A stretch of DNA of 64,000 nucleotides from Verrucomicrobiia bacterium (GTDB lineage Bacteria; Verrucomicrobiota; Verrucomicrobiia; Limisphaerales; UBA8199), in contig DASRFK010000085.1 of assembly GCA_035651635.1 (NCBI GenBank), forward strand, positions 34,728 to 98,727, read 5' to 3'. Below, in pieces: positions 1 through 64,000 of the stretch. How positions within the stretch are numbered: position 1 is the first letter of the stretch; each line of letters opens with the position of its first letter. The position numbers and the translations under genes are program-made. The notes under the pieces were generated by a model. It searched no databases. It saw only the letters and a program-made list of their open reading frames with translations, and was not told where the DNA came from.

Positions 1-623
1 TCCGAGCGGCGCTCAAGGTGAAGTTGCTCCCCCGCTTGAACCAGGGCTGCCAAAGAGCTGGTGCCCATTTTCCTCATTACGTGACCGCGATGGAACTTGA
101 TGGTTTTCTCCGCCGTTCCAAGTTCCGCCGCGATCTGTTTGTTGAGGAGACCGGCGACAACGCATTTCATTACTTCACGTTCGCGTGGGGTGAGCAGCTC
201 ATAGCGTTGCCGCAGGAGCGCCAATTTCGCCTGCTCGGCTCGCGTCGCGCGATCCTGGCGCAGGGCCAGGTCGATGGCATCAAGTAGTTCCTGTTCCCGG
301 AACGGTTTGGTCAGAAACTCGACCGCACCGCCCTTCATCGCCTTCACCGACATCGGAATATCTCCGTGGCCGGTTACGAAGATGACGGGAATTTGGATGC
401 CTGCCCGAGCCATTTCATTTTGCAGGTCGAGCCCGCTCAGGTCGGGCATCCGCACGTCCAGGACAACACATGCTGGCGCATCCGGGCGTTTGGTCCTGAG
501 GAGGCCCGTGGCGGAGGCGAAACTCTGAACCTGCAGCCCGGTCGAGCTAATGAGTCGTTCGGCGGATCGCCGGAAAGACGCATCATCATCCACAACCAGT
601 ACGACTGGCTCAGTTTCGTTCAT
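1..623 (-). CDS. FixJ/NarL-type response regulator (REC + LuxR/GerE HTH); 3' end cut by the window edge
   Basis: Absent from the ORF track because it runs off the window. Reverse-strand translation from ATG at 623..621 gives MNETEPVVLVVDDDASFRRSAERL...VVLDVRMPDLSGLDLQ...[29 protein letters not shown]...[43 protein letters not shown]. There is a 2-nt gap to the stop of the upstream kinase (626), so the two are operonic. Confidence 0.85.
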   Translation of the reverse strand, partial: MNETEPVVLVVDDDASFRRSAERLISSTGLQVQSFASATGLLRTKRPDAPACVVLDVRMPDLSGLDLQNEMARAGIQIPVIFVTGHGDIPMSVKAMKGGAVEFLTKPFREQELLDAIDLALRQDRATRAEQAKLALLRQRYELLTPREREVMKCVVAGLLNKQIAAELGTAEKTIKFHRGHVMRKMGTSSLAALVQAGEQLHLERRS

Positions 624-625
624 AA

Positions 626-3049
626 TCAACTCCTGTTTTCGCGCGAACCGACCGCCGGCAGCAGAAGAAAGAATGTGGCACCCGGGCAGTCGGAATTCAA
701 ACTCGCGGTCAATTTCCCGCCGTGCACTTCGGCAATGGAGAGGCAAATGCGCAGTCCCATGCCCATGCCTTGCGCTTTGGTGGTGTAAAAGGCATCGAAA
801 ATATGTTCAGCCTCTTGCTGGCTGAAACCGCAACCGCGGTCTGCTACTGTGATCAAAATGGCGGGCTTTCCATCCAATTCAGACTGCTGGCACCCGATGG
901 ACAGAACCCGCCGCTCGATGGGCACGTCGCTCATGGCATCGCTGGCGTTTTTTATCAAGTTCAACAGCGCCTGTTGGAGTTGCACACGGTCACCCGACAC
1001 AGCGGGCAGCCTGGGGTCTAACTCGGCGCGCACCATGATCCGGCGTTCAGCTAATTCACGCTGTGCCAGCGCCAGCACGTCCGCCACGACATTCTGGAGT
1101 TGCAACGGCACCAGTTCCGGAGCAGAGCGATTGATGATGGCCCGGATGCGGGCAATGATCGAGCTGGCACGGTTGGCGTCTTTGAGCATGTCTGCGAGGG
1201 CTTCGCGCAGGCCGCGCCAGGCTTCCTTTTTAAGCAGCCGCAAGCAGGCATTGCCATTGTTGACGATGGCTCCGAGGGGTTGATTAATCTCGTGCGCTAA
1301 GGATGCCGTCAACTCGCCCAATGTCGTCATGCGCGCCGCGTGCGACAGTTCCGCCTGAGCTTTCTGCAGTTTTGCCTCGGCGAGCTTCCTTTCGGTCGTA
1401 TCCATCACCAGCCCTACTAAATAGTCCACGGCCCCGTCAGGCCGGCGCAGGCATTTGGCCGCCATTATCGAGTCAATCACCCGGCCATTTTTGCAAATCC
1501 AGCGCTTGTCCAGCTCATACCCATCTATTTCCCCTGCCAATACCCTTTCAAATTGGGCGACGTCACGTGGCAAGTCGTCGGGGTGCGTCATTTCCGCCCA
1601 GGTCTTTTCGAGCAATTCCGCCCGCGAATATCCCAGAATCCGGCACAAGTGATCGTTGACTTCCAAAATTCCCATCGTGGGTGAAGTCATGGCGATTCCG
1701 ATTAAACCCAACTCGAAGTAACTGCGAAAGCGGGCCTCGCTAGCCCGCAAGGCCCGCTCGACGTTTTTGCGCTCGGTAATATCGACGGCAGTCCCGATGT
1801 ACTCGGTGAGGTTGCCAGCCTCGTTAAGAACCGGGTGTGCCCGGGTCTGAACAAAGCGAAGCGCTCCGTTCGCGCAAATGATCCTGTATTCGCTGACAAA
1901 ATCACTTTTTTCAAGGATCGCATGTTCAAAGCTCCGTCGCAGGTGCGGTTCGTCCTCCGGATGAACCATTTGGAAAAACATCTCGGACGAGGGCCTCGCA
2001 TGTTCGGGATCGAGCCCGAAGATTAGGAAGTGTTCTTTCGACCAATGGAGCTCGCCGGTGGAAGCATTCCACGCCCAACTTGCCGTGTGACTGAGCCGTT
2101 GTCCCTCAGCCAGAAACATTTCGCTCCGCCGCAATTTCTCCTCGGTCTGCTTGCGCGGGGTAATGTCTCGGAAGTACACTGCAAGGCCTTCGTCAATGGG
2201 ATAGAGATGTAACTCGAACCAATGGTCCTGGACGATCCTGGAACGAGCCTCGAAGTGAACGGGAACTCGTTGCGTCATCGCCTTGTGATATTCATAATCG
2301 AACACAGTCATCCTGTTCTCGGGGAACACCTCCCAAAAAATCCGGCCGAGTAGCTCATCGCGAGTCTTATGATAAGTGGCGGCGGCCTTCTGATTGACGT
2401 CGATGATTCGCCACTCTCGGTCCAAGGCAAAGAAAGAATCGGTGATGCTTTCCAGAATGTTGGCGATGCGCTGCCGGGCGGCTTCGGCCTCAGCCCGTTT
2501 GCCGCGTTCCAGTTCGGTGGAAACCGTTAAATCCTGATTGCGCTTGTGTTCGGTGAGGTCCGTGACGACTGCGCACAGGATGGGTGAGGCGCTTGCCTGC
2601 GAGGCACTAACCGAAAAATAGACGGGTACCGTCGAGCCAGCTTTGGTCTGAAGCCGGATTTCGCCTTTACCGTGGCCGGTCGGGCCTTGAGTGATGAGCA
2701 ATTTATATTTTGCCAAATCCGCTGGCTGCACCAGGAGATCCATGGACGAGCCGATCGCCTCTTCGAGAGGTATTTTGAGCATGGCCGCGAAGCTGCGGTT
2801 GCAATACACGATTGTCCCGTCGACGGTTAGAGTCACAGCGCCTTCGCTCATGGCTTCCACCATCACCCGGTACGAATGCTCCGCGCTTTCCAGGGAATAG
2901 ACCTGATCGCCGTTCGGCCCGGAGACGACTAACGCATCAACCTCCCCGGAGCGAATGGCGCGCAAGGTCGCTTCGGCGTCTTCCAACAATGCCGTGCGAT
3001 TGGCGATTTGCCGAGGCACACTGCGTTCCGCCTCGTCCTGGTTCTCCAT
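626..3049 (-). CDS. multi-PAS sensor histidine kinase, FixL-like transmitter
   Basis: 807-aa ORF with several PAS/PAC-like segments. H-box is SLAHEINQPLGAI (HExxQPL type, as in FixL/NtrB-like kinases). HATPase motifs are LLNLIKNASDAM, DRGCGF and GMGMGLRICLSI. It sits between kaiB and a FixJ-type regulator. Confidence 0.9.
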   Translation of the reverse strand: MENQDEAERSVPRQIANRTALLEDAEATLRAIRSGEVDALVVSGPNGDQVYSLESAEHSYRVMVEAMSEGAVTLTVDGTIVYCNRSFAAMLKIPLEEAIGSSMDLLVQPADLAKYKLLITQGPTGHGKGEIRLQTKAGSTVPVYFSVSASQASASPILCAVVTDLTEHKRNQDLTVSTELERGKRAEAEAARQRIANILESITDSFFALDREWRIIDVNQKAAATYHKTRDELLGRIFWEVFPENRMTVFDYEYHKAMTQRVPVHFEARSRIVQDHWFELHLYPIDEGLAVYFRDITPRKQTEEKLRRSEMFLAEGQRLSHTASWAWNASTGELHWSKEHFLIFGLDPEHARPSSEMFFQMVHPEDEPHLRRSFEHAILEKSDFVSEYRIICANGALRFVQTRAHPVLNEAGNLTEYIGTAVDITERKNVERALRASEARFRSYFELGLIGIAMTSPTMGILEVNDHLCRILGYSRAELLEKTWAEMTHPDDLPRDVAQFERVLAGEIDGYELDKRWICKNGRVIDSIMAAKCLRRPDGAVDYLVGLVMDTTERKLAEAKLQKAQAELSHAARMTTLGELTASLAHEINQPLGAIVNNGNACLRLLKKEAWRGLREALADMLKDANRASSIIARIRAIINRSAPELVPLQLQNVVADVLALAQRELAERRIMVRAELDPRLPAVSGDRVQLQQALLNLIKNASDAMSDVPIERRVLSIGCQQSELDGKPAILITVADRGCGFSQQEAEHIFDAFYTTKAQGMGMGLRICLSIAEVHGGKLTASLNSDCPGATFFLLLPAVGSRENRS

Positions 3050-3059
3050 GAATCGAGCC

Positions 3060-3389
3060 TTATGGGTTCAGCCCGAGGCTGCTAAGGGTCTGGTTGGTGT
3101 TCGAGAAATTGCCGATCAATCTGCGCAAAGGAAAGGGAAGCCTCTTGATCAACATCGGCGCGGCCGCCACCTGTTCGTCGAAAGCGAGTTGGGGTTGCTG
3201 ATAGATATCGATGATCTGCAGCTCATGTCTTCCAGCCAGGTGCTCCTGGCATATTTTCTTGAGATTGGTGATCGCCTGGAAAGAGATGGGCGAGGCCCCA
3301 CTGATGAATAACTGCAGAACGTATCTTTGCTCGATTGGCGCCGAACGGGCTTGTTCAAATTCCCGGCGAGTCTCTGCCTGGCTGTTCAT
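3060..3389 (-). CDS. kaiB: KaiB-family (thioredoxin-like fold) circadian clock protein homolog
   Basis: 109 aa. The segment YVLQLFISGASPISFQAITNLKKICQEHLAGRHELQIIDIYQQPQLAFDEQVAAAPMLIKRLPFPLRRLIGNFSN is colinear with the cyanobacterial KaiB core (YVLKLYVAG..S..A...L..I......Y.L.VIDV...P.LAE...I.ATPTL.K.LP.P.RRIIGDLS). It is the first gene of the kaiB-kinase-regulator operon. Confidence 0.85.
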   Translation of the reverse strand: MNSQAETRREFEQARSAPIEQRYVLQLFISGASPISFQAITNLKKICQEHLAGRHELQIIDIYQQPQLAFDEQVAAAPMLIKRLPFPLRRLIGNFSNTNQTLSSLGLNP

Positions 3390-3676
3390 AAGTTAATTTC
3401 CACTGCTTGAAGCGCGGCCTTTCTGCCCGCAGGATCGCTCGACGCAGTGAACGGGGGCGCAACACACCGTTGATCGATCCTGGAAAAACTCAGCAAAAGC
3501 GGCTTCATTATTACCGCCTTCGGCCCCGGCCTGCGAGGAGGTGTTGACCCTATTTGCCTTGAGGCGGGCATCGCACGCTTTGGAAAGCGCAAGTGGAGAC
3601 CAATCTGGCGTTTATGCGAGCGAGCCAGCGACGATACGCGTGGTGAGGCTTCCTACAATCGGCTTAACAAGAAATC

Positions 3677-3721
3677 CTAGACCAAGGTCCAGTCGAATTT
3701 GCGCGCCTCAGAGATTAATTT
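3677..3721 (+). promoter_or_regulatory. palindrome-promoter module, copy a (upstream of hsp20)
   Basis: CTAGACCAAGGTCCAG (3677..3692), then CGAATT (3694..3699), a 16-nt spacer and TAATTT (3716..3721). Same geometry as copies b-f. The hsp20 ATG is at 3845. Confidence 0.55.
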
Positions 3722-3767
3722 TCTTCAGTAGGCTGCAAAGAATTGCCTCTGGAGCCCAATCTTGTAG

Positions 3768-3816
3768 GCCGCGTGCCCTCACGCGGCATCCGGTTGCAAT
3801 TTGAAAACACGCTCTT
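3768..3816 (+). repeat. hairpin plus conserved tail shared with the dispersed palindromic element (partial copy) inside the predicted hsp20 leader
   Basis: 8-bp stem GCCGCGTG (3768..3775) / CACGCGGC (3780..3787). Tail TTTGAAAACACGCTCTT (3800..3816) matches the right ends of the elements at 5700..5715 and 40580..40595. Confidence 0.5.
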
Positions 3817-3844
3817 GGAAAAAACGCATACAACGAAAGGAATT

Positions 3845-4330
3845 ATGAAACTAATACGCCGAGATAAACAGGATCGAGGAGCGCTCGCTCAAGAACCAAG
3901 CGGTTTCGCCCCGGGCATGGAGTTGAATCGGCTCCGTCGGGAAATCGACCGGCTGTTCGAAGATCCGTTCAGTCTGCTGACACCCAACACGAGCTTCTTC
4001 CAAAACTGGACACCAGCGGTGGATATCTTTGAGGATAAGGACAAATACATCGTGAAGGCCGAACTACCAGGAATGAGGCGGGAGGACATCGACGTTTCTT
4101 TGGATGGCAATACGCTGACGATCTCGGGAGAACGCAAGCAGGAGCAAGAGAAGCGGGAAGAAGAAAGCTATCGCTCCGAACGGTACTTCGGCCGATTCCA
4201 GCGGAGCATCACGCTGCCAACCGAAGTGCAAGCCAACAAAATTGAAGCCTCGTACAAGGACGGTGTCCTGACGGTTACCCTTCCAAAATCCGAAGAGGCA
4301 AAGCCAAAGCAAATTCAAGTGAAGACATAA
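3845..4330 (+). CDS. Hsp20/alpha-crystallin small heat-shock protein
   Basis: Start moved to ATG 3845 (MKLIRRDK..., AAAGGA Shine-Dalgarno at 3836..3841). ACD motifs: WTPAVDIFEDKDKYIVKAELPGMRREDIDVSLDGNTLTISGER...ERYFGRFQRSITLP...A.YKDGVLTVTLPK. Confidence 0.9.
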   Translation: MKLIRRDKQDRGALAQEPSGFAPGMELNRLRREIDRLFEDPFSLLTPNTSFFQNWTPAVDIFEDKDKYIVKAELPGMRREDIDVSLDGNTLTISGERKQEQEKREEESYRSERYFGRFQRSITLPTEVQANKIEASYKDGVLTVTLPKSEEAKPKQIQVKT

Positions 4331-4401
4331 TTGGAGCTAAATTCTTGTACCAAAACCAACTTGGCAGTCATTGTCTGCCTGGTTAATCCAGAAAACTGAA
4401 T

Positions 4402-4815
4402 ATGAATGCTACACCGGAAACACAAACACCTAATGCCACTCAGAACCGAGAAAATCGTGAGAACCGCGCAGGGAACGGACGTCCGCGTGGGTTTGTAACG
4501 CCTCCGGCCAACATTTCGGCCACTGAGAATGAATACCTGGTCGAGGTTGACATGCCTGGCGTGGACAAGGAAGGGCTTGAACTCACCGTGGAGGGGAACG
4601 AGTTGACCATCATCGGACGACGCCATTCCGACCTGCCTGAAAGCGAACCCTGTTATTGCGAATCACCGCAGGCGGACTACCGGCGGGTCTTTGAGCTGGG
4701 CCCGGATGTGGATACTTCCAGGATTAGCGCCGAAATGAAGCAAGGTGTGTTGAAGCTTCGCTTGCCAAAAAGCGAAAAAGCCAAGCCGAAACACATCGAA
4801 GTCAAAGTAGCCTGA
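4402..4815 (+). CDS. Hsp20/alpha-crystallin small heat-shock protein (second, tandem)
   Basis: 137 aa. Motifs: NISATENEYLVEVDMPGVDKEGLELTVEGNELTIIGRR...YRRVFELG...SAEMKQGVLKLRLPK. Confidence 0.85.
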   Translation: MNATPETQTPNATQNRENRENRAGNGRPRGFVTPPANISATENEYLVEVDMPGVDKEGLELTVEGNELTIIGRRHSDLPESEPCYCESPQADYRRVFELGPDVDTSRISAEMKQGVLKLRLPKSEKAKPKHIEVKVA

Positions 4816-4923
4816 TAACTCTCCATTCGCCGGAGGTGTGGCTGCGCACACGGCCGCACCCTGGCAATGGCGACGGCGTTATGGGTTTGTATCTCCAAAG
4901 GCGAGGGTGGGCGATACAGTGGG

Positions 4924-5319
4924 TCAATGTTCGGGAGGAGGACGGCAAAGCCGCTTCACCGTTTTTCGCAGTATTTCAGCATTCACCGGCTTTTGCAGAA
5001 AAAGCACGCCTAACCTCTTAGCTCGCTGGAAGTCTCCCTCGGTGGTCTTACCGCTCAGGAGAACAAGGGGGAGCTTGTGATTGCCGGATAGCAACTGCTC
5101 CGCAACTTGGAACCCGTTTAGATCCGGCAAGTCAACATCGAGGAGGAGGCACTTACTAGAATATCTGGTCTTCGACGTGAGGAATTGTCGGGCCGATTCA
5201 AAGGTCAGGACCTTAAAACCGAAAGACTGAAGGAGTCTGCGAACGGATGTCCTGAAAGAGACGTCATCGTCAACTACGGAAATGACCAACGCCTCAACGC
5301 TTTTGCGTTTCAAAACCAT
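4924..5319 (-). CDS. single-domain CheY-like response regulator (receiver only)
   Basis: 131 aa. Motifs: VISVVDDDVSFRTSVRRLL, acceptor context CLLLDVDLPDLNG, LLSGK, FLQKP. Confidence 0.8.
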   Translation of the reverse strand: MVLKRKSVEALVISVVDDDVSFRTSVRRLLQSFGFKVLTFESARQFLTSKTRYSSKCLLLDVDLPDLNGFQVAEQLLSGNHKLPLVLLSGKTTEGDFQRAKRLGVLFLQKPVNAEILRKTVKRLCRPPPEH

Positions 5320-5615
5320 ACACCAAGAATTGTAATTGGAACGACAGCAGAGGCTATCGGGTTTCTCCGGGAGTCACACCCGGGGAAAGCCGGAATCGCG
5401 AGGTCAGGGATTACCAGGGGAGAGTGTAGGGCCAAACTATCTCGCGTTTGGCGGAGGGCACGGCCACGGCCATCGGTGAATTAAAGATCCGGTTGGGCCT
5501 TGGCGGGCGCCATCACCACGCTAGCGCCAATGTCGTGACGGCATTCCCATCCACGATGCCCGGGGTGCCAGACCCAAGCGCCGGAGATCCAAATCGCGCC
5601 CGGAAAAGAATGCGG

Positions 5616-5716
5616 TTTGGAGTCCCGCCTTTAGGCGGTTTGGCGTCGGGCCGCCTAAAGGCGGGACTCCAAACCCAGGTGCCCACGACCAAGCCGAGGT
5701 TTAAAACACGCTCTTA
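5616..5716. repeat. dispersed palindromic (REP/MITE-like) element, copy 1 (left end missing)
   Basis: Perfect 23-bp inverted repeat TTTGGAGTCCCGCCTTTAGGCGG (5616..5638) / CCGCCTAAAGGCGGGACTCCAAA (5651..5673). It is followed by CCCAGGTGCCCA.GNCCAAGCCGAGGTTTAAAACACGCTCTT, near-identical to 40496..40595. Confidence 0.8.
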
Positions 5717-5734
5717 GTCCTCTCAGAAGCTCAA

Positions 5735-5750
5735 CTGGGCCAAGGGCCAG
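5735..5750 (+). promoter_or_regulatory. palindrome copy g (operator-only, distal site upstream of the M50 protease gene)
   Basis: CTGGGCCAAGGGCCAG. No acceptable -10 box at the phase used by the other copies. A third degenerate site in reverse orientation lies at 5777..5792 (revcomp CAGGGCCAAGGGTCTC). Confidence 0.4.
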
Positions 5751-5798
5751 TCAAAATTCATACGTATCCATTGCGAGAGACCCTTGGCCCTGGTGGGA

Positions 5799-5843
5799 CT
5801 GGCCCAAGGTCCAGGCGAATTCCTGTTCCTCGAATGTTAGTCT
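5799..5843 (+). promoter_or_regulatory. palindrome-promoter module, copy b (upstream of M50-CBS protease)
   Basis: CTGGCCCAAGGTCCAG (5799..5814), CGAATT (5816..5821), 16-nt spacer, TAGTCT (5838..5843). ATG at 5881. Confidence 0.6.
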
Positions 5844-5880
5844 TTGCCCGTAGGGATTTGTTTACCGAGAGCATCTATTT

Positions 5881-6981
5881 ATGAAGTGGTCGGTAAGACT
5901 TGTTCGCATCGGCGGGATTGATATAAAGATTCACGCTACCTTTCTGATTTTTTTGGCGTGGATCGCTTTCACTTATTACCAACAGGGCGGGAGCCAAGTG
6001 GCCGTCCAGGGAACTCTGTTTGTAGCGCTGCTGTTTCTCTGCGTTCTCTTGCATGAATTGGGGCACGCGCTCACTGCCCGGTCATTTGGAATACGCACAC
6101 CGGACATTACCTTGCTGCCAATCGGCGGGGTGGCCAGGCTGGAACGCATTCCCGATCAGCCCAAACAGGAGCTTCTCATCGCGATCGCCGGCCCGCTCGT
6201 CAACGTGGCCATCGCCGCAGTCTTAATTTTTGCGTTGAAAGCGGAGGCTGCCTGGTCCGATTTGGGGGACTTGAACACCCCGCGAGTGGCGCTGCTGGCC
6301 AAACTGGCTTCGGTCAATGTGTTCCTGGTGCTGTTCAATCTTATTCCGGCTTTCCCGATGGATGGGGGGCGAGTGTTGCGGGCTTTGCTGGCGATGCGAA
6401 TGAACTATGCGCGGGCCACGCATGTCGCGGCTACGGTGGGCCAAGGACTGGCATTCGTGTTCGGACTGATCGGTCTGTTGTACAATCCGATGCTCCTGTT
6501 CATCGCGCTCTTCGTATACCTGGGAGCCACGCAGGAAGCTGCGATGGCCCATTTAAAGGACATCAGCAGCGGCATGACGGTCTCCGAGGCAATGCTCGTC
6601 GATCCCAAGACCTTGCCGGCCACGGCGACTCTTGAAGAAGCGGCGGAAGCGGTGTTGCGTACAAGCCAGCATACCTTCGTCGTGCTGGATGAGGACGATC
6701 GCGTGGCAGGGATCCTGACGCGAGGCGAAATCATTTCGGCTTTTCACCAGCGAGGCGGTGCGACTCGCGTCAATCAGGTGATGCACCGTGATGTGCCCGC
6801 CGTCCGAGCGGCGGATCGTTTGGATGACGCCCTCTCGCGCATGCAGGCGGCCGGTTACCCGGCCTTGCCGGTGGTTGATGACTCGGGACGTCTGGCGGGA
6901 TTGATTACCGACGAACGCCTCGAGGAGATCATGATGATGCGATCGCCTCGGCCCGGGGAGGCCAGACCGCGCGCGGCATAA
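5881..6981 (+). CDS. M50-family site-2 metalloprotease with C-terminal CBS pair
   Basis: HELGH zinc motif (LLHELGHALTA), second motif NLIPAFPMDGGRVLRA, multiple TM helices, two CBS-like repeats at the C terminus (...VVLDEDDRVAGILTRGEII... and ...LPVVDDSGRLAGLITDERL...). Confidence 0.9.
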   Translation: MKWSVRLVRIGGIDIKIHATFLIFLAWIAFTYYQQGGSQVAVQGTLFVALLFLCVLLHELGHALTARSFGIRTPDITLLPIGGVARLERIPDQPKQELLIAIAGPLVNVAIAAVLIFALKAEAAWSDLGDLNTPRVALLAKLASVNVFLVLFNLIPAFPMDGGRVLRALLAMRMNYARATHVAATVGQGLAFVFGLIGLLYNPMLLFIALFVYLGATQEAAMAHLKDISSGMTVSEAMLVDPKTLPATATLEEAAEAVLRTSQHTFVVLDEDDRVAGILTRGEIISAFHQRGGATRVNQVMHRDVPAVRAADRLDDALSRMQAAGYPALPVVDDSGRLAGLITDERLEEIMMMRSPRPGEARPRAA

Positions 6982-7030
6982 TTCTGGTCATGAGTTGCAG
7001 ATAAATGCCTTTATGACCGTCTCCTGAGAT

Positions 7031-7759
7031 ATGTTCCCCATCCGGGATTCCATTCCAACGCGATCGGTGCCGGTGGTGACGCGTGCGATAATCCTGATTA
7101 ACGTCCTGGTGTTTTGCCTCGAGTTGGCGCTCCCGCCCGAGACGCTGGACCGGTTCCTTTCTTTGTTCGGCATTGTGCCGGCGCGTTTGATCCATCCCGA
7201 CTGGGCAGCCACAGTGGGTTTCCCCGGTGGTGCTTACTGGACACTCCTGACGCACCAATTTCTGCATGGCGGCTGGCTGCATATCATCAGCAATATGTGG
7301 GCGCTCTGGATCTTCGGTGACAACGTCGAGGATGCCATGGGAGGTCGGCGGTTCGCTTTGTTTTACCTGACCTGCGGCATATTGGCGGCGCTGACCCAAG
7401 TAATGACCCAACCGGACTCCAGGGTGCCTTCCATTGGCGCTTCGGGCGCCATCGCGGGTGTGCTGGGGGCCTATTTCCTGCTCTATCCCACGGCGCGGAT
7501 GGTGGTGCTCCTGCCGATATTTTTCTTTCCATTTTTCTTCGAGGTTCCGGCCGTGTTGTACCTGGGGGTGTGGTTTCTCACTCAATTGTTCAGCGGCACA
7601 TTGGCGTTGGCCTCCCCCGAGGAGGCAGGCGGCATCGCGTTTTGGGCGCACATTGGCGGGTTCTTGTCAGGGATGCTTTTGTGCGCCTTGTTTGTTCAAC
7701 GCGGCCGGCGGCGGCTTCAACCGGACGAATACGGACTCGAGTGGGCCTGGCGTCGGTGA
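7031..7759 (+). CDS. rhomboid-family intramembrane serine protease
   Basis: HGGWLHIISNMWALWIFG, catalytic GASGAIAGVLGAYF, catalytic His context WAHIGGFLSGMLL. About 6 TM segments. Confidence 0.9.
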   Translation: MFPIRDSIPTRSVPVVTRAIILINVLVFCLELALPPETLDRFLSLFGIVPARLIHPDWAATVGFPGGAYWTLLTHQFLHGGWLHIISNMWALWIFGDNVEDAMGGRRFALFYLTCGILAALTQVMTQPDSRVPSIGASGAIAGVLGAYFLLYPTARMVVLLPIFFFPFFFEVPAVLYLGVWFLTQLFSGTLALASPEEAGGIAFWAHIGGFLSGMLLCALFVQRGRRRLQPDEYGLEWAWRR

Positions 7760-7840
7760 ACTGAACCACGGAAAAGTTCTCATGAACCCAACCACCACTG
7801 CCTTCCTGTCTCGAGCCGAGGCTTTGTCCGAACATCAGCG

Positions 7841-7996
7841 ATGGCATCTTCCCGTGTTCTCGCAGCCGCCCAGGCCCAAGGCGACTTTAACCTGCTGGCG
7901 GAACGACATCGGCGGACGCTTCGGGTGCATGTCGGCGGCGATGTGCGGCGTGGTCTGGTTACGCTCTCCGAGCAGGTTAGCGGCGCTTTGAAATAA
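7841..7996 (+). CDS. possible small ORF (51 aa), below the ORF-track length cutoff
   Basis: Own translation: [51 protein letters not shown]. It fills the gap between the rhomboid and gnd-like genes. No recognisable family and no clear Shine-Dalgarno. Confidence 0.25.
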
Positions 7997-8018
7997 CACC
8001 CCACCGGGACGCAATATT

Positions 8019-8339
8019 ATGCAGATCGGCACGGTTGGACTCGGCCGGATGGGCGCTAATATGGTGCGACGCCTGATGAGGCACGGCCACGAAACTGTCG
8101 TCTATGACCGCAGCTCGGAGAAAGTCGAGTCGTTGGCGAATTTCACCGGAGTCGTAACCGAATCGGGCGAAGCTCGCGGGACAATCCAGGCGGCACTGGA
8201 AGAAACGGTGCCAGTGGAGCTCCTTTCTGCCGCGCTCTACACTCGCTTTCGTTCGCGTCAACCTCACACGTTCGCTGAAAAAATGCTCTCAGCGATGCGC
8301 CAGAAGTTTGGCGGTCATCTCGAACAAGTCCAGGGTTAG
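8019..8339 (+). pseudogene. internally deleted 6-phosphogluconate dehydrogenase (decarboxylating, Gnd/YqeC-like) remnant
   Basis: 106 aa. The N-terminal Rossmann start [30 protein letters not shown] is joined in frame to the typical C-terminal tail ...[52 protein letters not shown]. Compared with ~300-340-aa family members, a central block on the order of 200 residues or more is missing. Confidence 0.65.
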
Positions 8340-8420
8340 GCCAGCATCCATCGCCGTCGCTCATGGGGAATCAATCTAAAATCAAACTGGCGAATTTGCA
8401 GTCAAAGCTGAACTGCCTGA

Positions 8421-9581
8421 TTGCCTATGACTATTAGCCGAAGCCAAAGCGGTGCCCTGCACGTGAAGAGAGCTTCAGCAAGCCGTGGTTGGTCGATAGG
8501 CAGCCATTTCCTGGCGCTCGCCGCCTGCGCGTTGGCTCTGAGCATGAGTGTTTCCGCGCTGGCGCCCATGGTTTCTCACGAGACACTCTGGACGCAGAGT
8601 GGGCTGGCGACAGCAGTTTTCGCCATAGTTTTAGGAGTCTGCCTCTGGTGCAGCAGCCGGCTGAGGCGGCCCGTGCAGGACCTTGGGCGGGCGGTGAGCG
8701 AGGTCCTTAAAGGCCGATTGGATGCCCGCGTGCCTTCGCGGGGCAGCGCGCGCGAGCTCTTGCAACTCTCTGAAGAGTTTAACCGAATGATGGAAAGGCT
8801 TCAGCAAGCCGAGGCCGAACTGCAGAATGAGAAGGCCAAGCTTGAAGATCGCGTGGCGCGCCGCACTGCTGAATTAGCCGCTGCAAACCAGGCGCTGGAG
8901 TCCTTCGCCGACTCGGTCTCTCACGACTTGCGGGCTCCTGTGCGTCTGGTCAGCGCTTTCAGCGAGTTACTGGAACGGGAATCCAGCCGGCTTTCCGGCG
9001 AAGGTCAAAAACATTTACAAAGTATTCGTGGCGAAACACGCCGCATGAATGAAATGATCGATGCGATGCTGGAAATGTCACGGCTGGCTGGCAAACCACT
9101 GGTCAAAGCCCCGGTGAATTTAAGCGCAATGGCCGAGGACATCGCGGCCTCACTCCAGCAGAGTTCGCCGCAGCGCCAGGCCGACCTAATCATCCAGCCA
9201 GGGTTGGAAACCTCCGGCGACGAGCGGCTTCTGCGGTCAGTGCTGCAGAACCTGTTGGGCAACGCCTGGAAATTTACGCGCCATCAGCCGCGAGCTCACA
9301 TAGTGTTTGGTGCGGCGGAGCGCGACGGCGAGCGCGTCTTTTTCGTGCGCGATAACGGCGCTGGCTTTGACATGGCTGGCGCCGCTCAGCTCTTCACCGC
9401 CTTTCGCCGGCTTCACACTTCGGCCGAATTCGAAGGAGTTGGGATGGGTCTGGCCACGGTGCGACGGATCCTCGAACGGCACGGCGGCAAGGTTTGGGCC
9501 GAAGGTCAGCCTGGCAACGGCGCCACGTTTTACTTCACGCTTTCGAATCCATCATCCACAAAGACCGCGCCGGCACCATAA
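8421..9581 (+). CDS. membrane sensor histidine kinase (TM-HAMP-HisKA-HATPase)
   Basis: Two TM segments and a HAMP-like linker. H-box SFADSVSHDLRAPVR, N-box NLLGNAWKFT, G-boxes VRDNGAGFD and GVGMGLATV. No adjacent regulator. Confidence 0.9.
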   Translation: MPMTISRSQSGALHVKRASASRGWSIGSHFLALAACALALSMSVSALAPMVSHETLWTQSGLATAVFAIVLGVCLWCSSRLRRPVQDLGRAVSEVLKGRLDARVPSRGSARELLQLSEEFNRMMERLQQAEAELQNEKAKLEDRVARRTAELAAANQALESFADSVSHDLRAPVRLVSAFSELLERESSRLSGEGQKHLQSIRGETRRMNEMIDAMLEMSRLAGKPLVKAPVNLSAMAEDIAASLQQSSPQRQADLIIQPGLETSGDERLLRSVLQNLLGNAWKFTRHQPRAHIVFGAAERDGERVFFVRDNGAGFDMAGAAQLFTAFRRLHTSAEFEGVGMGLATVRRILERHGGKVWAEGQPGNGATFYFTLSNPSSTKTAPAP

Positions 9582-9692
9582 TCCGGTGTTCCCCGGGCAA
9601 ATGCTTGCCTGAAGACCGTGAGGCTTCCTCTTGGATTTGAGGATAGAACTCCGGTTCATTGGGTTTGCCGAGCTAAAGGATCCCGGCTCGAA

Positions 9693-9737
9693 CTGGACTA
9701 AGGTCCAGCCGAATTCGTGTCCCTCGTGTGCTAGTCT
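9693..9737 (+). promoter_or_regulatory. palindrome-promoter module, copy c (upstream of PRC-barrel operon)
   Basis: CTGGACTAAGGTCCAG (9693..9708), CGAATT (9710..9715), 16-nt spacer, TAGTCT (9732..9737). ATG at 9810. Confidence 0.6.
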
Positions 9738-9809
9738 AAACCGCTAGAAGGAGGAGCTAGCCGATGGCTGCTGCTCCAATGGAGATCAAAACTGAACCAA
9801 GGAAACGCA

Positions 9810-10376
9810 ATGAAATCAAAAAGACTCGAACAAATGGCGGTATATGTTGCAGCAGCGCTTTGCGCGCAGGTGTTAATAGCGGCTGATCAAACTGACCAGA
9901 CGCAGAGCCAACAGCCCGGTCAAACGAGGGACAGCGCCTCGCAAACGACGGGGGCCCCTGGTGATATCCGCGTCAGCAAGTTGAAAGGAGCGGATGTTAA
10001 GTCGAAGAGCGGCGAAGATCTAGGAAAGCTGGAGGACCTGGTATTGGATCGTCGCACCGGCCAGATAGCCTTCGCGATCATCGGCAAAGGCCGGCTGCTT
10101 GGCTTGGGCGAAAAGCCTCACGTCGTTCCCTGGCAGGAAGCAACCATTGATTCTGAAAAACAGGTGACCCTCAACATTGATAAACAGAAGATGCAATCGG
10201 GGCCCACGGTCAGCTCGGATTACTCAGAACTTAACAATCCAGACGCTGTCCTTGTGATCTATAAGTTCTACGAGGTCCAGCCTGCCGGCGGTCCTGGCAC
10301 GACCCCGGGAGGGACCCAAGAAGGCTCCGGCACAAGCAAGTCCGGCCAGCCAAACTCGGGCAGCTCGAACCCTTAA
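9810..10376 (+). CDS. secreted PRC-barrel domain protein
   Basis: Signal peptide MKSKRLEQMAVYVAAALCAQVLIAA. PRC-barrel-like core KLKGADVKSKSGEDLGKLEDLVLDRRTGQIAFAIIGKGRLLGLGEKPHVVPW. AAGGA Shine-Dalgarno before the ATG. Confidence 0.75.
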   Translation: MKSKRLEQMAVYVAAALCAQVLIAADQTDQTQSQQPGQTRDSASQTTGAPGDIRVSKLKGADVKSKSGEDLGKLEDLVLDRRTGQIAFAIIGKGRLLGLGEKPHVVPWQEATIDSEKQVTLNIDKQKMQSGPTVSSDYSELNNPDAVLVIYKFYEVQPAGGPGTTPGGTQEGSGTSKSGQPNSGSSNP

Positions 10377-10379
10377 CCA

Positions 10380-10709
10380 GTGCGCTCTGAGACCACCAGG
10401 GAGCCCGAGGCTGGGCAGGGCGCCGAAGCGACTCAGGGCGAGCGCCGGCGCCAACTGCAGCAGCTACTCGGCGGGCTGAAGCGCGAGCTTGCCGAACTGT
10501 CCAAGACCCATGAGGAGGAGGCCCAAAGCATCGCTGGGTTTGCCGACCTGGCAGCCCACGAGGCTTGTCGAAAAGATCAAGACCCTCGCCTGCTTAAGCT
10601 CGCCCTCGATGGTTTGGAAACTTCAATCGAGCAATTCGAGGCCTCTCACCCCCGGCTCGTCCAAATCGTTGGTGCCATCGCCCACACGCTTGCGAGCCTG
10701 GGGATCTGA
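10380..10709 (+). CDS. small helical protein, DUF4404-like
   Basis: GTG start 4 nt after the upstream stop. The C-terminal ...FEASHPRLVQIVGAIAHTLASLGI matches the characteristic end of DUF4404-type proteins (recognition from memory). Confidence 0.5.
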   Translation: MRSETTREPEAGQGAEATQGERRRQLQQLLGGLKRELAELSKTHEEEAQSIAGFADLAAHEACRKDQDPRLLKLALDGLETSIEQFEASHPRLVQIVGAIAHTLASLGI

Positions 10710-10748
10710 CTTTAAGACCCAAGAAATGGTTGGCCCGCGGGCCCTGGG

Positions 10749-10754
10749 TATAAT
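10749..10754 (+). promoter_or_regulatory. possible internal sigma70 -10 box (perfect TATAAT)
   Basis: GGGTATAATCC lies 22 nt upstream of ATG 10776. No good -35 box. Confidence 0.3.
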
Positions 10755-10775
10755 CCCGTGAATAAGGATGGGGCT

Positions 10776-11501
10776 ATGAAAAGATGGACTCTACTAATCG
10801 TGATCTTCATCGGTGTAATCTTGGCGCTGCCTTGCGCAAACGGGGCTCCAGAGCAGGATCCAGCACGCTCGGCTCTGGCATCCGGGTCAGAACCGGGAAA
10901 CCTGAGCCACGACCAGCCAAAGGCGACCGAAGACCTACGACACAACACTTCCACCGAGTACGAAGGAAGCCGGGCACGGCTGCAACACGCCCGAGACGTC
11001 TTGCACCAGGCCACTGACGACGCCGTGCAAGGTCTACAGCAACAGCTCAAGAAAGCACAAAACCAACTCGACGCGCTGGCTGCGCGGCTGGAGGAAGCGG
11101 CTCGTTCGGCTCCTGATAAAACCGCCACCGCCGCTCGCCAGGCCGAGGAGAGTATTGGCTTGCGGGCGCGCCGGATCGAAGCGCGAGCCCTGCTTCTGCA
11201 CGCGAAGGCCAAGGCGACTCTGGCCGTACGCGCGGCCTCCAAATATGATTTTCCACGCGCCGAGCAACGGCTCGCCGAGGCCACCGAACTCCTTCGCCGG
11301 GCGCGCGCCACTTTATATGACGATCACGCCTACGACGATCAAATGGACGACATGGAGGCGGCGCTTCATCAAGCCGGCGCTGCCGTCAAGGAGAAGGCCA
11401 AGGACGCTCTGACGACAATCCAGAAGGTGGTGTCAGAGAGCGACCGGATCGTCGGCAGTCTTGAATCCAGCGAAGCAAAAGCCGTCATCCGAGGGGTGTG
11501 A
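10776..11501 (+). CDS. exported Ala/Gln-rich helical protein, unknown function
   Basis: Start moved to ATG 10776 (MKRWTLLIVIFIGVILALPCANG, signal or lipobox-like). The remainder is a low-complexity helical sequence (apolipoprotein/LEA-like composition). Confidence 0.6.
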   Translation: MKRWTLLIVIFIGVILALPCANGAPEQDPARSALASGSEPGNLSHDQPKATEDLRHNTSTEYEGSRARLQHARDVLHQATDDAVQGLQQQLKKAQNQLDALAARLEEAARSAPDKTATAARQAEESIGLRARRIEARALLLHAKAKATLAVRAASKYDFPRAEQRLAEATELLRRARATLYDDHAYDDQMDDMEAALHQAGAAVKEKAKDALTTIQKVVSESDRIVGSLESSEAKAVIRGV

Positions 11502-11537
11502 TGTTGTGGGCAAACGAGGTGGGCCTTAGGGCTTAGG

Positions 11538-12332
11538 TCATTTGATCTTGACCCTGGAAAGAGCCAGCTTTGGCTTGGGCCACTGTAATTTGAGCTTCTC
11601 CAGGGCGCGGACGACGCTCCGCGCGATGACGTAGTTCCGAAACCATTTATGATTGGCGGGCACCACGTTCCATGGCGCCCAAACAGGGCCGCACCGGTTG
11701 ATGGCGTCTTCGTAAGCTTCCTGGAATTCGTCCCAGTGTGCGCGCATTTTGAGATCGTTCAGATCCAACTTCCAGTTCTTGGACGGATCACGAATTCGGG
11801 CTTCCAGGCGCTTCTTCTGCTCCTCCTTGCCGATGTGAAGGAAGAATTTTAGCAAGATGATATTGTTCTCCGTAAGCGACTTTTCGAACGCGTTAATCTG
11901 GTCATAGCGCGCAGTCCAGACTTCGCGTGGCTCAAGTTCCAGCACGCGCACGACCAGGACATCTTCGTAATGAGAACGGTTAAAAACGCCAATCATTCCC
12001 CGGCGCGGTTCGGCTTTGTGAATCCGCCACAGAAAATCATGGGCTCGTTCCTCGGCGGTCGGGACTTTGAAATAGGTTACTTGAACGCCGGCCGGGTTCA
12101 AATGCTGCAACACCGCTCGGGTGGCCCCATCCTTGCCGCTGGTGTCCATTCCCTGCAAAACCAGCAGCACGGCGTTGGTACTGTTCGCAAAAAGGCGTTG
12201 CTGCAACTGGCTGATGCGCAGGCAAAGCTTGTCGGTTTTCTGTCGCGTTTTCTCTTTGTCCAAACCCTCGTGGTAATCGGGATCGAAGTCTCGCAACTGG
12301 ATTTTGGAAGTTATCCTGATGGGTTGCGCCAT
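11538..12332 (-). CDS. ppk2: polyphosphate kinase 2 family (polyphosphate:nucleotide phosphotransferase)
   Basis: 264 aa. Walker-A-like LVLQGMDTSGKDG, FKVPTAEERAHDFLWRIHK, GVFNRSHYEDVLVVRV, lid region KNWKLDLNDL. Confidence 0.85.
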   Translation of the reverse strand: MAQPIRITSKIQLRDFDPDYHEGLDKEKTRQKTDKLCLRISQLQQRLFANSTNAVLLVLQGMDTSGKDGATRAVLQHLNPAGVQVTYFKVPTAEERAHDFLWRIHKAEPRRGMIGVFNRSHYEDVLVVRVLELEPREVWTARYDQINAFEKSLTENNIILLKFFLHIGKEEQKKRLEARIRDPSKNWKLDLNDLKMRAHWDEFQEAYEDAINRCGPVWAPWNVVPANHKWFRNYVIARSVVRALEKLKLQWPKPKLALSRVKIK

Positions 12333-12415
12333 GGGTCTAGTTTGTGCTCCCCGGATGGGCTGGTGTGATGTTTTTCATGTGCCAACTCCGCGATGCGAAC
12401 CGTCTCTGATGGAGC

Positions 12416-13426
12416 CTATGCCGCTTTCTTTCGCTGAGATTCGTCAGGCGCGTTCTGGGCCGTTGGTTCTGGCATCAGATCTTGAAGACGTTGTGGTTCT
12501 TCTCCCAGCCACGCTGGATTCTGCGCTGTGCTATCGAAGATCGAGGAGGTCTTGAAAGGTTCAAATTCGCCCCGGGCCGCTGCTCGCGCCGTCTTGGCCA
12601 GCAGGGCGTTGACCTGGGCATAGGTCATCGGTTCATAGGTGCGCGCGGCCTCGATGGCCTGGTCTAAAATATCCATTCGGTCGATGCCCGTGATGACTAC
12701 CGAAGTTGGCAAGTTCAGTGCGTAATGAAGACATTCGATGGGCGTGACAGCATTGGATCTCAGGATGATGCCGTTGGCCATCGGTTTCATTCCCAGCACG
12801 CCGATCTGCTCTCGGATCAAATCAGGCAAGACGAGCCGCTGAAAACTTCGGTAGTGAGCGTCCATGACGTTGAGCGGCATTTGAACTGTTGCAAAACGAA
12901 AGCCATGCTCCTGCGCCACCTCGAGCATGTGCAGGTGGATCTGTGGATCTTTGTGCCCGGTGAAGCCTATGTAACGGATTTTGCCAGCCTGCTGCGCTTC
13001 GACCAGTGCTGCGTTGGCGCCTTCCTGCTCGAAGATGCGATGCGGATCTTCGAAACGGATAATCTCATGGTGCTGAACCAAATCAATGCAGTCTGTCTGC
13101 AGTCGCCGGAGGGATTCTTCCAACTGCCGGGAAGCTGCTTTTTTGGAACGTCCGTCAATTTTGGTCATCAGGAAGACCTTGCCCCGGTAACCCTCGCGCA
13201 ACGCTTTGCCCATCCGCACTTCACTGAGGCCGTCATTGTAATCCCAGGCGTTGTCCATGAAGTTGATGCCGCGGTCGATGGCGCTGCGAAGGAGTCGCAA
13301 ACTCAATTGCTCGTCCACGTGCTTTAGTCCCAGATGCCACCCTCCCACTCCAATAGCGGATACCCTCTGCCCGGTGCTGCCGAGAGTCCGGTAGATCATT
13401 TCCGAGTGTCTTGGTCGATCCCCCAT
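12416..13426 (-). CDS. aldo/keto reductase
   Basis: Start moved to ATG 13426 (GGAGAG Shine-Dalgarno 8 nt upstream). Motifs: YRTLGSTGQRVSAIGVGGWHLG, DNAWDYNDGLSEVRMGKAL, IDLVQHHE, IGFTGHKDP. Confidence 0.85.
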   Translation of the reverse strand: MGDRPRHSEMIYRTLGSTGQRVSAIGVGGWHLGLKHVDEQLSLRLLRSAIDRGINFMDNAWDYNDGLSEVRMGKALREGYRGKVFLMTKIDGRSKKAASRQLEESLRRLQTDCIDLVQHHEIIRFEDPHRIFEQEGANAALVEAQQAGKIRYIGFTGHKDPQIHLHMLEVAQEHGFRFATVQMPLNVMDAHYRSFQRLVLPDLIREQIGVLGMKPMANGIILRSNAVTPIECLHYALNLPTSVVITGIDRMDILDQAIEAARTYEPMTYAQVNALLAKTARAAARGEFEPFKTSSIFDSTAQNPAWLGEEPQRLQDLMPEPTAQNAPDESQRKKAA

Positions 13427-13549
13427 TTTGAAATTCTCTCCGTTACCTTTGAACTCTCCTTCCACAGCTTCTGTTCTGACCGTAATGCACACTTGGTCGA
13501 AATCAAGTGACGCAAGCAAGAAAAAGCTCCACGACAGGCCCTAATCGCA

Positions 13550-13593
13550 CTGGACCAAAGGCTAGTCGAATTCGCGGCCCAGGAGGGTAAAAT
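13550..13593 (+). promoter_or_regulatory. palindrome-promoter module, copy d (degenerate right half)
   Basis: CTGGACCAAAGGCTAG (13550..13565), CGAATT (13567..13572), 15-nt spacer, TAAAAT (13588..13593). ATG at 13650. Confidence 0.5.
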
Positions 13594-13649
13594 GGACAGT
13601 TGGTACCATTGGAGGATCAGCAGCGGGAGGGCCCTTTGGAGAGAAAAAC

Positions 13650-14312
13650 ATGAATCTCATTTTCAGGCATCGGCAGGCTGCCGTTCCTTCCCTCGCTATC
13701 GTCATTCTGGCCCTTACAGGCTGCGTTAGTCATAACAGGGCGGGCCTCCAGCCAGCCATGACAGATGACGCAGCCGATCTGCGCACACTCGTCGCCGGCT
13801 CACTGAACTCTATTCAACCCACAACCCTTACGCTGGAGGCGCTGGGCAAGCCAACCGGGTCGTGCCTACGGGAGGGTTTCACTCAACTCGCAAGCGATGT
13901 CGATCGAATGCAGGTGGACTCGCTCAGATTCCGTGCGCACGCCCAGGCAATGCGGTCGCGAGGGGGCGCGTACTTCGATGAGTGGCAACGGCACTCAGCC
14001 ATGGCCATGGATCCAGCGGCAGCAAACTTGGCCCCGGATCGTCAACGATTGTTGCAGCAAAGCTTTGATGCCATTCAACGGCAGTCCCAACAAGCGGGTG
14101 AAGCGTTGACAGCGTTCTTTTCGGACGTTCGAATATTACGCCGTGTCTTGGAAAACGCCCCCGGCGCAAGCGTCCCCGACTCGACAAAGGAATTAATAAG
14201 ACAGGCCGAGGAGAAAGGCTGGCGGGCGCAAAGGGTTCTTGAAAGCATTGACCGCGAATTAGCCGCCGGGGGTGCAAGCCCGACACCGGCGAAAGGTCGG
14301 GTCCAACAATAG
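13650..14312 (+). CDS. lipoprotein, unknown function (possibly DUF2959-like)
   Basis: Lipobox VILALTGC, helical remainder, GGAGAG Shine-Dalgarno. Family assignment is tentative. Confidence 0.6.
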   Translation: MNLIFRHRQAAVPSLAIVILALTGCVSHNRAGLQPAMTDDAADLRTLVAGSLNSIQPTTLTLEALGKPTGSCLREGFTQLASDVDRMQVDSLRFRAHAQAMRSRGGAYFDEWQRHSAMAMDPAAANLAPDRQRLLQQSFDAIQRQSQQAGEALTAFFSDVRILRRVLENAPGASVPDSTKELIRQAEEKGWRAQRVLESIDRELAAGGASPTPAKGRVQQ

Positions 14313-14313
14313 C

Positions 14314-14823
14314 ATGAGATCGCTCACGCCAAGATGTGTCCTGGTCATCGTGCCGCGTCTCTTAGCCAGCCTGACGGCAGCGGCGATCCTCCGCGCGCAA
14401 TCTCCCTTTGCGTACCCAGTGGTGCCTGAGGTTTCGCCGCCGACCACGCCAACCGCTCAACGTCACGCCTTAAGCGTTGTCCGGTCGGAGGTCAATTGGT
14501 TGCGCAACGCCTGCCGGACCGCTTCCAATTTCACCACAGGAAATTATGATCTAATCCTGCACCAATTTCAGAAGACACGGGAGGCGTACGCCGCGTTCAA
14601 AGCGACGCTCACCCCGGATCAATTGAACTCGGTGGCCAACGAACTTGCGGAGTTGGATGCCGGACTCGACCTCCTCCAAGAGGCCTTTGCTGAATATCAG
14701 ACGGATGTGTCGGCTGGCCGCACGCGCAATGCCGCATTCCAAAGCATGTGCCACGTGCTGGATAAAGCGGCCGGCCTCTGGCTTGAGGAACTCAATAAAC
14801 TCGCTAAAAGGCTGCGACTTTGA
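14314..14823 (+). CDS. secreted helical protein, unknown function
   Basis: Start moved to ATG 14314 (MRSLTPRCVLVIVPRLLASLTAAAILRAQS signal peptide), 2 nt after the upstream stop. Confidence 0.55.
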   Translation: MRSLTPRCVLVIVPRLLASLTAAAILRAQSPFAYPVVPEVSPPTTPTAQRHALSVVRSEVNWLRNACRTASNFTTGNYDLILHQFQKTREAYAAFKATLTPDQLNSVANELAELDAGLDLLQEAFAEYQTDVSAGRTRNAAFQSMCHVLDKAAGLWLEELNKLAKRLRL

Positions 14824-14926
14824 CTCCGGAGAGACTACCCACGCTATCACGAGGCGGTCCACTGGTCCGCACTTCGGATCCAGTGCGAGTAAACCCCACC
14901 CGGTTCGTTCAGCGTGGTTGCACCGC

Positions 14927-17446
14927 TCACCTCTCACTATCAAGACAGCGCCTCAAAATCTCTAACAGTTCCTGCGGAGGGCAAGGCTTTTGGATGAAAT
15001 GCTCCCCCGGTTGCAGCGCAAGTCCGCGTTTTACGATTTCTGCGCTATAACCACTGGTAAATATGACCTTCAGGCGCCCGGGGTTGTCCCCCTGCAATCG
15101 CCGCGCAAGTTGCTGGCCCGTCATTCCCCCCGGCATTACCAAATCCGTCAGCAAGAGGGCAACTTCTCCTTGGTGTTCCTGCCAGATTGCGATGGCCTCC
15201 TCGCCATTGCAGGCTTCTAAAGTGCGGTAACCATGCCGTTCGAGCGTTCTCTTGGTCAGGACGCGCACGGTGGGTTCATCTTCCACCAGGAGGATGGTTT
15301 CAGTACCTCCGATGGATTTGGGGCTTTTAGCGGCGCCTCCGGGTTGAGCCGAGGTCGCCTCGCTGAGGGGGAGGAGGATGTCGAATCTCGCACCGCCAGT
15401 GGGGTTGTTAGCAACCTCGATGAAACCTTGGTGCTGTTTCACAATTCCAAAGACCGTCGCCAAACCCAACCCCGTCCCCTTGCCCGACTCCTTAGTCGTG
15501 AAAAACGGCTCGAAGATATGCGGCAGCACCTGCGGGGGAATCCCTGTCCCGCTGTCACTCACACTCAAGCAGGCGTAGCGTCCAGGCCGAGTGTCAGGAT
15601 GCAGGCGCACGAATTCCTCGTCCAATTCCCTCTCGGACGTCTCGATCAGCAATCGGCCGCCGCCTGGCATGGCATCGCGAGCATTTACCGAGAGATTCAT
15701 CACTACTTGATCGAGCATGCCCGCATCCGCCTGCGTCATAAGAGGCGTCGGATGCAGGTGGAGTTGCAATCGCACGTCCTCGCCGATGATCCGTTGCAGC
15801 ATCTTGGCCAGGCTCGTGACCACTTCATTTGCGTCCAGCAACCGGGGCTGCATCACCTGACGGCGGCTGAACAGAAGCAACTGTCGAGTCAGGTTGGCCG
15901 CTCGCTGGGAGTAGCTCCGGATTTGCTGTAGACCCTCACGCACATCCTCAGGCAGGTCCGTCGAAAGCAATGAAAGCTCAGACTGCATTATCATCGCGGT
16001 CAGAATATTGTTGAAATCATGAGCGACTCCACCAGCCAACTGTCCGATTGCCTCCATTTTCTGCGCCTGTCGGAACTGCTCCTCCAGGCACTTGCGTTCC
16101 GTGACATCCTGAGCCGTGCCGACGTAATGCGTGACTTTGCCTTCGGCGTTTCGCAGAGGAAATCCACGGTCCAGGATCCACCGAAGCGCTCCGTCTGGTC
16201 GAACGATCCGGTACTCATGTTCAAAGCGCTTTCCGTCTCTCCGTGAATCCAGCACGGCCAGCACCCGTTGGCGGTCGTCCTCATGTATAGCTTTGACGAA
16301 GGACCTTGGGTTCCGGCGCAGACTCTCGGTTGAGCATCCCCAAATTCGTTCGTACGCCGGGCTGACGTAAACCATCGTTTCGACCGCTACATCTGACATC
16401 CAGAACGCCTCGTCGATGGTCTCCGTGATAAGTCGAAGGCGCTCTTCACTTGCCCGCAACGCCGCCTCGGATTCCTTTCGCTCCGTAATATCCTCGGCAA
16501 CTCCGGCGACACGATAAAACTCGCCAGCGTCATTTCGAACGGGAAAGGATCGGGCCAGAATCCAGCGAACCGAGCCGTCAGGGCGCGAAATCCGATATTG
16601 CACTTCGGTTTCACGGCCTTGCTTCTTGGCCGCGATTGCCGCCATTAACTGATCGCGATCTTCAGGATGCGCCGCCTCGGCGAACGAAGCCGGTCGTTCG
16701 TAAAGTGTCGAACAAGGCCGACCCCATATCTGCTCGTAAGCCGGGCTGACATAAAGAACCTGCGTCATGTCCTTGTTGCACATCCAGAACACCTTATCAA
16801 TGCGGTCCGCCATCTGCCGGAAACGTTCCTCGCTTTCCCCGAGTCGCTCCTCCGCCCGCTCGCGCTCGGTGATGTCCTCGCCGATGCTTGCGGTGCCAAT
16901 GACCTCGCTGGACACCGAGCGCAGCACCGAGTTGTTCCACCGAATCAAACGCCGTCCGCCTGCCTTTGTGAGTATCTCGTTTTCATGGTGCCACGCGTCG
17001 GGCAGGTCTTTCAGGAGGTTTTCAAACACGTCTTTAAGATCGGCGATGTCGCTGGGAATAAACAAATCAAGCCAGCTCTGTCCAATAACCTCCTCGCGAG
17101 ACCAGCCAGTGAGCGTTAATAAGTAATCGTTGCAGTAAGTGATGTGCCCTCGGACATCCAGCATCAAAGATATCAGCTTGATCCGGCTCATCATGTCGCG
17201 AAAGAGTCTCTCGCTCTCACGCAGTGCAGCCTCTGCCCGCTGCCGCTCCGCAATCTCCGTCCGCAATGCCTCGCTCACACTTCCCCGTCCCTCGCTCTCC
17301 GACTCCGGTCGCGAGGCCCCGCGAACGCAACTCTGTCCATCACAGCAAAGGGTGGTATCTCCGGTCGGGCTCCCCGGCGAACCCGCAAATTTGCTGGCGT
17401 CCTGGTCGAGGCGTATAATGTCGCTATCTTTCATGGCGTGTATCAA
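14927..17446 (-). CDS. hybrid sensor histidine kinase (multi-PAS, HisKA, HATPase, C-terminal receiver)
   Basis: 839 aa with 4 PAS/PAC-like repeats. H-box GGVAHDFNNILT. HATPase motifs NLSVNARDAM, DSGTGI, GTGLGLATV. Receiver ILLVEDEPTVR...LLLTDLVMPGGMTG...SGY. Confidence 0.9.
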   Translation of the reverse strand: MIHAMKDSDIIRLDQDASKFAGSPGSPTGDTTLCCDGQSCVRGASRPESESEGRGSVSEALRTEIAERQRAEAALRESERLFRDMMSRIKLISLMLDVRGHITYCNDYLLTLTGWSREEVIGQSWLDLFIPSDIADLKDVFENLLKDLPDAWHHENEILTKAGGRRLIRWNNSVLRSVSSEVIGTASIGEDITERERAEERLGESEERFRQMADRIDKVFWMCNKDMTQVLYVSPAYEQIWGRPCSTLYERPASFAEAAHPEDRDQLMAAIAAKKQGRETEVQYRISRPDGSVRWILARSFPVRNDAGEFYRVAGVAEDITERKESEAALRASEERLRLITETIDEAFWMSDVAVETMVYVSPAYERIWGCSTESLRRNPRSFVKAIHEDDRQRVLAVLDSRRDGKRFEHEYRIVRPDGALRWILDRGFPLRNAEGKVTHYVGTAQDVTERKCLEEQFRQAQKMEAIGQLAGGVAHDFNNILTAMIMQSELSLLSTDLPEDVREGLQQIRSYSQRAANLTRQLLLFSRRQVMQPRLLDANEVVTSLAKMLQRIIGEDVRLQLHLHPTPLMTQADAGMLDQVVMNLSVNARDAMPGGGRLLIETSERELDEEFVRLHPDTRPGRYACLSVSDSGTGIPPQVLPHIFEPFFTTKESGKGTGLGLATVFGIVKQHQGFIEVANNPTGGARFDILLPLSEATSAQPGGAAKSPKSIGGTETILLVEDEPTVRVLTKRTLERHGYRTLEACNGEEAIAIWQEHQGEVALLLTDLVMPGGMTGQQLARRLQGDNPGRLKVIFTSGYSAEIVKRGLALQPGEHFIQKPCPPQELLEILRRCLDSER

Positions 17447-17633
17447 AGTCCAGAGCGCGTCCGCCCCAATCGGCCATTCGCAACGGCCATTTGCTTGTCA
17501 GTAGCAATAAACCAGCCCTTGGGGTCTTCGCTCACCAGAAGTTGCCATTTATTGCGCAAGAATTGACCAGCTATTTGGCAATGGCTCGTGGTGCCGGTGG
17601 GCCGACACATCCACACTCTGCCGGCTCTCCTTA

Positions 17634-17679
17634 CACGACCAAGGTCCAGTAGCGTCTTGGCGCTCGCGGAGGGTAGAAT
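17634..17679 (+). promoter_or_regulatory. palindrome-promoter module, copy e (upstream of HPF-like gene)
   Basis: CACGACCAAGGTCCAG (17634..17649), -35 position AGCGTC, 17-nt spacer, TAGAAT (17674..17679). ATG at 17802. Confidence 0.5.
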
Positions 17680-17801
17680 AATGGGCGAGAAGACACATCC
17701 CGCAAAGAGAGCGGTGAAGAGTAAAGGAAACCATTGACCTCGAAAATCCGAAACCGATCGCTCGGCGTTTTGTGGCCCGAGCACAAAAGGAGAAACCAAG
17801 T

Positions 17802-18206
17802 ATGATAACAATAGCCTGGAACGTGGTGAATTTGAACTTTCACGCGAATGAATCCCTGCTGACGCATTTGCGTCAGAAGATCACAGAGCTCGAACCGTAC
17901 CTGGGTGGTTTTGCACAAGATACGGCGCATTTGCTCATCGAGCTGCGTCGCGACTTAAAGACGGATACCTACACCGCAGCTTTGTCCTTGCGTCTGGCCG
18001 ATAACATTTTGCGCAGCGAGCAATCGGCTAAATACGTGAAGCAGGCCTTTGATGAAGCTCTTAAAGGGCTTGTCAGCCAGCTCAAGTCTCAGAAATCTGC
18101 GGCGGGTCAACAACAAGCTCGGTTTTCTGATCAACCTATGGCCGAAGGCACCGGTCCACAGAACTACGAGGAACTCACGCGCCAGCACCAAAATGTACAC
18201 GCGTGA
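17802..18206 (+). CDS. HPF/RaiA-like (ribosomal S30AE / sigma54-modulation family) protein, short paralog of the N-terminal half of 27554..28612
   Basis: Start moved to ATG 17802 (AAGGAG Shine-Dalgarno). MITIAWNVVNLNFHANESLLTHLRQKITELEPYL...HLLIELRR...YTAALSLRL..NILRSEQSAKYVKQAFDEALKGLVSQLKSQKS follows the HPF pattern. Its C-terminal EGTGPQNYEEL matches AGTGPQNREDV of the fusion protein. Confidence 0.75.
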   Translation: MITIAWNVVNLNFHANESLLTHLRQKITELEPYLGGFAQDTAHLLIELRRDLKTDTYTAALSLRLADNILRSEQSAKYVKQAFDEALKGLVSQLKSQKSAAGQQQARFSDQPMAEGTGPQNYEELTRQHQNVHA

Positions 18207-18320
18207 TTGCTTAATATGCGCAAAGAAAACATCACATTGGAGCCTCAACCGGCGCCGAAATCGAAACACCGCCGCGTCCTCGCCGATCTTGAAAGAGATG
18301 AGCTCGAAACCAAAACCACA

Positions 18321-19301
18321 ATGAGAGCGGCGGCGATTGATGGCTTTGGCCCTCCATCGGTCCTCACGCTCCATAAACTTCCCGTACCCGAGCCGGCCCG
18401 GAACGAAGTTCTAATTCAGCTCTACGCCGCAGGCGTGGGGGTCTGGGATGCCGATATACGCGGGGGCTGGTGGCCCGAGGATGCGGAACCGCCCAGCTTC
18501 CCGCTGGTGCTGGGAACCGACGGGGCGGGCTTGGTCGCAAAGACGGGCGCGGATGTGCACAACTTCCACCCGGGTGATCGCGTTTGGGCCTATGAGTTCC
18601 TTAACCCGAAAGGCGGGTTTTACGCGGAGTACGTTGCGGTGAACGCCGAGCATGTGGCGTTGGTGCCGAAGCGGCTCGATCTCTTGCAGGCCGGGGCTGC
18701 GGCCGTGACCGGGCTGACGGCGGTGCAAGGGATTGAATCTCACTTGCGTGTGCGGGCGATCGATACCGTTTTGATTTTCGGAGCCTCCGGGGCTGTGGGA
18801 TCGCTCGCGGTTCAATTCGCGAAAAGTCACGATGCTCGCGTAATTGGGACCGGTCGCGACCCGGAAGCCAGAGCGTTGGTCGAGCAACTCGGCGCAGACT
18901 TCGTATTCGATCCGAAGCGAGATGACGCCGCCGAACAGGTCAGGAGGTTCGCCTCGAATGGGATCGACGCTGTTCTTGCCCTGGCCGGAGGAGAATCGTT
19001 GCAGCGGCTCTTGACTTTGGTCCGACCGGGCGGGCGGGTGGCGTATCCCAATGGGGTCGAGCCGGAGCCTGAAACACCGCGAAACATCGAGCTTATTCCT
19101 TATGACGCGCAGGCGAGCCCGCGCGAGTTCGACCGGTTGAACCATGCGGTAGACCGGGCCAAGGTCCGCGTTCCGCTCGAGGGTGTTCGCCCCTTGCAGG
19201 AAGCAGACAAAGCGCACGAGCGAATCGAAAGGGGCCACGTGATCGGCCGCATAGCGCTGAGAATCCGTAAGGCCAAAGAGTTGCGTGAAGCATCGAAGTG
19301 A
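18321..19301 (+). CDS. NADPH:quinone oxidoreductase / zinc-type alcohol dehydrogenase superfamily (MDR)
   Basis: Start moved to ATG 18321 (MRAAAIDGFGPPSVLTLHKLPVPEP...). Nucleotide-binding VLIFGASGAVGSLAVQFAK. Confidence 0.85.
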   Translation: MRAAAIDGFGPPSVLTLHKLPVPEPARNEVLIQLYAAGVGVWDADIRGGWWPEDAEPPSFPLVLGTDGAGLVAKTGADVHNFHPGDRVWAYEFLNPKGGFYAEYVAVNAEHVALVPKRLDLLQAGAAAVTGLTAVQGIESHLRVRAIDTVLIFGASGAVGSLAVQFAKSHDARVIGTGRDPEARALVEQLGADFVFDPKRDDAAEQVRRFASNGIDAVLALAGGESLQRLLTLVRPGGRVAYPNGVEPEPETPRNIELIPYDAQASPREFDRLNHAVDRAKVRVPLEGVRPLQEADKAHERIERGHVIGRIALRIRKAKELREASK

Positions 19302-19343
19302 AAAAAGACCTATGGAACGCAGCAAATCGGCAAGAGGAAGGCC

Positions 19344-20207
19344 ATGATCGCCGGCACGAAGATTAAGACCTTGCGATTGCCCTCGGGTCGAGACATTCCC
19401 ATGCTCGGTCAAGGCACGTGGCGCATGGGAGAGGACCGCGCCAAGCGAGGAGAGGAGCTCGCGGCCCTTCGTGAGGGTCTGGATCTTGGCCTGGCCCTGA
19501 TTGATACGGCGGAGATGTACGGCGAAGGCGAGGCGGAACGATTGGTGGGCGAGGCCATCGCAGGCCGCCGGGACGAGGTGTTCCTCGTCAGCAAAGTTTA
19601 TCCCCACCACGCGACGCTAAGCGGCGCCCCGGCCGCATGCCGCCGCAGCCTGCAACGGCTTGGGACGGACTATCTCGATTTGTATCTCCTGCACTGGCGT
19701 GGGGCGGTGCCGGTCGCGGAGAGCCTCGCGGCATTCCAGGCCCTCAAGGCAGCCGGAGCGATTCGCGATTACGGCGTCAGTAACTTCGACCTCGACGACC
19801 TTGAAGAGGCCTGGGATTTGCCTGGCGGCGAGGGAATCGTAACGAATCAGGTCCTGTACAACCTTGCCCAGCGCGGCATTGAGTGGGATCTGCTGCCCTG
19901 GTGCCACGACCGTGGCATTCCCATCATGGCTTACTCGCCCGTAGGTCACGCGTCCCGGGAGCAAAAGGCCATCTTCACCAACCCCTCCCTGCGGCAAATC
20001 GCCGCCGAGCACAAGGCAACACCGGCACAGGTTGCACTCGCCTGGTTGCTGCACCAGGGCACGGTTGCCGTCCCCAAGGCCAGCAACGCCGAACACGTCC
20101 GTCAGAACCGTGCCGCTTTGGATCTCTGCCTAACTAAACACGACCTCAAGGAGTTGGATCGTGCCTTTCCGCCTCCCTCTCGGAAGGTCCCGCTCGCCAC
20201 GAGATAA
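19344..20207 (+). CDS. aldo/keto reductase (diketogulonate-reductase-like)
   Basis: GQGTWRMGE, IDTAEMYGEGEAERLVGEAI, LDLYLLHWR, GVSNF, PKASNAEHVRQN. Confidence 0.9.
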   Translation: MIAGTKIKTLRLPSGRDIPMLGQGTWRMGEDRAKRGEELAALREGLDLGLALIDTAEMYGEGEAERLVGEAIAGRRDEVFLVSKVYPHHATLSGAPAACRRSLQRLGTDYLDLYLLHWRGAVPVAESLAAFQALKAAGAIRDYGVSNFDLDDLEEAWDLPGGEGIVTNQVLYNLAQRGIEWDLLPWCHDRGIPIMAYSPVGHASREQKAIFTNPSLRQIAAEHKATPAQVALAWLLHQGTVAVPKASNAEHVRQNRAALDLCLTKHDLKELDRAFPPPSRKVPLATR

Positions 20208-20414
20208 TGCAGTTTTAGTTAGGTAGAGAGTGCGCGCTGTGAGCGCCATCTCTGCCTTCCTGAATGGTGGTGACGAAGGTTTGACAATTTGGCGGTGGAC
20301 TGACAGCGACGCCCCATCTACCGCCGGTCCAGCCGGGGAACGAGAAACAGTTTAGCGTCACAATACCTTAACCGACAAAGCTCTCCCGAAACGACTTGTT
20401 CGCCCCAGCGAAGT

Positions 20415-20430
20415 TGGAACGCGATGTGCA
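20415..20430 (+). promoter_or_regulatory. candidate sigma54 (-24/-12) promoter
   Basis: TGGAACGCGATGTGCA against consensus TGGCACG-N4-TTGCW. GG and GC are at the canonical 12-nt register. It lies ~40 nt upstream of ATG 20470. Confidence 0.4.
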
Positions 20431-20469
20431 ACCAGTAATCTCGAAATGGTATAAACACAGGAATAATCA

Positions 20470-21042
20470 ATGAGCACAACGACTACAGTTCCATCAGGAA
20501 AAACACAAAGCCAAACGGTTCGTGCGGTCAATGAGTCCGTGGTGGCGGTTTACAAAACCCATCGCGAGGCTGAAGATGCCGTTCGGAAACTTGAGCGGGC
20601 GGGCATCCCCATCCGAAAGGTCTCGATCATTGGCCGAGATTTCCAGCTTCGCGAGGATGTTCAAGGTTACTATCGTCCATCCGATGCGGCCAAGGAAGGC
20701 GCGGGATTTGGGGCTTGGGTAGGCGGGTTATTCGGAATGCTGATGGGATTCGGTTTGTTTGTGTTTCCCGTGGCTGGGACGCTGGTGGTCCTCGGCCCAT
20801 TGGCCGGGCTGGTCGCCGGAGCGATTAGCGGCGCCGGAATTGGCGCCCTGGTGCACGCGCTGGTTGCTTTGGGTATGTCCAAGGAGCAGGCCTTGAAATA
20901 TCAAGAACGCCTTCAGGCAGGCGAGTTCCTGGTCAGCGTTGTAGGAACACCAGAGGAGATCGAAAGCGCCCGCAGCGTGCTCGAGGGCACGGCTAGCACC
21001 GAGGTTCAAACCTTCAAGGCCACGCAACAACCTGCCGCCTAA
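20470..21042 (+). CDS. membrane stress protein with general-stress-17M/YflT-like soluble domains and a glycine-zipper TM core
   Basis: N-terminal VVAVYKTHREAEDAVRKLERAGIPIRKVSIIGRD. Central G/A-rich TM region GFGAWVGGLFGMLMGFGLFVFPVAGTLVVLGPLAGLVAGAISGAGIGAL. C-terminal SKEQALKYQERLQAGEFLVSV. Family call is tentative. Confidence 0.55.
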   Translation: MSTTTTVPSGKTQSQTVRAVNESVVAVYKTHREAEDAVRKLERAGIPIRKVSIIGRDFQLREDVQGYYRPSDAAKEGAGFGAWVGGLFGMLMGFGLFVFPVAGTLVVLGPLAGLVAGAISGAGIGALVHALVALGMSKEQALKYQERLQAGEFLVSVVGTPEEIESARSVLEGTASTEVQTFKATQQPAA

Positions 21043-21172
21043 GTAGAAATCGGGGACCAGAAGTGTTTCTGCGCTATGGCGCTGATTTCTGTAATGCCCT
21101 GCCAATCGGCGGGCCGCAATGCGAATTCAAAGAGCGGCAGAGTCAACGGCCTTTGCTAAAGACTCCAGGGTT

Positions 21173-22132
21173 ATGTCGGCACCGACTCCAGCTCAGGAAG
21201 TAGTCAATTTCCTGCCAAAGAACCTCCTGGTCCCTACTGACTTTTCCGCCGAGTCGCACAAAGCCCTCAACTACGCGCGGGCATTTGTCGAGCGATTCGC
21301 AAGCGCGGTCCACCTCGTGCACATCGTCGAACCAATGCCCGTCGTGGCTGGCATCGAAGTGGCTCCGATGCCGCTCGAGTATCCGAAGGAATTGGGGACC
21401 TTCGAGCGCAAGCTCGCGGAGTTGGCAAAGGAGTTTTCTCCGGGATCGGTTGGCCGCACGATTGTGCGCGAAGGATCGCCCGTTGACGACATCGTCTCCG
21501 TCGCCAAAGAGCTGCGCACCGATCTAATTATCATCTCAAGTCACGGGCATAGTGGTATTCGGCATGTTCTCTTCGGCAGCACTGCCGAAGGTGTGGTCCG
21601 AAGAGCCCCTTGCCCCGTCCTGGTTTTGCGCCCTCAGGAACGCGAGTTTGTCGAGACCGCGAAAACCACGGAAAAACGGGCCACTTTTAGCCTAAAGACC
21701 ATTTTGGTCCCGATTGATTTTTCTGAGGGCTCTCGACGTGCCTTGGGTTACGCGATTGCTTTTGCGCGGCAGCTTGGAGCGAAGCTCATTTGCCTGCATG
21801 TGCTTGAGGTTATGACTTATACAGATCCGGACACGACACTCGCCGCCCAGATCCAGATGCTCAGGAAAAGCCTGTTCGAGACGACCGAGCGTACCCTGGA
21901 GGGCTTTTTGAAAGAACAGAGTGCGCAACTGCCGCGGGAGAACATTCTGACGTTCAGCTCGGCGCCGCGCGAGATCATCCAAATTGCGGAAGACCGAAGG
22001 GCCGATGTAATCCTGCTGGCCGCCCACGGACAACAAGCCGGTCCGGGCCGCTTTCTGCTGGGAAGCACGGCCGAACGCGTGCTCCGTCACGCTCCTTGTC
22101 CGGTTTTGATTGTCAAAGAAAGCGAATCATAA
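21173..22132 (+). CDS. tandem universal stress protein (two UspA domains)
   Basis: Start moved to ATG 21173. Domain 1: LLVPTDFSAES...DLIIISSHGHSGIRHVLFGSTAEGVVRRAPCPVLVL. Domain 2: ILVPIDFSEGS...DVILLAAHG...FLLGSTAERVLRHAPCPVLIV. Confidence 0.9.
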   Translation: MSAPTPAQEVVNFLPKNLLVPTDFSAESHKALNYARAFVERFASAVHLVHIVEPMPVVAGIEVAPMPLEYPKELGTFERKLAELAKEFSPGSVGRTIVREGSPVDDIVSVAKELRTDLIIISSHGHSGIRHVLFGSTAEGVVRRAPCPVLVLRPQEREFVETAKTTEKRATFSLKTILVPIDFSEGSRRALGYAIAFARQLGAKLICLHVLEVMTYTDPDTTLAAQIQMLRKSLFETTERTLEGFLKEQSAQLPRENILTFSSAPREIIQIAEDRRADVILLAAHGQQAGPGRFLLGSTAERVLRHAPCPVLIVKESES

Positions 22133-22194
22133 GCTTTAACATTTCGTTACAGCTCAGGAAGCCTTTGAAATGCTCGATCTAGCACGCCCTCTTT

Positions 22195-24660
22195 TCATCC
22201 GCCGCTCTTCTCATCCGCCACGCTACCAGCGCTCTTTGCCTCAAGCGCCGCCGCCAACACCTGGTCGACCGTTTCGCTGAGCACAAACGCCAGCTTCTCT
22301 TTCACCTCGGCCGGCACATCCGGAAGATCCTTCTCGTTCAGCTTGGGGATGATCACAGTTTTTACTCCAGCCCGCTCCGCCGCGAGGGTTTTCTCCTTAA
22401 GGCCGCCGATGGGCAACACCAGGCCGCGCAGAGTGACCTCGCCGGTCATGGCGACCTCGGAGCGCACCGGTGTGTTGCTGAAGAGCGAAGCTATGGCGGT
22501 GAACATCGCGACACCAGCGGAAGGTCCGTCTTTAGGCACCGCGCCGGCCGGAACATGAATGTGAAGATCGGTGTCTTTGAAGACAGCCGGGTCGATGTTC
22601 AACTCACGCGCGCGGCTTTTGACAAGGCTGAGGGCGGCCTGCGCGCTCTCTTTCATCACGTCGCCGATTTGACCCGTCAGAAGTATCCCGCCTTTGCCAG
22701 GGTAGCGCAGGGCTTCGATATGAAGGATTTCTCCGCCGGCCGGCGTCCAGGCCAACCCGGTAACGACTCCCGGTCTGCTCGTTTGAAGCTTGGTTTCACG
22801 GATGTACTTCGGCGGACCGAGAATGTTCTGCACGAGGTCCGGGCTGATGTGGATGTGGGTGGTCTCGCCTTTGGCAAAACGCGCGGCGATGGCCCGGCAA
22901 ACTGCGCCGATCCGGCGTTCGAGTTCGCGCACGCCCGCTTCGTGGGTGTAATCGCTGATGATTTTGGCCAAGGCGTCCGGTTCGAATTGACATTGCTCCG
23001 GAGTAAGCCCGTGCTCCTGGAGTTGGCGCACGACGAGATACCGCCGGGCGATTTCGAGTTTTTCCCGATACGTGTAGCCGCTGATCTCAATCACTTCCAG
23101 GCGGTCCAGCAAAGCCGGGGGCACGGGGTCCATCGAATTCGCGGTCGCGATAAAAATGATTTGAGACAGATCAAACGGAACATCCAGGTAATGGTCGACA
23201 AAGCCGTGATTCTGGCGCGGGTCGAGCACTTCAAGAAGGGCGCTGGCCGGGTCACCGCGGAAGTCGGCCCCCAGCTTGTCGATTTCGTCGAGCATCATCA
23301 CGGGATTGCGCGTGCCGGCCCGACGGAGTTCCTGAATGATCCGCCCCGGCATCGAGCCAATGTACGTGCGGCGGTGGCCCCGTATTTCTCCTTCGTCACG
23401 GACCCCACCCAGGCTTAAACGGACAAATTTTCGTCCAAGCGCGTCGGCAATCGACTGGCCGAGGCTGGTTTTGCCTACACCCGGAGGGCCGAGGAAGCAA
23501 AGGATGGGGCCGTGGCCGGTCGGATTGAGTTTGCGCACCGCTAGATATTCGATGAGCCGCCGTTTGACTTTCTCCAGGTCAAAATGGTCGCGGTCGAGGA
23601 TTTGCCGGGCGCGCTCGAGGTCGAGATTGTCCTCGGTGAGTTTGCTCCAAGGCAATTCAGCGATCGTCTCAACGTAACTGATGATAACGGAGAATTCGGG
23701 GCTGGCCGGATGCAGATGAGCCAGGCGGCGCAACTCGCGCTCGGCTTGCTCCATGACTTGTTTGGGTGGCAGAGCTGCCTTGAGCCGTTCGCGGAGTTCG
23801 GCGACCTGCTGTTGAGCGCCGTCTTCGCCCTCCCCGAGTTCCCTCTGGATGGCTTTGAGTTGCTCGCGCAGAAAGGCGCGACGCTCGGCGTCGGTGAACT
23901 TGGCCGCCACATCCTTTTGGATTTTCTGCTGGAGTTGTGCAATTTCGAGCTGGGCGGAAACGCGCACCAGGATTTCCCGGACTCGCTTGACAACGTCGAG
24001 CTCTCCGAGCAGGTCCAGCTTCTGTTGTGTGTCGAGGGTCAGGCTGCTGGCGAGGAAATCGGAAAGCCGGCCGGTATCTTCGAGGTTGAGCAGGAGGGCG
24101 CGGGCCTGTTCCGAAGCCTCCGGCGTCAAATCGATGAGTTTTAGAGCAGATTCGCGCAGTTGCTGCACGGTGGCTTCGAATTGCTTGTCATTGTTTGGCG
24201 GCGGGATGGAATGGAGCACCTCGACTTCAGCGCGAATAAACGGATGGGTGTTCAGGACATTGCGGATGGCGATGCGCTCCAGGACGTTGATGACGATGAT
24301 GATCTCGTCTTGGGAATGACGAATGAGCTTGAGCACGGAAGCTGCCACGCCCACCCGGTGCAGGTCGTGGGGGTCGGGATTGTCGAGCGCGGGGTTCTTT
24401 TGCGTGAAGGCCCCGATGATTTTGTTTTGCGGCAGAGATTCTTCAATCAATTTGCGAGAAGCCGCCCGGCCAATGGTCAAAGGCAAGACGGTGCCGGGAA
24501 AAAGAACGGTATCCCTTATCGGCAAAATGGGCAGCGTGTCGGGAATGGCGGGTACGCTGTCGCCGAGCGAGTGACCTTCGGGGGTAGCGATTTTCTCCGG
24601 TTGAGTCCGCGCCGGCTCGGCGCTGTTGGGCCTGGCAGAAATAGTCGAACCGGCACTCAT
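22195..24660 (-). CDS. lon: ATP-dependent Lon protease
   Basis: 821 aa. LON N-domain [14 protein letters not shown], Walker [10 protein letters not shown], Walker B MMLDEIDK, protease Ser context [11 protein letters not shown]. Confidence 0.95.
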
Positions 24661-24724
24661 AGCTTGAAGAAAGGGCTAATGGCGGACTGAGAACGCGGGT
24701 CAAGTTTCATAAAAAATGGGTTGG

Positions 24725-25141
24725 TCATGAGTGCTCCTGTAAGGGCAAATGAATCCAAAGCAAACCGTCGCGCTGCTCGGCCCTGACTCGCTTGGGATCC
24801 ACTTCTTCGGGCAAATCAACCACACGCCCGAAGGCTCCATAGTTGATTTCCATCGCCATTACCTTTATGGCCTGGTACGGGTCGTCGCAGGGAGGCTCGG
24901 GTGGCGGACGCGTGCCCGAAATGAGCAATCGATAGGGCTCGGTCCGCACAGCGAGGGTGTGCCTTTCCACGCCTGCCAGGTCCACGCAGATAACAAAGCA
25001 ATCCAGGCAGCGGTAGGCATTGATCGCCGGCCGCCAATGGTCTGGAGCGCCGAAACTACTGAAATGGACCCGCGTCAACTGGAAGGCGATCTCGCCTAAC
25101 TCACGTTCCAGGCGTTCGAGGTGACGGAAAGGGTCGTTCAT
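24725..25141 (-). CDS. Hsp20-family small heat-shock protein (divergent)
   Basis: 138 aa. WRPAINAYRCLDCFVICVDLAGVERHTLAVRTEPYRLLISGTR...YGAFGRVVDLPEEVDPKRVRAEQRDGLLWIHLP. Confidence 0.75.
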   Translation of the reverse strand: MNDPFRHLERLERELGEIAFQLTRVHFSSFGAPDHWRPAINAYRCLDCFVICVDLAGVERHTLAVRTEPYRLLISGTRPPPEPPCDDPYQAIKVMAMEINYGAFGRVVDLPEEVDPKRVRAEQRDGLLWIHLPLQEHS

Positions 25142-25157
25142 ATTTTTGTTTTGCCGG

Positions 25158-25484
25158 TTACTGACGAAGCCAGCGCGCCTCGGCCTGCAGACGCTCCACC
25201 TCGTTCATCAGGCTCAGGATCATTCTCACGCCCTGCAGGTTAATGTCGCAGGTATGGTGGAGGTACTCGATGCGGCGCAGCGTTCGGATACCCTCTTCGT
25301 TAAAATAAAAACCGTGGTTGGCCGGATCGACGACCGGGGACACCAAACGGTATTTGCAAAACACGGCAATCCGGCGACGCGGAACGTGAGCCAGACGCTC
25401 TGCCGCTTCAATCGTGTAAACCGCATCCGGGTCCGGTTCGAAAACCTGGATCGCTCCGTCAGGATTCTCTTGTGTTCGAGTCAT
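25158..25484 (-). CDS. MerR-superfamily HTH protein, CbpM/HspR-like chaperone modulator
   Basis: 108 aa. YTIEAAERLAHVPRRRIAVFCKYRLVSP......FYFNEEGIRTLRRIEYL.....INLQGVRMILSL. It lies in a cbpA-containing operon. Confidence 0.6.
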   Translation of the reverse strand: MTRTQENPDGAIQVFEPDPDAVYTIEAAERLAHVPRRRIAVFCKYRLVSPVVDPANHGFYFNEEGIRTLRRIEYLHHTCDINLQGVRMILSLMNEVERLQAEARWLRQ

Positions 25485-25504
25485 GGTCTTCTCCTCGCTT
25501 TAGA

Positions 25505-25975
25505 TTATCTGTTGGTTTCCTCGATGAATTGGCGCATGGCTTGAGCGGGCATCGCTCCCGACCGGCGCGCGACCTCGACTCCGCCTCGGAACAAGACCAT
25601 GGTTGGAATGCCAGAGATGCGGAAGCGCCGCGCGAGATCGGGCAACACTTCCGTATTAACTTTGGCGACGATCCATCGGCCGAGGCCGGCGACCTTTTCC
25701 AGTTCCGGCGCTACCATCTTGCAGGGCCCGCACCATTCGGCCCAGAAGTCGACGAGCACCGGCAGCGCCGAACGACTCGTCAGGGCTTCAAAGTGGGCGG
25801 CGCTTTTTACGTCAATCGGTTGATGTGGCGGACTGAGCTCGGTTTGGCAATTACTGCAGCGGAATGTTGCCCCTAGCTTTTCGTAGCTCATCCGGTTGCG
25901 TTTGCCGCATTTAGGGCATTCCAGGACGAGTCCCCGATCGTCCAGTTCGATACTGGTTTCGATAGTCGCATTCAT
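25505..25975 (-). CDS. trxC: thioredoxin with N-terminal zinc-finger (Trx2/TrxC type)
   Basis: Start moved to ATG 25975 (GGAGGA Shine-Dalgarno). CPKCGKRNR...CSNCQTEL followed by DFWAEWCGPCKMVAPE. Confidence 0.8.
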   Translation of the reverse strand: MNATIETSIELDDRGLVLECPKCGKRNRMSYEKLGATFRCSNCQTELSPPHQPIDVKSAAHFEALTSRSALPVLVDFWAEWCGPCKMVAPELEKVAGLGRWIVAKVNTEVLPDLARRFRISGIPTMVLFRGGVEVARRSGAMPAQAMRQFIEETNR

Positions 25976-26053
25976 ATTATCCTCCATTCTAAGATACGGC
26001 GTAAACGGCCGCGCACAACCGTCGCGCAATATTGCGGCTTATGAGACAGCGCC

Positions 26054-27046
26054 TCACGTGGCCTGTCGCGGGTTAAAGCGCGAGATCTTGCTCAACCTCT
26101 CCCACTCCTCTCGTTCTTCGTCGGTGATTTGCTTGGGTACTTGGATTTTGACGACCACATAAAGGTCTCCACGTTCGCGACTCGGGCCTCTGGGCAGACC
26201 TCGTCGACGGACGCGAAACTGTTGTCCGCTGCTCGTTCCCGGCGGGATTCGCAGATTAACCCGCCCGTCGAGTGCCGGCACGGTCACCGTTGTGCCGAGG
26301 ACGGCTTCCCAGGGCGCCACCTCCAGGTCATAGTAAAGGTCCTCGCCGTGCACGCGAAAATCCGGATGCGCCGCGTAACGCACATGAAGAAAGAGGTCGC
26401 CGGCTCCTGCTCCACCCGCACCTTCACCACCTTTCCCGGGCACGCGGATGGTTTGGCCGTCGCGCACCCCGACGGGGATGCGTACTTTGAAAGTGTAAGT
26501 CTCGGTTTTTCCGGTTTGGGGATTCGTGCGTTGAAGCGAAATGCTGCGCACCGAACCATGCATCACTTCATCCAGAGTGACCAGGATGTCCCCTTCGATA
26601 TCCTGCCCGCGCGCCGCGCCGCGAGCCTGGGTAAATTCGTCCCGGTCGAAGCCGTTGCCGCCGAAATCGAAACCGCCACGCCCGCGCCGTCCGAACAGTT
26701 GCTCGAAGAACTCGCTGAATCCTGTGCCGCCGAACCGAAATTCGTAGGCTTGCTCGCCGTTGCCGGCGTGTCGGGTTTGGCCCTGCCAGTCGGGCGGGGG
26801 TCTAAACCCCTCGCCTTGCTTCCAGTTCGCGCCGTATTGATCGTATTTCTTGCGCTTCTCCGGATCGCTTAAAACTTCGTAAGCCTCGTTGATTTCCTTG
26901 AATTTCTCCTCGGCAGCTTTTTTGTCCTTGGCCACATCAGGATGGTACTGCCGGGCCAGCCTGCGGAAGGCCTTCTTAATGTCTTCATCGCTCGCGTTCC
27001 GCGGCAAGCCCAGGGTGGCGTAGTAATCTTTGAATTCAACCGGCAT
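26054..27046 (-). CDS. cbpA: DnaJ-class co-chaperone without Zn-finger (CbpA-like)
   Basis: J domain [34 protein letters not shown] region, two C-terminal beta domains, no CxxCxGxG repeats. Overlaps the grpE stop by 11 nt. Confidence 0.85.
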
Positions 27047-27557
27047 GGCTCAGATCGTTGACAACGACTTTAGCCGGGCGAAAAACCTCCCGACCACGAC
27101 GATAGCCGCGCTCGAAAACTTCCAGCACGCTATGGTCGGGTCGAGACGGATCGTGCGCGGCCCGCAACGCTTCGTGGCGATGCGGGTCAAAAGGCTGACC
27201 AAGGTCCTCCACAGGCTCGATGCCGTGACGGCGCAGCAGTTGCCGCAATTGCTGGAGGGTCATTTGAACGCCCTGACGAAGGTGCTCAGGCAGGCCGGCG
27301 GTGGCGAGGGCTCGCTCCAGGTTATCGATGACGGGCAGCAGGTCGCGAATGAATCCTTCCTTTTGGGCGGCCGCCCGTCGGTCAACCTCCTGGGCAGTGC
27401 GTTTACGGAAATTATCGAAATCTGCTGCCAGGCGCAGGTGACGGTCTTGGAGTTCAGCCAGTTCCTTTGCCTCCGCAGGCAGATCCTCCTGTGCTGTCGC
27501 GCGGCCGTTGGCAGAGCCGTCGCCATCGGCGGGTGTATCGTCTCGTGGTGCATTCAT
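27036..27557 (-). CDS. grpE: nucleotide exchange factor GrpE
   Basis: 173 aa. [62 protein letters not shown]. The start overlaps the upstream stop (ATGA). Confidence 0.9.
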
Positions 27558-28612
27558 ACCCGGGCACCCATTGCGGTTGAATCTTCAAGCAAAGCGTGAC
27601 GGACGCGCTGTCGCAGCGCGGAGATTGTTTCCTTGACCCGGGCGAGCGGTTGGCCGGTGGCGTGAGCGATTTCCTCCGGCTCAAGCCCCTCGACGTAGTA
27701 TAGCTCAAAGACTTCGCGTTCCGCGCGTGGCCAGTGCTTGATATCCTGTTGGAGTTGTTCGAGCGCCTCCTTTTCCGCCAGGATTTCATCCGGCGGCAGG
27801 GCTTCGGAATTGGGCACAATGTCCTCAGTGCGGATGACTTGCGGCTCCATTTTCTTTTCCACAAACTCCTCAAGGGGTTGCAGGTTTTGTTCGCCGAGTT
27901 CCGGCAACTTCACAGGTTTTTCAGTGGGAACTTCGGTCACCTCCTTCTCCTTGACGAGCTCACGGCGGCGTTTGAGTTCTTCATGAATAAGGTGATAAAA
28001 CCAAACCAGCCAGCCCATATCGTTCGGGCGTGTGGCATAGGTGGCGATCGCGCGCCGTGCCACCTCATCCACAATGGCGCGCGCGTCCAGCGCACCTGCG
28101 GGAATATCGCCGGCCAGTTCGTCATGGCGGATGTGGCGGCGCGCGTGCCGTAACAACTCCCGGTAATGATACTGTAACAGCTCACGGATGACGTCCTCGC
28201 GGTTTTGGGGCCCGGTGCCCGCGGGCTGAGGCTGCTGCGCAAAACCTGCGCTTTTGAGCTGGCGCCGCAACTCTTCCCGGCGGGCCTTGCGCTTCCAAAG
28301 GCGCTCGCCCCGCGCCGTGGATTTAAACTTCTCAAGTTCCCGCAGCAGGCTCTTAACGGCTTCGTCGAAAGCCGTGATGAGCCCTTCTCCAGACTGAGCG
28401 GTGTGCAAAATGGCCGAAGGCACTCGCAAGGTCAGCTTGACATTGTGCGGGGGCGTTCCCGACCCGCGCTCGAGCACAATCTGGAGGTGAACGGCGTCGG
28501 GGGGAAAATGCTTGAGATGCCTCTCGAGTTTGGAAATTTTCTGGCGGAGCTTTTTCTCGAGCGATTCGTCTTTTTCAACGTTCTTGGTAACCAGATTCCA
28601 GCTAAAAGTCAT
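27554..28612 (-). CDS. fusion protein: N-terminal HPF/RaiA-like (S30AE) domain + C-terminal sigma70-family (ECF-like, clear region 4) domain
   Basis: Start moved to ATG 28612 (AGGAG Shine-Dalgarno). N-terminal MTFSWNLVTKNVEKDESLEKKLRQKISKLERHLKHFPPDAVHLQIVLER....HNVKLTLRVPSAILHTAQSGEGLITAFDEAVKSLLRELEKFKS follows the HPF pattern. C-terminal WPRAEREVFELYYVEGLEPEEIAHATGQPLARVKETISALRQRVRHAL follows the sigma70 region 4.2 pattern. A weaker region-2-like stretch is AIVDEVARRAI....P.DMGWLVWFYHLIHEELKRR. Confidence 0.7.
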   Translation of the reverse strand: MTFSWNLVTKNVEKDESLEKKLRQKISKLERHLKHFPPDAVHLQIVLERGSGTPPHNVKLTLRVPSAILHTAQSGEGLITAFDEAVKSLLRELEKFKSTARGERLWKRKARREELRRQLKSAGFAQQPQPAGTGPQNREDVIRELLQYHYRELLRHARRHIRHDELAGDIPAGALDARAIVDEVARRAIATYATRPNDMGWLVWFYHLIHEELKRRRELVKEKEVTEVPTEKPVKLPELGEQNLQPLEEFVEKKMEPQVIRTEDIVPNSEALPPDEILAEKEALEQLQQDIKHWPRAEREVFELYYVEGLEPEEIAHATGQPLARVKETISALRQRVRHALLEDSTAMGARV

Positions 28613-28680
28613 GAGCGTCTCCTGTTTAAGATAGTTATGTGTTCGCAAAACCAATGGCTGTCACGGTGATGAAGCGAAGC

Positions 28681-30303
28681 TCATTCGATGGTCCTCCACT
28701 GATGTCCGTTGCGCGCGAGCAACTCGTCCGCCTGCCTGGGTCCCCAGGACCCGGGCGAATAATTGGGAAAATCGCGCGGGGGCAGAGCCTGCCACACATC
28801 CAGTACCGGGGTGACGACGGCCCATCCGGCCTCCACCATGTCCGCGCGCTGGAACAGCGTCGCATCGCCGATCATACAATCGTAGATGAGCCGCTCATAG
28901 CCGGTGCTGGGGATGGTCCCGAAATAATCGGCGTACTGGAAATCCATCTCGACCGCGCCCAGCCGCATGATCGGCCCCGGAACTTTTGCCCCAAAGCAAA
29001 GCGACATCCCTTCGTCCGGATGAATGTGAACGATGAGTTGGTTGCTTTGCAGGCAGGCGACGGGCGTCCCTCGAAACAATTGAAACGGAGCCCGTTTGAA
29101 GTGGATGGCGATCTCCGTAACGCGCTTGGCGAGGCGCTTGCCGGTGCGCAAATAAAATGGCACGTCCGCCCAACGCCAGTTGTCAATCACCAGCTTGAGG
29201 GCGACAAAGGTTTCGGTGTTTGAATCGGACCCGACGTTGGGTTCGTCGCGATAACCGGGCACGGGCTTCCCGTCAAGCTGTCCTTTGGCGTATTGGCCGC
29301 GGACAGCCAGAGTTAGGACTTCTTCCGGCTTTGGCCGTTGCAGCGAGTGGAGCAGCTTGGCTTGTTCGTCGCGCACCGCGTTGGGGTCGAAGGAAACAGG
29401 CGGCTCCATGCCCATCAAAGAGATGAGTTGAAAAAGATGGTTCGGCACCATGTCGCGCAACGCTCCTGCCGTGTCGTAATAACCACCGCGCGAACCGACG
29501 CCGTCACGCCCGGCCGCGGTGATCTGCACCTGGTCGATGTAGCGACGGTTCCAAATCGGCTCGAATAGGCCATTGGCAAAACGGAAAATGATGATGTTCT
29601 GCACGGTCTCCTTGCCCAGGTAATGATCGATTCGATGAATCTGCCGCTCGTCAATGACTTGCCTAATCTGCGCGTTGAGCGCCCGCGCCGATTGCAGGTC
29701 GCGTCCAAAGGGCTTTTCGATGACGACCCGGCGCCACGACTCCCGTGATTCCTTCATCAAGCCCGCCGCTCCCAGCTGTTCGATGATCTTCCCGAAAAAT
29801 TGCGGCGGGACGGCCAGGTAGAATAAAGCGTTGCCTTGTGTGTCATACCGTTTTTCCGACTGGGCAATCTGCTCCTTGAGGCGTTCATAAGCGGAGGGAT
29901 CCTCAGAATCGCCGCGCACGCAATACAGGCGCCCGCGAATCCATTTCCACACGTCCGAAGACACCGTGCTGGCGGCAAGCTCTTTGACCCCCTCGGTCAA
30001 TTCGTTCCGAAATTGCTCGGTGGTGAACTCCTTGCGCGCGAATCCGATGATCGCGAAATGGTCTGTCAACAATTTCGCGGACGCCAGGTTGCACAGTGCC
30101 GGGATCAGTTTGCGCCTGGTCAGGTCACCCGTTGCTCCGAAGATTATCATCACGCATGGATCGGCAGTGCGAGCCGGGCGCTCGTCCCAAAACTCTGCTC
30201 GCCGATGGGTGTTCCACCCCGGAACCTGAGGACAAACCCTGTCGTCAGGTTCGCGCCGCCGTGCTGACGTTTGGCCGGGTTTGTTTGCGGTAGGGGTGTT
30301 CAT
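28681..30303 (-). CDS. zwf: glucose-6-phosphate 1-dehydrogenase
   Basis: [23 protein letters not shown], active-site region and the C-terminal domain are all present. The N-terminal ~50 aa may be an over-extension. Confidence 0.9.
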
Positions 30304-30329
30304 GGGCAGCCTCGGGTTCCCGCCACTGA

Positions 30330-32957
30330 TCAGGACTCTTTCTTTCGTTTGAGCGGCGCGGCCTCAAAGACAAGTGCGCCCTTTTTGAAGTCAACCGTCA
30401 CGTGGCTGGCTTCGCTGATTTCGCCGCTGAGGATCTTTCGCGCCAGTGCCGTCTCGATTTGACGCTGAAGGAAGCGTTTCAGCGGGCGCGCTCCATAAAC
30501 GGGGTCGTAGCCCTCCCGCGCTACATACTCCTTCGCCGCCTCGCTTAGTTCCAACTCGATCTGCCGATCGGCCAAACGTTGACGAAGCAACTTGAGCTGC
30601 AGGTCCACAATCTTTTTGATTTCCGCCAGAGTCAAAGGCTTGAAAAGGACGATATCGTCCACGCGGTTCAGAAATTCCGGTCGGAAATGGGCGCGCAGTT
30701 CCTCCAGCACTTTCTTGCGCACGTCTTCGGCGATTTGGCCCTGTTCGTTTGCATTCTCGATCAGCAACGGGCTGCCGATGTTGGACGTCATGATGAGGAT
30801 CGTGTTCTTAAAATCCACGGTGCGGCCCTGGTTGTCGGTGAGCCGGCCATCGTCGAGGATTTGCAGAAGCACGTTGAACACGTCATGATGTGCTTTCTCG
30901 ATTTCATCAAACAATACCACGGTGTAAGGCCGGCGGCGGACCGCTTCGGTGAGTTGCCCGCCTTCCTCGTAGCCGACGTATCCGGGTGGTGCGCCAATCA
31001 ACCGGGCTACGGCGTGTTTCTCCATGTATTCGCTCATATCGATGCGAATCATGTTATCTTCGCTGTCGAACAACGATTCGGCCAGGGCGCGGGCCAGCTC
31101 GGTTTTTCCCACCCCGGTCGGGCCGAGGAAAATAAACGAGCCGATGGGCCGCTTTGGATCTTTGAGGCCGGAGCGGGCGCGAATCACGGCATCGGCCACC
31201 GTCTGCACCGCTTCGTCCTGGCCGATCACGCGCTCATGAAGAATCTGGTCGAGCCGCAACAGTTTTTCTTTCTCGCCTTCGAGCAGGCGCGAGACAGGAA
31301 TCCCGGTCCAGCGCGCTACCACCTCTGCGACTTCGTCGGGTGTGACTTCTTCCCGTAAGAGACGGCTGCCTGCCTTTCCCGCCATCTTGGCTTCGAGTTC
31401 CTTGAGCTGGGCTTCGAGTTGCGGGATTTTGCCGTACTGAAATTCGGCCACGCGCCGCAGGTCGCTCTGCCGCTGCGCCTTCTCCATCTCCGTGCGGGCA
31501 AGTTCGAGGGCTTCGCGAAGTTTTTGCACGTCCTCGAGGCCGCGTTTTTCCGACTCCCATTGGGCTTTGAGGGCGTCACGCTGGCTCTTGAGATTGGCAA
31601 ATTCCTTTTCCAGCGCGGCCAGGCGCTCCTTGCTGGCTCGGTCTTTTTCCTTGCGCAGAGCCTCACGCTCGATTTCCAGCTGGAGCAAGCGCCGTTCGAG
31701 CTGCTCCAATTCTTCCGGCATGGACTCCATTTCGGTGCGCAGCTTGGCCGCCGCTTCGTCAATGAGGTCGATGGCCTTGTCCGGCAGGAAGCGATCGGTA
31801 ATGTAACGATGGGAGAGTTGCGCGGCGGCGACCAGCGCCGCGTCCTGAATGCGCACGCCGTGGTGTAATTCGTAACGCTCCCGCAAGCCCCGCAGGATGG
31901 AGATCGTGTCCTCGACGCTCGGTTCGTTGACCAGGATCGGCTGGAAGCGCCGTTCCAGCGCGGCATCCTTCTCAATGTACTTGCGATACTCGTCGAGGGT
32001 GGTTGCGCCGATGCAATGCAGCTCGCCCCGCGCAAGCATCGGCTTGAGCATGTTGCCCGCGTCCATGGCTCCTTCCGCCTTGCCGGCCCCGACCATCGTG
32101 TGAATTTCGTCAATGAAGATAGTGATCTGTCCCTGAGCTTTGGAGATTTCCTGGAGGACGGCTTTGAGGCGCTCCTCGAATTCGCCGCGATACTTTGCGC
32201 CAGCAATGAGCGCGCTCAGGTCGAGCGCGATGAGCCGTTTGTCTTTAAGACTTTCGGGCACGTCTCCGATGACAATCCGGCGAGCCAAGCCTTCGACGAT
32301 CGCAGTTTTGCCTACGCCCGGTTCGCCGATCAGCACCGGATTGTTCTTAGTACGGCGGGACAAGACCTGGATGCAGCGCCGGATTTCCGCATCGCGACCG
32401 ATAACGGGATCGAGTTTGTTCTGCTGCGCAAGCTTGGTGAGGTCGCGCCCGTACTTCTGCAGGGCCTCGTAGGTGGCTTCAGGATTCGCGCTGGTCACGC
32501 GCTGATTGCCGCGTACTTCGATCAGTCCCTGAAGGAAGTCGTCCCGGCGAACATCGAGTTCTTTGAAGATCCGGCCAATGCCTGTCGTGGCGGGCTCGTC
32601 AAACATCGCCAGGACCAGGTGTTCCACTGACACATATTCGTCCTTGAGCTTCTTCGCTTCGTCCTGCGCCTTGACGAGCAGCTTGTTCAGTCGTTGCGTG
32701 ACGTAGAGACCCTGTCCGGTGGTGCTGTCAGCCGAAACGCGTGGAATGCGGTTAATTTCCTCTTCCAGTTTGTGCTTGAGCAAATCCGGCGAGACCTTGG
32801 CCTTCTCGAACAAAGTTGGGATGAGCCCACCCTCCTGTTCGAGCAAGGCGAGCATCAAGTGCTCAACATCGACGGCCTGATGTTGATTGCGCGTGGCAAC
32901 GTTCTGGGCCTCGGCAAGCGCACTCTGGGATTTCTCCGTGAACTTGCTTAGGTCCAT
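30330..32957 (-). CDS. clpB: ClpB disaggregase (AAA+ chaperone)
   Basis: Start moved to ATG 32957 ([14 protein letters not shown]...). Two Walker A motifs ([18 protein letters not shown]), a long coiled-coil M-domain, and no ClpP-binding IGF loop noticed. Confidence 0.95.
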
Positions 32958-32969
32958 AGGCGTATTATT

Positions 32970-33007
32970 CTCGCGTCGCGCCACCTCGAGCTGCGGCGCG
33001 ACGCGAG
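32970..33007 (-). other. perfect 13-bp stem hairpin in the dnaK-clpB spacer
   Basis: CTCGCGTCGCGCC (32970..32982) / GGCGCGACGCGAG (32995..33007) with a 12-nt loop containing CTCGAG. No U-tract follows on the transcribed (minus) strand. Confidence 0.6.
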
Positions 33008-33036
33008 CCGATTGTAGTTTCCCTCAAGTGCGAAGG

Positions 33037-34956
33037 TCAGCGGCGGCTGCTGTCTTCCACGACCTCGGCATCCACTACGTCATCCTCCTGGCGCTCCGGG
33101 CGGGCCTGGCCGCTATCCCTTGTGCCGGGCGGCGGCTTTTGTTGAGAGGCGGCTTTGTACAACGCGGCCGAGACGGATTGCCAGACTTCATTGAGCCGGG
33201 CACTGGCGGATTTCATCGCCGCGGCATCCTCACGTTTGATCGCCTCCTTGGCCTCGGTGATGGCCTCCTCGATTTTGCGGCGGTCGGCTTCCGAGATCTT
33301 GCCCGCGTTGTCGCGCAGCATTTTCTCTGACCGATACACGGCGCTGTCGGCTTCGTTGCGCGCCTCGATTTCCTCGCGTTTCTGTTTGTCCTCCTCCGCG
33401 TGTATTTCCGCGTCTCGCTGCATTTTATCGATATCCTGTTTCGAGAGCCCGCTGCTGGCGGTGATCGTAATCTTCTGTTCTTTGCCCGTACCCAGGTCCT
33501 TAGCGCTTACATGCAGGATGCCGTTGGCATCGATATCGAAAGCCACTTCGATTTGAGGCACGCCCCGAGGGGCGGGCGGGATGTCGGTCAATTGGAATCG
33601 GCCGATGGTTTTGTTGTCTTTGGCCAACGGGCGTTCGCCCTGTAACACATGGACCTCAACACCGGGTTGGTTGTCCGAAGCCGTGCTGAACACCTCCGAC
33701 TTTCGGGTTGGAATAGTAGTGTTGCGGTCAATCAGTTTCGTCGTAACACCCCCCAAGGTCTCGATACCAAGCGAAAGCGGAGTGACATCGAGCAGGACAA
33801 CGTCCTTCACATCGCCCTTAAGGACACCGGCCTGAATGGCCGCGCCGACGGCGACTACCTCATCCGGGTTTACCCCCTGGTGCGGCGGTTTGTTGATCAG
33901 CGAGCGGGCGATCTCCACGATTCGCGGCATCCGGGTCATGCCCCCGACCATCACCAGTTCGTCAATGTCGTCGGTCGTTACACCGGCATCCTTTAAACAA
34001 GCCTTCACCGGTGGGATTGTCCGCTCGGAAAGGTCTTCACATAATTGTTCCATCTTCGCCCGTGTCAACTTGAGCTGGATATGTTTCGGGCCGCTGGCGT
34101 CCGCCGTGATGAAGGGGAGATTGATTTCATATTCTGTCACATTCGAGAGTGCGATCTTGGCTTTTTCGGCTTCTTCCTTGATGCGCTGTAACGCGTCCGG
34201 TTGCTTGCGCAAATCCATGCCGTTGGATTTCTTGAACTCGTCCAAAATCCAATCCATGATCCGCGCATCCCAGTCGTCCCCGCCAAGATGGGTATCGCCA
34301 TTGGTCGCCTTGACTTCAAAAACCCCTTCGCCGATGTCGAGCACTGAAATGTCGAACGTGCCGCCGCCGAGGTCGAACACGGCTACCTGTTCATTTTTCT
34401 TCTTGTCCAACCCGTAAGCCAGGGAAGCGGCCGTGGGCTCGTTGACGATGCGTAATACCTCCAGGCCGGCGATGCGGCCGGCGTCTTTGGTGGCCTGGCG
34501 CTGCGAATCGTTAAAGTACGCAGGAACCGTAATGACAGCCTGGGTGATTTTGTCTCCCAGCCGCACTTCGGCATCGGCTTTCAGTTTCGAGAGAATCATC
34601 GCGGAAATCTCCGGCGGGCTGAACTGTTTCGGTCGGCCGCCGACTTCGACCTCTACTGCCGCGTCGCCGTTTTGGGCGCGGACGACTTTGTAGGGAACGC
34701 GCTTGATTTCTTCCTGCACCTCATCGTATTTGCGGCCCATGAAGCGTTTAATGGAATAGATGGTATTCCGTGAGTTTGTGATGGCCTGCCGTTTGGCCGC
34801 ATCGCCGACAATTCGCTCGCCGGATTTGGTGAACGCAACCACGGAAGGGGTGGTCCGTTTGCCTTCCGAGTTTTCCAGCACAGAGGGTTCGCCGCCTTCC
34901 ATGACGGCCATGCATGAATTAGTGGTGCCGAGATCGATACCGATGACTTTTGGCAT
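33037..34956 (-). CDS. dnaK: Hsp70 chaperone DnaK
   Basis: [37 protein letters not shown]-terminal lid and acidic tail. Confidence 0.97.
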
Positions 34957-34995
34957 AAAATACGTGTGTTAATGGTTGAGGTTGTTTCAGGAGGT

Positions 34996-35556
34996 TCACC
35001 GAACTGAAGGTGACTGCGTAAGCGCCGCGAGGAGCGGATCGAGACCGCGCGCGCCATCGTATCGCTCGCCATTGATGAAAAAGCTCGGCGTGCCGTTGAC
35101 ACCTCCCCGAATCCCACTCTTAAAATCTTCGCGAATGCGCGCCGCATGGGCGCCGGCCCGGACTTCGCCGACCAGGCGCCGAGCATCGAGGCTCAGAGCT
35201 GTGGCATAACGGGCGAGATCCTCGATGTCGAGGGCATCCTGGTTTTCGAAGAGCGCGTCGTGCATTTCCCAAAAACTACCTTGGGCGCCGGCGGCCTCGG
35301 CCGCCTCGGCGGCATCCTCGGCGTGCGGGTGCATGTTCACCAGAGGGAAATTGCGAAATGCGAAACACAGGTTATCGCCCAGACGCTGCTGGATCGCCTT
35401 AACGACGGGATAAACCTCCCCGCAAAAGGGGCACTCGTAGTCGCCGTACTCGACCAGCGCAATGGACGCCTCAATCGGTCCCTGGATATGGTCGCGTCCG
35501 GCGACCGGCAGGGTGAGTTTCGATACTGGAATCGTTCTGGGAGAGGACGTGCTCAT
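34996..35556 (-). CDS. DsbA-family thiol:disulfide oxidoreductase (thioredoxin fold), no signal peptide
   Basis: LVEYGDYECPFCGEVYP (CPFC active site). Typical C-terminal GTPSFFINGERY. The start overlaps the peroxiredoxin stop (ATGA). Confidence 0.8.
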   Translation of the reverse strand: MSTSSPRTIPVSKLTLPVAGRDHIQGPIEASIALVEYGDYECPFCGEVYPVVKAIQQRLGDNLCFAFRNFPLVNMHPHAEDAAEAAEAAGAQGSFWEMHDALFENQDALDIEDLARYATALSLDARRLVGEVRAGAHAARIREDFKSGIRGGVNGTPSFFINGERYDGARGLDPLLAALTQSPSVR

Positions 35557-36080
35557 TTGGCCACCTCTTTGGGCTGCAGAGTTTCCAACGCCGAAAGAAT
35601 TCCCGCTGCCCCGGGATTTACCCCGACAGGCGAAACATAGCTCCAGTGCACTTTTCCGTCCGGATCGAGGACGAACAACGCCCGTTCGCTCACACCATCG
35701 CCGTTGCGATACACCCCGTAGCTTTGCGCCACCGCGCCTTTAGGCTCAAAATCCGCCAGCAGAGGGAAGTGCAGTTTTCGATCCCTGCTGAACGCCGCGT
35801 GACACCATGCGCCGTCTACTGAAAGACCGAGCAATTCCGCCCCGAACTGTTGAAACTCGGGCAGGATCTCGTTATACAGCGTCATCTGGTCACCACAAAC
35901 GGGACTCCAATCGGCCGGATAGAAGGCGAGGATCACAGGGCATCCGCGAAAGTCCCTAAGGCTGACGAATTGGTCGGGGGTGCTTCGCAGTGTGAAATCC
36001 GGAGCGTCTGTTCCCGGCGGCAAGGCCGCGTTCTTGGACCCTTTCGGGTACATCTGTTTGTACTTGGTTTCTTGGTTCAT
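35553..36080 (-). CDS. peroxiredoxin (AhpC/TSA family)
   Basis: APDFTLRS...VSLRDFRGCPVILAFYPADWSPVCGDQM. Confidence 0.85.
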   Translation of the reverse strand: MNQETKYKQMYPKGSKNAALPPGTDAPDFTLRSTPDQFVSLRDFRGCPVILAFYPADWSPVCGDQMTLYNEILPEFQQFGAELLGLSVDGAWCHAAFSRDRKLHFPLLADFEPKGAVAQSYGVYRNGDGVSERALFVLDPDGKVHWSYVSPVGVNPGAAGILSALETLQPKEVAK

Positions 36081-36117
36081 AATTTTTGTCTCCTGTTTTG
36101 TTAAAGTAGATGTTCCG

Positions 36118-36981
36118 TTAAAGTAGAGTTGCCGCCCGGGGCTCGCTTCGGCCGGTCCGGCGTGGAACCGGGAGGTACTCCACGGAAGGCTGTCGCCGCG
36201 TCGGTTGCGGGTAGAGCTGCATCAAATTCAACATGTCTTCTGGAATGTCGCTGCGCACTCGCAACCCCAGCTCGTGAGCTCGATCGTAGGTTATCGGATA
36301 ATCGTGAGTCCAAGTGCCGCTGGTCAACAGTTTGGCTAATTCTGCGCCTTTTTCGCTGGGATACCGGTCGGCCAATAACAGGCGCACTTCGCCATCCATT
36401 TGGGCCACGGCCTTTTCCGCCTGGTCGGCCAGAATCAAGGTCTTATCGTCCACCTCGGCGATCGGCTTCTCGCGGACGGCTCGGAGAATCGAAGCGGCGG
36501 GATGTTCGCCCAGTTGCGGATCGACGGGGCCTAGCACCGCATGTTCGGACATGACGACTTCGCTGGCGGCCAGGGCTATCAACGTGCCACCGGACATCGC
36601 GTAGTGCGGCACGAAAACCGTAACCTTGCCTTTGTGTTTGACCACCGCTCGCGCGATTTGGGTTGCAGCCAGGACCAACCCGCCCGGCGTATGCAGCACA
36701 AGATCCAGCGGAATCTCAGGATCGGTCAAATGGATGGCGCGGAGAACTTCCTCGCTGTCGTCCACATCAATGTACCGAAACAAAGGGAAGCCCAGCACAC
36801 TCATTGTTTCCTGACGATGAACCAGAAGCACGACACGCGATTTCCGTTCTCTCTCAATTTGGGCGATGAGTCTTCGTCGCGAGGCCTCGAGCATTCGTTG
36901 TTTCATGACCGGCTGAAGCGCCGAGAGCATGAAAAACACCCAAAAGATCTGCATTGGATCGATCACGGCCGAGTTAGTCAT
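36118..36981 (-). CDS. membrane-anchored SDH-family (ClpP-fold) serine protease
   Basis: N-terminal TM segment. LDLVLHTPGGLVLAATQIARAV, HYAMSGGTLIALAASEVVM, typical of the 'serine dehydrogenase proteinase' / periplasmic ClpP-class family. Confidence 0.7.
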   Translation of the reverse strand: MTNSAVIDPMQIFWVFFMLSALQPVMKQRMLEASRRRLIAQIERERKSRVVLLVHRQETMSVLGFPLFRYIDVDDSEEVLRAIHLTDPEIPLDLVLHTPGGLVLAATQIARAVVKHKGKVTVFVPHYAMSGGTLIALAASEVVMSEHAVLGPVDPQLGEHPAASILRAVREKPIAEVDDKTLILADQAEKAVAQMDGEVRLLLADRYPSEKGAELAKLLTSGTWTHDYPITYDRAHELGLRVRSDIPEDMLNLMQLYPQPTRRQPSVEYLPVPRRTGRSEPRAATLL

Positions 36982-37229
36982 ATCTCACCCAAGCAACGCT
37001 GTGCATCTCCCTTGCCAGAGGCTCATGTATCGGGGAGGAATTCGTCCATGTAGCTAAGTTCAAAGCGGTTAATCCAGTGAATGATTGGCGCGGTGATGCT
37101 TGAGGCCCAGGCTCGTCAAGAAATGACGTCAGCATTTTGACAAAGAGTCAGTAATCCGTCAGCCGATCGCACCGTTCTGATGAGCGATAGCTGCCTTTGT
37201 CGCAAAAGAGTCATCCGAAGTGATGCGGC

Positions 37230-37466
37230 CTACGGTTTGGCCTGGAAGAAATCCGGGTCCGTGGCTTTGGTATTGGCAGCATCGTGAAAATTGCCCAGCC
37301 ATGCCTGTCCAGTTGTGGTGTCAACGATCACAAAGAAACTGGCGGAACCACTGACCTGATACTTCCCTACCGGAGCGGGCGAGTTGGTCCCTGCTATGAC
37401 CAAGGTGGCCAGCAAACCGCCGCACAAACCCAGCAGTCCACTCCTGAAATCAAATTTAAGTCTCAT
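37230..37466 (-). CDS. small membrane-anchored or secreted protein, unknown function
   Basis: 78 aa. Hydrophobic N terminus GLLGLCGGLLATLVIAG. No family recognised. Confidence 0.4.
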   Translation of the reverse strand: MRLKFDFRSGLLGLCGGLLATLVIAGTNSPAPVGKYQVSGSASFFVIVDTTTGQAWLGNFHDAANTKATDPDFFQAKP

Positions 37467-37738
37467 GAAAGTTGCAGGGGCATTTCCTATTCCAAATACA
37501 GTTGGGTTCAGGATTGCTTTTGCATGCGTTTCTCCATTCGAAGTTTAGGGAGGTAAGAGCCAACAGAGGCCAGCGGCGATATACGAATCACCGGTGCATT
37601 CCGGGTCGGCCTTTCGACAAAAAGTCCGTGCTCCGTCGCGAAAACGGAACCATTGGCCGCGACCTGTACAGCGGCGATTGACTTTGATTTTCGTTAATGG
37701 GTGTTAAGTTGGTCACAGCACCCTCCAAGGCCTGAGCC

Positions 37739-38392
37739 ATGCTCGAATCTGATCCTGAATCGGATCCAATTGTGATCATCATTGACGACGATGTATCGTT
37801 CCTTCGATCCACCGAGCGGTTGGTGCGTGCGGCGGGCTTTAAGACTCGAATGTTTGAAAGCGCAAAGGACTTTCTGGATGCCAAGCGTCCGGATGCCCCG
37901 GTTTGCGTGCTGCTCGACGTGCGCTTGCCCGGGATGAGCGGCCTCGATTTGCAGAAGCACCTGTCCCGCACTGGCGAGGAAGTCCCGATCATCTTCATCA
38001 CTGGGAAGGGTGACATTCCAATGTCGGTTCAGGCGATGAAGGGTGGCGCGGTCGAGTTTCTCACCAAACCGTTCCGGGAACCGGACCTCCTCGAGGCCAT
38101 CCAGCAAGCCCTTAGCCGTGACCGCGCAGCACGTGAAAACCGCGCGCGAGTCGGAGAGTTACGCCGAAACTATGAAACCCTCACTCCGCGAGAGCGCGAA
38201 GTTCTGGCGCTTCTGGTTGCCGGTTTCCTGAATAAACAAATCGCCGGACGACTGGGAACGGTCGAAAAAACAATCAAATTCCATCGCGCGCATGTTATGC
38301 GGAAGATGGAGGCTGGGTCTTTGGCTGAATTGGTCCACATGGCCGGATTCCTGGAGAGATCGGCACGGCGTCCGACCCCGCCGGTTCCATAA
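37739..38392 (+). CDS. orphan FixJ/NarL-type response regulator (REC + LuxR/GerE HTH)
   Basis: [106 protein letters not shown]. Paralog of the regulator at 1..623. No kinase gene is adjacent. Confidence 0.9.
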
Positions 38393-38421
38393 GACGCGGC
38401 AAAGGCGCGTAGCGGCGTCTG

Positions 38422-38466
38422 CTGGCCCAAGGTCCAGTAGATTCGTCATCCCATTCGAGCTATTTC
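38422..38466 (+). promoter_or_regulatory. palindrome-promoter module, copy f (upstream of sigma54 activator)
   Basis: CTGGCCCAAGGTCCAG (38422..38437), -35 position AGATTC, 16-nt spacer, TATTTC (38461..38466). The 16-mer is identical to copy b. Confidence 0.5.
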
Positions 38467-38632
38467 TTTGAAAAATGAGGATGCGTGATTGGGGATGGGA
38501 TGCCGGGCGCTCGTTTCGATTGACGGCGCGACACGGCACTAAGCGGTAATCCGCTGGCGAAGACTGAGTGCTTTTGTCCCAAGTGCTACGCTTACCCGCA
38601 GGTGGGCGATATCAAAAGAAAGAACCAGGATA

Positions 38633-39793
38633 ATGACAACAATGATCTCGATGAATGACAAAGCCGCAGAGACACCCACCTCCTGGCCTGGTGCGTACGA
38701 GCCGGACCCCGGCACGCCTGGCGCGATGGATTATCCGCCCGTTGCGCTGCCTCCTCGATCGGGTCAGCAAGGCCCTTCCCGATCTAAGGAAAACCAGGAC
38801 TCCGACCAGCCGTCCAGACTCGACGAGCTTTCGCGACAGGCCGGCGAAGGGATTATCGGTCGAAGCCCGGCGCTCAAGGTCGCCCTCCGGCATGTGGCGA
38901 TTGTGGCTCCGACAAACGCGGCTGTTTTGATTCTCGGCGAGACCGGCACCGGAAAGGAACTCATCGCGCGGGCGATTCATCGGCTCAGTTCACGCCGGGA
39001 TTCTACGCTCACCAAACTTAACTGCGCAGCCATTCCTGCGGGCCTGCTGGAAAGCGAATTATTCGGCTATGAGCGAGGGGCGTTTACCGGGGCGGCCGGC
39101 CGGCGGATTGGGCGCTTCGAAATGGCGCATCAAGGCACGTTGTTCCTGGACGAAGTGGGCGATTTCCCGCCCGAACTTCAGCCGAAGCTGCTCCGCGCCC
39201 TTCAGGAAAAGGAGTTTGAGCGGTTGGGTGGGAACCAGACCTATCAGGTCAACGTGCGGGTCGTGGCTGCCACAAGCCGGGACTTGTCCCAAATGGTCGC
39301 CGAACGCCAATTTCGAAGCGATCTCTGCTATCGGCTCAGCGTCTTTCCGATCCGCATACCAGCCTTGCGTGAGCGGCCGGAGGACATTCCGCTGCTGGCG
39401 TGCTATTTCGTAAACCATTTCGCCCGGCAGATGAACAAGCGGATTGATACTATTCCCCAAGGCATCATGGACTCGCTGAAGCGTCATCATTGGCCGGGCA
39501 ATGTTCGCGAGCTGGAAAACTTCCTCGAGCGCTCGGTGATCATGTCGAACACTCGAAGCCTAACTTCTCTATCCGCTGAACTGGAACGGTCCGGCTGCAG
39601 TTCCAAGCCTGAAGTATCCCGGCCTGCCACACTCGAAGAATGCGAGCGCGATCATATTTTGCGGGCACTGCAGGAAACACGGTGGCTCGTGGGCGGCACT
39701 CACGGCGCCGCTGCGCGACTCGGCCTCAGGCGCACCACTTTGATCTGGAAAATGCAGAAGCTCGGGATTGCTCGCAATCGACACAAACTGTAA
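38633..39793 (+). CDS. sigma54-dependent transcriptional activator (AAA+ and Fis-type HTH) lacking a recognisable N-terminal sensor domain
   Basis: Walker A GETGTGKE, ESELFGYERGAFTGA (GAFTGA loop), Walker B LFLDEVGD, RVVAAT, C-terminal HTH AAARLGLRRTTLIWKMQKLGI. The first ~75 aa are Pro/Ser/Gln-rich and lack REC/GAF/PAS features. Confidence 0.9.
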   Translation: MTTMISMNDKAAETPTSWPGAYEPDPGTPGAMDYPPVALPPRSGQQGPSRSKENQDSDQPSRLDELSRQAGEGIIGRSPALKVALRHVAIVAPTNAAVLILGETGTGKELIARAIHRLSSRRDSTLTKLNCAAIPAGLLESELFGYERGAFTGAAGRRIGRFEMAHQGTLFLDEVGDFPPELQPKLLRALQEKEFERLGGNQTYQVNVRVVAATSRDLSQMVAERQFRSDLCYRLSVFPIRIPALRERPEDIPLLACYFVNHFARQMNKRIDTIPQGIMDSLKRHHWPGNVRELENFLERSVIMSNTRSLTSLSAELERSGCSSKPEVSRPATLEECERDHILRALQETRWLVGGTHGAAARLGLRRTTLIWKMQKLGIARNRHKL

Positions 39794-39814
39794 AAACCTC
39801 AACTGGAGGGCAAT

Positions 39815-40411
39815 ATGACGAACGAACTCGACACAAGTGCTGGAACTTTGGCAAACCATCTTACGCGTTACTGGTGGCTGACCGCGTTGCGCGGTTTGGC
39901 AGCGGTGCTCTTCGGGCTCTTGGCCTTTGTCTGGCCGGGCATGACCCTCCTGACCCTGATATATCTATATGGCGCGTATGCGCTGGTGAACGGTGTTCTG
40001 GCCTTCGTATTGGCCATTAACGCGCCGAAAGGATACCCGCGCTTTGGCAGTTTAATCTTTCAGGGAATAATAAGTATCGCCGCTGGACTGATCGCCTTCT
40101 TTATGCCCGGAATCACCGCGATGGCTTTGGTCCTGCTCATCGCCGTCTGGGCAATTGTGACAGGCGTATTGGAAATCGTCGCCGCTGTGCGGTTACGCAA
40201 AGTAATCGACCACGAATGGTTGTTAGTCCTGGCGGGCGTGCTTTCCGTCGTCTTCGGCGTCCTGCTTCTGGCTCGGCCCAGTGCCGGTGCTTTAGCGTTG
40301 GTTTGGTGGACAGGAGCTTTTGCAATAGCATTAGGGTGCTTGCTGCTCGTGCTTTCCTTCCGCATGCGCCATTGGCGAACCGTACTTGCCGGCGCGCCCC
40401 ACGGCGCATGA
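39815..40411 (+). CDS. hdeD: HdeD-family (DUF308) acid-resistance membrane protein
   Basis: WWLTALRGLAAVLFGLLAFVWPGMTLLTLIYLYGAYALVNGVL..., six TM helices, GGAGGG Shine-Dalgarno. Confidence 0.8.
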   Translation: MTNELDTSAGTLANHLTRYWWLTALRGLAAVLFGLLAFVWPGMTLLTLIYLYGAYALVNGVLAFVLAINAPKGYPRFGSLIFQGIISIAAGLIAFFMPGITAMALVLLIAVWAIVTGVLEIVAAVRLRKVIDHEWLLVLAGVLSVVFGVLLLARPSAGALALVWWTGAFAIALGCLLLVLSFRMRHWRTVLAGAPHGA

Positions 40412-40474
40412 GCCCTGCGCCGGACGCTGTATAATGGGCCCATAATGGGCCAGTACTCCAAAACCGACACTAAG

Positions 40475-40595
40475 GAGCGCGTTTTAAAATTTGGTTTGGA
40501 GTCCCGCCTTTAGGCGGCCCGGCGCCAAAACCGTCTGAAGGCGGGACCCCAAACCCAGGTGCCCAGGCCCAAGCCGAGGTTTTAAAACACGCTCT
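40475..40595. repeat. dispersed palindromic (MITE-like) element, full copy with terminal inverted repeats
   Basis: TIRs GAGCGCGTTTTAAAA (40475..40489) / TTTTAAAACACGCTC (40580..40594). The internal GGAGTCCCGCCTTTAGGCGG...GAAGGCGGGACCCC hairpin and the CCCAGGTGCCCAGGCCCAAGCCGAGG segment are near-identical to 5616..5716. Confidence 0.8.
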
Positions 40596-40775
40596 AAGGC
40601 AGGGCGGCGAAGGTCGCTTCTTTGACGGCTATGATTTCCTCACGTCCGAGTATATCCCTTTCGTTTGCTCTCACGTTTAAGACGCCATTTGCGCAACCGG
40701 AGGTGCGGATTCGCGCAAAAATCGGGTCAGAGGCGACAAAGTGGCGACAAGCCTGCGAATAACTAGATTCACAAC

Positions 40776-40803
40776 TTGCAGAACGCCGCATTGCCACTAT
40801 AGT
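40776..40803 (+). promoter_or_regulatory. sigma70-type promoter of tRNA-fMet
   Basis: TTGCAG (40776..40781), 16-nt spacer, TATAGT (40798..40803), 12 nt before the mature tRNA 5' end. Confidence 0.5.
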
Positions 40804-40815
40804 CTCGGGCGCGAC

Positions 40816-40892
<77 letters not shown>

Positions 40893-40896
40893 ATTT

Positions 40897-40938
40897 GCCC
40901 CTTGCAACTCCCAAAGTTGCAAGGGGCTTTCTGGTTTT
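40897..40938 (+). terminator. rho-independent terminator after tRNA-fMet
   Basis: 12-bp stem GCCCCTTGCAAC (40897..40908) / GTTGCAAGGGGC (40916..40927), 7-nt loop, then TTTCTGGTTTT. Confidence 0.8.
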
Positions 40939-41136
40939 AGCCCCACTTGACCCAAAAACCATGGAACCCCATCAAAACCCATAGAACTCGCAAAATCTTG
41001 CTACAACCTTGCTACTGAATTTGCAGGTTTTCCTCGCCGCGCTTTAAAATCGCCGCCGAGCGTGCCGATCGTTACAGGCGTTCCTCACGGCTCCGTCGCG
41101 CGCCATTGAGACTCCTCAAAAGGGACCGAACGGCCG

Positions 41137-41367
41137 TCATCGAACGCCAGATCGCGCGCGATCAAAGATGCTGGAACTTCGAAGTTTTTCCATCGCCCGG
41201 TCGCAATCGTTAGTGTCGAACCGCACAAAGCGCCCTTGCCTAATAAACGGGAGTATGCGCCGGCGCATCAGGCTTGTGATGGTCCTGATGCTGAATTTGA
41301 AATGTGCGGCAATCTCGCGTTTCGTTTTCCAGTTCTTTTCTGAATGAGGAATGGTCTGTTCGTTCAT
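41137..41367 (-). CDS. small HTH DNA-binding protein (excisionase/AlpA/MerR-like HTH_17 type)
   Basis: Start taken at the MNEQTIPHSEKNW... ATG (41367); the alternative is 41385. KREIAAHFKFSIRTITSLMRRRILPFIRQGRFVRFDTNDCDRAM resembles excisionase-family HTH proteins. Confidence 0.5.
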   Translation of the reverse strand: MNEQTIPHSEKNWKTKREIAAHFKFSIRTITSLMRRRILPFIRQGRFVRFDTNDCDRAMEKLRSSSIFDRARSGVR

Positions 41368-41524
41368 GCATTTCAAGTTAGGCATACTTTTTTTTCGGCT
41401 GAAGACGCGTTCATTCGAGCCGACCTGCCCTCTGCAGGCGCCGGGCAATCTCGGTAAACGTGCCGGGCTGCTCGACCTTTAGGCGAAGCCCTACAAACGA
41501 CCGGAGCCGTTAAAGTGACGTCCG

Positions 41525-41543
41525 TTATGTAAGCAGAACGGAC
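41525..41543 (+). repeat. 19-nt exact copy of the core of the 35-nt repeat family, embedded in a 10-bp-stem hairpin
   Basis: TTATGTAAGCAGAACGGAC is identical to 48085..48103. The local hairpin is GACGTCCGTT (41517..41526) / AACGGACGTC (41537..41546). Confidence 0.6.
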
Positions 41544-41717
41544 GTCAGTTTAATTCGACCGTTTTCGGCCAAACTGCCAAAAACTGCCAACGGCACAACT
41601 GACACGAGGCTTGCGAGTCACGAAATCGCTGGGCAATTTCAGAAAGGTGGGCGCCCTTGGACTTGCGAATTACGAATTCTCTACCCACAGGGGATGCGGC
41701 GGGGAGTGGTAAATTCG

Positions 41718-44700
41718 TTACGGACGTACGTCTTTACCCTCAGGATCCAACGTTAGTTTAATTCCACTAACCTGACGGCCCTCGGCGTCCGCAAACCGAA
41801 CTGAAATCCTCCATTCATTGAAGCCATTGACGTCGTCCACTAGCTTAGCGACAAGCACATTCAGGCCGCGCTTTAACGCCAGGTTCGTGACAACCTCCGA
41901 ATCGGGAAAATAGGTTCCTGGGTCATTCTGTTGAAAAACCTTGCTGCCGTTAAGATAGAGCCTGCATTCATCATCGTTTCCGATGAACAAGCAAAGATTG
42001 GTCTGGTCGGATTGGCTTTCGATATAAGAAACCGCATAGCCCAGGCTGAACTCCTGCTGCTTGCCTTTGGCTTTCTTGAGGTCGAGCAGGTAATCCGGCA
42101 ATCGCACGGCGCTCCAAACCAAAACGTTTGTGCCGACTCTTGTTTCCTCACCTTCGTGCGGACGCAAGTCGGCTTCGTTTGGAATTTCTTCGCGAGAAAC
42201 GCAGTCAGGGCCGCCGTTGGTTTCAAAATGGATAGGCGCCAGCGCCAGCCATCGTCTTATCGCTCCCGTGTCTTGCATGCGAATGATCCGTTCACGCTCA
42301 ACGGCTTCGGCTTGCCGTCTGCGTTCGAGTTCCAAGTGCTCCTCAGCCGCCTTCTCCTCAAAATCCCAGGCAGCCATTTCCTGAGCTGTGGCCCCTCTCC
42401 AGATCCTGGCCGAAGAATCCCAACTCCCGCTGACAAGTTGGGTCCCGTCGGGAGAAAACGCGATTGACCTGACTTCCTTTGTGTGCCCGGTTAGTGCAAG
42501 CAATTCCTCGCCATTATCGGCGTCCCAGACCTTGACGATCCCATCTCTGCCGCCGGTGGCAATACGATGGCCGTCGCGGGAATAATCGACAGCCCACACT
42601 TGGTCGCTCTGTCCCCGTAATGTGAGAACTAGATTGCCGGTAGCGACATCCCACACCTTTGCCATCCGATCTTCACCGCCGACAATAAACCGTTTGCTAT
42701 CCGGAGAAAAAACTGCTGAGACGATCCAAAGGTCTTGGGCCTTGACGCTATGCAATTGTTCCCCACTGGAAGCGTCCCAAATCGTTGCTATGCCACGTTG
42801 GTCGCCGGTAAGAATCCATCGGCCGTTTGGGGAAAAAGCCACGGTGTAAAGGCCGTTCGACTGGCCTGAGAAGCTCAACAACTTCCCGCCCGTTGAGCTT
42901 TCCCAGAGCGTAGTTGAGCCATCCGCACACGCGGTAACAATCCGCCGATCATCAGGGGAAAATGCCAAGGCGTTAACCCAGCTCTGACCGCAAGGTACGA
43001 TTTTAAGAGGTTGACCGGTAGCCGGGTCCCAAATTCTGGCCGTGTAATCGTAGCTCGCCGTTGCAATGCGTTTGCCGTCGTGGGAAATGGCGACACCCAT
43101 CACCCTGTTGGTGTGGCCGGCGAGCGTGAACAACTCTGCGCCGGTAGTGCCGTCCCAAACTTTAGCGGTCCCATCGTCGCTGCCGGTGACAATTCGTTTC
43201 CCATCAGTCGAAAACGCAACTGAATTGACCTTGTCCTTATGGGTATCCAGGATGAGTGCTTCGCTGTCGGGCGCCGCCTGGCAGATCTTTGCCGTATTCT
43301 CCTTAAGAGGTCCTTTACCGCAAGCCGTGACAATACTTTTGCCATCCGGTGAATACGCCAGGGATATCACCCCTGTTGTGTGTCCTTTAAGAGTGAAAAG
43401 CTCCTTGCCTGTAGCTGCATCCCAAAACGTGGTCGAACCGTTCCCGCTACTTGTGGCGATCCGCTTGCCATCAGGGGAAAACGCCACTGGAACGAAATCG
43501 TTGCCATGTCCACCCAGGGTGAATAGTTGCTCGCCCGTTGCCACCCCCCAAACTCTCGCTATGCCGTCACTGCCGCCGGTCACGACACGTTCCCCGTGCG
43601 GAGAGAATGCTGCCGAAGCGAGCTCGTCGGCATGGCCGGCGAGAGTGAAAAGCTCCTTTCCACTCGATATGTCCCAAATCTTGTAGGTCTTATCATAACT
43701 ACCAGTCACGATGAGGCGGCCGTCCGGTGAAAAGGCTACGCCTCGCACGGAACGTTTGTGGCCTTTGAAGGTGATCAATGGTTGACCGGTCGCCGCATCC
43801 CAAAGCGTAGCGTACTGGCAGGCTGTCAGTATTCGGCGTCCATCGGGCGAAAAGGCGACATAAAGAAAATCCCTGCGATGCCCCATACCTCTGAGAACCA
43901 ACAATTCCTTGCCACTCACGGAATCCCAGACCCTCGCAGTTTCATCCGCGCTTCCCGTAATTATCCTGTGTCCATCCGTCGAGTAGGCCACCGATGTAAT
44001 TGCGTCCTGGTGTCCGGTCAGGCTCACGACTTCCTTACCAGTGGCGGTGTCCCAAACCTTCGCCGTGCGGTCCGCACTTCCCGTGACCACCCGTTGCCCA
44101 TCGGGAGAATAGGCCACCGACCAGATCGGCTCGGTGTGCCCGCGTAGCGTTTTGACATCACCGTGCGTTCGCCGCTGCCAGTAGTACCACTCAAATCCGC
44201 GCCGGGGATTGTTTTCCGTCTCTTTCAACAATTGTTCCACACGCAGCAGGTTGTTTCGATCCCACTCGCGCTGCGCCAGGTTCATTTTGGCGATGTAAAG
44301 GCTGTTGTCGGCTTGAATACGGGCAGACACTTCGGACTGGCGCGCCTTTTCAATTTTATACATCGCTATTGGCGAGCCTATCAGGATGGCCACGGCCAGT
44401 GCTGCCGATGTTACTGCGAAGCTGGCGACCGCCGGACGTCGCCGGCACCAGCGCCATACCTTTTCGATGTAGCCTGCCCGACGCGCCCGGATCGGTTCGC
44501 CACTGAGAAACCGTCCCAGTTCATCTGCCAGCTCTTGAGCGGTGCCATAGCGTCTTTCGGGTTCCTTGCGCAGGCATTTCAAACAAATCGTCTCCAGGTC
44601 CTTTGGAATTCCCAAGACAAGAGCGCCGGGAGTGATCGGTTCCTTCTCGAGCACCATTTGGATCGTATCGGTGATCGTTTCCGCAATAAAGGGAGGCCTT

Positions 44701-45533
44701 CCGGTCAAAAGGTAAAAGAGGATAGCGCCGAGCGAGTAGACATCCGTCGGCCTCCCCGCCGCGCCTCGTCGCCCACTAGCCAACTCGGGAGCCATGTAGC
44801 TGGGCGTTCCCAGCAACTGCCCGGTCAAAGTCAGGCTGCTGTCAATGTTCTGGCGCTTGGCCATGCCAAAATCGGTAACGTGCGGTTGATCTTCAAAGTC
44901 AACCAGCACGTTCGAGGGTTTCAAATCCCGGTGAAGAACTCCGTGCTCATGGGCGAAATGGATCGCCTGGGCAAGGGTTTTGACGTAAGCTGCGGCTCGC
45001 TTGGCTGGAATCGGCTGGCTTGCGGTGAGCTTCGCCAGGGTTGGACCTGCGATATAGTCCATCACCAGGTAGTGCTTATCCTGCTGCACTCCAACTTCGT
45101 GCACGGCCACAATATTCGGATGTCGCAAGCTCGCGGCCGCTGAGGCTTCCACCCGGAATCGTTGAATGAATTCTTTACTCGCTAACGAACTGAACAGCAG
45201 CATTTTTACCGCGACCAAACGGTCAAGGCTGACATGGCGCGCCTTATAGACGACACCCATCCCACCGCGGGCAATCTCCTCAAGCAACTCGTAATCACCA
45301 AACCGGAGGCTTACTGGGTCAGTTAAATCAGGATTCCGGACTGCGGCGGCAACAGCTTCAGAAGTGTTTTCAAAAAACCCCCGGGCAGATCTCTGGAGAT
45401 TTAGGAGACGCTGGACCCTTTGTCGAAGCTCCACGTTTCCCGCACAAACTTTCTCCAGGAAAGCGGCGACAGCCACCGGATCGGTTAACTCACACGCGGC
45501 GCTGAAGACCGCCTCTTCATCGAGTTCAGGCAT
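41718..45533 (-). CDS. Ser/Thr protein kinase with TM segment, ~14 WD40 repeats and a C-terminal beta-rich domain
   Basis: 1271 aa. Kinase motifs VAVKML, HRDLKPSNVL, DFGMA, GTPSYMAPE. TM around AVASFAVTSAALAVAILIGSPIAM. Recurrent GH...V.SVAFSPDG.RI.TGS.D.TA.VWD units. The N-terminal ~70 aa (...FLEKVCAGNVELRQRVQRLLNL) is typical of kinases paired with TIGR02999-type ECF sigmas. Confidence 0.92.
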   Translation of the reverse strand: MPELDEEAVFSAACELTDPVAVAAFLEKVCAGNVELRQRVQRLLNLQRSARGFFENTSEAVAAAVRNPDLTDPVSLRFGDYELLEEIARGGMGVVYKARHVSLDRLVAVKMLLFSSLASKEFIQRFRVEASAAASLRHPNIVAVHEVGVQQDKHYLVMDYIAGPTLAKLTASQPIPAKRAAAYVKTLAQAIHFAHEHGVLHRDLKPSNVLVDFEDQPHVTDFGMAKRQNIDSSLTLTGQLLGTPSYMAPELASGRRGAAGRPTDVYSLGAILFYLLTGRPPFIAETITDTIQMVLEKEPITPGALVLGIPKDLETICLKCLRKEPERRYGTAQELADELGRFLSGEPIRARRAGYIEKVWRWCRRRPAVASFAVTSAALAVAILIGSPIAMYKIEKARQSEVSARIQADNSLYIAKMNLAQREWDRNNLLRVEQLLKETENNPRRGFEWYYWQRRTHGDVKTLRGHTEPIWSVAYSPDGQRVVTGSADRTAKVWDTATGKEVVSLTGHQDAITSVAYSTDGHRIITGSADETARVWDSVSGKELLVLRGMGHRRDFLYVAFSPDGRRILTACQYATLWDAATGQPLITFKGHKRSVRGVAFSPDGRLIVTGSYDKTYKIWDISSGKELFTLAGHADELASAAFSPHGERVVTGGSDGIARVWGVATGEQLFTLGGHGNDFVPVAFSPDGKRIATSSGNGSTTFWDAATGKELFTLKGHTTGVISLAYSPDGKSIVTACGKGPLKENTAKICQAAPDSEALILDTHKDKVNSVAFSTDGKRIVTGSDDGTAKVWDGTTGAELFTLAGHTNRVMGVAISHDGKRIATASYDYTARIWDPATGQPLKIVPCGQSWVNALAFSPDDRRIVTACADGSTTLWESSTGGKLLSFSGQSNGLYTVAFSPNGRWILTGDQRGIATIWDASSGEQLHSVKAQDLWIVSAVFSPDSKRFIVGGEDRMAKVWDVATGNLVLTLRGQSDQVWAVDYSRDGHRIATGGRDGIVKVWDADNGEELLALTGHTKEVRSIAFSPDGTQLVSGSWDSSARIWRGATAQEMAAWDFEEKAAEEHLELERRRQAEAVERERIIRMQDTGAIRRWLALAPIHFETNGGPDCVSREEIPNEADLRPHEGEETRVGTNVLVWSAVRLPDYLLDLKKAKGKQQEFSLGYAVSYIESQSDQTNLCLFIGNDDECRLYLNGSKVFQQNDPGTYFPDSEVVTNLALKRGLNVLVAKLVDDVNGFNEWRISVRFADAEGRQVSGIKLTLDPEGKDVRP

Positions 45534-45810
45534 TAGTGTGCCTCCCGACGCTTGGTTCTGGTCGAAGCGAGTTCACATTGAATGGGGAAACAAGCAGAAG
45601 CTAACGTCACGTCAGCAAGCGTCAAGCCTGTCAGACGATTTCCTGTTTTTCGGTCGGTGGACTGGCATAATATTCGTTGTGTGCAGTAAGTTGCGGCGCA
45701 AAGACGACCCCATGAAATCTCGCCATTGCGCCGCGTTGGCAACCAACAAACTGGTTACTCCACTTTTGGGTGAATACCGTGACTCACGATCCTACGAAAG
45801 CTGTGGATTC

Positions 45811-46896
45811 CTACTTGGCACCAGAAACAGGACTAAGCAAAAAGGCGTGGGTTTGGCCATTAATTAGACCCTGGCCGTCAATTTGACCCTGATCATTAAT
45901 GCCAAGCGCTTGTTGAATCACCCAGCCCGAGTTCGGGGGAATCAGCGTTTGAAGATCTATCGCTGATCCATTTTCCCACAGGAGTCCTCTGGAGATGCTT
46001 CCGTCGGCTGACATGGAGATCCCGACCATCTGACCATGGCTGTTAATAGCGCTCACAACTCCCCAGGAATCCGAACCGAACTCGCCCAGATCGATCGTAT
46101 TGCCGTTTTGCCACAGGGTGGAATGCCATTCTCCAGCCGCGGTTTGGGCTTGGCCGACCACTTGTCCCTTGTCGCCGATACCCCAGGCAAGGGAAGCAAG
46201 GCCACCGAGTGTGCCCAGGTCGGTAATGGTCCCTCGGTCCCATATAACGGCGTGGTAATGAGCCCAATAATCAGGTCCGGAGCCGCCCACGATTTGGCCC
46301 CGGTCATTAATGGCGTTTGCCTGGGTAAAGGCGGCACCGGGCAACGAAGGCAAAATCGTGAGTTGCCGATCATACCAGGCCACGGCCCTAATCAGGCCGA
46401 AGTCTGTCGTTGTTGTGGTGCCGACAATCACCCCGCTGTCGTTGATCGCACTGGCACTTGTTCCGGCGTCTCCAGGCGGAATACCAAGATTATAGATTAC
46501 CCCGTGATCCCAGACCACGGGATACCAGGCCTGAAGATTGCTGCCACCCGATTCACCCACAATTTGATCGTGATTGTTCAGGCCATATGCATCGGTGCGA
46601 TCCGCGCCCGGCAGCCCGGGAAGGATCTGAATGCTTCCAGGTCCAGTCCAAAGATATGCCGCGTCGCCATCGACGTAAAATGGGCCGATGTTATTGGCGG
46701 TGACTGCTACGTGCCCGCGGTTATTGAGTGTTTCCCCAGCGTAGATGAAACTGTTGGCTAAGCCGGGCAGGGTACCAAGGTCAGTCATAACATATGCCTC
46801 TTGTGCCGTCGCCTGTTGCACCAGGGTGACGCCCGCCAGACCGGCTAGGACGCAAAGGCTCCAGGCTTCGGGAATGATTATTCGTTGTGTATTCAT
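45811..46896 (-). CDS. secreted HAF-family extracellular repeat protein
   Basis: Signal peptide, then about eight repeats of the A.GIND.GQIVG type (GLNNHDQIVGES, AINDSGVIVGT, AINDRGQIVGG, GIGDKGQVVGQ, AINSHGQMVGIS, GINDQGQIDGQG). Confidence 0.8.
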   Translation of the reverse strand: MNTQRIIIPEAWSLCVLAGLAGVTLVQQATAQEAYVMTDLGTLPGLANSFIYAGETLNNRGHVAVTANNIGPFYVDGDAAYLWTGPGSIQILPGLPGADRTDAYGLNNHDQIVGESGGSNLQAWYPVVWDHGVIYNLGIPPGDAGTSASAINDSGVIVGTTTTTDFGLIRAVAWYDRQLTILPSLPGAAFTQANAINDRGQIVGGSGPDYWAHYHAVIWDRGTITDLGTLGGLASLAWGIGDKGQVVGQAQTAAGEWHSTLWQNGNTIDLGEFGSDSWGVVSAINSHGQMVGISMSADGSISRGLLWENGSAIDLQTLIPPNSGWVIQQALGINDQGQIDGQGLINGQTHAFLLSPVSGAK

Positions 46897-47117
46897 TGGA
46901 TTATTTTGTCGATATCAGGTGCTGGCACCTGGTTTTTTACGGTTCGGTTACTTGCGCCGCCCTCCAGAAGTGGCGAAACGCACGTCCAGCATGTGCGTTC
47001 AAACCGGATAACGAGATTGGCGACTGAAACCCGACAGTTGAAATGAGGAAAAGCTACTTTGTTACATTAGGAGAACACGTGCACTGCGGATTGGCGGCCT
47101 GAGCAAAAGCCTTTGGG

Positions 47118-47690
47118 TTATGCCCGGTTCCCACTCATGTACTCGAAAAGCCAAACCTGCGCATAAGACCAGTAACGCTGCACGGTACGCTCGGTGATAC
47201 CGAGTAGGTCGGCGATCTCCTTCTCGGTGAGGCCGGCAAAAAATCGCAGTTTGACCACCTCGGCCTTTGCGGGCTGAAGCGCGCTAAATTCATTCAACGC
47301 CTCGTTCAACTCCAGCAGCTTGTCATCCGGTGCCGGACTTGCAACCTCGACCCCATCCAGATCCACACGCTCAGCACCACCGCCATGGCGCTGCGCCTGT
47401 TTTCTGCGCGCCCGGTCGATGAGAATCTGGCGCATGGCTTCGGCCGCGACGGAAAAGAAGTGTTTGCGATCATTCCATTGCTGAGGAGCACCGCCAACCA
47501 GTTTAAGCCAGGCTTCATGCACGAGTGCCGTCGGTTGAAGGGTTTGCCCTGGTGACTGGCGCGTCATCTGGGCAGCAGCAAGCCGCCGCAGTTCGGCATA
47601 AACCAGCGGCAACAATTCTTCGGCCGCACGGACGTCACGTTGGTCGATCGCCTCAGCAACTTGATTACTCTTTTGCGGCTCTTCGTGCAT
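47118..47690 (-). CDS. ECF sigma factor, Rhodopirellula/Verrucomicrobium (TIGR02999-like, kinase-associated ECF43-type) family
   Basis: LLPLVYAELRRLAAAQMTRQSPGQTLQPTALVHEAWLKLVG....W.DRKHFFSVAAEAMRQILIDRARRKQAQRHGGG and region 4 VVKLRFFAGLTEKEIADLLGITERTVQRYWSYAQVWL. Confidence 0.88.
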   Translation of the reverse strand: MHEEPQKSNQVAEAIDQRDVRAAEELLPLVYAELRRLAAAQMTRQSPGQTLQPTALVHEAWLKLVGGAPQQWNDRKHFFSVAAEAMRQILIDRARRKQAQRHGGGAERVDLDGVEVASPAPDDKLLELNEALNEFSALQPAKAEVVKLRFFAGLTEKEIADLLGITERTVQRYWSYAQVWLFEYMSGNRA

Positions 47691-48068
47691 TATAACGCTT
47701 CCAAGCAGGTTTGGTGTCGGGCTGCCGAAAACCCTCTAGCGGATCTGCCTGAGCAAGAATCATTAGGCTCAGTAGGAATGTTATTAGCGTCTTTAACCTG
47801 ACTTGGCAAGAGTCTAGCTCGCAGCCAACTTGGGTGAGCGAATTGGTGCTGCGCCGTGGCAGAACCAGCTGAGCAGGAAAAGGGCCCCGGATCCTGCCAC
47901 CGCCGGGAACGCCCAAGCCCTCGGAAACTGTCCAAACCCGGTCACCACGAAGCGGACAAAATAGAAACTGGCCATGCCAGCGGCCAATAAGCCAACCGTT
48001 CAAAACCGCAACTTCTCTTTCGATCCGGCACCAAAACCGAGACAAGTGCGACCATGGAGCGCAGAAAA

Positions 48069-48103
48069 GTGTCGACTCCAACCATTATGTAAGCAGAACG
48101 GAC
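48069..48103 (+). repeat. 35-nt repeat family, copy A
   Basis: GTGTCGACTCCAACCATTATGTAAGCAGAACGGAC matches 32/35 with 48777..48811. Confidence 0.75.
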
Positions 48104-48158
48104 AACACCTCGGAGCAGCTGAAAAGTCTGATCGTCGCCCCGCAAAAACTCAGTTCGA

Positions 48159-48484
48159 CTAAATTTCGTGCTCCGGGAATCGAGCGAGCCATGTCAAAGG
48201 GTCTGATCGACTTGCGATGAGTGAACCGAAAAACAGCCGCTCGCCGTCGAGCCCGTACAGAACGAAGAATGGGAACGACAGCAAATTCCGACGACGTAAT
48301 TCGGGAACGATTTTCGATCTGATGTTTAAAAAGTGGCCTGCACTGGTCGGTGAGGACTTTACAGCGTCCACTGCCTGCGAAACCTCGCTTTGAAAGCGTG
48401 CGGCGAGACCGTTTGAAATTGCGGCGTACTCGAGCTCAAAACGCGGACATCCTTGGGAAATTGGGGGTGAAATAGCACCCTCAT
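48159..48484 (-). pseudogene. RelE/ParE-family toxin gene, apparently frameshifted
   Basis: ATG overlaps the antitoxin stop (ATGA at 48484..48481) and reads MRVLFHPQFPKDVR, then runs to a stop after ~40 codons. The rest of a typical toxin (RFELEYAAISNGLAARFQSEV...RRRNLLSFPFFVLYGLDGERLFFGSLIASRSDP) continues in another frame, from just after the ...DVR codons down to 48159. A 1-nt indel near GTCCGCGTTTTGAG would reconcile the two frames. Confidence 0.5.
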
Positions 48485-48684
48485 TTCAGAGCGGCGCGGT
48501 ATTCTTCTTCGGTAAGGCCTTTTACCCTGCCTGTTGCGAGGTCCTCGATTCTGCGAATTCCCTCAGAGATTGCCTCGTTCAAGGATGCTGGTGCTACCAC
48601 GCTCTCGACCAACCGACGAGCAAGATCGAGTCGCTCCTCTGGCGGCAACTCAAGCGCAACGCGTGCCAAATCTGCTGAACTCAT
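48481..48684 (-). CDS. putative addiction-module antitoxin (TIGR02574-like small helical protein)
   Basis: 67 aa. LELPPEERLDLARRLVESV......EAISEGIRRIEDLATGRVKGLTEEE is typical of 'putative addiction module component' antitoxins paired with ParE/RelE. Confidence 0.65.
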   Translation of the reverse strand: MSSADLARVALELPPEERLDLARRLVESVVAPASLNEAISEGIRRIEDLATGRVKGLTEEEYRAALK

Positions 48685-48776
48685 GCCTGAAACCTACACC
48701 TCAGCTGTTTCAACGCAAGCCTAAGGGCATGAAAGCTTCCCTTCAGGTTCAGCAGTTTGAGCTGCGAGCTATCGCG

Positions 48777-48869
48777 GTGTTGACTCCAACCATTATGTAA
48801 GCAAAACGCACGCAGCGCGCCATAGTACCGCGACGTCCGCTCTACTTACATAATGCGAGGAGTCAACAC
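48777..48869. repeat. 93-bp imperfect palindrome made of two inverted copies of the 35-nt repeat (copies B-left and B-right)
   Basis: GTGTTGACTCCAACCATTATGTAAGCAAAACGCAC (48777..48811) and its inverted partner GTCCGCTCTACTTACATAATGCGAGGAGTCAACAC (48835..48869). Confidence 0.8.
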
Positions 48870-49069
48870 TGACGTGGCGTGAAACAATCATAGGTTTCAA
48901 GCTTCAAAGCTGCCTGGACTTATTATTTTTGGCCGTTCGGGGGTCCTTGCCAATGTCTGAAAATTAGCCCATCAAACAGCCGTCAGAAAAGCTTTGAGCG
49001 AGCGGAATTACGAATCCGCCCAGGACGGGCGCTAGACACGCTAGGTTGCCACAGCTTCGTTCTGGCTGA

Positions 49070-51208
49070 TCATTCGGCGTCCATCACACAGCGGAAGCCG
49101 AGGGTTGCAGCGCGGTCTTTGGCGGGGGCCATCAACAAAAGCTTGCCGTGCTCGGTAAGGCGCCTGGAGTTCGGGAAGTACCAGCCGGAGCCCTGCGGGA
49201 AATAGTAGCTGCCACCGCGAACCACGGCACTGCGGGTGTGCTCGTCCAGATATTCATCGGTCCATTGCCATACGTTACCGACCATGTCCATCACGCCAAG
49301 CGGGCTGGTGCCAGCGGGGAACGAATCCACGTCCGTGGGCGGACGTGGGTTGCGGCTCTTATCGGGCGGCGGCACGGCGGCGGGGTTTACTTCGTTGCCC
49401 CAGGGGAACAGTCGAAGGTCAGGCCCTTGGGCCGCGTATTGCCACTCCCATTCGTGCGGCAGCCGCTTGCCCGCCCAGCGAGCATAAGCGCGGGCATCCT
49501 CCAGGGAAACCCAGGTGACGGGCTTGTTTGCCCAACCGGCAGGGAAAGTGCCGTCCTTCCAATCTTTTAGAAAGTTGCCATCGTCGCGCGGTCGATATCT
49601 GGTGGCGTCGAGGAATGCCTTGAAGCGCGCGTTGGTCACGGGATAGCGATCCATCCAGAACGGCTTTAGATCCAGCCGGTGTCGATGATGTCGACGCGGG
49701 GAGTCTTCCCATGGATACTGCACGTCCACCCCAATTCCATCGCCACCTTCGACCATTATGCCAGAAACGACGAAGTCAAACGCTCCTCCGGGAATACGCA
49801 TCATGTCCTGCGGCGGGGTTTTTGCCTTGGCCGGCTTAATCAGCACTTGCGTTTGGGGTAGGCACTTCCATTCGGCGGAGAAGCTGCGGAGCGGCTTTTG
49901 GGAGAAGTGATTCATGCGGGCCAGGAGAGATTTGAGGTCCGCGTTTGGCGATTCATTATCCAACACAAGGACAGCCGCATAGCCGTGCTCTTCGATATCG
50001 AAGCTGAGATTACCAGTGAGGATCCCCTGGTTGGTCGCAAAGACAGGCACCAACTCCGCGCCGTGCCACAGATCGAAATAACGCCGCCCGGTTTCGTGCG
50101 GCAGGCGCAATTGCGGTCCAGAGACGTTGTATTCCGTGCGGTTGACTAACGTCCAGATCGCCCTGCGCACTCCTGGGAACATGCTCGCGAAGATACCCTT
50201 CTGCAACGTCCGATAATGCGGCTCCCAGGCGGGGCTGCACAGGAGTTCCGCGCAAGCACGCTCGATGCTGGCGATACGCCGCACGGCTTCGGCGTCATGG
50301 GGGGTCAGCCCGTTCCATATTCCCCAGACGTTCTCCCAACTCTCAAAACCCGTGCCGTTGAAGAACGCGTGCTGGAGGTCATCGGTGTGGTCGCGGGCCC
50401 AACGGTTGCACACGTTCACCATGTGCCGCGGTTCAAGCCACTTGTAATGGCTGACCGTGGGGACGGGGTGATACGCCCAGTAACCCCACGTCATGTTGTT
50501 CCAGGGCAGCTCTGCCTCACCATTCAGCCCGTTTTCCGGCTCGAACGCCAGGATGTGCCCGCTCTGGTCCGACGCGGCCCGATATTCCTTCGGCATGCCC
50601 TGGATGGTGTCGCCATTGACGCCGTCTGCATTCACTTCTCTGAGCGTCCGGGCAATGGTCTCGGATAATGGCGCGCCTTCATCCCGCGTCCCGACATCCC
50701 ACGGCATGACCGGGAAGAGCACCTTTACGCCGCGGCGATGAAAATCCGACACCATTTGCCGGACGCCGGGCAACCCGCCTGGCAATGCGCGCACCATGTC
50801 GTGTTGGTTGCGCCAGTCGATGCCGATATTGCAATACACCGCCCACACCAACACGCTGTCGATTCCGCCGTAACGCTTTTCCACATCATCGACGTAACGG
50901 TCCACCGTGTATTTGCCGGCAACCGGATCATAGAGATATCGGTCCTCGACCAGCATCTGCGGTTGGATGAAACTACGCTGGGTCCACTTGAGTTCCGGGC
51001 GATCGTATTCGCCTCCGGAATAGTGCATTTGGCCCAGACGGTCCTCCCTCCAGTGTCGCATGGCTGCCAGCCACGCGGGCGCTTCGTCCTCCGATTGCGG
51101 CCCTAGCAAAACTTCGCGGTCAGTTTTCACGACGACAGGCGTCTGGCCTCGGGTAAGACTTGCCAGCATCGCACACACCAGGAACAGCGACGCAGATCTT
51201 GTATTCAT
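49070..51208 (-). CDS. secreted two-domain protein: N-terminal ~480-aa glycosidase-like region + C-terminal FGE-sulfatase (SUMF1/formylglycine-generating-enzyme-like) domain
   Basis: Start moved to ATG 51208 (MNTRSASLFLVCAMLASLTRGQ signal peptide). C-terminal FWMDRYPVTNARFKAFLDAT, VTWVSLEDARAYARWAGKRLPHEWEWQYAA, MVGNVWQWTDE, VVRGGSY, LGFRCV. Confidence 0.85.
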   Translation of the reverse strand: MNTRSASLFLVCAMLASLTRGQTPVVVKTDREVLLGPQSEDEAPAWLAAMRHWREDRLGQMHYSGGEYDRPELKWTQRSFIQPQMLVEDRYLYDPVAGKYTVDRYVDDVEKRYGGIDSVLVWAVYCNIGIDWRNQHDMVRALPGGLPGVRQMVSDFHRRGVKVLFPVMPWDVGTRDEGAPLSETIARTLREVNADGVNGDTIQGMPKEYRAASDQSGHILAFEPENGLNGEAELPWNNMTWGYWAYHPVPTVSHYKWLEPRHMVNVCNRWARDHTDDLQHAFFNGTGFESWENVWGIWNGLTPHDAEAVRRIASIERACAELLCSPAWEPHYRTLQKGIFASMFPGVRRAIWTLVNRTEYNVSGPQLRLPHETGRRYFDLWHGAELVPVFATNQGILTGNLSFDIEEHGYAAVLVLDNESPNADLKSLLARMNHFSQKPLRSFSAEWKCLPQTQVLIKPAKAKTPPQDMMRIPGGAFDFVVSGIMVEGGDGIGVDVQYPWEDSPRRHHRHRLDLKPFWMDRYPVTNARFKAFLDATRYRPRDDGNFLKDWKDGTFPAGWANKPVTWVSLEDARAYARWAGKRLPHEWEWQYAAQGPDLRLFPWGNEVNPAAVPPPDKSRNPRPPTDVDSFPAGTSPLGVMDMVGNVWQWTDEYLDEHTRSAVVRGGSYYFPQGSGWYFPNSRRLTEHGKLLLMAPAKDRAATLGFRCVMDAE

Positions 51209-51344
51209 TCTCGCCTGGGAGTGTAAGGACCATTCTCCGTCTTGCAAATCCTCGCCTGTCGGACAATTCCCGCGATGGCATTTTCGGTTGCGCGTTCTCG
51301 GCCAAAGGCTAAGGCGGCTGATCCTCCATTCGCGTGGACGCCGG

Positions 51345-51379
51345 ACTTGCACTTTGCTTGCAGTGGTTGGGGTCAACAC
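51345..51379 (-). repeat. 35-nt repeat family, copy D (diverged)
   Basis: On the minus strand GTGTTGACCCCAACCACTGCAAGCAAAGTGCAAGT. The first 16 nt match copy B at 15/16. It creates the spurious GTG-initiated N-terminal extension of ORF 49070..51379. Confidence 0.6.
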
Positions 51380-51679
51380 TGGGAAATCTGTTCTCCTAAC
51401 GCACTAAACCAAGTGCTCGTTCCCCCTTCGCATCACCTTACCCCTGTTGCGAGCTTCCATTAAAGCCACTTGTGTCATTCGTAGTTCCGTGCTCAACGGT
51501 GAAATGTTGTCCACATCCGCTAAATAGTCCTGTTAAGGAGTCGTCAGAAACGGCGTCCGAGCCTGAGGAATTGCGAATTCGTCAGGAACACGCCGCTCTA
51601 AACGTCGGCGCGGAGGGGAACGCGCAGCTTGATGAATCGGAGTTGCCTCTGCCAGATGTTTTCTTGCAGGATGCCTTCG

Positions 51680-52129
51680 ATGAAAAAACTACTCCTCTCC
51701 CTGGCTTTGTTGGTTTCAGCCGCTCTGCTCACTTTCGCCCAGGAAAAGAAAACCTTGGCCCCCCTCACAGACACCGTGCTGAGCCTGGAACAACAATGGG
51801 AGGATGCGCTGACGAAATCTGACGTTTCAGCACTCGAGAAGCTCTATGACGACACCATCGTTTACACGCACTCCAATGGTAAGGTGGATACCAAGGAAAG
51901 TTACCTCAGCGCCATCAAGTCCGGGGCGACCCAGTATCAATCGATGAAGCGCGAGGACATCAAGGTCTCTGTTTACGGGCACACCGCGGTCGTGACCTGT
52001 CATTGGGAGGTTCACGTTTTGGCCCGGGGCAACAAAATCGATACGAACGCCAGGTATCTGCACGTCTACGTGGAACAACCGAATGGGTGGAAGCTGGTGG
52101 CTCACGAGTCCACCCGGATCGCTCCGTAA
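51680..52129 (+). CDS. secreted SnoaL-like/DUF4440 (NTF2-fold) protein
   Basis: Start moved to ATG 51680 (MKKLLLSLALLVSAALLTFA). LEQQWEDALTKSDVSALEKLYDDTIVYTHSNGKVDTKESYL...VVTCHWEV.....G....NARYLHVYVEQPNGWKLVAHEST. Confidence 0.75.
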   Translation: MKKLLLSLALLVSAALLTFAQEKKTLAPLTDTVLSLEQQWEDALTKSDVSALEKLYDDTIVYTHSNGKVDTKESYLSAIKSGATQYQSMKREDIKVSVYGHTAVVTCHWEVHVLARGNKIDTNARYLHVYVEQPNGWKLVAHESTRIAP

Positions 52130-52204
52130 AATCTGGTGACTAGTGAGAGCACAATTCCTGGCGCGACTCGAGTACACAGGCTCTAAGAACCGAACGGAAG
52201 CGAT

Positions 52205-54340
52205 GTGAACCGTTTGCTCACGTTAATACTGCTGGCTGCAGCCGCTTTATCGACCGTTGGATTTTCCCAAAGCTACACCACCAGTTTTGAGGGGACCGAA
52301 AACCCGCTCTCCGAGGGTGGAAGCTGGACAAATCACGGTATCGACTGGACTCAAATCACGAAGAAAGGCCGCATCGCATGCGGCACTCAGACCGGGACGA
52401 ATACCGGGAAATACAAATTCGACGATTCTTTCGCTCATCTTTCCGGGTTCCTTGCGGACCAGGAAGCCTGGGGCGAAGTGTGTATCAAAAGGCCTGACTC
52501 GTCCTTTAATCAGGAACTTGAAATCCTTCTGCGCTGGAACAGCTCGTCCCATCGCACTACCGGATACGAGTGCTTTGCCAGATGTCTGAACAGCGATTCT
52601 TCCTATCTGCAGATTGTCAGGTGGGACGGCCCGCTCGGGAAATTTACCTACCTGGCTGACAAGCGCGGCACGAATTATGGCCTGAAAAACGGTGATACGC
52701 TCAAGGCATCCGTCGTCGGAAACGTCATCACGGTGTACATCAACGGAATCGAGAAGGCGCGAGTGAAAGATGACACCTTCAAAACTGGCAATCCCGGGAT
52801 TGGGGAGTTCCTTGCCTGCAATAACGGCAAGGGCATCGGCTCCAACTCGGATTTCGGATTCTCCAGTTTTACAGCTAGAAGTTTCGGCGGGATCTCTGGG
52901 GCGCAAACCAACGACGCTGGGCAAACGCCCCTTACAGGGCCGCTCCGAGCCTCCAGGAATCCCAATTACTTCGAGGACGGGAGCGGCCGTCCGCTGATCC
53001 TGTGCGGGTCGCAAACGTGGAACACACTGCAGGATTGGGGCAGCGCTGGATCCGTCCAACCCTTGGACTTCGACGCGTTCATCAGCTTCCTTAAGGCGCA
53101 TGGACACAACTTCACTTTACTCTGGCGTACGGAGCTGCCGAAATTCGGCAACCTCCCCGTCACGCCCACTCATCCCCCGGATTTCACGGTAAGTCCGCAT
53201 CCTTGGATGAGAGTGGGCCCCGGCCTGGCAACCGATGGCGGATTGAGATTCGATCTGACGAAATTCGACCCCGCCTATTTCGAGCGGTTGCGCAGGCGGG
53301 CGGAGGCCCTCAACCGCGCGGGTATCTATGCTGGTGTCTACCTGTTTACGGGAGAATGGGTGTTGCGTTTCCGCTGCCCGACCGACGGTTACCCGTTCTC
53401 GGCCCCCAACAATGTCAACGGGGTGGATGACGGGTACCGTGGCGGACCGGCCGAGAGCGGGCTCGCCTCGGTCACCATGACTGGAACCAACTTAATCACG
53501 GATTTGCAGGACGCCTACGTCAGGAAGACCATCGATACGCTGAACGACTTGCCGAACGTGCTTTGGATCGTTTCCGAGGAAGCTCCCACGAAATCAACGT
53601 GGTGGAATAACCATTGGATTTCGCTGGTCCGAGCGTATGAGCGCGGCAAGCCCAGCCAACACCCTGTCGGATACGCGACGCTTGAAAGCCCCTCCGATTC
53701 CATCCTCTACGACTCGGATGCCGACTGGGTCGCCCCGGGTGCCTGGACTTCTCCCGCCAATTCGTGCGGGAGCGGCAATCCCCGCTGTAAAGTGAACATC
53801 AATGACAGTGACCACAGCTATTTCGGAATGTGGAATGATCCGCCGCAAAAAAATCGGAACTACGCCTGGGAGAACTTCACGACGGGAAATCAAGTGCTGT
53901 TCATGGACCCGTACCTGGTCGATTACCCGCGGGAAAATAGGAACCTTTGCCCCTCGCCGGTCAACGGCATCGGCACTCAGCCGGACCCCCGTTGGGACAG
54001 TTTCCGAAACAATCTGGGTTATCTGCTGCAATACTCACGCAAGCTCAACCTGGCCAATGTCACCCCCAGGAGCTCTCTTTGTTCGACAAAATATTGTCTG
54101 GCACAGACCCCGCCCGTCGGCGCGGAGTACCTGGCTTATGCTCCTGACGGAGGCGCATTTACCATGGACCTTTCCGCTATGCCCAGCTCGCGACGGCTGG
54201 CAGTCGAATGGTTTAACCCTGCTGACGGAGCAACCATAACTGAAAACTCGATTGCTGCCGGGTCATCCTCCCAGTCGTTCAGCCCACCATTCAGCGGAGA
54301 TGCCGTCTTATTCCTGGTTGACACCACGGGTCACAAGTAA
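52205..54340 (+). CDS. secreted protein with N-terminal lectin/LamG-like region and C-terminal glycoside-hydrolase-like (GH5/DUF4038-type) domain
   Basis: GTG start, signal peptide MNRLLTLILLAAAALSTVGFS. GSQTWNTLQDWG, HGHNFTLLW, NVLWIVSEEAP, NDSDHSY. The ORF is solid; the function is tentative. Confidence 0.65.
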   Translation: MNRLLTLILLAAAALSTVGFSQSYTTSFEGTENPLSEGGSWTNHGIDWTQITKKGRIACGTQTGTNTGKYKFDDSFAHLSGFLADQEAWGEVCIKRPDSSFNQELEILLRWNSSSHRTTGYECFARCLNSDSSYLQIVRWDGPLGKFTYLADKRGTNYGLKNGDTLKASVVGNVITVYINGIEKARVKDDTFKTGNPGIGEFLACNNGKGIGSNSDFGFSSFTARSFGGISGAQTNDAGQTPLTGPLRASRNPNYFEDGSGRPLILCGSQTWNTLQDWGSAGSVQPLDFDAFISFLKAHGHNFTLLWRTELPKFGNLPVTPTHPPDFTVSPHPWMRVGPGLATDGGLRFDLTKFDPAYFERLRRRAEALNRAGIYAGVYLFTGEWVLRFRCPTDGYPFSAPNNVNGVDDGYRGGPAESGLASVTMTGTNLITDLQDAYVRKTIDTLNDLPNVLWIVSEEAPTKSTWWNNHWISLVRAYERGKPSQHPVGYATLESPSDSILYDSDADWVAPGAWTSPANSCGSGNPRCKVNINDSDHSYFGMWNDPPQKNRNYAWENFTTGNQVLFMDPYLVDYPRENRNLCPSPVNGIGTQPDPRWDSFRNNLGYLLQYSRKLNLANVTPRSSLCSTKYCLAQTPPVGAEYLAYAPDGGAFTMDLSAMPSSRRLAVEWFNPADGATITENSIAAGSSSQSFSPPFSGDAVLFLVDTTGHK

Positions 54341-55072
54341 ACGCCGATGCTCGGCTTCAGGAGAATCCGCAGGAACCACTTATGAGTTGTTCGCCTAACA
54401 TGAAGGCTCAATGGAGCGAGTTCCAGCACGACTGAGCCCGGGCGTGCGTTATGATTGCAAAACAGACCAGGGGCAAGCAAGGCGCTACGGAAGGGCACTC
54501 GCGGGACAGTTTCGTTCTCAAACCGTTGTTTGGATGGTAGCCTGAACAACTCCGCTTGGCAGTCGCGCTGCAACGGGCTATTCGAGCTGCCGCTCGTCGT
54601 GCGAGCAGCCATTCGCCACGTACAAGACCAACTCGAAGCGAAATCAACTTATTTACTGGGTTGGCTAAATGCGGTTGCTGCGATGTGCTGCTGGCCTGGA
54701 TCAAAACCGAATATATTCTGGCAAGAATGCACGTTATTCTGATGGCCGCGTGAGTATGCGAACGTCAAGGTGAATCATAAGAACTTCGTGAAGACGCAGC
54801 AATCCAACTGGCAATAAACTAAAAATGACTCATCAATCTGTGCGTCAAATCCTTCGCTTGCGGGAGAACTGGAAGCATGTAGATCCTGAAAACTTTTCAG
54901 CAGGATGTTGAGTTATTGGATCCTCACGGTTAGCACCGGGGTTTTCGATCTTCAAACGCGCATTCGGTTGGGGCGCATCCTGGCTTTGACGAGTTCCCAG
55001 GTTTTGTTGGCTTTGGCCCATTTGACACAGGTGTGGCAAAGGAGGATTATCGAACCAAATCAGCACCGTGAC

Positions 55073-55861
55073 ATGAACAACAACAGTCCACTCTTGATGC
55101 TCGCCGTAGCGGGCATCCTTTTGATCCAACCCGCCCTGCTGGCCGACGACTTGGAAACGCTCGCCGGCAAATGGTCTGTCAAAAAGACCAGCCAGCAGGG
55201 CCAGGATTACACTCAAACCATCACCATCAAAAAGGACAAATTCCTCTTCCAGATTCTGGGAGCGGAAGATCGAATGGTCTTGTATGCCGAAGGCGATGTA
55301 AAACTGGACAAACTGGGTCCATTCAACGTTGCCCACTTCGTAAATATCCGCGCTGGAAGGTCCGCCTCCGACCTTCAAGACGTGAATGATGATCACGTCT
55401 CCATCTATCGCCTTGAGGACGATACCTGGACGGTCGCAGCCAATTTTGACAAAGAGCGCCAACGGCAAAAGCCAAGCTTAGACGCCTATCGGCGCGTCCC
55501 GATGGTTGAGGAACCGGAAACCCTGGTCATTGATGAGATCGCCATGGCGGATACGCCGCAAAGTGCAACCTGGTTCCTGTGTTTCGAGGCTACCGTCGGT
55601 GGTGCCACGCAGAAATACCACGTCGAGGGCAAGGGTTACGACAAGAACCAGGTCACGGTCCCCGTGGCACTGGAACTGCCAAAGATCCGGGCTGGTCAGA
55701 AATGCAGTTTCAAACTCCAACTCGATGACGTGGACGACGACGTTTGCACGGAGGATGTGGATAACCGTAGCACGGGCGAATTTACAGTCAGCGAGAAGGG
55801 CGAGCAGAAGTTTAAGCCGGAGGACAATTGGCGCTACACCATCCGCTGGCATTTGAAATAG
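55073..55861 (+). CDS. secreted protein with TIGR03067-like (PVC lipocalin-like) N-terminal domain
   Basis: Start moved to ATG 55073 (MNNNSPLLMLAVAGILLIQPALLA). LETLAGKWSVKKTSQQGQDYTQTITIKKDKFLF...IYRLEDDTWTVAANF. Confidence 0.6.
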   Translation: MNNNSPLLMLAVAGILLIQPALLADDLETLAGKWSVKKTSQQGQDYTQTITIKKDKFLFQILGAEDRMVLYAEGDVKLDKLGPFNVAHFVNIRAGRSASDLQDVNDDHVSIYRLEDDTWTVAANFDKERQRQKPSLDAYRRVPMVEEPETLVIDEIAMADTPQSATWFLCFEATVGGATQKYHVEGKGYDKNQVTVPVALELPKIRAGQKCSFKLQLDDVDDDVCTEDVDNRSTGEFTVSEKGEQKFKPEDNWRYTIRWHLK

Positions 55862-55926
55862 GCAGCTTCAATTTTGGCTCTCGTTGGACTGCTGGGTTTC
55901 GAACTGGCTTCTTTTAGCGATACCGG

Positions 55927-57846
55927 TCAACGCTCAATAAATTCCACGAACTCGCTGGCGCCCGGTTCCAAGGTTAATTCAATTTGCCTCGGTCGTTCAT
56001 GCGTTCGGCGCGATCGCCACTCTATCGCAGAGGCACACCTGGTTGCAGGCTTTAGGCTGACGAGTGCCACGGCCTGCGGGTCGATGACGGCCGGCTCAGC
56101 CGGCTTTTTGACCACGCCCTTGTTATTGACCAACTCGACCACCCAGCCACTTTCAGTCCGATTGATCTGATATTGAATCGGGTCTCCTGAAACCTCGATG
56201 GGCAGGAACTGCTTCGTGATCCGTCGCAATGTTTGATCCGATATCGTGGTGCCGCGGCCTGTCTCAGGGTTACCCCAGGGCTCAAGCACTTCGATTTTAC
56301 CCTGCCGGCTTAGGGCTTCGAACTTGGCTCCGAGCGTTTTCTGCTGGCCAACGGTCATCAATACCCGGGATCCGTGCCGAAGCGCCTGACTCAGGGCATC
56401 GAGGAAAGCGCGGTCAAATTCGATGTCGCCGGCCAGTATTATGACCGGGTAAGCGGAGAGCACTTCCGGTGAGGCCGAGGTCAGAAGCACGTCGAAGCTC
56501 TCGCCATACGGCGTTGGTCGCAGGTAGCTAGCCTCGGGATTGGTCTTGTCCGGTGGCGCGTGAATGTGGTCGCTGCCGGGAAAAAGCTGGTGATCGAACA
56601 AGTCACGGACTTCCCGGTCGCCGGATGTTGGTTCAAGAATGCCCCACGGTTTGTCCATGTAAGCGTTATACCCGGCTAAATGGTCCAGCACGATGGCCAC
56701 AGGCGTCCAAGGGATGCCGCGGTCGTGCTCGCACATGAAGCGAAAGACCTCGCCGGCTTTGCGGCCATGAGCGGTTAGCAAATCTGGCTGAGCGGCTGAC
56801 TCAAAGAAAATCGCCATGCTGTTCTCCGGCGTCACCATCGCCGCGCCGGCAAACCAAGCATGCAACCACATGCGCTCATAAAAGCTCAATGAGTGGCCGG
56901 CATCCAAGCCACGAGCACCACCGCCTTCCTGTCGGAGCGAGCCGCTCGTGGTGCAGGCTCCAGAGAACCAGGGGCTCACCTGCACGGACCAGGGGCGCTG
57001 CCACTGCCGGGATGCACCTCGGGCAAAGGCGAGTTTGGACTGTGTGAAGGCGATATTCTCACCGACCTCCAATCCGATGCACCGGGCGCCCCACTCGGCC
57101 GCATAAGCCTCGTAATGCGAATGCCCGGTGACGCTGATGACCCTGTTCAACAAATCCTTGCTTCGGCTAGTGAAATAATCCTTGAGGATCTCATAGCATT
57201 CACGGCGGCTGGTCAGCCGATGATCGTAGCCTGCCAGACCAGGCGGTTTCATTAGGTGCTTGTGCGCTTCGAACTCCTTGCCATAAACGTCTCTCCACCA
57301 CGGCTCATTCCACGAGAGATTATGGAAATAATACCCCCATTCACCCAGCTGAACTGCATTGAATATTCCGCCTTGGTCGAGGGCGACTAAAGCCCCTTCA
57401 TCCTCGGCTCGCAAGGCGCACCCTCCTTTCACCTGCATGTCCGCGCATCCCGAGTAGGCGATGACGGGCCAGCCGACGCTGGCCAGGTAGTCGAAAACCG
57501 GTTTATTGACTGCCCTGGCAGCAGGACCAGGATCAAAGCCATTCCCCAGGTCCTTTTCCTGCATGATCGTTACTACGCGCCGCAGAGAGTTGAGGTCGCT
57601 GGGCGCTCCATACATGGTAAAAACAGAATCTCGTTGCCCCGGCAACAGGACAGGCCGCCATGGCCCATTTGCGAGCACCCCATAGTCAGGGAACCGATTG
57701 GCCGCGGCCCGGACAATTGAACCGCTCACCAGGATCGCTACCATTGAGACCACAACCGTCAATTCTTGGAGCCTGGGCACCGCACGGCGCACCAAGTAAT
57801 GGCAAACGCGGCCTAAACACTTCATATCGTTCCGATTTCCCTCCAC
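55927..57846 (-). CDS. hypothetical membrane-anchored or secreted protein (639 aa)
   Basis: Long uninterrupted ORF with an N-terminal hydrophobic anchor (LTVVVSMVAILVSGSIV). No family recognised; the composition resembles PVC carbohydrate-active proteins. Confidence 0.6.
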   Translation of the reverse strand: MEGNRNDMKCLGRVCHYLVRRAVPRLQELTVVVSMVAILVSGSIVRAAANRFPDYGVLANGPWRPVLLPGQRDSVFTMYGAPSDLNSLRRVVTIMQEKDLGNGFDPGPAARAVNKPVFDYLASVGWPVIAYSGCADMQVKGGCALRAEDEGALVALDQGGIFNAVQLGEWGYYFHNLSWNEPWWRDVYGKEFEAHKHLMKPPGLAGYDHRLTSRRECYEILKDYFTSRSKDLLNRVISVTGHSHYEAYAAEWGARCIGLEVGENIAFTQSKLAFARGASRQWQRPWSVQVSPWFSGACTTSGSLRQEGGGARGLDAGHSLSFYERMWLHAWFAGAAMVTPENSMAIFFESAAQPDLLTAHGRKAGEVFRFMCEHDRGIPWTPVAIVLDHLAGYNAYMDKPWGILEPTSGDREVRDLFDHQLFPGSDHIHAPPDKTNPEASYLRPTPYGESFDVLLTSASPEVLSAYPVIILAGDIEFDRAFLDALSQALRHGSRVLMTVGQQKTLGAKFEALSRQGKIEVLEPWGNPETGRGTTISDQTLRRITKQFLPIEVSGDPIQYQINRTESGWVVELVNNKGVVKKPAEPAVIDPQAVALVSLKPATRCASAIEWRSRRTHERPRQIELTLEPGASEFVEFIER

Positions 57847-58216
57847 AATGGCACTAGGTCGGGGTCGTCCAGCGCTGCCAATTTCATCTTCTTTGCATCG
57901 CCCGGCTTAAACGCCTTTTTGGATCGGCGCCGAGCCATCGCACTCGTTTGTCGGGACCGCGGGACTTTTCCCGCCGTTGGAGCTCTTTCCGCGACCTCAG
58001 GTCCAATCTGTAGTAGTGTCCGACCCGACGCTCGCCGGGTCCGAGGACCGCGGTGGTCAGGGCGGACGCGGCGGATTTGGTGGCGCCGACGGGGGCACCT
58101 CATTCCAGGTGCCAGTTCCAGGCCACTCATTGCGGGTGTTTGCTGCTGAATATTTGACGCAAAGGTGGCACGATGTGAATCCACTTATGAATAATTTGCG
58201 CCTCCTGGAACGACAG

Positions 58217-58333
58217 CTAATTGCCGATGCTGAACGCGTTTCCATCCACGAAGAAAGCATCTTCTCCGGCCTCGTTCTTGATGGTGAAATCATCTCCCCA
58301 GCAAAACAGCTTCTGCTTCATCAGGTAGCGCAT
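58217..58333 (-). pseudogene. remnant of a LURP-one-related/YxjI (DUF567, tubby-like) gene
   Basis: Own translation MRYLMKQKLFCWGDDFTIKNEAGEDAFFVDGNAFSIGN then TAG, followed in frame by LSFQEAQ and then unrelated sequence. Family members (~160 aa) begin M.Y.MKQKLFSWGDDF.I.DE.G...F.VDGKAFSLGDKLSF. Confidence 0.45.
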
Positions 58334-58696
58334 ATTGATTTATGGCATGCATGGTGACGGGCGCGCAACACTTACACTTCTATTTGCTGATTTTCGTAGC
58401 TGTGGGTGGCCCTGCAGGTTCGGTCAGGGGTCCCCAGATATGGACCATGTACGTTGAGGCCAAGCGCAAGCGTTCATAAACTTGGGAGAGGTCTGGCCAT
58501 AATCTCGAAAGTCTGCGACCAGAAGGAATGAAGGTCATGGAGGCGGAGATAGGCCACTAGCCCGGCATCGCCGCCAACGTTCACCAATTTCCCGTTTAGC
58601 GTACGTCAAGCGCCAAGTATTAGCTCATAATGAAGTGATCTGCGCCTCGGTGGCGGTCAGTCCCTGGAGTGAAAACGAAACAGGATCAAGCTGCCT

Positions 58697-61240
58697 CTAC
58701 GGCCGTTCCTCGATTATGAGGTTGCGGAACGAGACCTCCGCCTTCGATCCGCCGTGAATCTGAAGTCCGATCAAACCGTTATGCCCGATCCTGCCGTCGC
58801 TCTCGCTGTAATCCACGGTCCGTTCCCCGTTGAGCACGATCTGAATGTGCGAGCCATCGCACCGCACCTCGTAACGGTTCCAATCGCCCGGCCGTTCTAA
58901 ACGTTTGATTTGCTCCTCAGGTGGCCGGGCCAAAAATGTATTCCGCCGCGATTCATCGTAGAGACACCCGGAATAGCCGGCGCCAATATCCGCCTGGTAG
59001 CCGCTCATCTCATTGGGCGGCTGAACCACCCGCACGCTATGAAACTGCACGCCGCTGTTAATGAAGCCCTCCGTGCCCACCAGCTTGTATTCCAAGCGCA
59101 GAATAAAATTGGTATAGCTGCGGGTGGTGGCGAGGAATTCATTACGCGGATTCCCCGTCATCGATCCACCCAGGATCACGCCGTCGCGCACACGCCAGAC
59201 ATTCGTGTCGCCCTCCCAGCCGGCCAGTGAGCGGCCATCAAACAGGGGCACTCCTTTTCGATTCGAGATGCTTTGGGCGATTTTTCTGGCCTGCTCCCGA
59301 GTGTCAGGATTAGGCGAGTTGGCAGAGATTTTATCAATCGCTTGATCGAGCGGAGTGGTGCTGCCCAATTTGACCAGTGCCGGAGCGATTTGCAGGACCG
59401 CCACGCCGGCCTCAGTCTGCAAAGCCGGGTCGTCCAGGTACGGCAATAGCAGCCGCAAACTGTCCGGATGGTTAACATGTCCCAGACCAGAGATAATTAA
59501 GCGACGGTCGGCGATCGAACCGGAGTCTCTGGCGGCACGTTCCAACCAACTCACAACGACCGCATCCGAGCGTTGCTGTTCCTCCGCAGCCGCCCGGCAC
59601 AATTGGATCGCAGCCGCCAATCCCCTTTGGCGGAATTGTGGGTTGGCGCTGGTTTCGGCGACTTTAAATAGCGCCTCAACCGGTGTCGGGTCGGGCCATT
59701 GGCCCAACTCGTCCAACGCGTTGTTGACTACGTTAGGATCGGCATCATCCAACATCGCTTCTATGGTGGGCAAGGCCGGGGCGTAGCCCAATAACGTTAA
59801 CACCTTTACCCAGGAGTTTTTCTCCGCCGATTTGGCGCTCTGTTTGAGTTCGGTCAGAACCGCAGCCGCACCTGGATCCCCCATGGTCACGCATGCGCCG
59901 TAAACCGCGATCTCCGCGGCGTGCCGGACCGAATCGTTCTGACAGGCTTTGGTCAGGACCATTAGCGCCGGAAGCTCATTAGCTCCGGCGCGCGATTTCA
60001 GTGCCTCGAATGCTGCAACGCGAGCCTGCGCGTCGGCATCGCGGGCCTGCCTTAACAATTCAGGATTGGCGTTGGTCATGCCACGAGCATCGACAAGTCG
60101 GATGAACCGGATCCGTGCCTCGGGATCCTTGGACTCGGCCAGCGCCTTGAGAACCAGGGCGTCAATTTTGGGATCCTCGAACCGTTCGATCGCTTGCATT
60201 GCAATCGATATTTCCTCTGAGCTGCGGTTCGTCGCCACTGTTTGAAGGAGGAACCCCGCTTCGCCCGGGTCGCCGATTTTGGCCAGGACTCTCAGCGCAG
60301 TTTTTCGAACCTCCGGCTCATCGCTCGCCATCTTCCGCTCGAGGAGATGGAGAGAATCCCCGTTGTGGCAATCCGCCAAGGCGGCCAGCACCTGGAGCTG
60401 AATTTCAGGTTTCGGTTGACGCAATATTCCATTCAGGGCCCGCGCCAACTCGTCACTGGGGACCTCGCGAATGGTGATGAGCGCCCCGTTGCGAATGGCC
60501 AGGTCAGAGGATCGGAGTTGCCGGATAAGGAACGCCACTCGATCGGATTTGCGCGCCAGAATCGCTCCTCGTACTGCGCCCATTCGATAAGCCGCCGGCA
60601 GTTTCCACTTGAGAACCCCCTCATACAATGCGCGCGCCCGGGCTGTGTTTCCCTCGCGCAATTGTTGTTCCGCCGCCAGCAGACACCCGGCGGCTGCTCC
60701 TGGTCTTGATCCGTCCGGTCCGGCGGATAGGGATTTCTCAAGGATCGCAATACTGGCTTGGTTCGAGATCTTGCCCAGCGCCGAAAAGGCCTCAGCGGCA
60801 ACTCCGGATCGAGGGTCATGTGCCAGGCGATTGAGGATTTCGACCGATTGTTCATCGCGTAGAACGCCAATCGAATTGACCACGCCGGCCAGCAGATTGC
60901 CGGTGAGACGGCTGGTTGACGCTCGCAGAGCCGCGGCTGCTTGCGCACCACCGATCCCTTCCAATCCGCTTCGTGCATAGGCGCTCAGATGCGCGTCGCT
61001 CAACAGCGCCGCCAGGCCAGGAACGGCTGCGTCAGTGCCAAACTCCCCTAATTGCTGGCAGGCGCGAGCTTTTTCGAACAGACCCGCGTTCGACTGAAGG
61101 ACGGCGATAAGCGGCTGCGTCCGTTGGGAATCGCCGGCGATGGCAACTCCAGAGAAGCTTAATAAGCACGCCGCGGTTAGCGCCGCCAGGCCAAATCGTG
61201 TTCCGGGTTTTCCGCTCATCTTGTGAAAAATGCGCCTCAT
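58697..61240 (-). CDS. secreted HEAT-repeat protein with C-terminal DUF1080 (3-keto-disaccharide hydrolase-like / LamG-fold) domain
   Basis: 847 aa with a signal peptide and ~600 aa of HEAT/armadillo-like Ala/Leu-rich repeats. C-terminal LFDGRSLAGWEGDTNVWRVRDGVILGG, NFILRLEYKL, NSGVQFHS, GYQADIG, WNRYEVRCDGSHIQIVLNG, GLIGLQIHGG...VSFRNLIIEE. Confidence 0.85.
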   Translation of the reverse strand: MRRIFHKMSGKPGTRFGLAALTAACLLSFSGVAIAGDSQRTQPLIAVLQSNAGLFEKARACQQLGEFGTDAAVPGLAALLSDAHLSAYARSGLEGIGGAQAAAALRASTSRLTGNLLAGVVNSIGVLRDEQSVEILNRLAHDPRSGVAAEAFSALGKISNQASIAILEKSLSAGPDGSRPGAAAGCLLAAEQQLREGNTARARALYEGVLKWKLPAAYRMGAVRGAILARKSDRVAFLIRQLRSSDLAIRNGALITIREVPSDELARALNGILRQPKPEIQLQVLAALADCHNGDSLHLLERKMASDEPEVRKTALRVLAKIGDPGEAGFLLQTVATNRSSEEISIAMQAIERFEDPKIDALVLKALAESKDPEARIRFIRLVDARGMTNANPELLRQARDADAQARVAAFEALKSRAGANELPALMVLTKACQNDSVRHAAEIAVYGACVTMGDPGAAAVLTELKQSAKSAEKNSWVKVLTLLGYAPALPTIEAMLDDADPNVVNNALDELGQWPDPTPVEALFKVAETSANPQFRQRGLAAAIQLCRAAAEEQQRSDAVVVSWLERAARDSGSIADRRLIISGLGHVNHPDSLRLLLPYLDDPALQTEAGVAVLQIAPALVKLGSTTPLDQAIDKISANSPNPDTREQARKIAQSISNRKGVPLFDGRSLAGWEGDTNVWRVRDGVILGGSMTGNPRNEFLATTRSYTNFILRLEYKLVGTEGFINSGVQFHSVRVVQPPNEMSGYQADIGAGYSGCLYDESRRNTFLARPPEEQIKRLERPGDWNRYEVRCDGSHIQIVLNGERTVDYSESDGRIGHNGLIGLQIHGGSKAEVSFRNLIIEERP

Positions 61241-61246
61241 CGCCGC

Positions 61247-62569
61247 TCAGATATTGACGCTCCAGGGTTCCCGTGTCGCACGGCTCCTCATGCGATTGGC
61301 CTCCTCATCACCCACAAACTCTTCCTTGAGCGGATCGAGGGTTAGTTTCCGGCCCAGTTGCCAGGAGAGCTGTGCCGCGAAGCACGCGATGTGCGAACTG
61401 CGCATGATGTCCTGGTTGCACACCGGTAAGGCACGCGATTTGACGCAATCGAAGAAATTTCGCCCATGGCCTGCCGAGCTGAGCCCGGTTCCCGAGAAAG
61501 GCCTTTTGAGGGATTTGACCAGGTTGTCGGAAAGCACAAGCTTGGCATCATCTCCCGTTTCCACCCAGCCTTCGTCGCCTTCATATCGAATCGGGCAGGT
61601 GCCGGTGAAGGTGTGGTACTGCGGGTCTCGGTTCCCAAAGGCGGTTGGCAGGAAATCGCAAATCAGTTTCACCCCGTTGGCATATCGCGCTACGATCGAA
61701 GTCGGGGTCGCTTCATACTCGATCGGCATTGTGTGATCCGCCTGGTTGGCCCACTGACACAGGTCCACCGTGTGTGCGCCCCAATCCAGGAAATTTCCGC
61801 CCGCCTCGAAATCATGGTGCCCGCGCCAACCTCCAGCGACGTATCTGCTGTTGTACGGCCGCCAGGGCGCGGGGCCGAGCCAGCGGTCCCAATCGCATTC
61901 GATTTTCGCAGGTTCCGGCTCCGGCGGCAGCCACGCGTAACTCTTTTGCGGCACATACACCGAAGCGTGCAAGGTGTGCAGGCGGCCCAGTTTGCCGCTG
62001 TGCGCCAGATGGGCCGCATACTGAAAATTGTTGACGCTTCGTCGCTGTGTGCCCGCTTGAAACACACGTCCATAGCGGTGCATTCCCTCTGCCAGGGCTT
62101 GGATCTCGCCGATGGTCATGCCGCAGGGTTTTTCACTGTAAACGTCCTTCCCGGCCTTGGCGGCCAGCAAAGAGGCTAACGCGTGCCAACGATCGCCGGT
62201 CGCGATCAATACGGCGTCGATGTCCGCTCGGCCCAACAAATCGAACAGGTCCGAATAAATGACACAATCGGTATTCCCATAATGGGCATCCGCCATCTGT
62301 TTCACCCGCTCGCGTCGGCTGCGTTGCACATCGCAGATCGCCACGAACTGCACGTCTTTTTCCGGCAGCATCACGCTTAAGTCATACTGTCCGCGTGGTC
62401 CTAAACCGATGCCGCCCAGAACGATTTTTTCGCTTGGGGCCACCGCACCGTCTTTGCCCAAGACGCGGGAAGGGACCATCCATGGCAAAGCCACCGCACC
62501 CCCCGCTGCGAACGTACGCCTCAGGAAATTTCGCCGGTTGAGGCACTCGGAGGCAAACTTTGCTTTCAT
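61247..62569 (-). CDS. Gfo/Idh/MocA-family oxidoreductase with Tat-type signal
   Basis: RRNFLRRTFAAGGAVALPW, Rossmann start KIVLGGIGLGPRGQYD, and a typical C-terminal alpha/beta domain. There is a 6-nt gap to the downstream HEAT-DUF1080 gene. Confidence 0.85.
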   Translation of the reverse strand: MKAKFASECLNRRNFLRRTFAAGGAVALPWMVPSRVLGKDGAVAPSEKIVLGGIGLGPRGQYDLSVMLPEKDVQFVAICDVQRSRRERVKQMADAHYGNTDCVIYSDLFDLLGRADIDAVLIATGDRWHALASLLAAKAGKDVYSEKPCGMTIGEIQALAEGMHRYGRVFQAGTQRRSVNNFQYAAHLAHSGKLGRLHTLHASVYVPQKSYAWLPPEPEPAKIECDWDRWLGPAPWRPYNSRYVAGGWRGHHDFEAGGNFLDWGAHTVDLCQWANQADHTMPIEYEATPTSIVARYANGVKLICDFLPTAFGNRDPQYHTFTGTCPIRYEGDEGWVETGDDAKLVLSDNLVKSLKRPFSGTGLSSAGHGRNFFDCVKSRALPVCNQDIMRSSHIACFAAQLSWQLGRKLTLDPLKEEFVGDEEANRMRSRATREPWSVNI

Positions 62570-62831
62570 GTGCGTCGATGGCTTTTGTGGTGCTTTTACG
62601 AAACTATGTCCGGTGGACGTCTCTTAACAAACCATTTCAGGGAAACGCAACAGCTGGATAAAGAGCCATTGGCGTACCGCCGTGGCGAACATTTTGGACT
62701 GAACTAGCTGGTCACGCTCTACGCTCAGCTAAGGGCCGCCGAGGCTCTGGCGGACCGTGGTCGTCGATGAAACACGTCAACGCAAAAACCGTTGGTATCC
62801 ATGCGCCAGCTGATCCCCGCAACCTCAAGCC

Positions 62832-63950
62832 TTACCACGGCTTCTTCTCGTTCAAAGCCTTTACGATAGCCCGTCTGACCGTCAGGGGGTCGAAACTGCC
62901 CATCTCCCGGTATAGGAACTTCCCATCCGGCGCAATGAGCACGGTGTAGGGTACCGGACCCTGCCAGTCAGGGTCAAATGCGTTGATTAATTTCTCGCGG
63001 TCGGCTGAGGCGAAAATGAGGTTTTTGCAGGACGCCTGGCTCCGCTTGAGGAACGCCAACACACTTTTCTGCTCATCGGGCCGGTCCACCGAAACTGTTA
63101 TCACCTCGAAATCTCGGTGTCGATAGATGCGGTTAATCGTGACCAGCTCGTCGAATTCGGCGATGCAGGGGGCACACCAGGTTGCCCAGAAGTTCACCAG
63201 GCGAAACTTGTCGGATTGATTCTTCCGTAATGCCTTCAGCACGTCGGCATCAGCCGGCGCCAGCAACACCGGCTCGGCGGCGAGCTTTTCCAGGTAAACT
63301 TTCACCGAATCGGCTTTGCCGGCCCATTTGACCGAACACCCTACGACTTTGGTCTTAGTCACCGGCGGCTCTTGGCCCGTGAGCAACGCCGTGAGGGCGT
63401 CGCGCAAGTAATGCTTCGTCACGTGCTGCACGCGCTCCGAGTCGTCAATGGCTCCCACGTATCGCAGCTTGCGGTCGGCGTCGAAAACAAAAGCATGAGG
63501 CGTGGCCACTGGGCCATAAGCGCGCGCCACCGATTCAGTGTCGCCATCGTAGAGATAGGGAAAATTGAAATGGCGCTCACCGGCGCGAATCTTCATTTCC
63601 GCAAGCGAGTCGCTCAAATCGGTCCAGCCTAGTTCGTCCAAACGCACGGACTTTGGGTCATTGGGCATAATTGCCACCAGGGCAACGCCTTTTTCCCCGT
63701 AATCGGTAACAAGCTGCTTGAGACGCTCCTCGTAATATTGGGCGGTTGGGCAGTGGTTGCAGGTGAAAACGACGACCAGGAATTTGGCCCCAGCGAAGTC
63801 CCTTAGCGTGTAGGTGCGGCCATCGATACCCATCAGGCTGAAATCCGGGGCCGGTGAACCGAGCGGCAAGGTTTCAGGTTGAAAACCGGCTCCGCAAAGA
63901 CTGGAAAGTGCCGTGAGGTTCGCGAGCAAGATCATGCAGGCTCGGTTCAT
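62832..63950 (-). CDS. secreted double thioredoxin-fold (TlpA/redoxin-like) thiol-disulfide oxidoreductase
   Basis: Signal peptide. First domain FLVVVFTCNHCPTAQ, second domain RLVNFWATWCAPCIAEF. Confidence 0.8.
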   Translation of the reverse strand: MNRACMILLANLTALSSLCGAGFQPETLPLGSPAPDFSLMGIDGRTYTLRDFAGAKFLVVVFTCNHCPTAQYYEERLKQLVTDYGEKGVALVAIMPNDPKSVRLDELGWTDLSDSLAEMKIRAGERHFNFPYLYDGDTESVARAYGPVATPHAFVFDADRKLRYVGAIDDSERVQHVTKHYLRDALTALLTGQEPPVTKTKVVGCSVKWAGKADSVKVYLEKLAAEPVLLAPADADVLKALRKNQSDKFRLVNFWATWCAPCIAEFDELVTINRIYRHRDFEVITVSVDRPDEQKSVLAFLKRSQASCKNLIFASADREKLINAFDPDWQGPVPYTVLIAPDGKFLYREMGSFDPLTVRRAIVKALNEKKPW

Positions 63951-64000
63951 AGCCCCATCTTAACGGCGCCTGTAGCGGGGGCAAGGAGGTTTGTGTGTCC

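Follow-up and report, generated by a model that had tools for sequence, protein, structure and literature searches.

A 16-bp palindrome, CTGGNCCAAGGTCCAG, occurs in seven copies within a 64-kb stretch of a soil Verrucomicrobiota genome (hereafter the window), all of them inside a 40-kb block of stress genes. We put at about three in four the probability that it serves as the operator for one subfamily of FixJ-type response regulators, represented here by RR1 and RR2, which would activate the stress promoters that follow the sites.

The palindrome and its placement

The seven 16-mers reported by a first-pass annotation of this DNA were all recovered, with the same coordinates and sequences. A search allowing up to three mismatches gave 11 matches, corresponding to the seven sites, four of which scored on both strands. 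Dinucleotide-shuffled sequences gave 0.46 +/- 0.70 matches, and none of 100 shuffles reached 11. A position weight matrix (PWM) derived from the seven sites was run on the 64-kb window, where they stand clear, their own scores (21.1-25.3 bits) comparing with 13.3 bits for the best unrelated match. The sites and their promoter modules are as follows.

3677-3692, plus strand: site a, CTAGACCAAGGTCCAG, preceding hsp20-hsp20, with the kaiB-HK1-RR1 operon divergent to it
3693-3721, plus strand: site a promoter module, with TCGAAT (3693-3698) as the element at -35 and TAATTT (3716-3721) as the -10-like box
5735-5750, plus strand: site g, CTGGGCCAAGGGCCAG, distal, 64 bp upstream of site b, without a promoter module of its own
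5799-5843, plus strand: site b, CTGGCCCAAGGTCCAG, with GCGAAT and -10-like TAGTCT (5838-5843), upstream of the M50-CBS protease and rhomboid genes
9693-9737, plus strand: site c, CTGGACTAAGGTCCAG, with CCGAAT and TAGTCT (9732-9737), upstream of genes for a PRC-barrel protein, DUF4404 and a secreted helical protein
13550-13593, plus strand: site d, CTGGACCAAAGGCTAG, with TCGAAT and TAAAAT (13588-13593), upstream of the lipoprotein gene at 13650 and the ORF at 14272
17634-17679, plus strand: site e, CACGACCAAGGTCCAG, with TAGCGT and TAGAAT (17674-17679), upstream of genes for an HPF-like protein, a Zn-ADH-type reductase and an aldo/keto reductase
38422-38466, plus strand: site f, CTGGCCCAAGGTCCAG, with TAGATT and TATTTC (38461-38466), upstream of the genes for a sensor-less sigma54 activator and DUF308

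As had been annotated, every site is intergenic and faces the next gene, although intergenic DNA makes up only 10.3% of bases 1-40411 (p ~1e-6, counting six independent regions). The centre reads AA on the plus strand in all seven sites, each of which lies upstream of plus-strand genes. This apparent restriction to upstream regions refers to ~75 kb of the source genome and ~0.3 Mb of its relatives. Site d lies 31 nt from the start of a divergent aldo/keto reductase gene, site e is divergent from a PAS hybrid kinase gene, and site f begins 30 nt past the RR2 stop codon. The gene identities given earlier were confirmed by Pfam and, for the product of 13650, by the presence of a lipobox; the start of hsp20a is probably ATG 3845 rather than TTG 3743.

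Sites a, b, c and d are all kept in the relative L034. Conservation before orthologous hsp20 and M50 genes, which had been proposed as a check, was indeed found: site a is kept with its entire promoter block in both L013 and L034, and site b in L034 and also in L041, which shows 71% protein identity and in which the operon is M50CBS-dnaK. Site d is retained in L034 before a 52%-identical orthologue despite a different neighbouring gene. The distal site g is not conserved in L013 or L034, the nearest relative included.

Repeated intergenic palindromes, many of them situated just past the 3' end of a regulator gene, may bring to mind a repetitive extragenic element, the remnant of a mobile element, or an RNA hairpin or terminator; moreover, a simple scan calls the minus strand of site a terminator-like, and the fold of site f together with its flanks reaches -17 kcal/mol. 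Such an origin is nevertheless hardly credible, given that five of the seven sites fold as RNA at only -3.7 to -11.4 kcal/mol, that z-scores are +0.1 to -1.9 in six of the seven, and that the sites are not consistently followed by a T tract. A mere repeat would also have to account for copies at orthologous positions in genomes down to ~70% protein identity, for the fixed phase with the -10 box and the constant facing of the downstream gene, and for the PWM scan of the remaining 23.6 kb of the window, which consists of ordinary genes and contains no copies.

Promoter geometry

The hexamer that starts at the second base after the palindrome is CGAATT in sites a-d, AGCGTC in site e and AGATTC in site f. 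A -10-like box follows in six of the seven sites, 15-17 nt past the hexamer and 22-24 nt past the palindrome. The hexamers and spacing thus agree with the promoter-like module of the first-pass annotation, yet its TAnnnT description of the -10 box does not hold for site f (TATTTC). Among 24 non-redundant sites, TAnnnT lies 22-24 nt after the palindrome in 14, while other offsets have 0-2 occurrences; the phase between palindrome and -10 box is constant across taxa. No canonical -35/-10 promoter was called in the site regions. The best conserved part across the collected sites is the promoter-proximal half-site together with the adjoining T(C/A)GA(A/T)T, in fixed orientation; the element at the -35 position is conserved beyond the need of a merely weak -35, and could be read by another factor.

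This conservation, and the presence within the block of an unusual fusion of HPF to an ECF sigma factor, would suit a 16-mer that is itself a promoter element read by an alternative sigma factor such as the HPF::ECF sigma fusion. We regard this as very unlikely. Twofold symmetry is unexpected for a sigma element, the -10 box is of the housekeeping-like TAnnnT type rather than ECF-like, and promoterless distal copies exist (site g; L041 3505). With 22-24 nt between the end of the palindrome and the -10 box, the centre of the palindrome is also farther upstream than a -35 element could be. The palindrome is, in addition, associated and covaries with a response-regulator gene, as described below.

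Candidate regulators and their association with the site

The window codes for two response regulators and a kinase that may act through the palindrome.

1-623, minus strand: RR1, FixJ-type response regulator (REC and GerE HTH), candidate binder, its last codons just beyond the window
626-3389, minus strand: HK1, four-PAS histidine kinase (626-3049), and kaiB (3060-3389), co-transcribed with RR1
37739-38392, plus strand: RR2, FixJ-type response regulator, candidate binder, 64% identical to RR1

HK1 is presumed to be the cognate sensor of RR1, and its H-box (SLAHEINQPL) is one that we take to be of the FixL-type family. The best solved relatives of RR1 and RR2 are StyR (E 1e-55 to 1e-57) and FixJ; among NCBIfam models RR2 matches FixJ best, at 197 bits against a curated cut-off of 255. 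DosR was considered as an orthologue of RR1/RR2 and rejected, its match having an E value of only 1e-11 to 1e-12 as against 1e-55 for StyR. The recognition helix of both regulators (EKTIKFHR) is nearly the same as that of EL222, aligning with SEKTVKMHRGLVMEKL.

In all 12 independent loci of the RR1/RR2 subfamily (window RR2, RR1, L090, L093, L096, L098, L099, L111, L100, L101, L105 and L108), a site lies 0 to ~206 nt past the regulator stop codon. For RR1 this site, CTGCCCTAAGGTCCAG-TAGATT, is situated outside the window, 206 nt past the stop, and precedes a REC-only gene (L094 13265). The same order, in which the regulator gene is followed by a site bearing a TAGAT-like flank and then by a REC-only gene and/or a sigma54 activator, recurs in L090, L093, L096, L098, L111, at RR1 and at site f; in L099 the site is kept, but with the flank TAGTC and a different downstream gene. 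Four loci (L090, L093, L096 and L111) carry a second site before the kinase-regulator operon. By comparison, 378 kb of loci fetched via an unrelated protein contained sites in three close relatives only, plus one 15-bit match, and the 21 kb around a FixJ-like gene with a different helix contained none.

The site also covaries with the recognition helix. Regulators of the EKT type (n=8) accompany GGTCCAG or AGTCCAG boxes, whereas those of the ERT type (n=4) accompany GGTACAG, with the symmetric change to CTGT on the opposite arm, and the residue that varies between K and R corresponds in the alignment to DosR K179. The ERT group may form a single clade, in which case one evolutionary event could underlie the covariation. 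The local FixJ/NarL-type regulators that had been put forward as candidates gain from both the association and the covariation, which lead away from the HPF::sigma fusion, named at the same time, and towards the response-regulator gene. As binders, RR1 and RR2 fit the evidence equally well.

The operator might instead be genuine but bound by another LuxR/GerE-type or an unrelated dimeric regulator, or RR1 and RR2 might act as repressors. Start sites are predicted and binding is inferred from sequence, and several other HTH regulators are encoded nearby, namely a MerR/HspR-like gene, NarL-type regulators in L094 and the HPF::ECF sigma fusion; the real binder could also be a third paralogue, encoded in another part of the genome. 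We consider these options together unlikely, though less so than the sigma-element and repeat readings. It is a single regulator subfamily that the motif follows, in 12 of 12 loci, and whose helix it covaries with, whereas the NarL-type regulators that these loci also encode (L093 15404, L098 13946, L094 20333) have no adjoining site, and the core fits the consensus of EL222, the most similar characterised HTH. As for repression, the site precedes a weak -35 and a good -10 where no canonical promoter is present, which is the geometry of an activator. It is from geometry only that the sign of regulation, activation by RR1 and RR2, is suggested.

Comparison with known systems

The core of the site, GGNCC-AA-GGNCC, fits the experimentally derived 12-bp consensus of EL222, RGNCYWWRGNCY, which is given, with a natural site containing CTAGACCAAAG, in PMC10521638 (citing Rivera-Cancel 2012). 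Among 30 collected sites, 29 fit this consensus at the informative positions and 25 at every position; the high-affinity C120 site, TAGCCTTTAGTCCA, and the natural site match the core as well. EL222, a LOV-HTH protein of Erythrobacter litoralis, shares the LuxR/GerE HTH and the near-identical helix; it binds as a dimer, and in E. coli it activates sigma70 polymerase from a site overlapping the -35 region. This fit and the fixed phase to the -10 box across taxa favour the original proposal that a dimeric HTH regulator binds this operator next to the -35 region. Unlike EL222, a one-component light sensor, the system described here employs receiver domains and PAS kinases, and no LOV signature was found. 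Its operator is also longer (16 bp), the outer CT/AG and the downstream flank being conserved too. Little is known of the regulon that EL222 controls in nature.

DosR/DevR of Mycobacterium tuberculosis reads GGGACT via K179, K182 and N183, and both lysines and T180 are conserved in RR1/RR2 as EKTIK. The likeness to the DosR box that had been pointed out extends to the core, in which GGAC(T/C) half-sites flank a WW centre, and to geometry, the DosR box being centred at -43.5/-42.5 (-43.5 at hspX) with a suboptimal -35, yet not to the regulators, which are FixJ/StyR-like rather than DosR orthologues. DosR promoters require at least two tandem boxes, in contrast to mostly one box per promoter here; the outer positions are SGGG there and CTGG here, and GAF-haem DosS/DosT take the place of PAS FixL-type kinases.

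StyR of Pseudomonas, with which TodT is grouped as a comparable system, is the closest solved full-length relative of RR1/RR2. Its STY box, ATAAACCATGGTTTAT, shares with the palindrome both the 7-2-7 layout and the inner ACC-WW-GGT. Phosphorylation of StyR leads to dimerisation; activation requires a high-affinity inverted-repeat site at ~-40, and binding to a more distal site of lower affinity is cooperative. By analogy, sites g and b might be bound cooperatively as a pair. StyR differs in its recognition helix (AEVTVKVHRHNIMQKL), in the outer bases of the half-site, and in serving one catabolic operon instead of a dispersed stress regulon.

FixL-FixJ has the same domain architecture, the FixL-type H-box seen in HK1, and a cascade through a second regulator (FixK there, the sigma54 activator here), yet the FixJ recognition helix is SPRTVEVHRANVMAKM, RR2 falls below the curated FixJ cut-off, and the targets are respiration and nitrogen fixation rather than stress and proteostasis. 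Finally, LuxR-type activators likewise bind as a dimer to a palindrome (the lux box, at ~-42.5) that abuts or overlaps the -35 position of a sigma70 promoter whose own -35 is poor, although they are ligand-activated and their 20-bp box is unrelated in sequence.

A putative second tier and the proposed regulon

Site f precedes a further regulator, and three modules in the block may be its targets.

38633-40411, plus strand: sigma54 enhancer-binding protein that lacks a sensory domain (38633-39793), followed by a DUF308/HdeD-like protein (39815-40411), regulatory output of site f
20281-20430, plus strand: putative module of the second tier, with upstream element TTGACAATTTGGCGGTGGACTGACA (20281-20305) and -24/-12 element TGGAACGCGATGTGCA (20415-20430), in front of yflT-usp
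37479-37628, minus strand: putative module of the second tier, with an upstream element (37628-37604) and TGGAATAGGAAATGCC (37494-37479), preceding an ORF for a 78-aa lipoprotein (37466-37230)
37002-37151, minus strand: putative module of the second tier, with upstream element CTGACTCTTTGTCAAAATGCTGACG (37151-37127) and TGGCAAGGGAGATGCA (37017-37002), in front of a 13-gene minus-strand operon from SDH protease to lon (36981 down to 22195)

A near-identical pair of elements precedes an hsp20-prx-dsbA-dnaK operon in L093. The upstream element with GG-N10-GC was found in seven instances at a fixed spacing of 132-135 bp, confined to three organisms in which the sigma54 activator lies beside an EKT-type regulator. 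From this co-occurrence in three organisms, the activator probably drives a second tier through the upstream element and the -24/-12 promoters. The parallel drawn earlier with the DosR regulon is borne out for the alpha-crystallin, HPF-like and CBS-domain classes, whereas the USP gene has a sigma54-type module in front of it and not the palindrome.

Under the favoured reading, a FixL-type PAS kinase (HK1 for RR1) would phosphorylate the regulator, which would dimerise, each recognition helix reading one RGNCY half of GGNCC-AA-GGNCC. The dimer would be centred ~43.5 bp upstream of the predicted start, abutting the non-canonical T(C/A)GA(A/T)T at the -35 position, with the TAnnnT -10 box 22-24 nt past the bound palindrome. 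Since the site abuts the -35 element and the -10 box follows, the promoter-proximal subunit would be placed to recruit a sigma70-type RNA polymerase, as with LuxR, DosR and engineered EL222 promoters. The predicted direct targets comprise hsp20-hsp20, the M50-CBS protease with rhomboid, the PRC/DUF4404/secreted protein genes, the lipoprotein pair, the HPF-like protein with two reductases, the REC-only protein and the sensor-less sigma54 activator. The latter would then turn on yflT-usp, the small lipoprotein gene and the 13-gene dnaK-clpB-grpE-dnaJ-lon operon. 'Dormancy' may serve as a label for this regulon by analogy only. If, as is very probable, RR1 and RR2 dock on the palindrome, it defines a stress regulon that is undescribed, albeit mechanistically conventional.

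Palindrome sites and the genes behind them

All seven copies of the 16-bp inverted repeat reported in the first-pass annotation are present in the window exactly as it listed them. Its claim that they are intergenic and oriented towards the next gene also stands, and in 7/7 the AA centre is on the plus strand and faces a plus-strand gene.

Palindrome sites in the window (start position, strand, description)
3677, plus: site a
5735, plus: site g
5799, plus: site b
9693, plus: site c
13550, plus: site d, in a divergent intergenic region (13519-13565), with an aldo/keto reductase-PPK2 unit starting 31 nt away
17634, plus: site e, in a divergent intergenic region (17446-17649), with a PAS hybrid kinase 188 nt away
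38422, plus: site f

A mismatch search of the window gave 11 matches, which are the seven sites with four of them scored also on the reverse strand; 0.46 matches were expected from shuffled sequence, and 0/100 shuffles reached 11. A position weight matrix built from the seven sites scores them at 21-25 bits and everything else in the 64 kb at 13 bits or less, and by the same scan the palindrome is absent from the rest of the window, 23.6 kb occupied by ordinary PVC-type genes. Intergenic sequence makes up 10.3% of bases 1-40411, and all of the sites fall inside it (p ~1e-6 for six regions). The near-symmetric operator could also act on the minus-strand genes divergent from sites d and e.

Pfam assignments agree with the identities first proposed for the downstream genes, namely two hsp20 genes, an M50 protease with CBS domains, rhomboid, PRC, DUF4404, an HPF-like S30AE protein, a Zn-ADH-type reductase, an aldo/keto reductase, the sigma54 activator and DUF308. 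The start of the first of these, hsp20a, is probably at 3845. The promoter-like flanks are largely as first described, but the -10 box of site f, TATTTC, is imperfect, and site g has no promoter module. Site g is also not conserved in the nearest relative.

The source genome has an eighth site beyond the window start, at 13265-13280 of locus L094 (ENA ERZ27279688, contig k141_1073971, 131 kb). It reads CTGCCCTAAGGTCCAG-TAGATT and lies ~206 nt past the stop codon of RR1 (1-623, minus), one of two FixJ-type response regulators encoded in the window, and upstream of a 160-aa REC-only protein. In relatives, the module of regulator, site, REC protein and sigma54 activator is intact; here it is split, with the REC protein beside RR1 and the activator beside the second regulator, RR2 (37739-38392, plus).

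Predicted promoter geometry

Among 24 non-redundant sites, a TAnnnT box begins 22-24 nt past the palindrome in 14, and 0-2 times at other offsets. The dyad centre then computes to between -42.5 and -44.5, or about -43.5, assuming that the -10 element spans -12 to -7. The -35 position is occupied by T(C/A)GA(A/T)T, a poor match to the -35 consensus, whose variants are TCGAAT ahead of structural genes and TAGAT ahead of regulatory genes. Conservation is stronger in the promoter-proximal half-site than in the other, and a generic promoter scan called no canonical promoter in the site-bearing intergenic regions. Known activators offer parallels. The DosR box at hspX is centred at -43.5 and accompanied by a suboptimal -35 element, and the primary DosR box of tgs1 is centred at -42.5; StyR acts as an activator through a high-affinity site near -40 and has a distal, cooperative site; and EL222 activates E. 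coli sigma70 polymerase from a site overlying the -35 region. The position of the sites, the poor -35, the phased -10 and these parallels together lead us to read the palindrome as an operator at activator-dependent promoters, working in the manner of lux-box, Dev-box and STY2-type operators. We infer both the sign of regulation and the transcription starts, which are predicted near 3728, 5850, 9744, 13600, 17686 and 38473. The predicted promoters are read as class II-like, activator-dependent sigma70 promoters, with a response-regulator dimer on the palindrome abutting the -35 region, an arrangement which is mechanistically conventional.

An inverted repeat of this kind might instead be a REP element, an RNA hairpin or an intrinsic terminator, and site f does fold at -17.1 kcal/mol with a z-score of -3.6. 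Five of the seven sites, however, fold at -3.7 to -11.4 kcal/mol, z-scores for six of the seven range from +0.1 to -1.9, and no consistent T tract follows the palindrome copies, which lie upstream of genes and co-oriented with them, are phased to promoters and are conserved at orthologous positions; this explanation is therefore not borne out. An Rfam search returned a tRNA alone, and the long leader of hsp20 gave neither an RNA thermometer nor a riboswitch. Direct reading of the palindrome by a sigma factor is argued against by its twofold symmetry and by a centre 31 nt upstream of the -10 box, neither of which would be expected of a sigma-factor element. The palindrome was also considered as a sigma54 promoter in its own right and rejected, since the spacing between its GG and GC is not 10 nt. 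Binding of the palindrome by a different transcription factor, or a role in repression, is less likely, and nothing points to either.

The candidate regulators

RR1 and RR2 both combine a receiver domain with a GerE/LuxR-type helix-turn-helix (Pfam Response_reg and GerE). They share 64% identity, and their recognition helices are nearly alike. Their closest solved relative is StyR (1YIO; E 8e-57 and 8e-55), followed by FixJ (5XSO; E 1e-40 and 2e-39), NarL (1e-17 to 1e-19) and DosR (1e-11 to 1e-12). RR2 scores 197 bits against the NCBIfam FixJ equivalog NF006900, below its cut-off of 255, and therefore belongs to a FixJ-like paralogue family rather than to FixJ. By homology, the two regulators are members of the FixJ subfamily, yet neither FixJ, StyR nor DosR.

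RR1 shares a minus-strand operon with its presumed cognate kinase, in the order kaiB, four-PAS histidine kinase (HK1), RR1, and a PAS/GAF kinase followed by the regulator recurs in L090, L093, L096, L098, L099 and L111. RR2 is an orphan. Light sensing of the LOV type by HK1 was rejected, as it has no NCRFLQ-type motif. The kaiB gene heading the operon (3060-3389, minus) has no kaiC partner within the window, and ~200 bp spanning it are missing in the nearest relative (L013/L034, ~86-90% identity); kaiB is therefore a recent gain or loss.

Association of the palindrome with regulator genes across loci

A homologue search with RR2 uncovers a very large family in which the helix E(K/R)T(I/V)KFHR is conserved. 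Eleven of these homologues, together with RR1, were compared in their gene neighbourhoods. The palindrome lies between the regulator stop codon and the next gene in 12/12 subfamily loci, and that gene usually encodes a REC-only protein and/or a sigma54 activator, as at site f. In L090, L093, L096 and L111 an additional palindrome precedes the kinase-regulator operon, which suggests autoregulation. Further palindromes front hsp20 operons (one with groES-groEL-usp), genes for BON-domain proteins and a DUF2267-like protein, M50CBS-dnaK, an NDH2-like flavoprotein gene, a Zn-ADH/DJ-1 operon and transporters. NarL-type regulators in the compared loci have no site alongside, and for a FixJ-like gene whose helix differs none occurs in 21 kb.

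The expected conservation at orthologous promoters is seen in the close relative L034, where sites a, b, c and d are kept, even beside a different neighbour gene and ahead of a protein with no more than 52% identity. In a control of 378 kb around the unrelated M50-CBS protein, the motif occurred only in three close relatives, bar one 15-bit hit, and most metagenomic M50-CBS orthologues (at 73% identity or less) stand in other gene contexts and are without it. Judged from these genomes, conservation of the palindrome at the M50-CBS promoter is limited to a narrow clade.

The pattern GNCYAAGGTCCAGNCGAATT was also scanned over 185,579 species genomes, a collection outside which the source species falls. 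The 33 matches are near the chance number, which is our estimate rather than a computed value, and the only true relative among them is L013, from the Verrucomicrobiia MAG SMAG_U9893, the nearest named relative; a more distant homologous locus occurs in Chthoniobacter sp. Many Polyangiales and Syntrophaceticus matches were set aside as a conserved non-palindromic sequence, probably coding and unrelated to the palindrome. Ten of the 33 matches have one common sequence of this kind, GGCGTCCAAGGTCCAGTCGAATTTTCG..., which presumably belongs to some conserved gene or element and has no relation to the palindrome.

Loci with the common sequence
L003, L004, L011, L012, L014, L018, L023, L025, L026: Polyangiales/Myxococcales
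L022: labelled only Proteobacteria

Probable mode of DNA recognition

An alignment restricted to the helix-turn-helix retrieves EL222, whose helix SEKTVKMHRGLVMEKL is close to the recognition helix of RR1 and RR2 and has EKT(I/V)K(F/M)HR in common with them. For EL222 the consensus RGNCYWWRGNCY has been published, with TAGCCTTTAGTCCA inside the optimal site and CTAGACCAAAG inside a natural one (PMC10521638). All seven window sites fit this consensus, and in the 30 sites collected from all loci position 6 is C, position 8 A, position 11 G and position 13 C in 30/30; among these 30, five sites of relatives deviate from the consensus, at one position each. The palindrome core GGNCC-AA-GGNCC and the DosR core GGACT-WW-AGTCC are both exact instances of it. 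The palindrome appears to use a DNA-recognition code already known from EL222.

The likeness to DosR, whose half-site is read by K179, K182 and N183 (PMC13486717), is mixed. The K-T-x-K motif, the two lysines and the core G-G-A-C-Y are kept in RR1/RR2 and the window sites, whereas N183 is replaced by Phe and the outer bases of the box differ. The suggested parallel with the DosR regulon does not extend to orthology of the regulators, DosR being a weak match beside FixJ and StyR. DosR promoters carry at least two tandem, helically phased boxes; 5/6 window promoters, in contrast, are single-site, and only that of M50-CBS has a second, non-conserved one. In the DosR system, haem-GAF kinases mediate the response to hypoxia, NO and CO; the kinases here are PAS-rich, with GAF domains added in some relatives.

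Regulator and operator covary. In the eight loci with E-K-T regulators the promoter-proximal arm is GGTCCAG or AGTCCAG, and in the four with E-R-T regulators it is GGTACAG and the opposite arm is altered symmetrically to CTGT, in at least eight sites. The covarying Lys/Arg residue aligns with K179 of DosR. Direct read-out of the box by this residue predicts such covariation, but the ERT regulators may all belong to one clade. That sister group (L100, L101, L105, L108; ERTIKFHR) uses CTGTNCC-WW-GGNACAG boxes, often tandem or overlapping, which are tied to RND efflux operons and sigma54 activators, not to chaperones.

A proposed sigma54 second tier

A 13-gene minus-strand run between 22 and 37 kb carries no palindrome.

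The 13-gene run (minus strand)
Genes 1-7: SDH protease, peroxiredoxin, DsbA-like, DnaK, ClpB, G6PD, HPF::ECF-sigma fusion
Genes 8-13: GrpE, DnaJ, thioredoxin, MerR/HspR-like regulator, Hsp20, Lon

The 386-aa sigma54 activator behind site f has no sensor domain, its N-terminus being a low-complexity stretch of 70 residues. An upstream element YYGACnnTTTGnCRA-N5-YGACG occurs three times in the window, each copy with GG-N10-GC exactly 134 bp further on, and the same pair occurs twice each in L093 and L096, giving seven pairs in total at a spacing of 132-135 bp.

Proposed second-tier modules (position, strand, what follows)
20281-20430, plus: before yflT-usp
37628-37479, minus: before a 78-aa lipoprotein ORF
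37151-37002, minus: before the 13-gene chaperone/protease operon
L093, ~6018 and 3956, minus: same element pair
L096, ~5362 and 4590, minus: same element pair

Transcription from the three window modules is predicted to start near 20441, 37468 and 36991. One of the L093/L096 instances has a near-identical -24/-12 sequence before hsp20-prx-dsbA-dnaK. Among the loci compared, the pair is limited to those with a sensor-less activator gene beside an EKT-type regulator. The features of a sigma54 promoter are present, namely GG-N10-GC, an upstream site ~100-150 bp away and a gene for an enhancer-binding protein. A plain TGGCAC-N5-TTGCW scan of the window showed no enrichment (40 matches against 36 expected), and the modules stand out only when the conserved upstream element is considered together with its constant distance from GG-N10-GC. 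This co-occurrence suggests a cascade in which the regulator would switch on the sensor-less activator, which in turn would act on the sigma54 promoters. Such a cascade, if true, would explain nearly every stress gene in the island.

Other features of the stress block

The gene at 27554-28654 (minus), between G6PD and grpE, encodes an HPF/YfiA ribosome-hibernation domain (residues 21-113) fused to a complete ECF-type sigma factor (residues 156-355, TIGR02937 above cut-off). The MerR/HspR-like regulator (25158-25484, minus) follows grpE-dnaJ-thioredoxin inside the chaperone operon, a placement that parallels hspR in the dnaK operon of actinobacteria; no repeat resembling HAIR was recognised for the MerR/HspR-like gene. 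The 78-aa ORF (37466-37230, minus) is unannotated, has the lipoprotein signal MRLKFDFRSGLLGLCGG and lies behind its sigma54-type promoter; the mechanically listed 90-aa plus-strand ORF at 37284-37556 is probably spurious. A tRNA gene (40816-40889, plus) lies 400 nt past the final stress-block gene, and after it the content turns to typical PVC housekeeping and large-protein genes, including a Planctomycete-type ECF sigma factor, an FGE-sulfatase protein and a 1271-aa Ser/Thr kinase with WD40 repeats (41718-45533, minus). The 40-kb stress block may be a discrete island.

Implications

The fullest reading is a two-tier stress cascade, widespread in soil Verrucomicrobiota, to which we give roughly one chance in three. 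A FixL/FixJ-like system with EL222-like specificity would drive sigma70 stress promoters and a sensor-less sigma54 activator, which would then express dnaK, clpB, grpE, dnaJ, lon, hsp20 and usp from -24/-12 promoters. Sigma54 would thereby be the effective heat-shock and general-stress sigma factor of this lineage under two-component control, and a single Lys/Arg switch would re-programme operators between sister regulons. The literature searched yielded neither the operator sequence or such a regulon in Verrucomicrobiota, nor a sigma54 heat-shock system in Verrucomicrobia, and the palindrome as the top of a two-tier cascade may be previously unrecognised.

The value of the finding lies in annotation and comparative regulation and involves no new principle. 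Of its parts, the proposed sigma54 tier and the Lys/Arg specificity switch most deserve further attention. The pairing of Lys/Arg with C/A in GGT[C/A]CAG offers a clean residue-base pair for studying how LuxR-type helix-turn-helix specificity evolves, and the DNA specificity of EL222, an optogenetic tool, gains a natural biological setting. Verrucomicrobiota are abundant in soil and rarely cultured, and their gene regulation is almost uncharted. For this phylum the result is a concrete candidate regulon, made up of a proposed operator, a pair of candidate regulators, a presumed cognate kinase and a set of predicted direct targets, and it suggests sigma54 as a possible route by which the island's chaperone and protease genes are wired into it.

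Follow-up and report, generated by a model that had tools for sequence, protein, structure and literature searches.

An HPF/RaiA-like domain fused to an ECF-like sigma module in a conserved, often chaperone-linked gene of Verrucomicrobiota

The window analyzed here is a stretch of 64,000 nucleotides from a Verrucomicrobiia bacterium (GCA_035651635.1, DASRFK010000085.1:34728-98727). The host is a soil-type Verrucomicrobium, and the fusion gene described below sits within a heat-shock gene cluster. The coordinates of the gene, its parts and its neighbors are given in Table 1. The ORF runs uninterrupted from an ATG through 352 codons and a stop, as the preliminary description of this DNA had it. 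An alternative TTG start 14 codons further up would give a protein of 366 residues; the start methionine of the closest homologs aligns with that of the 352-residue form. The product joins an HPF/RaiA domain and a sigma domain in one ORF, an observation confirmed by the sequence and by the predicted fold.

Table 1. Features of the fusion gene and its surroundings in the window. Residue numbers (aa) refer to the 352-residue protein.
Feature	Position	Strand	Evidence and remarks
HPF-like / ECF-sigma-like fusion gene	27554..28612	-	ORF, Pfam and NCBIfam matches, AlphaFold2 model, Foldseek, full-length homologs
Shine-Dalgarno-like AGGAG	28619..28623	-	6 nt before fusion ATG, read from sequence
HPF/RaiA-like domain, aa 1-100, beta-alpha-beta-beta-beta-alpha	28313..28612	-	Pfam PF02482, Foldseek, profile match
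Basic helix, aa 101-120	28253..28312	-	predicted helix 103-117 (low pLDDT), charge, alignment
Junction motif F124...G132-x-G134-P135-Q136	28205..28243	-	alignment of fusions and short paralogs
Sigma region-2-like domain, aa 138-226, four helices	27935..28201	-	TIGR02937 from residue 142, Foldseek
Sigma2-sigma4 linker, long, acidic, disordered, aa 227-273	27794..27934	-	AlphaFold2, charge
Sigma region 4, aa 274-345, with 4.2 helix-turn-helix	27578..27793	-	Pfam, profile matches to PDB sigma chains
grpE	27036..27557	-	Pfam GrpE E 1e-40; start overlaps fusion stop
cbpA/dnaJ-like co-chaperone gene	26054..27046	-	Pfam DnaJ and DnaJ_C; J domain, no zinc finger
thioredoxin gene	25505..26029	-	Pfam; downstream of fusion
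HspR/CbpM-like MerR gene	25158..25484	-	Pfam; NCBIfam HspR and CbpM matches both below cut-off
hsp20	24725..25141	-	Pfam; downstream of fusion
lon	22195..24660	-	translation and homologs in related loci; downstream of fusion
zwf	28681..30303	-	Pfam/sequence; upstream of fusion
clpB	30330..32984	-	Pfam/sequence; upstream of fusion
dnaK	33037..34956	-	Pfam/sequence; upstream of fusion
DsbA-like and peroxiredoxin genes	about 34996..36080	-	Pfam/sequence; upstream of fusion
SDH-type ClpP-like protease gene	36118..36981	-	Pfam/sequence; end of upstream same-strand run 28681..36981
Palindrome-promoter copy upstream of short paralog	17634..17653	+	repeat search family D2; TAnnnT box about 20 nt downstream
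Short HPF-like paralog, 134 aa, HPF fold and GxGPQ tail, no sigma part	17802..18206	+	Pfam S30AE E 2.7e-6

The last codon and stop of the fusion overlap the grpE start by 4 nt (ATGA, 27557..27554), and the grpE stop overlaps the start of the cbpA-like gene by 11 nt (27036..27046). Both overlaps had been pointed out before and are read directly in the sequence; they suggest that the three genes may be co-translated. The cbpA-like gene matches the NCBIfam DnaJ and CbpA models below their cut-offs. The same-strand block farther downstream (22195..26029) has intergenic gaps of 16-64 nt. The fusion was earlier said to occupy the position usually held by hrcA; the positional analogy holds, but the protein has no homology to HrcA. 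The reported absence of hrcA and CIRCE holds within the scope of the window: none of the 34 window ORFs scanned (most of those of at least 200 aa) has a Pfam match to HrcA, and no CIRCE site was found in the window at up to 3 mismatches. The HAIR consensus is absent from the window or occurs at chance level. The HspR/CbpM-like MerR protein could be an alternative regulator of the chaperone genes.

The HPF/RaiA pattern ascribed to the first 100 or so residues is borne out by Pfam Ribosomal_S30AE (PF02482), which matches residues 7-98 (E 8.5e-11, 42.9 bits, cut-off 23.7), and by the fold. The yfiA/HPF equivalog model TIGR00741 falls just short (38.4 bits versus a cut-off of 40.9), Listeria HPF is a profile match (E 1e-9), and the canonical HPF family signature is retained. 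Foldseek superimposes the domain on V. cholerae HPF (4hei) with a TM-score of 0.89 and an rmsd of 1.5 Å and on E. coli HPF (6h4n) with a TM-score of 0.86; for 4hei, 6h4n, 8uu7 and 8rd8_D together, the values are 0.8-0.89 and 1.5-2.2 Å. The domain is strongly basic, with a mean net charge of +6 across the fusion family. The basic helix that follows also has a mean net charge of +6 and conserves W106, K107, R108 and R112. It is specific to the fusions; in the alignment the short HPF-only paralogs have a deletion here. At the junction, F124, G132, G134, P135 and Q136 show no variation among 33 aligned fusions, and the motif is predicted to be flexible in the AlphaFold2 models of both the fusion and the short paralog.

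The C-terminal half resembles ECF sigma factors. TIGR02937 (sigma70-ECF) matches residues 142-341 over model positions 3-165 of 165 (51.0 bits versus a cut-off of 42.9). Among the best 25 of 41 NCBIfam matches, all but two HPF models are sigma factors; these 25 are ECF, FliA/WhiG or HPF models, and RpoH is absent among them. Sigma region 3 has no match in the fusion with Pfam or NCBIfam, and region 1.1 is absent as well, as expected of an ECF-type two-domain layout. Foldseek aligns about 200 columns to sigmaE, SigW, SigH, CnrH and an EcfG-type RpoE at probability 1.00 (6jbq_F, 5wuq, 6jcx_F, 4cxf_A and 5uxx). The AlphaFold2 model of the fusion (mean pLDDT 72.9, pTM 0.64) has four helices in each sigma domain and a disordered linker between them. 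AlphaFold and Foldseek, proposed earlier as a check, thus match both halves to solved HPF and ECF sigma structures, and the possibility that the C-terminal half lacks any sigma70 region 2 or 4 match or fold is contradicted by the TIGR02937 score and the ECF fold. The Pfam profiles suggested for the same purpose match for S30AE and Sigma70_r4_2 and fail for Sigma70_r2.

Pfam Sigma70_r2 (PF04542) does not match the fusion protein even at E ≤1, so "weaker region-2-like segment", the earlier wording, is a fair description of a domain that is matched at the fold level. A weak Sigma70_r2 match (E 0.022) occurs only in a sigma-only relative, and weak profile matches connect region 2 with 5uxx_A and 1h3l_A. 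As read from the alignment, the region diverges from the usual ECF consensus: the conserved Asn of "IArN" is Leu, and "AeDlvQe" is "ARxVVDE". The linker between the sigma regions is long and acidic, as had been claimed, with a net charge of -6 in the window protein (family mean -8.4); residues 228-273 have pLDDT <50, and P246, L247 and P257 are conserved. Region 4 starts at a conserved P274-D275. Its Sigma70_r4_2 match (PF08281, residues 295-335, 26.7 bits versus a cut-off of 25.7) supports the region 4.2 assigned to the C-terminus at the outset. In the fusion family, Ser, Thr or Gln replaces the basic residue at several positions of the 4.2 recognition helix.

The short paralog had been described as a second, HPF-only gene with a linker motif in common with the fusion. 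Its S30AE match agrees with this, as does the alignment, in which both proteins carry F-x-x-Q-P-x-x-x-G-T-G-P-Q-N. It represents a conserved family of twelve members that keep the GxGPQ tail motif and end 12-20 residues past it. In its AlphaFold2 model the residues of the fold mostly have pLDDT >90 and the tail about 50, and docking of the GxGPQ tail on the HPF fold is therefore unsupported by this model. The palindrome reported ahead of the gene is present: it resembles CTGGACCAAGGTCCAG, stands some 150 nt ahead of the gene, and belongs to a set of seven copies in the window.

Promoters were sought by k-mer enrichment in 104 fusion/chaperone upstream regions versus 505 control upstream regions, by footprinting of close relatives, and by bipartite motif enumeration in the window. 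The search for a -35/-10 motif shared by the fusion and chaperone genes yielded nothing convincing, only a weak GAAAC/TGAAC enrichment and no shared -10; GAAAC is found in 33% of the fusion/chaperone regions versus 19% of the controls (uncorrected p 0.002). The palindrome was rejected as the target promoter of the fusion because it precedes no minus-strand chaperone-cluster gene in the window, and 43 related loci are all but devoid of it (1 match in 650 kb). A sigma54 promoter candidate before the first gene of the cluster (TGGCAA-N5-ATGCA, 37002..37017) was rejected as too close to the ATG; the number of sigma54-type matches in the window does not exceed chance (40 found, 35.7 expected).

Homologs of the fusion comprise 263 word-index matches and 137 clusters (50% identity, E ≤1e-30), many of the latter full length at 330-390 aa. 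Full-length fusions with the junction recur in more than 100 sequence clusters, mostly from Verrucomicrobiota. Carriers include Pedosphaerales-like bacteria, the cultured Limisphaera, Udaeobacter/Chthoniobacterales, Methylacidiphilales and Opitutia, and a few are MAGs labeled as other phyla, mainly Binatia and Methylomirabilota. Pfam finds S30AE in all 33 family members examined and Sigma70_r4_2 in 31. The PhyR_sigma-like model (PF22233) matches over region 4 in 13 of the 33, the window protein not among them, and in a distant branch (P0240) it outscores Sigma70_r4_2 (46.8 versus 31 bits). NCBI annotates two homologs as "sigma-70 family RNA polymerase sigma factor", and several sources name others "ribosomal subunit interface protein" or "HPF/RaiA family". 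Sigma-only relatives lacking the HPF part also exist and begin just after the junction motif. In at least one genome that carries the fusion, an S30AE gene of canonical appearance exists apart from it.

The fusion gene is conserved and does not stem from an artefact. That two genes had been joined by a frameshift or assembly error is favored only by the rarity of the architecture, and its probability is negligible: full-length fusions with the conserved junction come from many independent assemblies in NCBI, JGI, ENA and Logan, including Limisphaera isolate genomes. The preliminary description had named such a frameshift as a possible refutation; the recurrence of the full-length form rules it out. 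That homologs might never be fused and never linked to chaperone genes is likewise contradicted, by the recurrent fusions and by the 24 of 39 loci with a chaperone or protease link.

Conservation of the neighborhood was profiled across 39 loci, as had been proposed for the link to grpE. A protein-quality-control gene lies within 5 kb of the fusion in 24 of them, on the same strand in 22 and immediately downstream in 14; of the 27 loci with 3 kb or more on each side, 20 have one, and about a third of the 39 have no chaperone neighbor. The chaperone linkage claimed from the window alone is strong in many genomes and extends to protease genes. The quality-control neighbors are cbpA, the HspR/CbpM-like MerR gene, grpE, hsp20, lon, clpB and htrA, the commonest being cbpA with the MerR-like gene, hsp20-lon, clpB and htrA. 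Coupling to grpE, present in the window (ATGA) and in some relatives, does not hold as a rule for the family. Only a minority have grpE directly downstream (the window, L044, L045, L047, L048, L010 and L024), and the 4-nt overlap recurs in L044 and L045. Relatives at 47% protein identity preserve the block zwf-fusion-grpE (4-nt overlap)-dnaJ-trx-merR, L044 has the same upstream gene order as the window in precomputed Pfam families, and Pedosphaerales DSVZ01 has the order fusion-grpE-merR-dnaJ. The fusion and the quality-control genes form operon-like arrangements; in the clade of the window, zwf, thioredoxin and peroxiredoxin genes occur there too. No sigma, anti-sigma, NepR-like or partner sigma gene recurs beside the fusion in the 39 loci. 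A baeRF-12 gene is found upstream within about 1.3 kb in seven related loci (directly upstream in five, at about 1.2 kb in two), and no baeRF gene was found in the window. For baeRF family 12, a joint action with HPF on ribosomes has been predicted (PMC6514570).

The closest parallels among known proteins are extended ECFs, such as ECF41/SigJ (SnoaL-like), ECF42 (TPR), ECF238 (CorE), ECF121 (BldN) and ECF36 (SigC), which have the same sigma2-sigma4 core plus an extra domain. Like the fusion, they have no adjacent cognate anti-sigma gene, and regulation is expected via the extension (PMC7826278, PMC8999054). Unlike theirs, the extension of the fusion is N-terminal, about 135 aa long and of the ribosome-hibernation-factor fold, and its sigma2 and sigma4 are joined by an acidic linker of unusual length (about 47 aa). 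The main text of those two reviews mentions no HPF-type extension. The preliminary description knew of no HPF-sigma fusion, and no paper describing one was found in the literature searched. The escape of region 2 from the Pfam model may explain why ECF classifiers would miss such proteins.

With HPF/RaiA (YfiA) the N-terminal domain shares fold and family signature, and in some genomes the fusion shares the baeRF association (PMC6514570). It differs in a WN motif in strand 1, the basic helix, the GxGPQ tail, a score below the TIGR00741 cut-off and a location among chaperone genes, not close to rpoN and not as an isolated stress gene. Long HPF likewise consists of an HPF domain, a flexible linker and a further domain; in the fusion, however, this last domain is sigma-like and not a dimerisation domain, and Pfam matched the C-terminal half to sigma models only. 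A candidate for a functional counterpart is sigma32 (RpoH), an alternative sigma linked with chaperones and proteases. As the fusion has co-chaperone genes in its transcription unit, a chaperone feedback loop like that of sigma32 is plausible. The fusion belongs to another sigma group: it is ECF-like, lacks region 3 and has no RpoH model among the best 25 of its 41 matches. PhyR also combines an ECF-derived sigma-like module with a signal-input domain, and some fusion-family members match PhyR_sigma-like; the fusion differs from it in lacking a receiver domain as well as neighboring NepR or EcfG genes, and the window protein passes a true sigma model. The likeness to HrcA/CIRCE is positional only, a regulator gene heading a grpE-dnaJ unit as in hrcA-grpE-dnaK-dnaJ, and that to HspR/HAIR lies in the MerR-family gene of the cluster; the fusion is unrelated to HrcA, and the window has neither consensus element. 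No heat-shock sigma for Verrucomicrobiota was found described in the literature searched.

The best reading of these features is an undescribed family of ECF-like sigma factors with an N-terminal HPF-like domain as built-in input module, probably acting via the ribosome. We put at slightly below one in two (about 0.45) the probability that the fusion is an ECF-type alternative sigma whose HPF/RaiA-like domain replaces a separate anti-sigma and probably ties stress-gene control to the ribosome. The C-terminal half would bind the RNA polymerase core and direct transcription of stress genes, most likely those of its own cluster. The N-terminal half would still recognize the small ribosomal subunit, as HPF does; sequence and fold similarity suggest such binding. 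The free sigma available to polymerase would then depend on the number of vacant ribosomes, the ribosome in effect taking the role of an anti-sigma factor. The basic helix and the acidic linker may hold the free protein closed, ribosome binding could either switch the sigma off or stabilize it, and the short paralog would compete with the fusion for the same ribosomal site. The link to the ribosome gains independent support from baeRF-12 upstream in the seven related loci (PMC6514570). The earlier idea of the HPF fold as a built-in regulatory module fits the lack of a conserved anti-sigma neighbor, and ECF sigmas with a fused regulatory extension and no anti-sigma are an established class (PMC7826278, PMC8999054). 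It is doubtful that the ribosome itself is the anti-sigma, the HPF-like domain parking the sigma in the decoding channel of vacant 30S/70S particles so that ribosome occupancy directly sets quality-control transcription, with the HPF-only paralog and baeRF-12 competing or helping there. Mean-field DCA of the HPF-sigma interface (199 full-length members, effective number 140) was underpowered and gave scattered top pairs. The best reading is weakened by the failed search for a convincing shared promoter motif, the divergent region 2, the loss of basic residues in the recognition helix, the PhyR-model matches of 13 members, the MerR protein as a rival regulator, the third of loci with no chaperone neighbor and the lack of a baeRF gene in the window.

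The HPF-like domain could instead act off the ribosome, in a true ECF sigma that it autoinhibits in cis on sigma2/sigma4 until heat, chaperone binding (DnaK/CbpA/GrpE, as with sigma32) or another signal releases it. This is unlikely. Co-chaperone genes do lie immediately downstream, the basic N-terminal module and the acidic linker plus sigma4 are complementary in charge, and the pTM reaches 0.64 even with 75 residues disordered, which suggests a defined relative placement of the domains by AlphaFold2. The sigma part of the model also fits compact, anti-sigma-bound ECFs (CnrH/CnrY TM 0.65, SigW/RsiW 0.60) better than holoenzyme-bound ones (about 0.3), but compact ECF models are often the default of AlphaFold2. 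Fused extensions that regulate by conformation are known in ECF sigmas (PMC8999054). However, a signature so near the equivalog cut-off is unexpected in a pure protein-protein module, HPF-only paralogs keep the fold and tail motif with no sigma to inhibit, no inter-domain co-variation was detected in a low-power test, and the baeRF-12 neighborhood suggests the ribosome (PMC6514570). Quite unlikely, too, is a translation factor resembling long HPF, in which sigma-derived helices have taken the place of the dimerisation domain to dimerise or anchor idle ribosomes and which is a stress-induced member of the cluster. Typical hpf genes are stress-induced, the recognition helix is less basic than usual, baeRF-12 is a neighbor, the homolog names "ribosomal subunit interface protein" and "HPF/RaiA family" come from several sources, and the layout of HPF domain, flexible linker and C-terminal domain is that of long HPF (PMC5620043). 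Yet sigma2-linker-sigma4 scores above the ECF cut-off with region 4.2 well conserved in the family, sigma-only relatives exist, at least one fusion genome has its separate S30AE gene, and the window itself also carries a short HPF paralog.

It is improbable that the fusion is a PhyR-like sigma mimic that captures an anti-sigma rather than polymerase, the HPF-like domain gating its exposure in a partner switch. Parts of region 2 and of the recognition helix are degenerate, the nearest sequence match of region 2 is the EcfG-type sigma crystallized with NepR (5uxx), and PhyR_sigma-like matches region 4 in 13 of 33 members and outscores Sigma70_r4_2 in the distant branch. Such cross-matches are expected, given the homology between the PhyR model and ECF region 4; moreover, Pfam finds no receiver domain (Response_reg) in the fusion, NepR-like, anti-sigma and partner sigma genes do not recur in the 39 loci, and the window protein passes TIGR02937 with no match to the PhyR model. 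Very improbable, though compatible with the best reading, is a pro-sigma whose HPF-like part is cut at or after the junction by the neighboring Lon, HtrA or SDH-type ClpP-like protease, as with the BldN extension, freeing an active sigma. The invariant, flexible junction and the frequent protease neighbors would suit it. So would the separate occurrence of the two halves: short paralogs end soon after the motif and sigma-only relatives begin there, which makes the halves natural separate units. We know of no recognizable cleavage signal in the fusion, and the GxGPQ motif, kept in HPF-only paralogs that have nothing to release, more likely serves the HPF module. Proteolysis is nonetheless a known mode of activation of extended ECFs (PMC7826278, PMC8999054).

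Control of heat-shock genes outside Proteobacteria and Firmicutes is poorly known. A ribosome-binding fold joined to a sigma among chaperone genes offers a testable route from the state of translation to the transcription of proteostasis genes, and cultured carriers (Limisphaera) make experiments feasible. With the fusion, ECF sigmas would gain a new type of input domain, and ECF surveys built on region-2 models may be overlooking proteins of this sort.

The fusion gene is a single open reading frame, and an AGGAG box lies 6 nt 5' of its ATG. A TTG 14 codons upstream is disfavoured as the start because the closest homologs share the Met of the ATG. Pfam matches are Ribosomal_S30AE at residues 7-98 (E 8.5e-11, 42.9 bits; cut-off 23.7) and Sigma70_r4_2 at residues 295-335 (26.7 bits; cut-off 25.7), and nearly the entire NCBIfam sigma70-ECF model TIGR02937 aligns with residues 142-341 (51.0 bits; cut-off 42.9). 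These matches confirm the HPF-like plus sigma70 architecture proposed in the preliminary description. The NCBIfam yfiA/HPF model TIGR00741 scores 38.4 bits, slightly below its cut-off of 40.9. Pfam Sigma70_r2 gives no match in the fusion, so the earlier wording of a "weaker region-2-like segment" was accurate. The overlaps reported between the fusion and grpE, and between grpE and the start of the cbpA/dnaJ-like gene (11 nt), are both present in the sequence.

An AlphaFold2 model calculated from a 33-sequence alignment (mean pLDDT 72.9, pTM 0.64) predicts a beta-alpha-beta-beta-beta-alpha domain at residues 4-99, a basic helix of low confidence at 103-117, a four-helix domain at 138-226, a disordered segment at 228-273 and a second domain of four helices at 274-351. 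Foldseek searches of the PDB align the N-terminal domain with HPF/RaiA structures 4hei, 6h4n, 8uu7 and 8rd8 (TM 0.8-0.89, rmsd 1.5-2.2 A), and the C-terminal half over about 200 columns with sigmaE, SigH, SigW, CnrH and EcfG-type RpoE (probability 1.00). The sigma half superposes better on compact, anti-sigma-bound ECFs (TM 0.60-0.65) than on holoenzyme-bound ones (about 0.3). The same HPF and ECF sigma sets were recovered by a profile search of PDB sequences. The model supports a predicted HPF fold at the N-terminus and a predicted ECF sigma fold at the C-terminus.

The fused architecture recurs well beyond the window. A word-index search returned 263 relatives; the best 120 of these, from NCBI, JGI, ENA and Logan, align almost without exception over 95-100% of the query, with identities of 46-94%. 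When a profile was run exhaustively against 1.84 billion cluster representatives, 137 clusters scored E <= 1e-30, and many have a length of 330-390 aa with an end-to-end match. S30AE is matched by all 33 aligned members and Sigma70_r4_2 by 31 of the 33, and the junction residues F124, G132, G134, P135 and Q136 are invariant among them. Full-length homologs with this junction in all of these sources rule out an assembly or frameshift artefact. Relatives with the sigma part alone exist (e.g. proteins P0156 and P0159 from the profile search), and P0240 is an example of a more distant fusion. Among genomes sampled at one per GTDB species, 41 fusion loci were located, the majority in Verrucomicrobiota: Verrucomicrobiia/Pedosphaerales-like genomes, two Limisphaera isolates, Udaeobacter/Chthoniobacterales, Methylacidiphilales and Opitutia. 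The few carriers outside Verrucomicrobiota are MAGs labelled Binatia, Methylomirabilota and others.

Coordinates of features in the window and, where indicated, in related loci
Feature	Position	Strand	Remarks
Fusion gene	27554-28612	-	352 codons from ATG
ATGA overlap	27557-27554	-	last codon and stop of fusion with grpE start
Same-strand stress-gene run	22195-36981	-	about 15 kb, gaps of 16-68 nt
MerR-family protein gene	25158-25484	-	HspR 35.9 bits, CbpM 29.4 bits, both far below cut-offs (NCBIfam)
Sigma54-like -24/-12 site TGGCAA-N5-ATGCA	37002-37017	-	20 nt before first stress-cluster gene
Sigma54 activator gene	38633-39793
Short HPF-like gene	17802-18206	+	HPF fold and tail with ...RFSDQPMAEGTGPQN...
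Palindrome CTGGACCAAGGTCCAG	3677-3696, 5735-5754, 5799-5818, 9693-9712, 13550-13569, 17634-17653, 38422-38441	+	seven copies
Repeat, 126-nt period (42 aa)	42493-44120		at least nine copies
ORF with 126-nt repeats	41718-45533	-	1271 aa
Element of about 100 nt	5609-5717, 40488-40598		two copies, 86-97% identical
tRNA gene	40816-40889		only one in the window
Inverted repeats	48068-48103, 48777-48870		36-41 nt, common GTGTYGACTCCAACCATTATGTAAGCA
Inverted repeat, two arms	247-493, 37881-38127		247 nt, 74% complementarity
LuxR-type response-regulator gene	37739-38392
Canonical-looking S30AE (HPF) gene, locus L046	14855-15107		7 kb from fusion
Short-paralog homolog, locus L042	8001-8438

In the window the fusion lies within a run of stress genes whose order is SDH-type ClpP-like protease, peroxiredoxin, DsbA-like, dnaK, clpB, zwf, fusion, grpE, cbpA-like, thioredoxin, MerR-like, hsp20 and lon. 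The heat-shock members are dnaK, clpB, grpE, cbpA, hsp20 and lon, the redox members are peroxiredoxin, the DsbA-like gene and thioredoxin, and zwf provides for NADPH supply. The whole run may form a single very long operon or a few of them. A sigma54-like site precedes it, near a sigma54 activator gene, and is rejected as a promoter because the window has no more matches of this stringency than chance predicts and the ATG is very near.

Among 39 loci with a full-length fusion, a quality-control gene is present within 5 kb in 24, on the strand of the fusion in 22 and directly downstream in 14; where at least 3 kb is available on both sides the fraction is 20/27. The neighbours are cbpA (12), a MerR-like gene (11), htrA (8), hsp20 (7), clpB (6), lon (5) and grpE (4). 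On Pfam-annotated contigs, locus L044 (94% identity) has the gene order of the window, and L045 (47% identity) keeps zwf-fusion-grpE-dnaJ-trx-merR together with the 4-nt overlap; the order is fusion-grpE-merR-dnaJ in Pedosphaerales DSVZ01 and fusion-dnaJ-merR in L046. These counts and contigs tie the fusion to the entire set of proteostasis genes, with grpE coupling confined to some lineages. The chaperone linkage first described stands, but grpE linkage does not hold as a general rule. No recurring sigma or anti-sigma gene was found near the fusion in the related loci. An uncharacterised protein of about 120-127 aa, of the STAUR_1299 family (NF041086, 110 bits), recurs in loci L001, L003, L005, L011, L014, L033, L037 and L046, where its gene shares an operon-like unit with the fusion, cbpA-merR or hsp20. 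No PDB sequence matches this protein and the window has no gene for it; it could be a partner or regulator.

A baeRF family 12 gene, which also matches Pfam Host_attach, is located immediately 5' of the fusion in L001, L003, L034, L037 and L046 and about 1.2 kb 5' of it in the two Limisphaera loci, L013 and L018; the window has no baeRF gene. Burroughs and Aravind described baeRF-1 families as persistent operon companions of HPF and suggested joint action of the two on the ribosome (PMC6514570). The baeRF-12 association extends this published neighbourhood to an HPF-sigma fusion, independently points towards the ribosome, and places the HPF-like half in surroundings that are typical of genuine hibernation factors. 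The coexistence of the fusion with an ordinary HPF gene in the Verrucomicrobiia genome of L046 argues that the fusion is not merely the hibernation factor of its host.

The short HPF-only paralog is one of a small, conserved family whose members have 134-167 aa. Compared with the fusion, it lacks exactly the basic helix and everything beyond the first turn of sigma region 2. By this alignment the GxGPQ motif belongs to the HPF module, the basic helix to the fused form. The paralog is modelled as a confident fold with a flexible tail (tail pLDDT about 50), a flexibility consistent with a short linear motif engaging a partner in trans. In L042 a homolog is found in the order prx-dsbA-[short HPF]-trx-merR-quinone oxidoreductase; in the window, prx-dsbA and trx-merR stand on either side of the dnaK..cbpA block, and the quinone oxidoreductase gene comes after the short paralog. 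The short paralog could plausibly compete with the fusion.

Downstream of each palindrome copy come, in turn, a TAnnnT box at a distance of about 20 nt and a plus-strand gene. The genes behind it encode two Hsp20 proteins, an M50-CBS protease with rhomboid, PRC-barrel plus DUF4404, an unknown 220-aa protein, the short HPF-like protein and a sigma54 activator. The palindrome resembles an operator-promoter, and the regulon under it would be a second, separate one for stress or dormancy. The palindrome is essentially absent from 43 related loci.

Other repeats are present in the window. The 126-nt repeats lie inside an ORF whose product looks like a repeat protein, perhaps beta-propeller-like. 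The element of about 100 nt holds a perfect 25-nt hairpin (GGTTTGGAGTCCCGCCTTTAGGCGG / its complement), has its second copy about 220 nt before the tRNA gene, and may be a small mobile or REP-like element. Two of the GTGTYGACTCCAACCATTATGTAAGCA inverted repeats make a hairpin with an 11-nt loop. One arm of the 247-nt inverted repeat falls within the LuxR-type gene, which suggests a paralogous regulator gene close to the left end of the window.

With the architecture of the fusion, its conservation and its gene context established, the C-terminal half would have sigma activity, with the N-terminal half serving as its input module. Ribosome binding is the favoured input because the HPF signature is near equivalog level, the domain and helix are strongly basic, and baeRF-12 is a neighbour. 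Mean net charges are +6 for the HPF-like domain, +6 for the following helix, -8.4 for the linker and -4.8 for sigma4; an autoinhibited closed state would likewise be compatible with the acidity of the linker and of sigma4 and with the compact sigma conformation of the model. A co-variation analysis had too little power to reveal an HPF-sigma interface. Region 2 is divergent, the recognition helix of the family has fewer basic residues than usual, 13 of the 33 members cross-match a PhyR sigma-like model, and no promoter motif was found. The real controller of the chaperone genes could instead be the HspR/CbpM-like regulator of the cluster. Its MerR-like gene is paired with cbpA in many loci, and the product may be a DNA-binding heat-shock repressor or a CbpA modulator. 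CIRCE and HAIR consensus sequences are both absent from the window and no HrcA was found among the window ORFs scanned, as the preliminary description had it for hrcA and CIRCE.

ECF sigma factors with fused regulatory extensions are an established class (PMC7826278, PMC8999054). Most of these extensions are C-terminal and a few, e.g. those of BldN and SigC, are N-terminal. The main text of the ECF classification paper and of a later review mentions no ribosome-related or HPF domain, and literature searches on HPF with sigma/ECF and Verrucomicrobia, and on the Pfam name, returned nothing on the fusion, in line with the initial impression that none had been described. If the ribosome does act as the anti-sigma factor of this family, it would represent a new regulatory principle.
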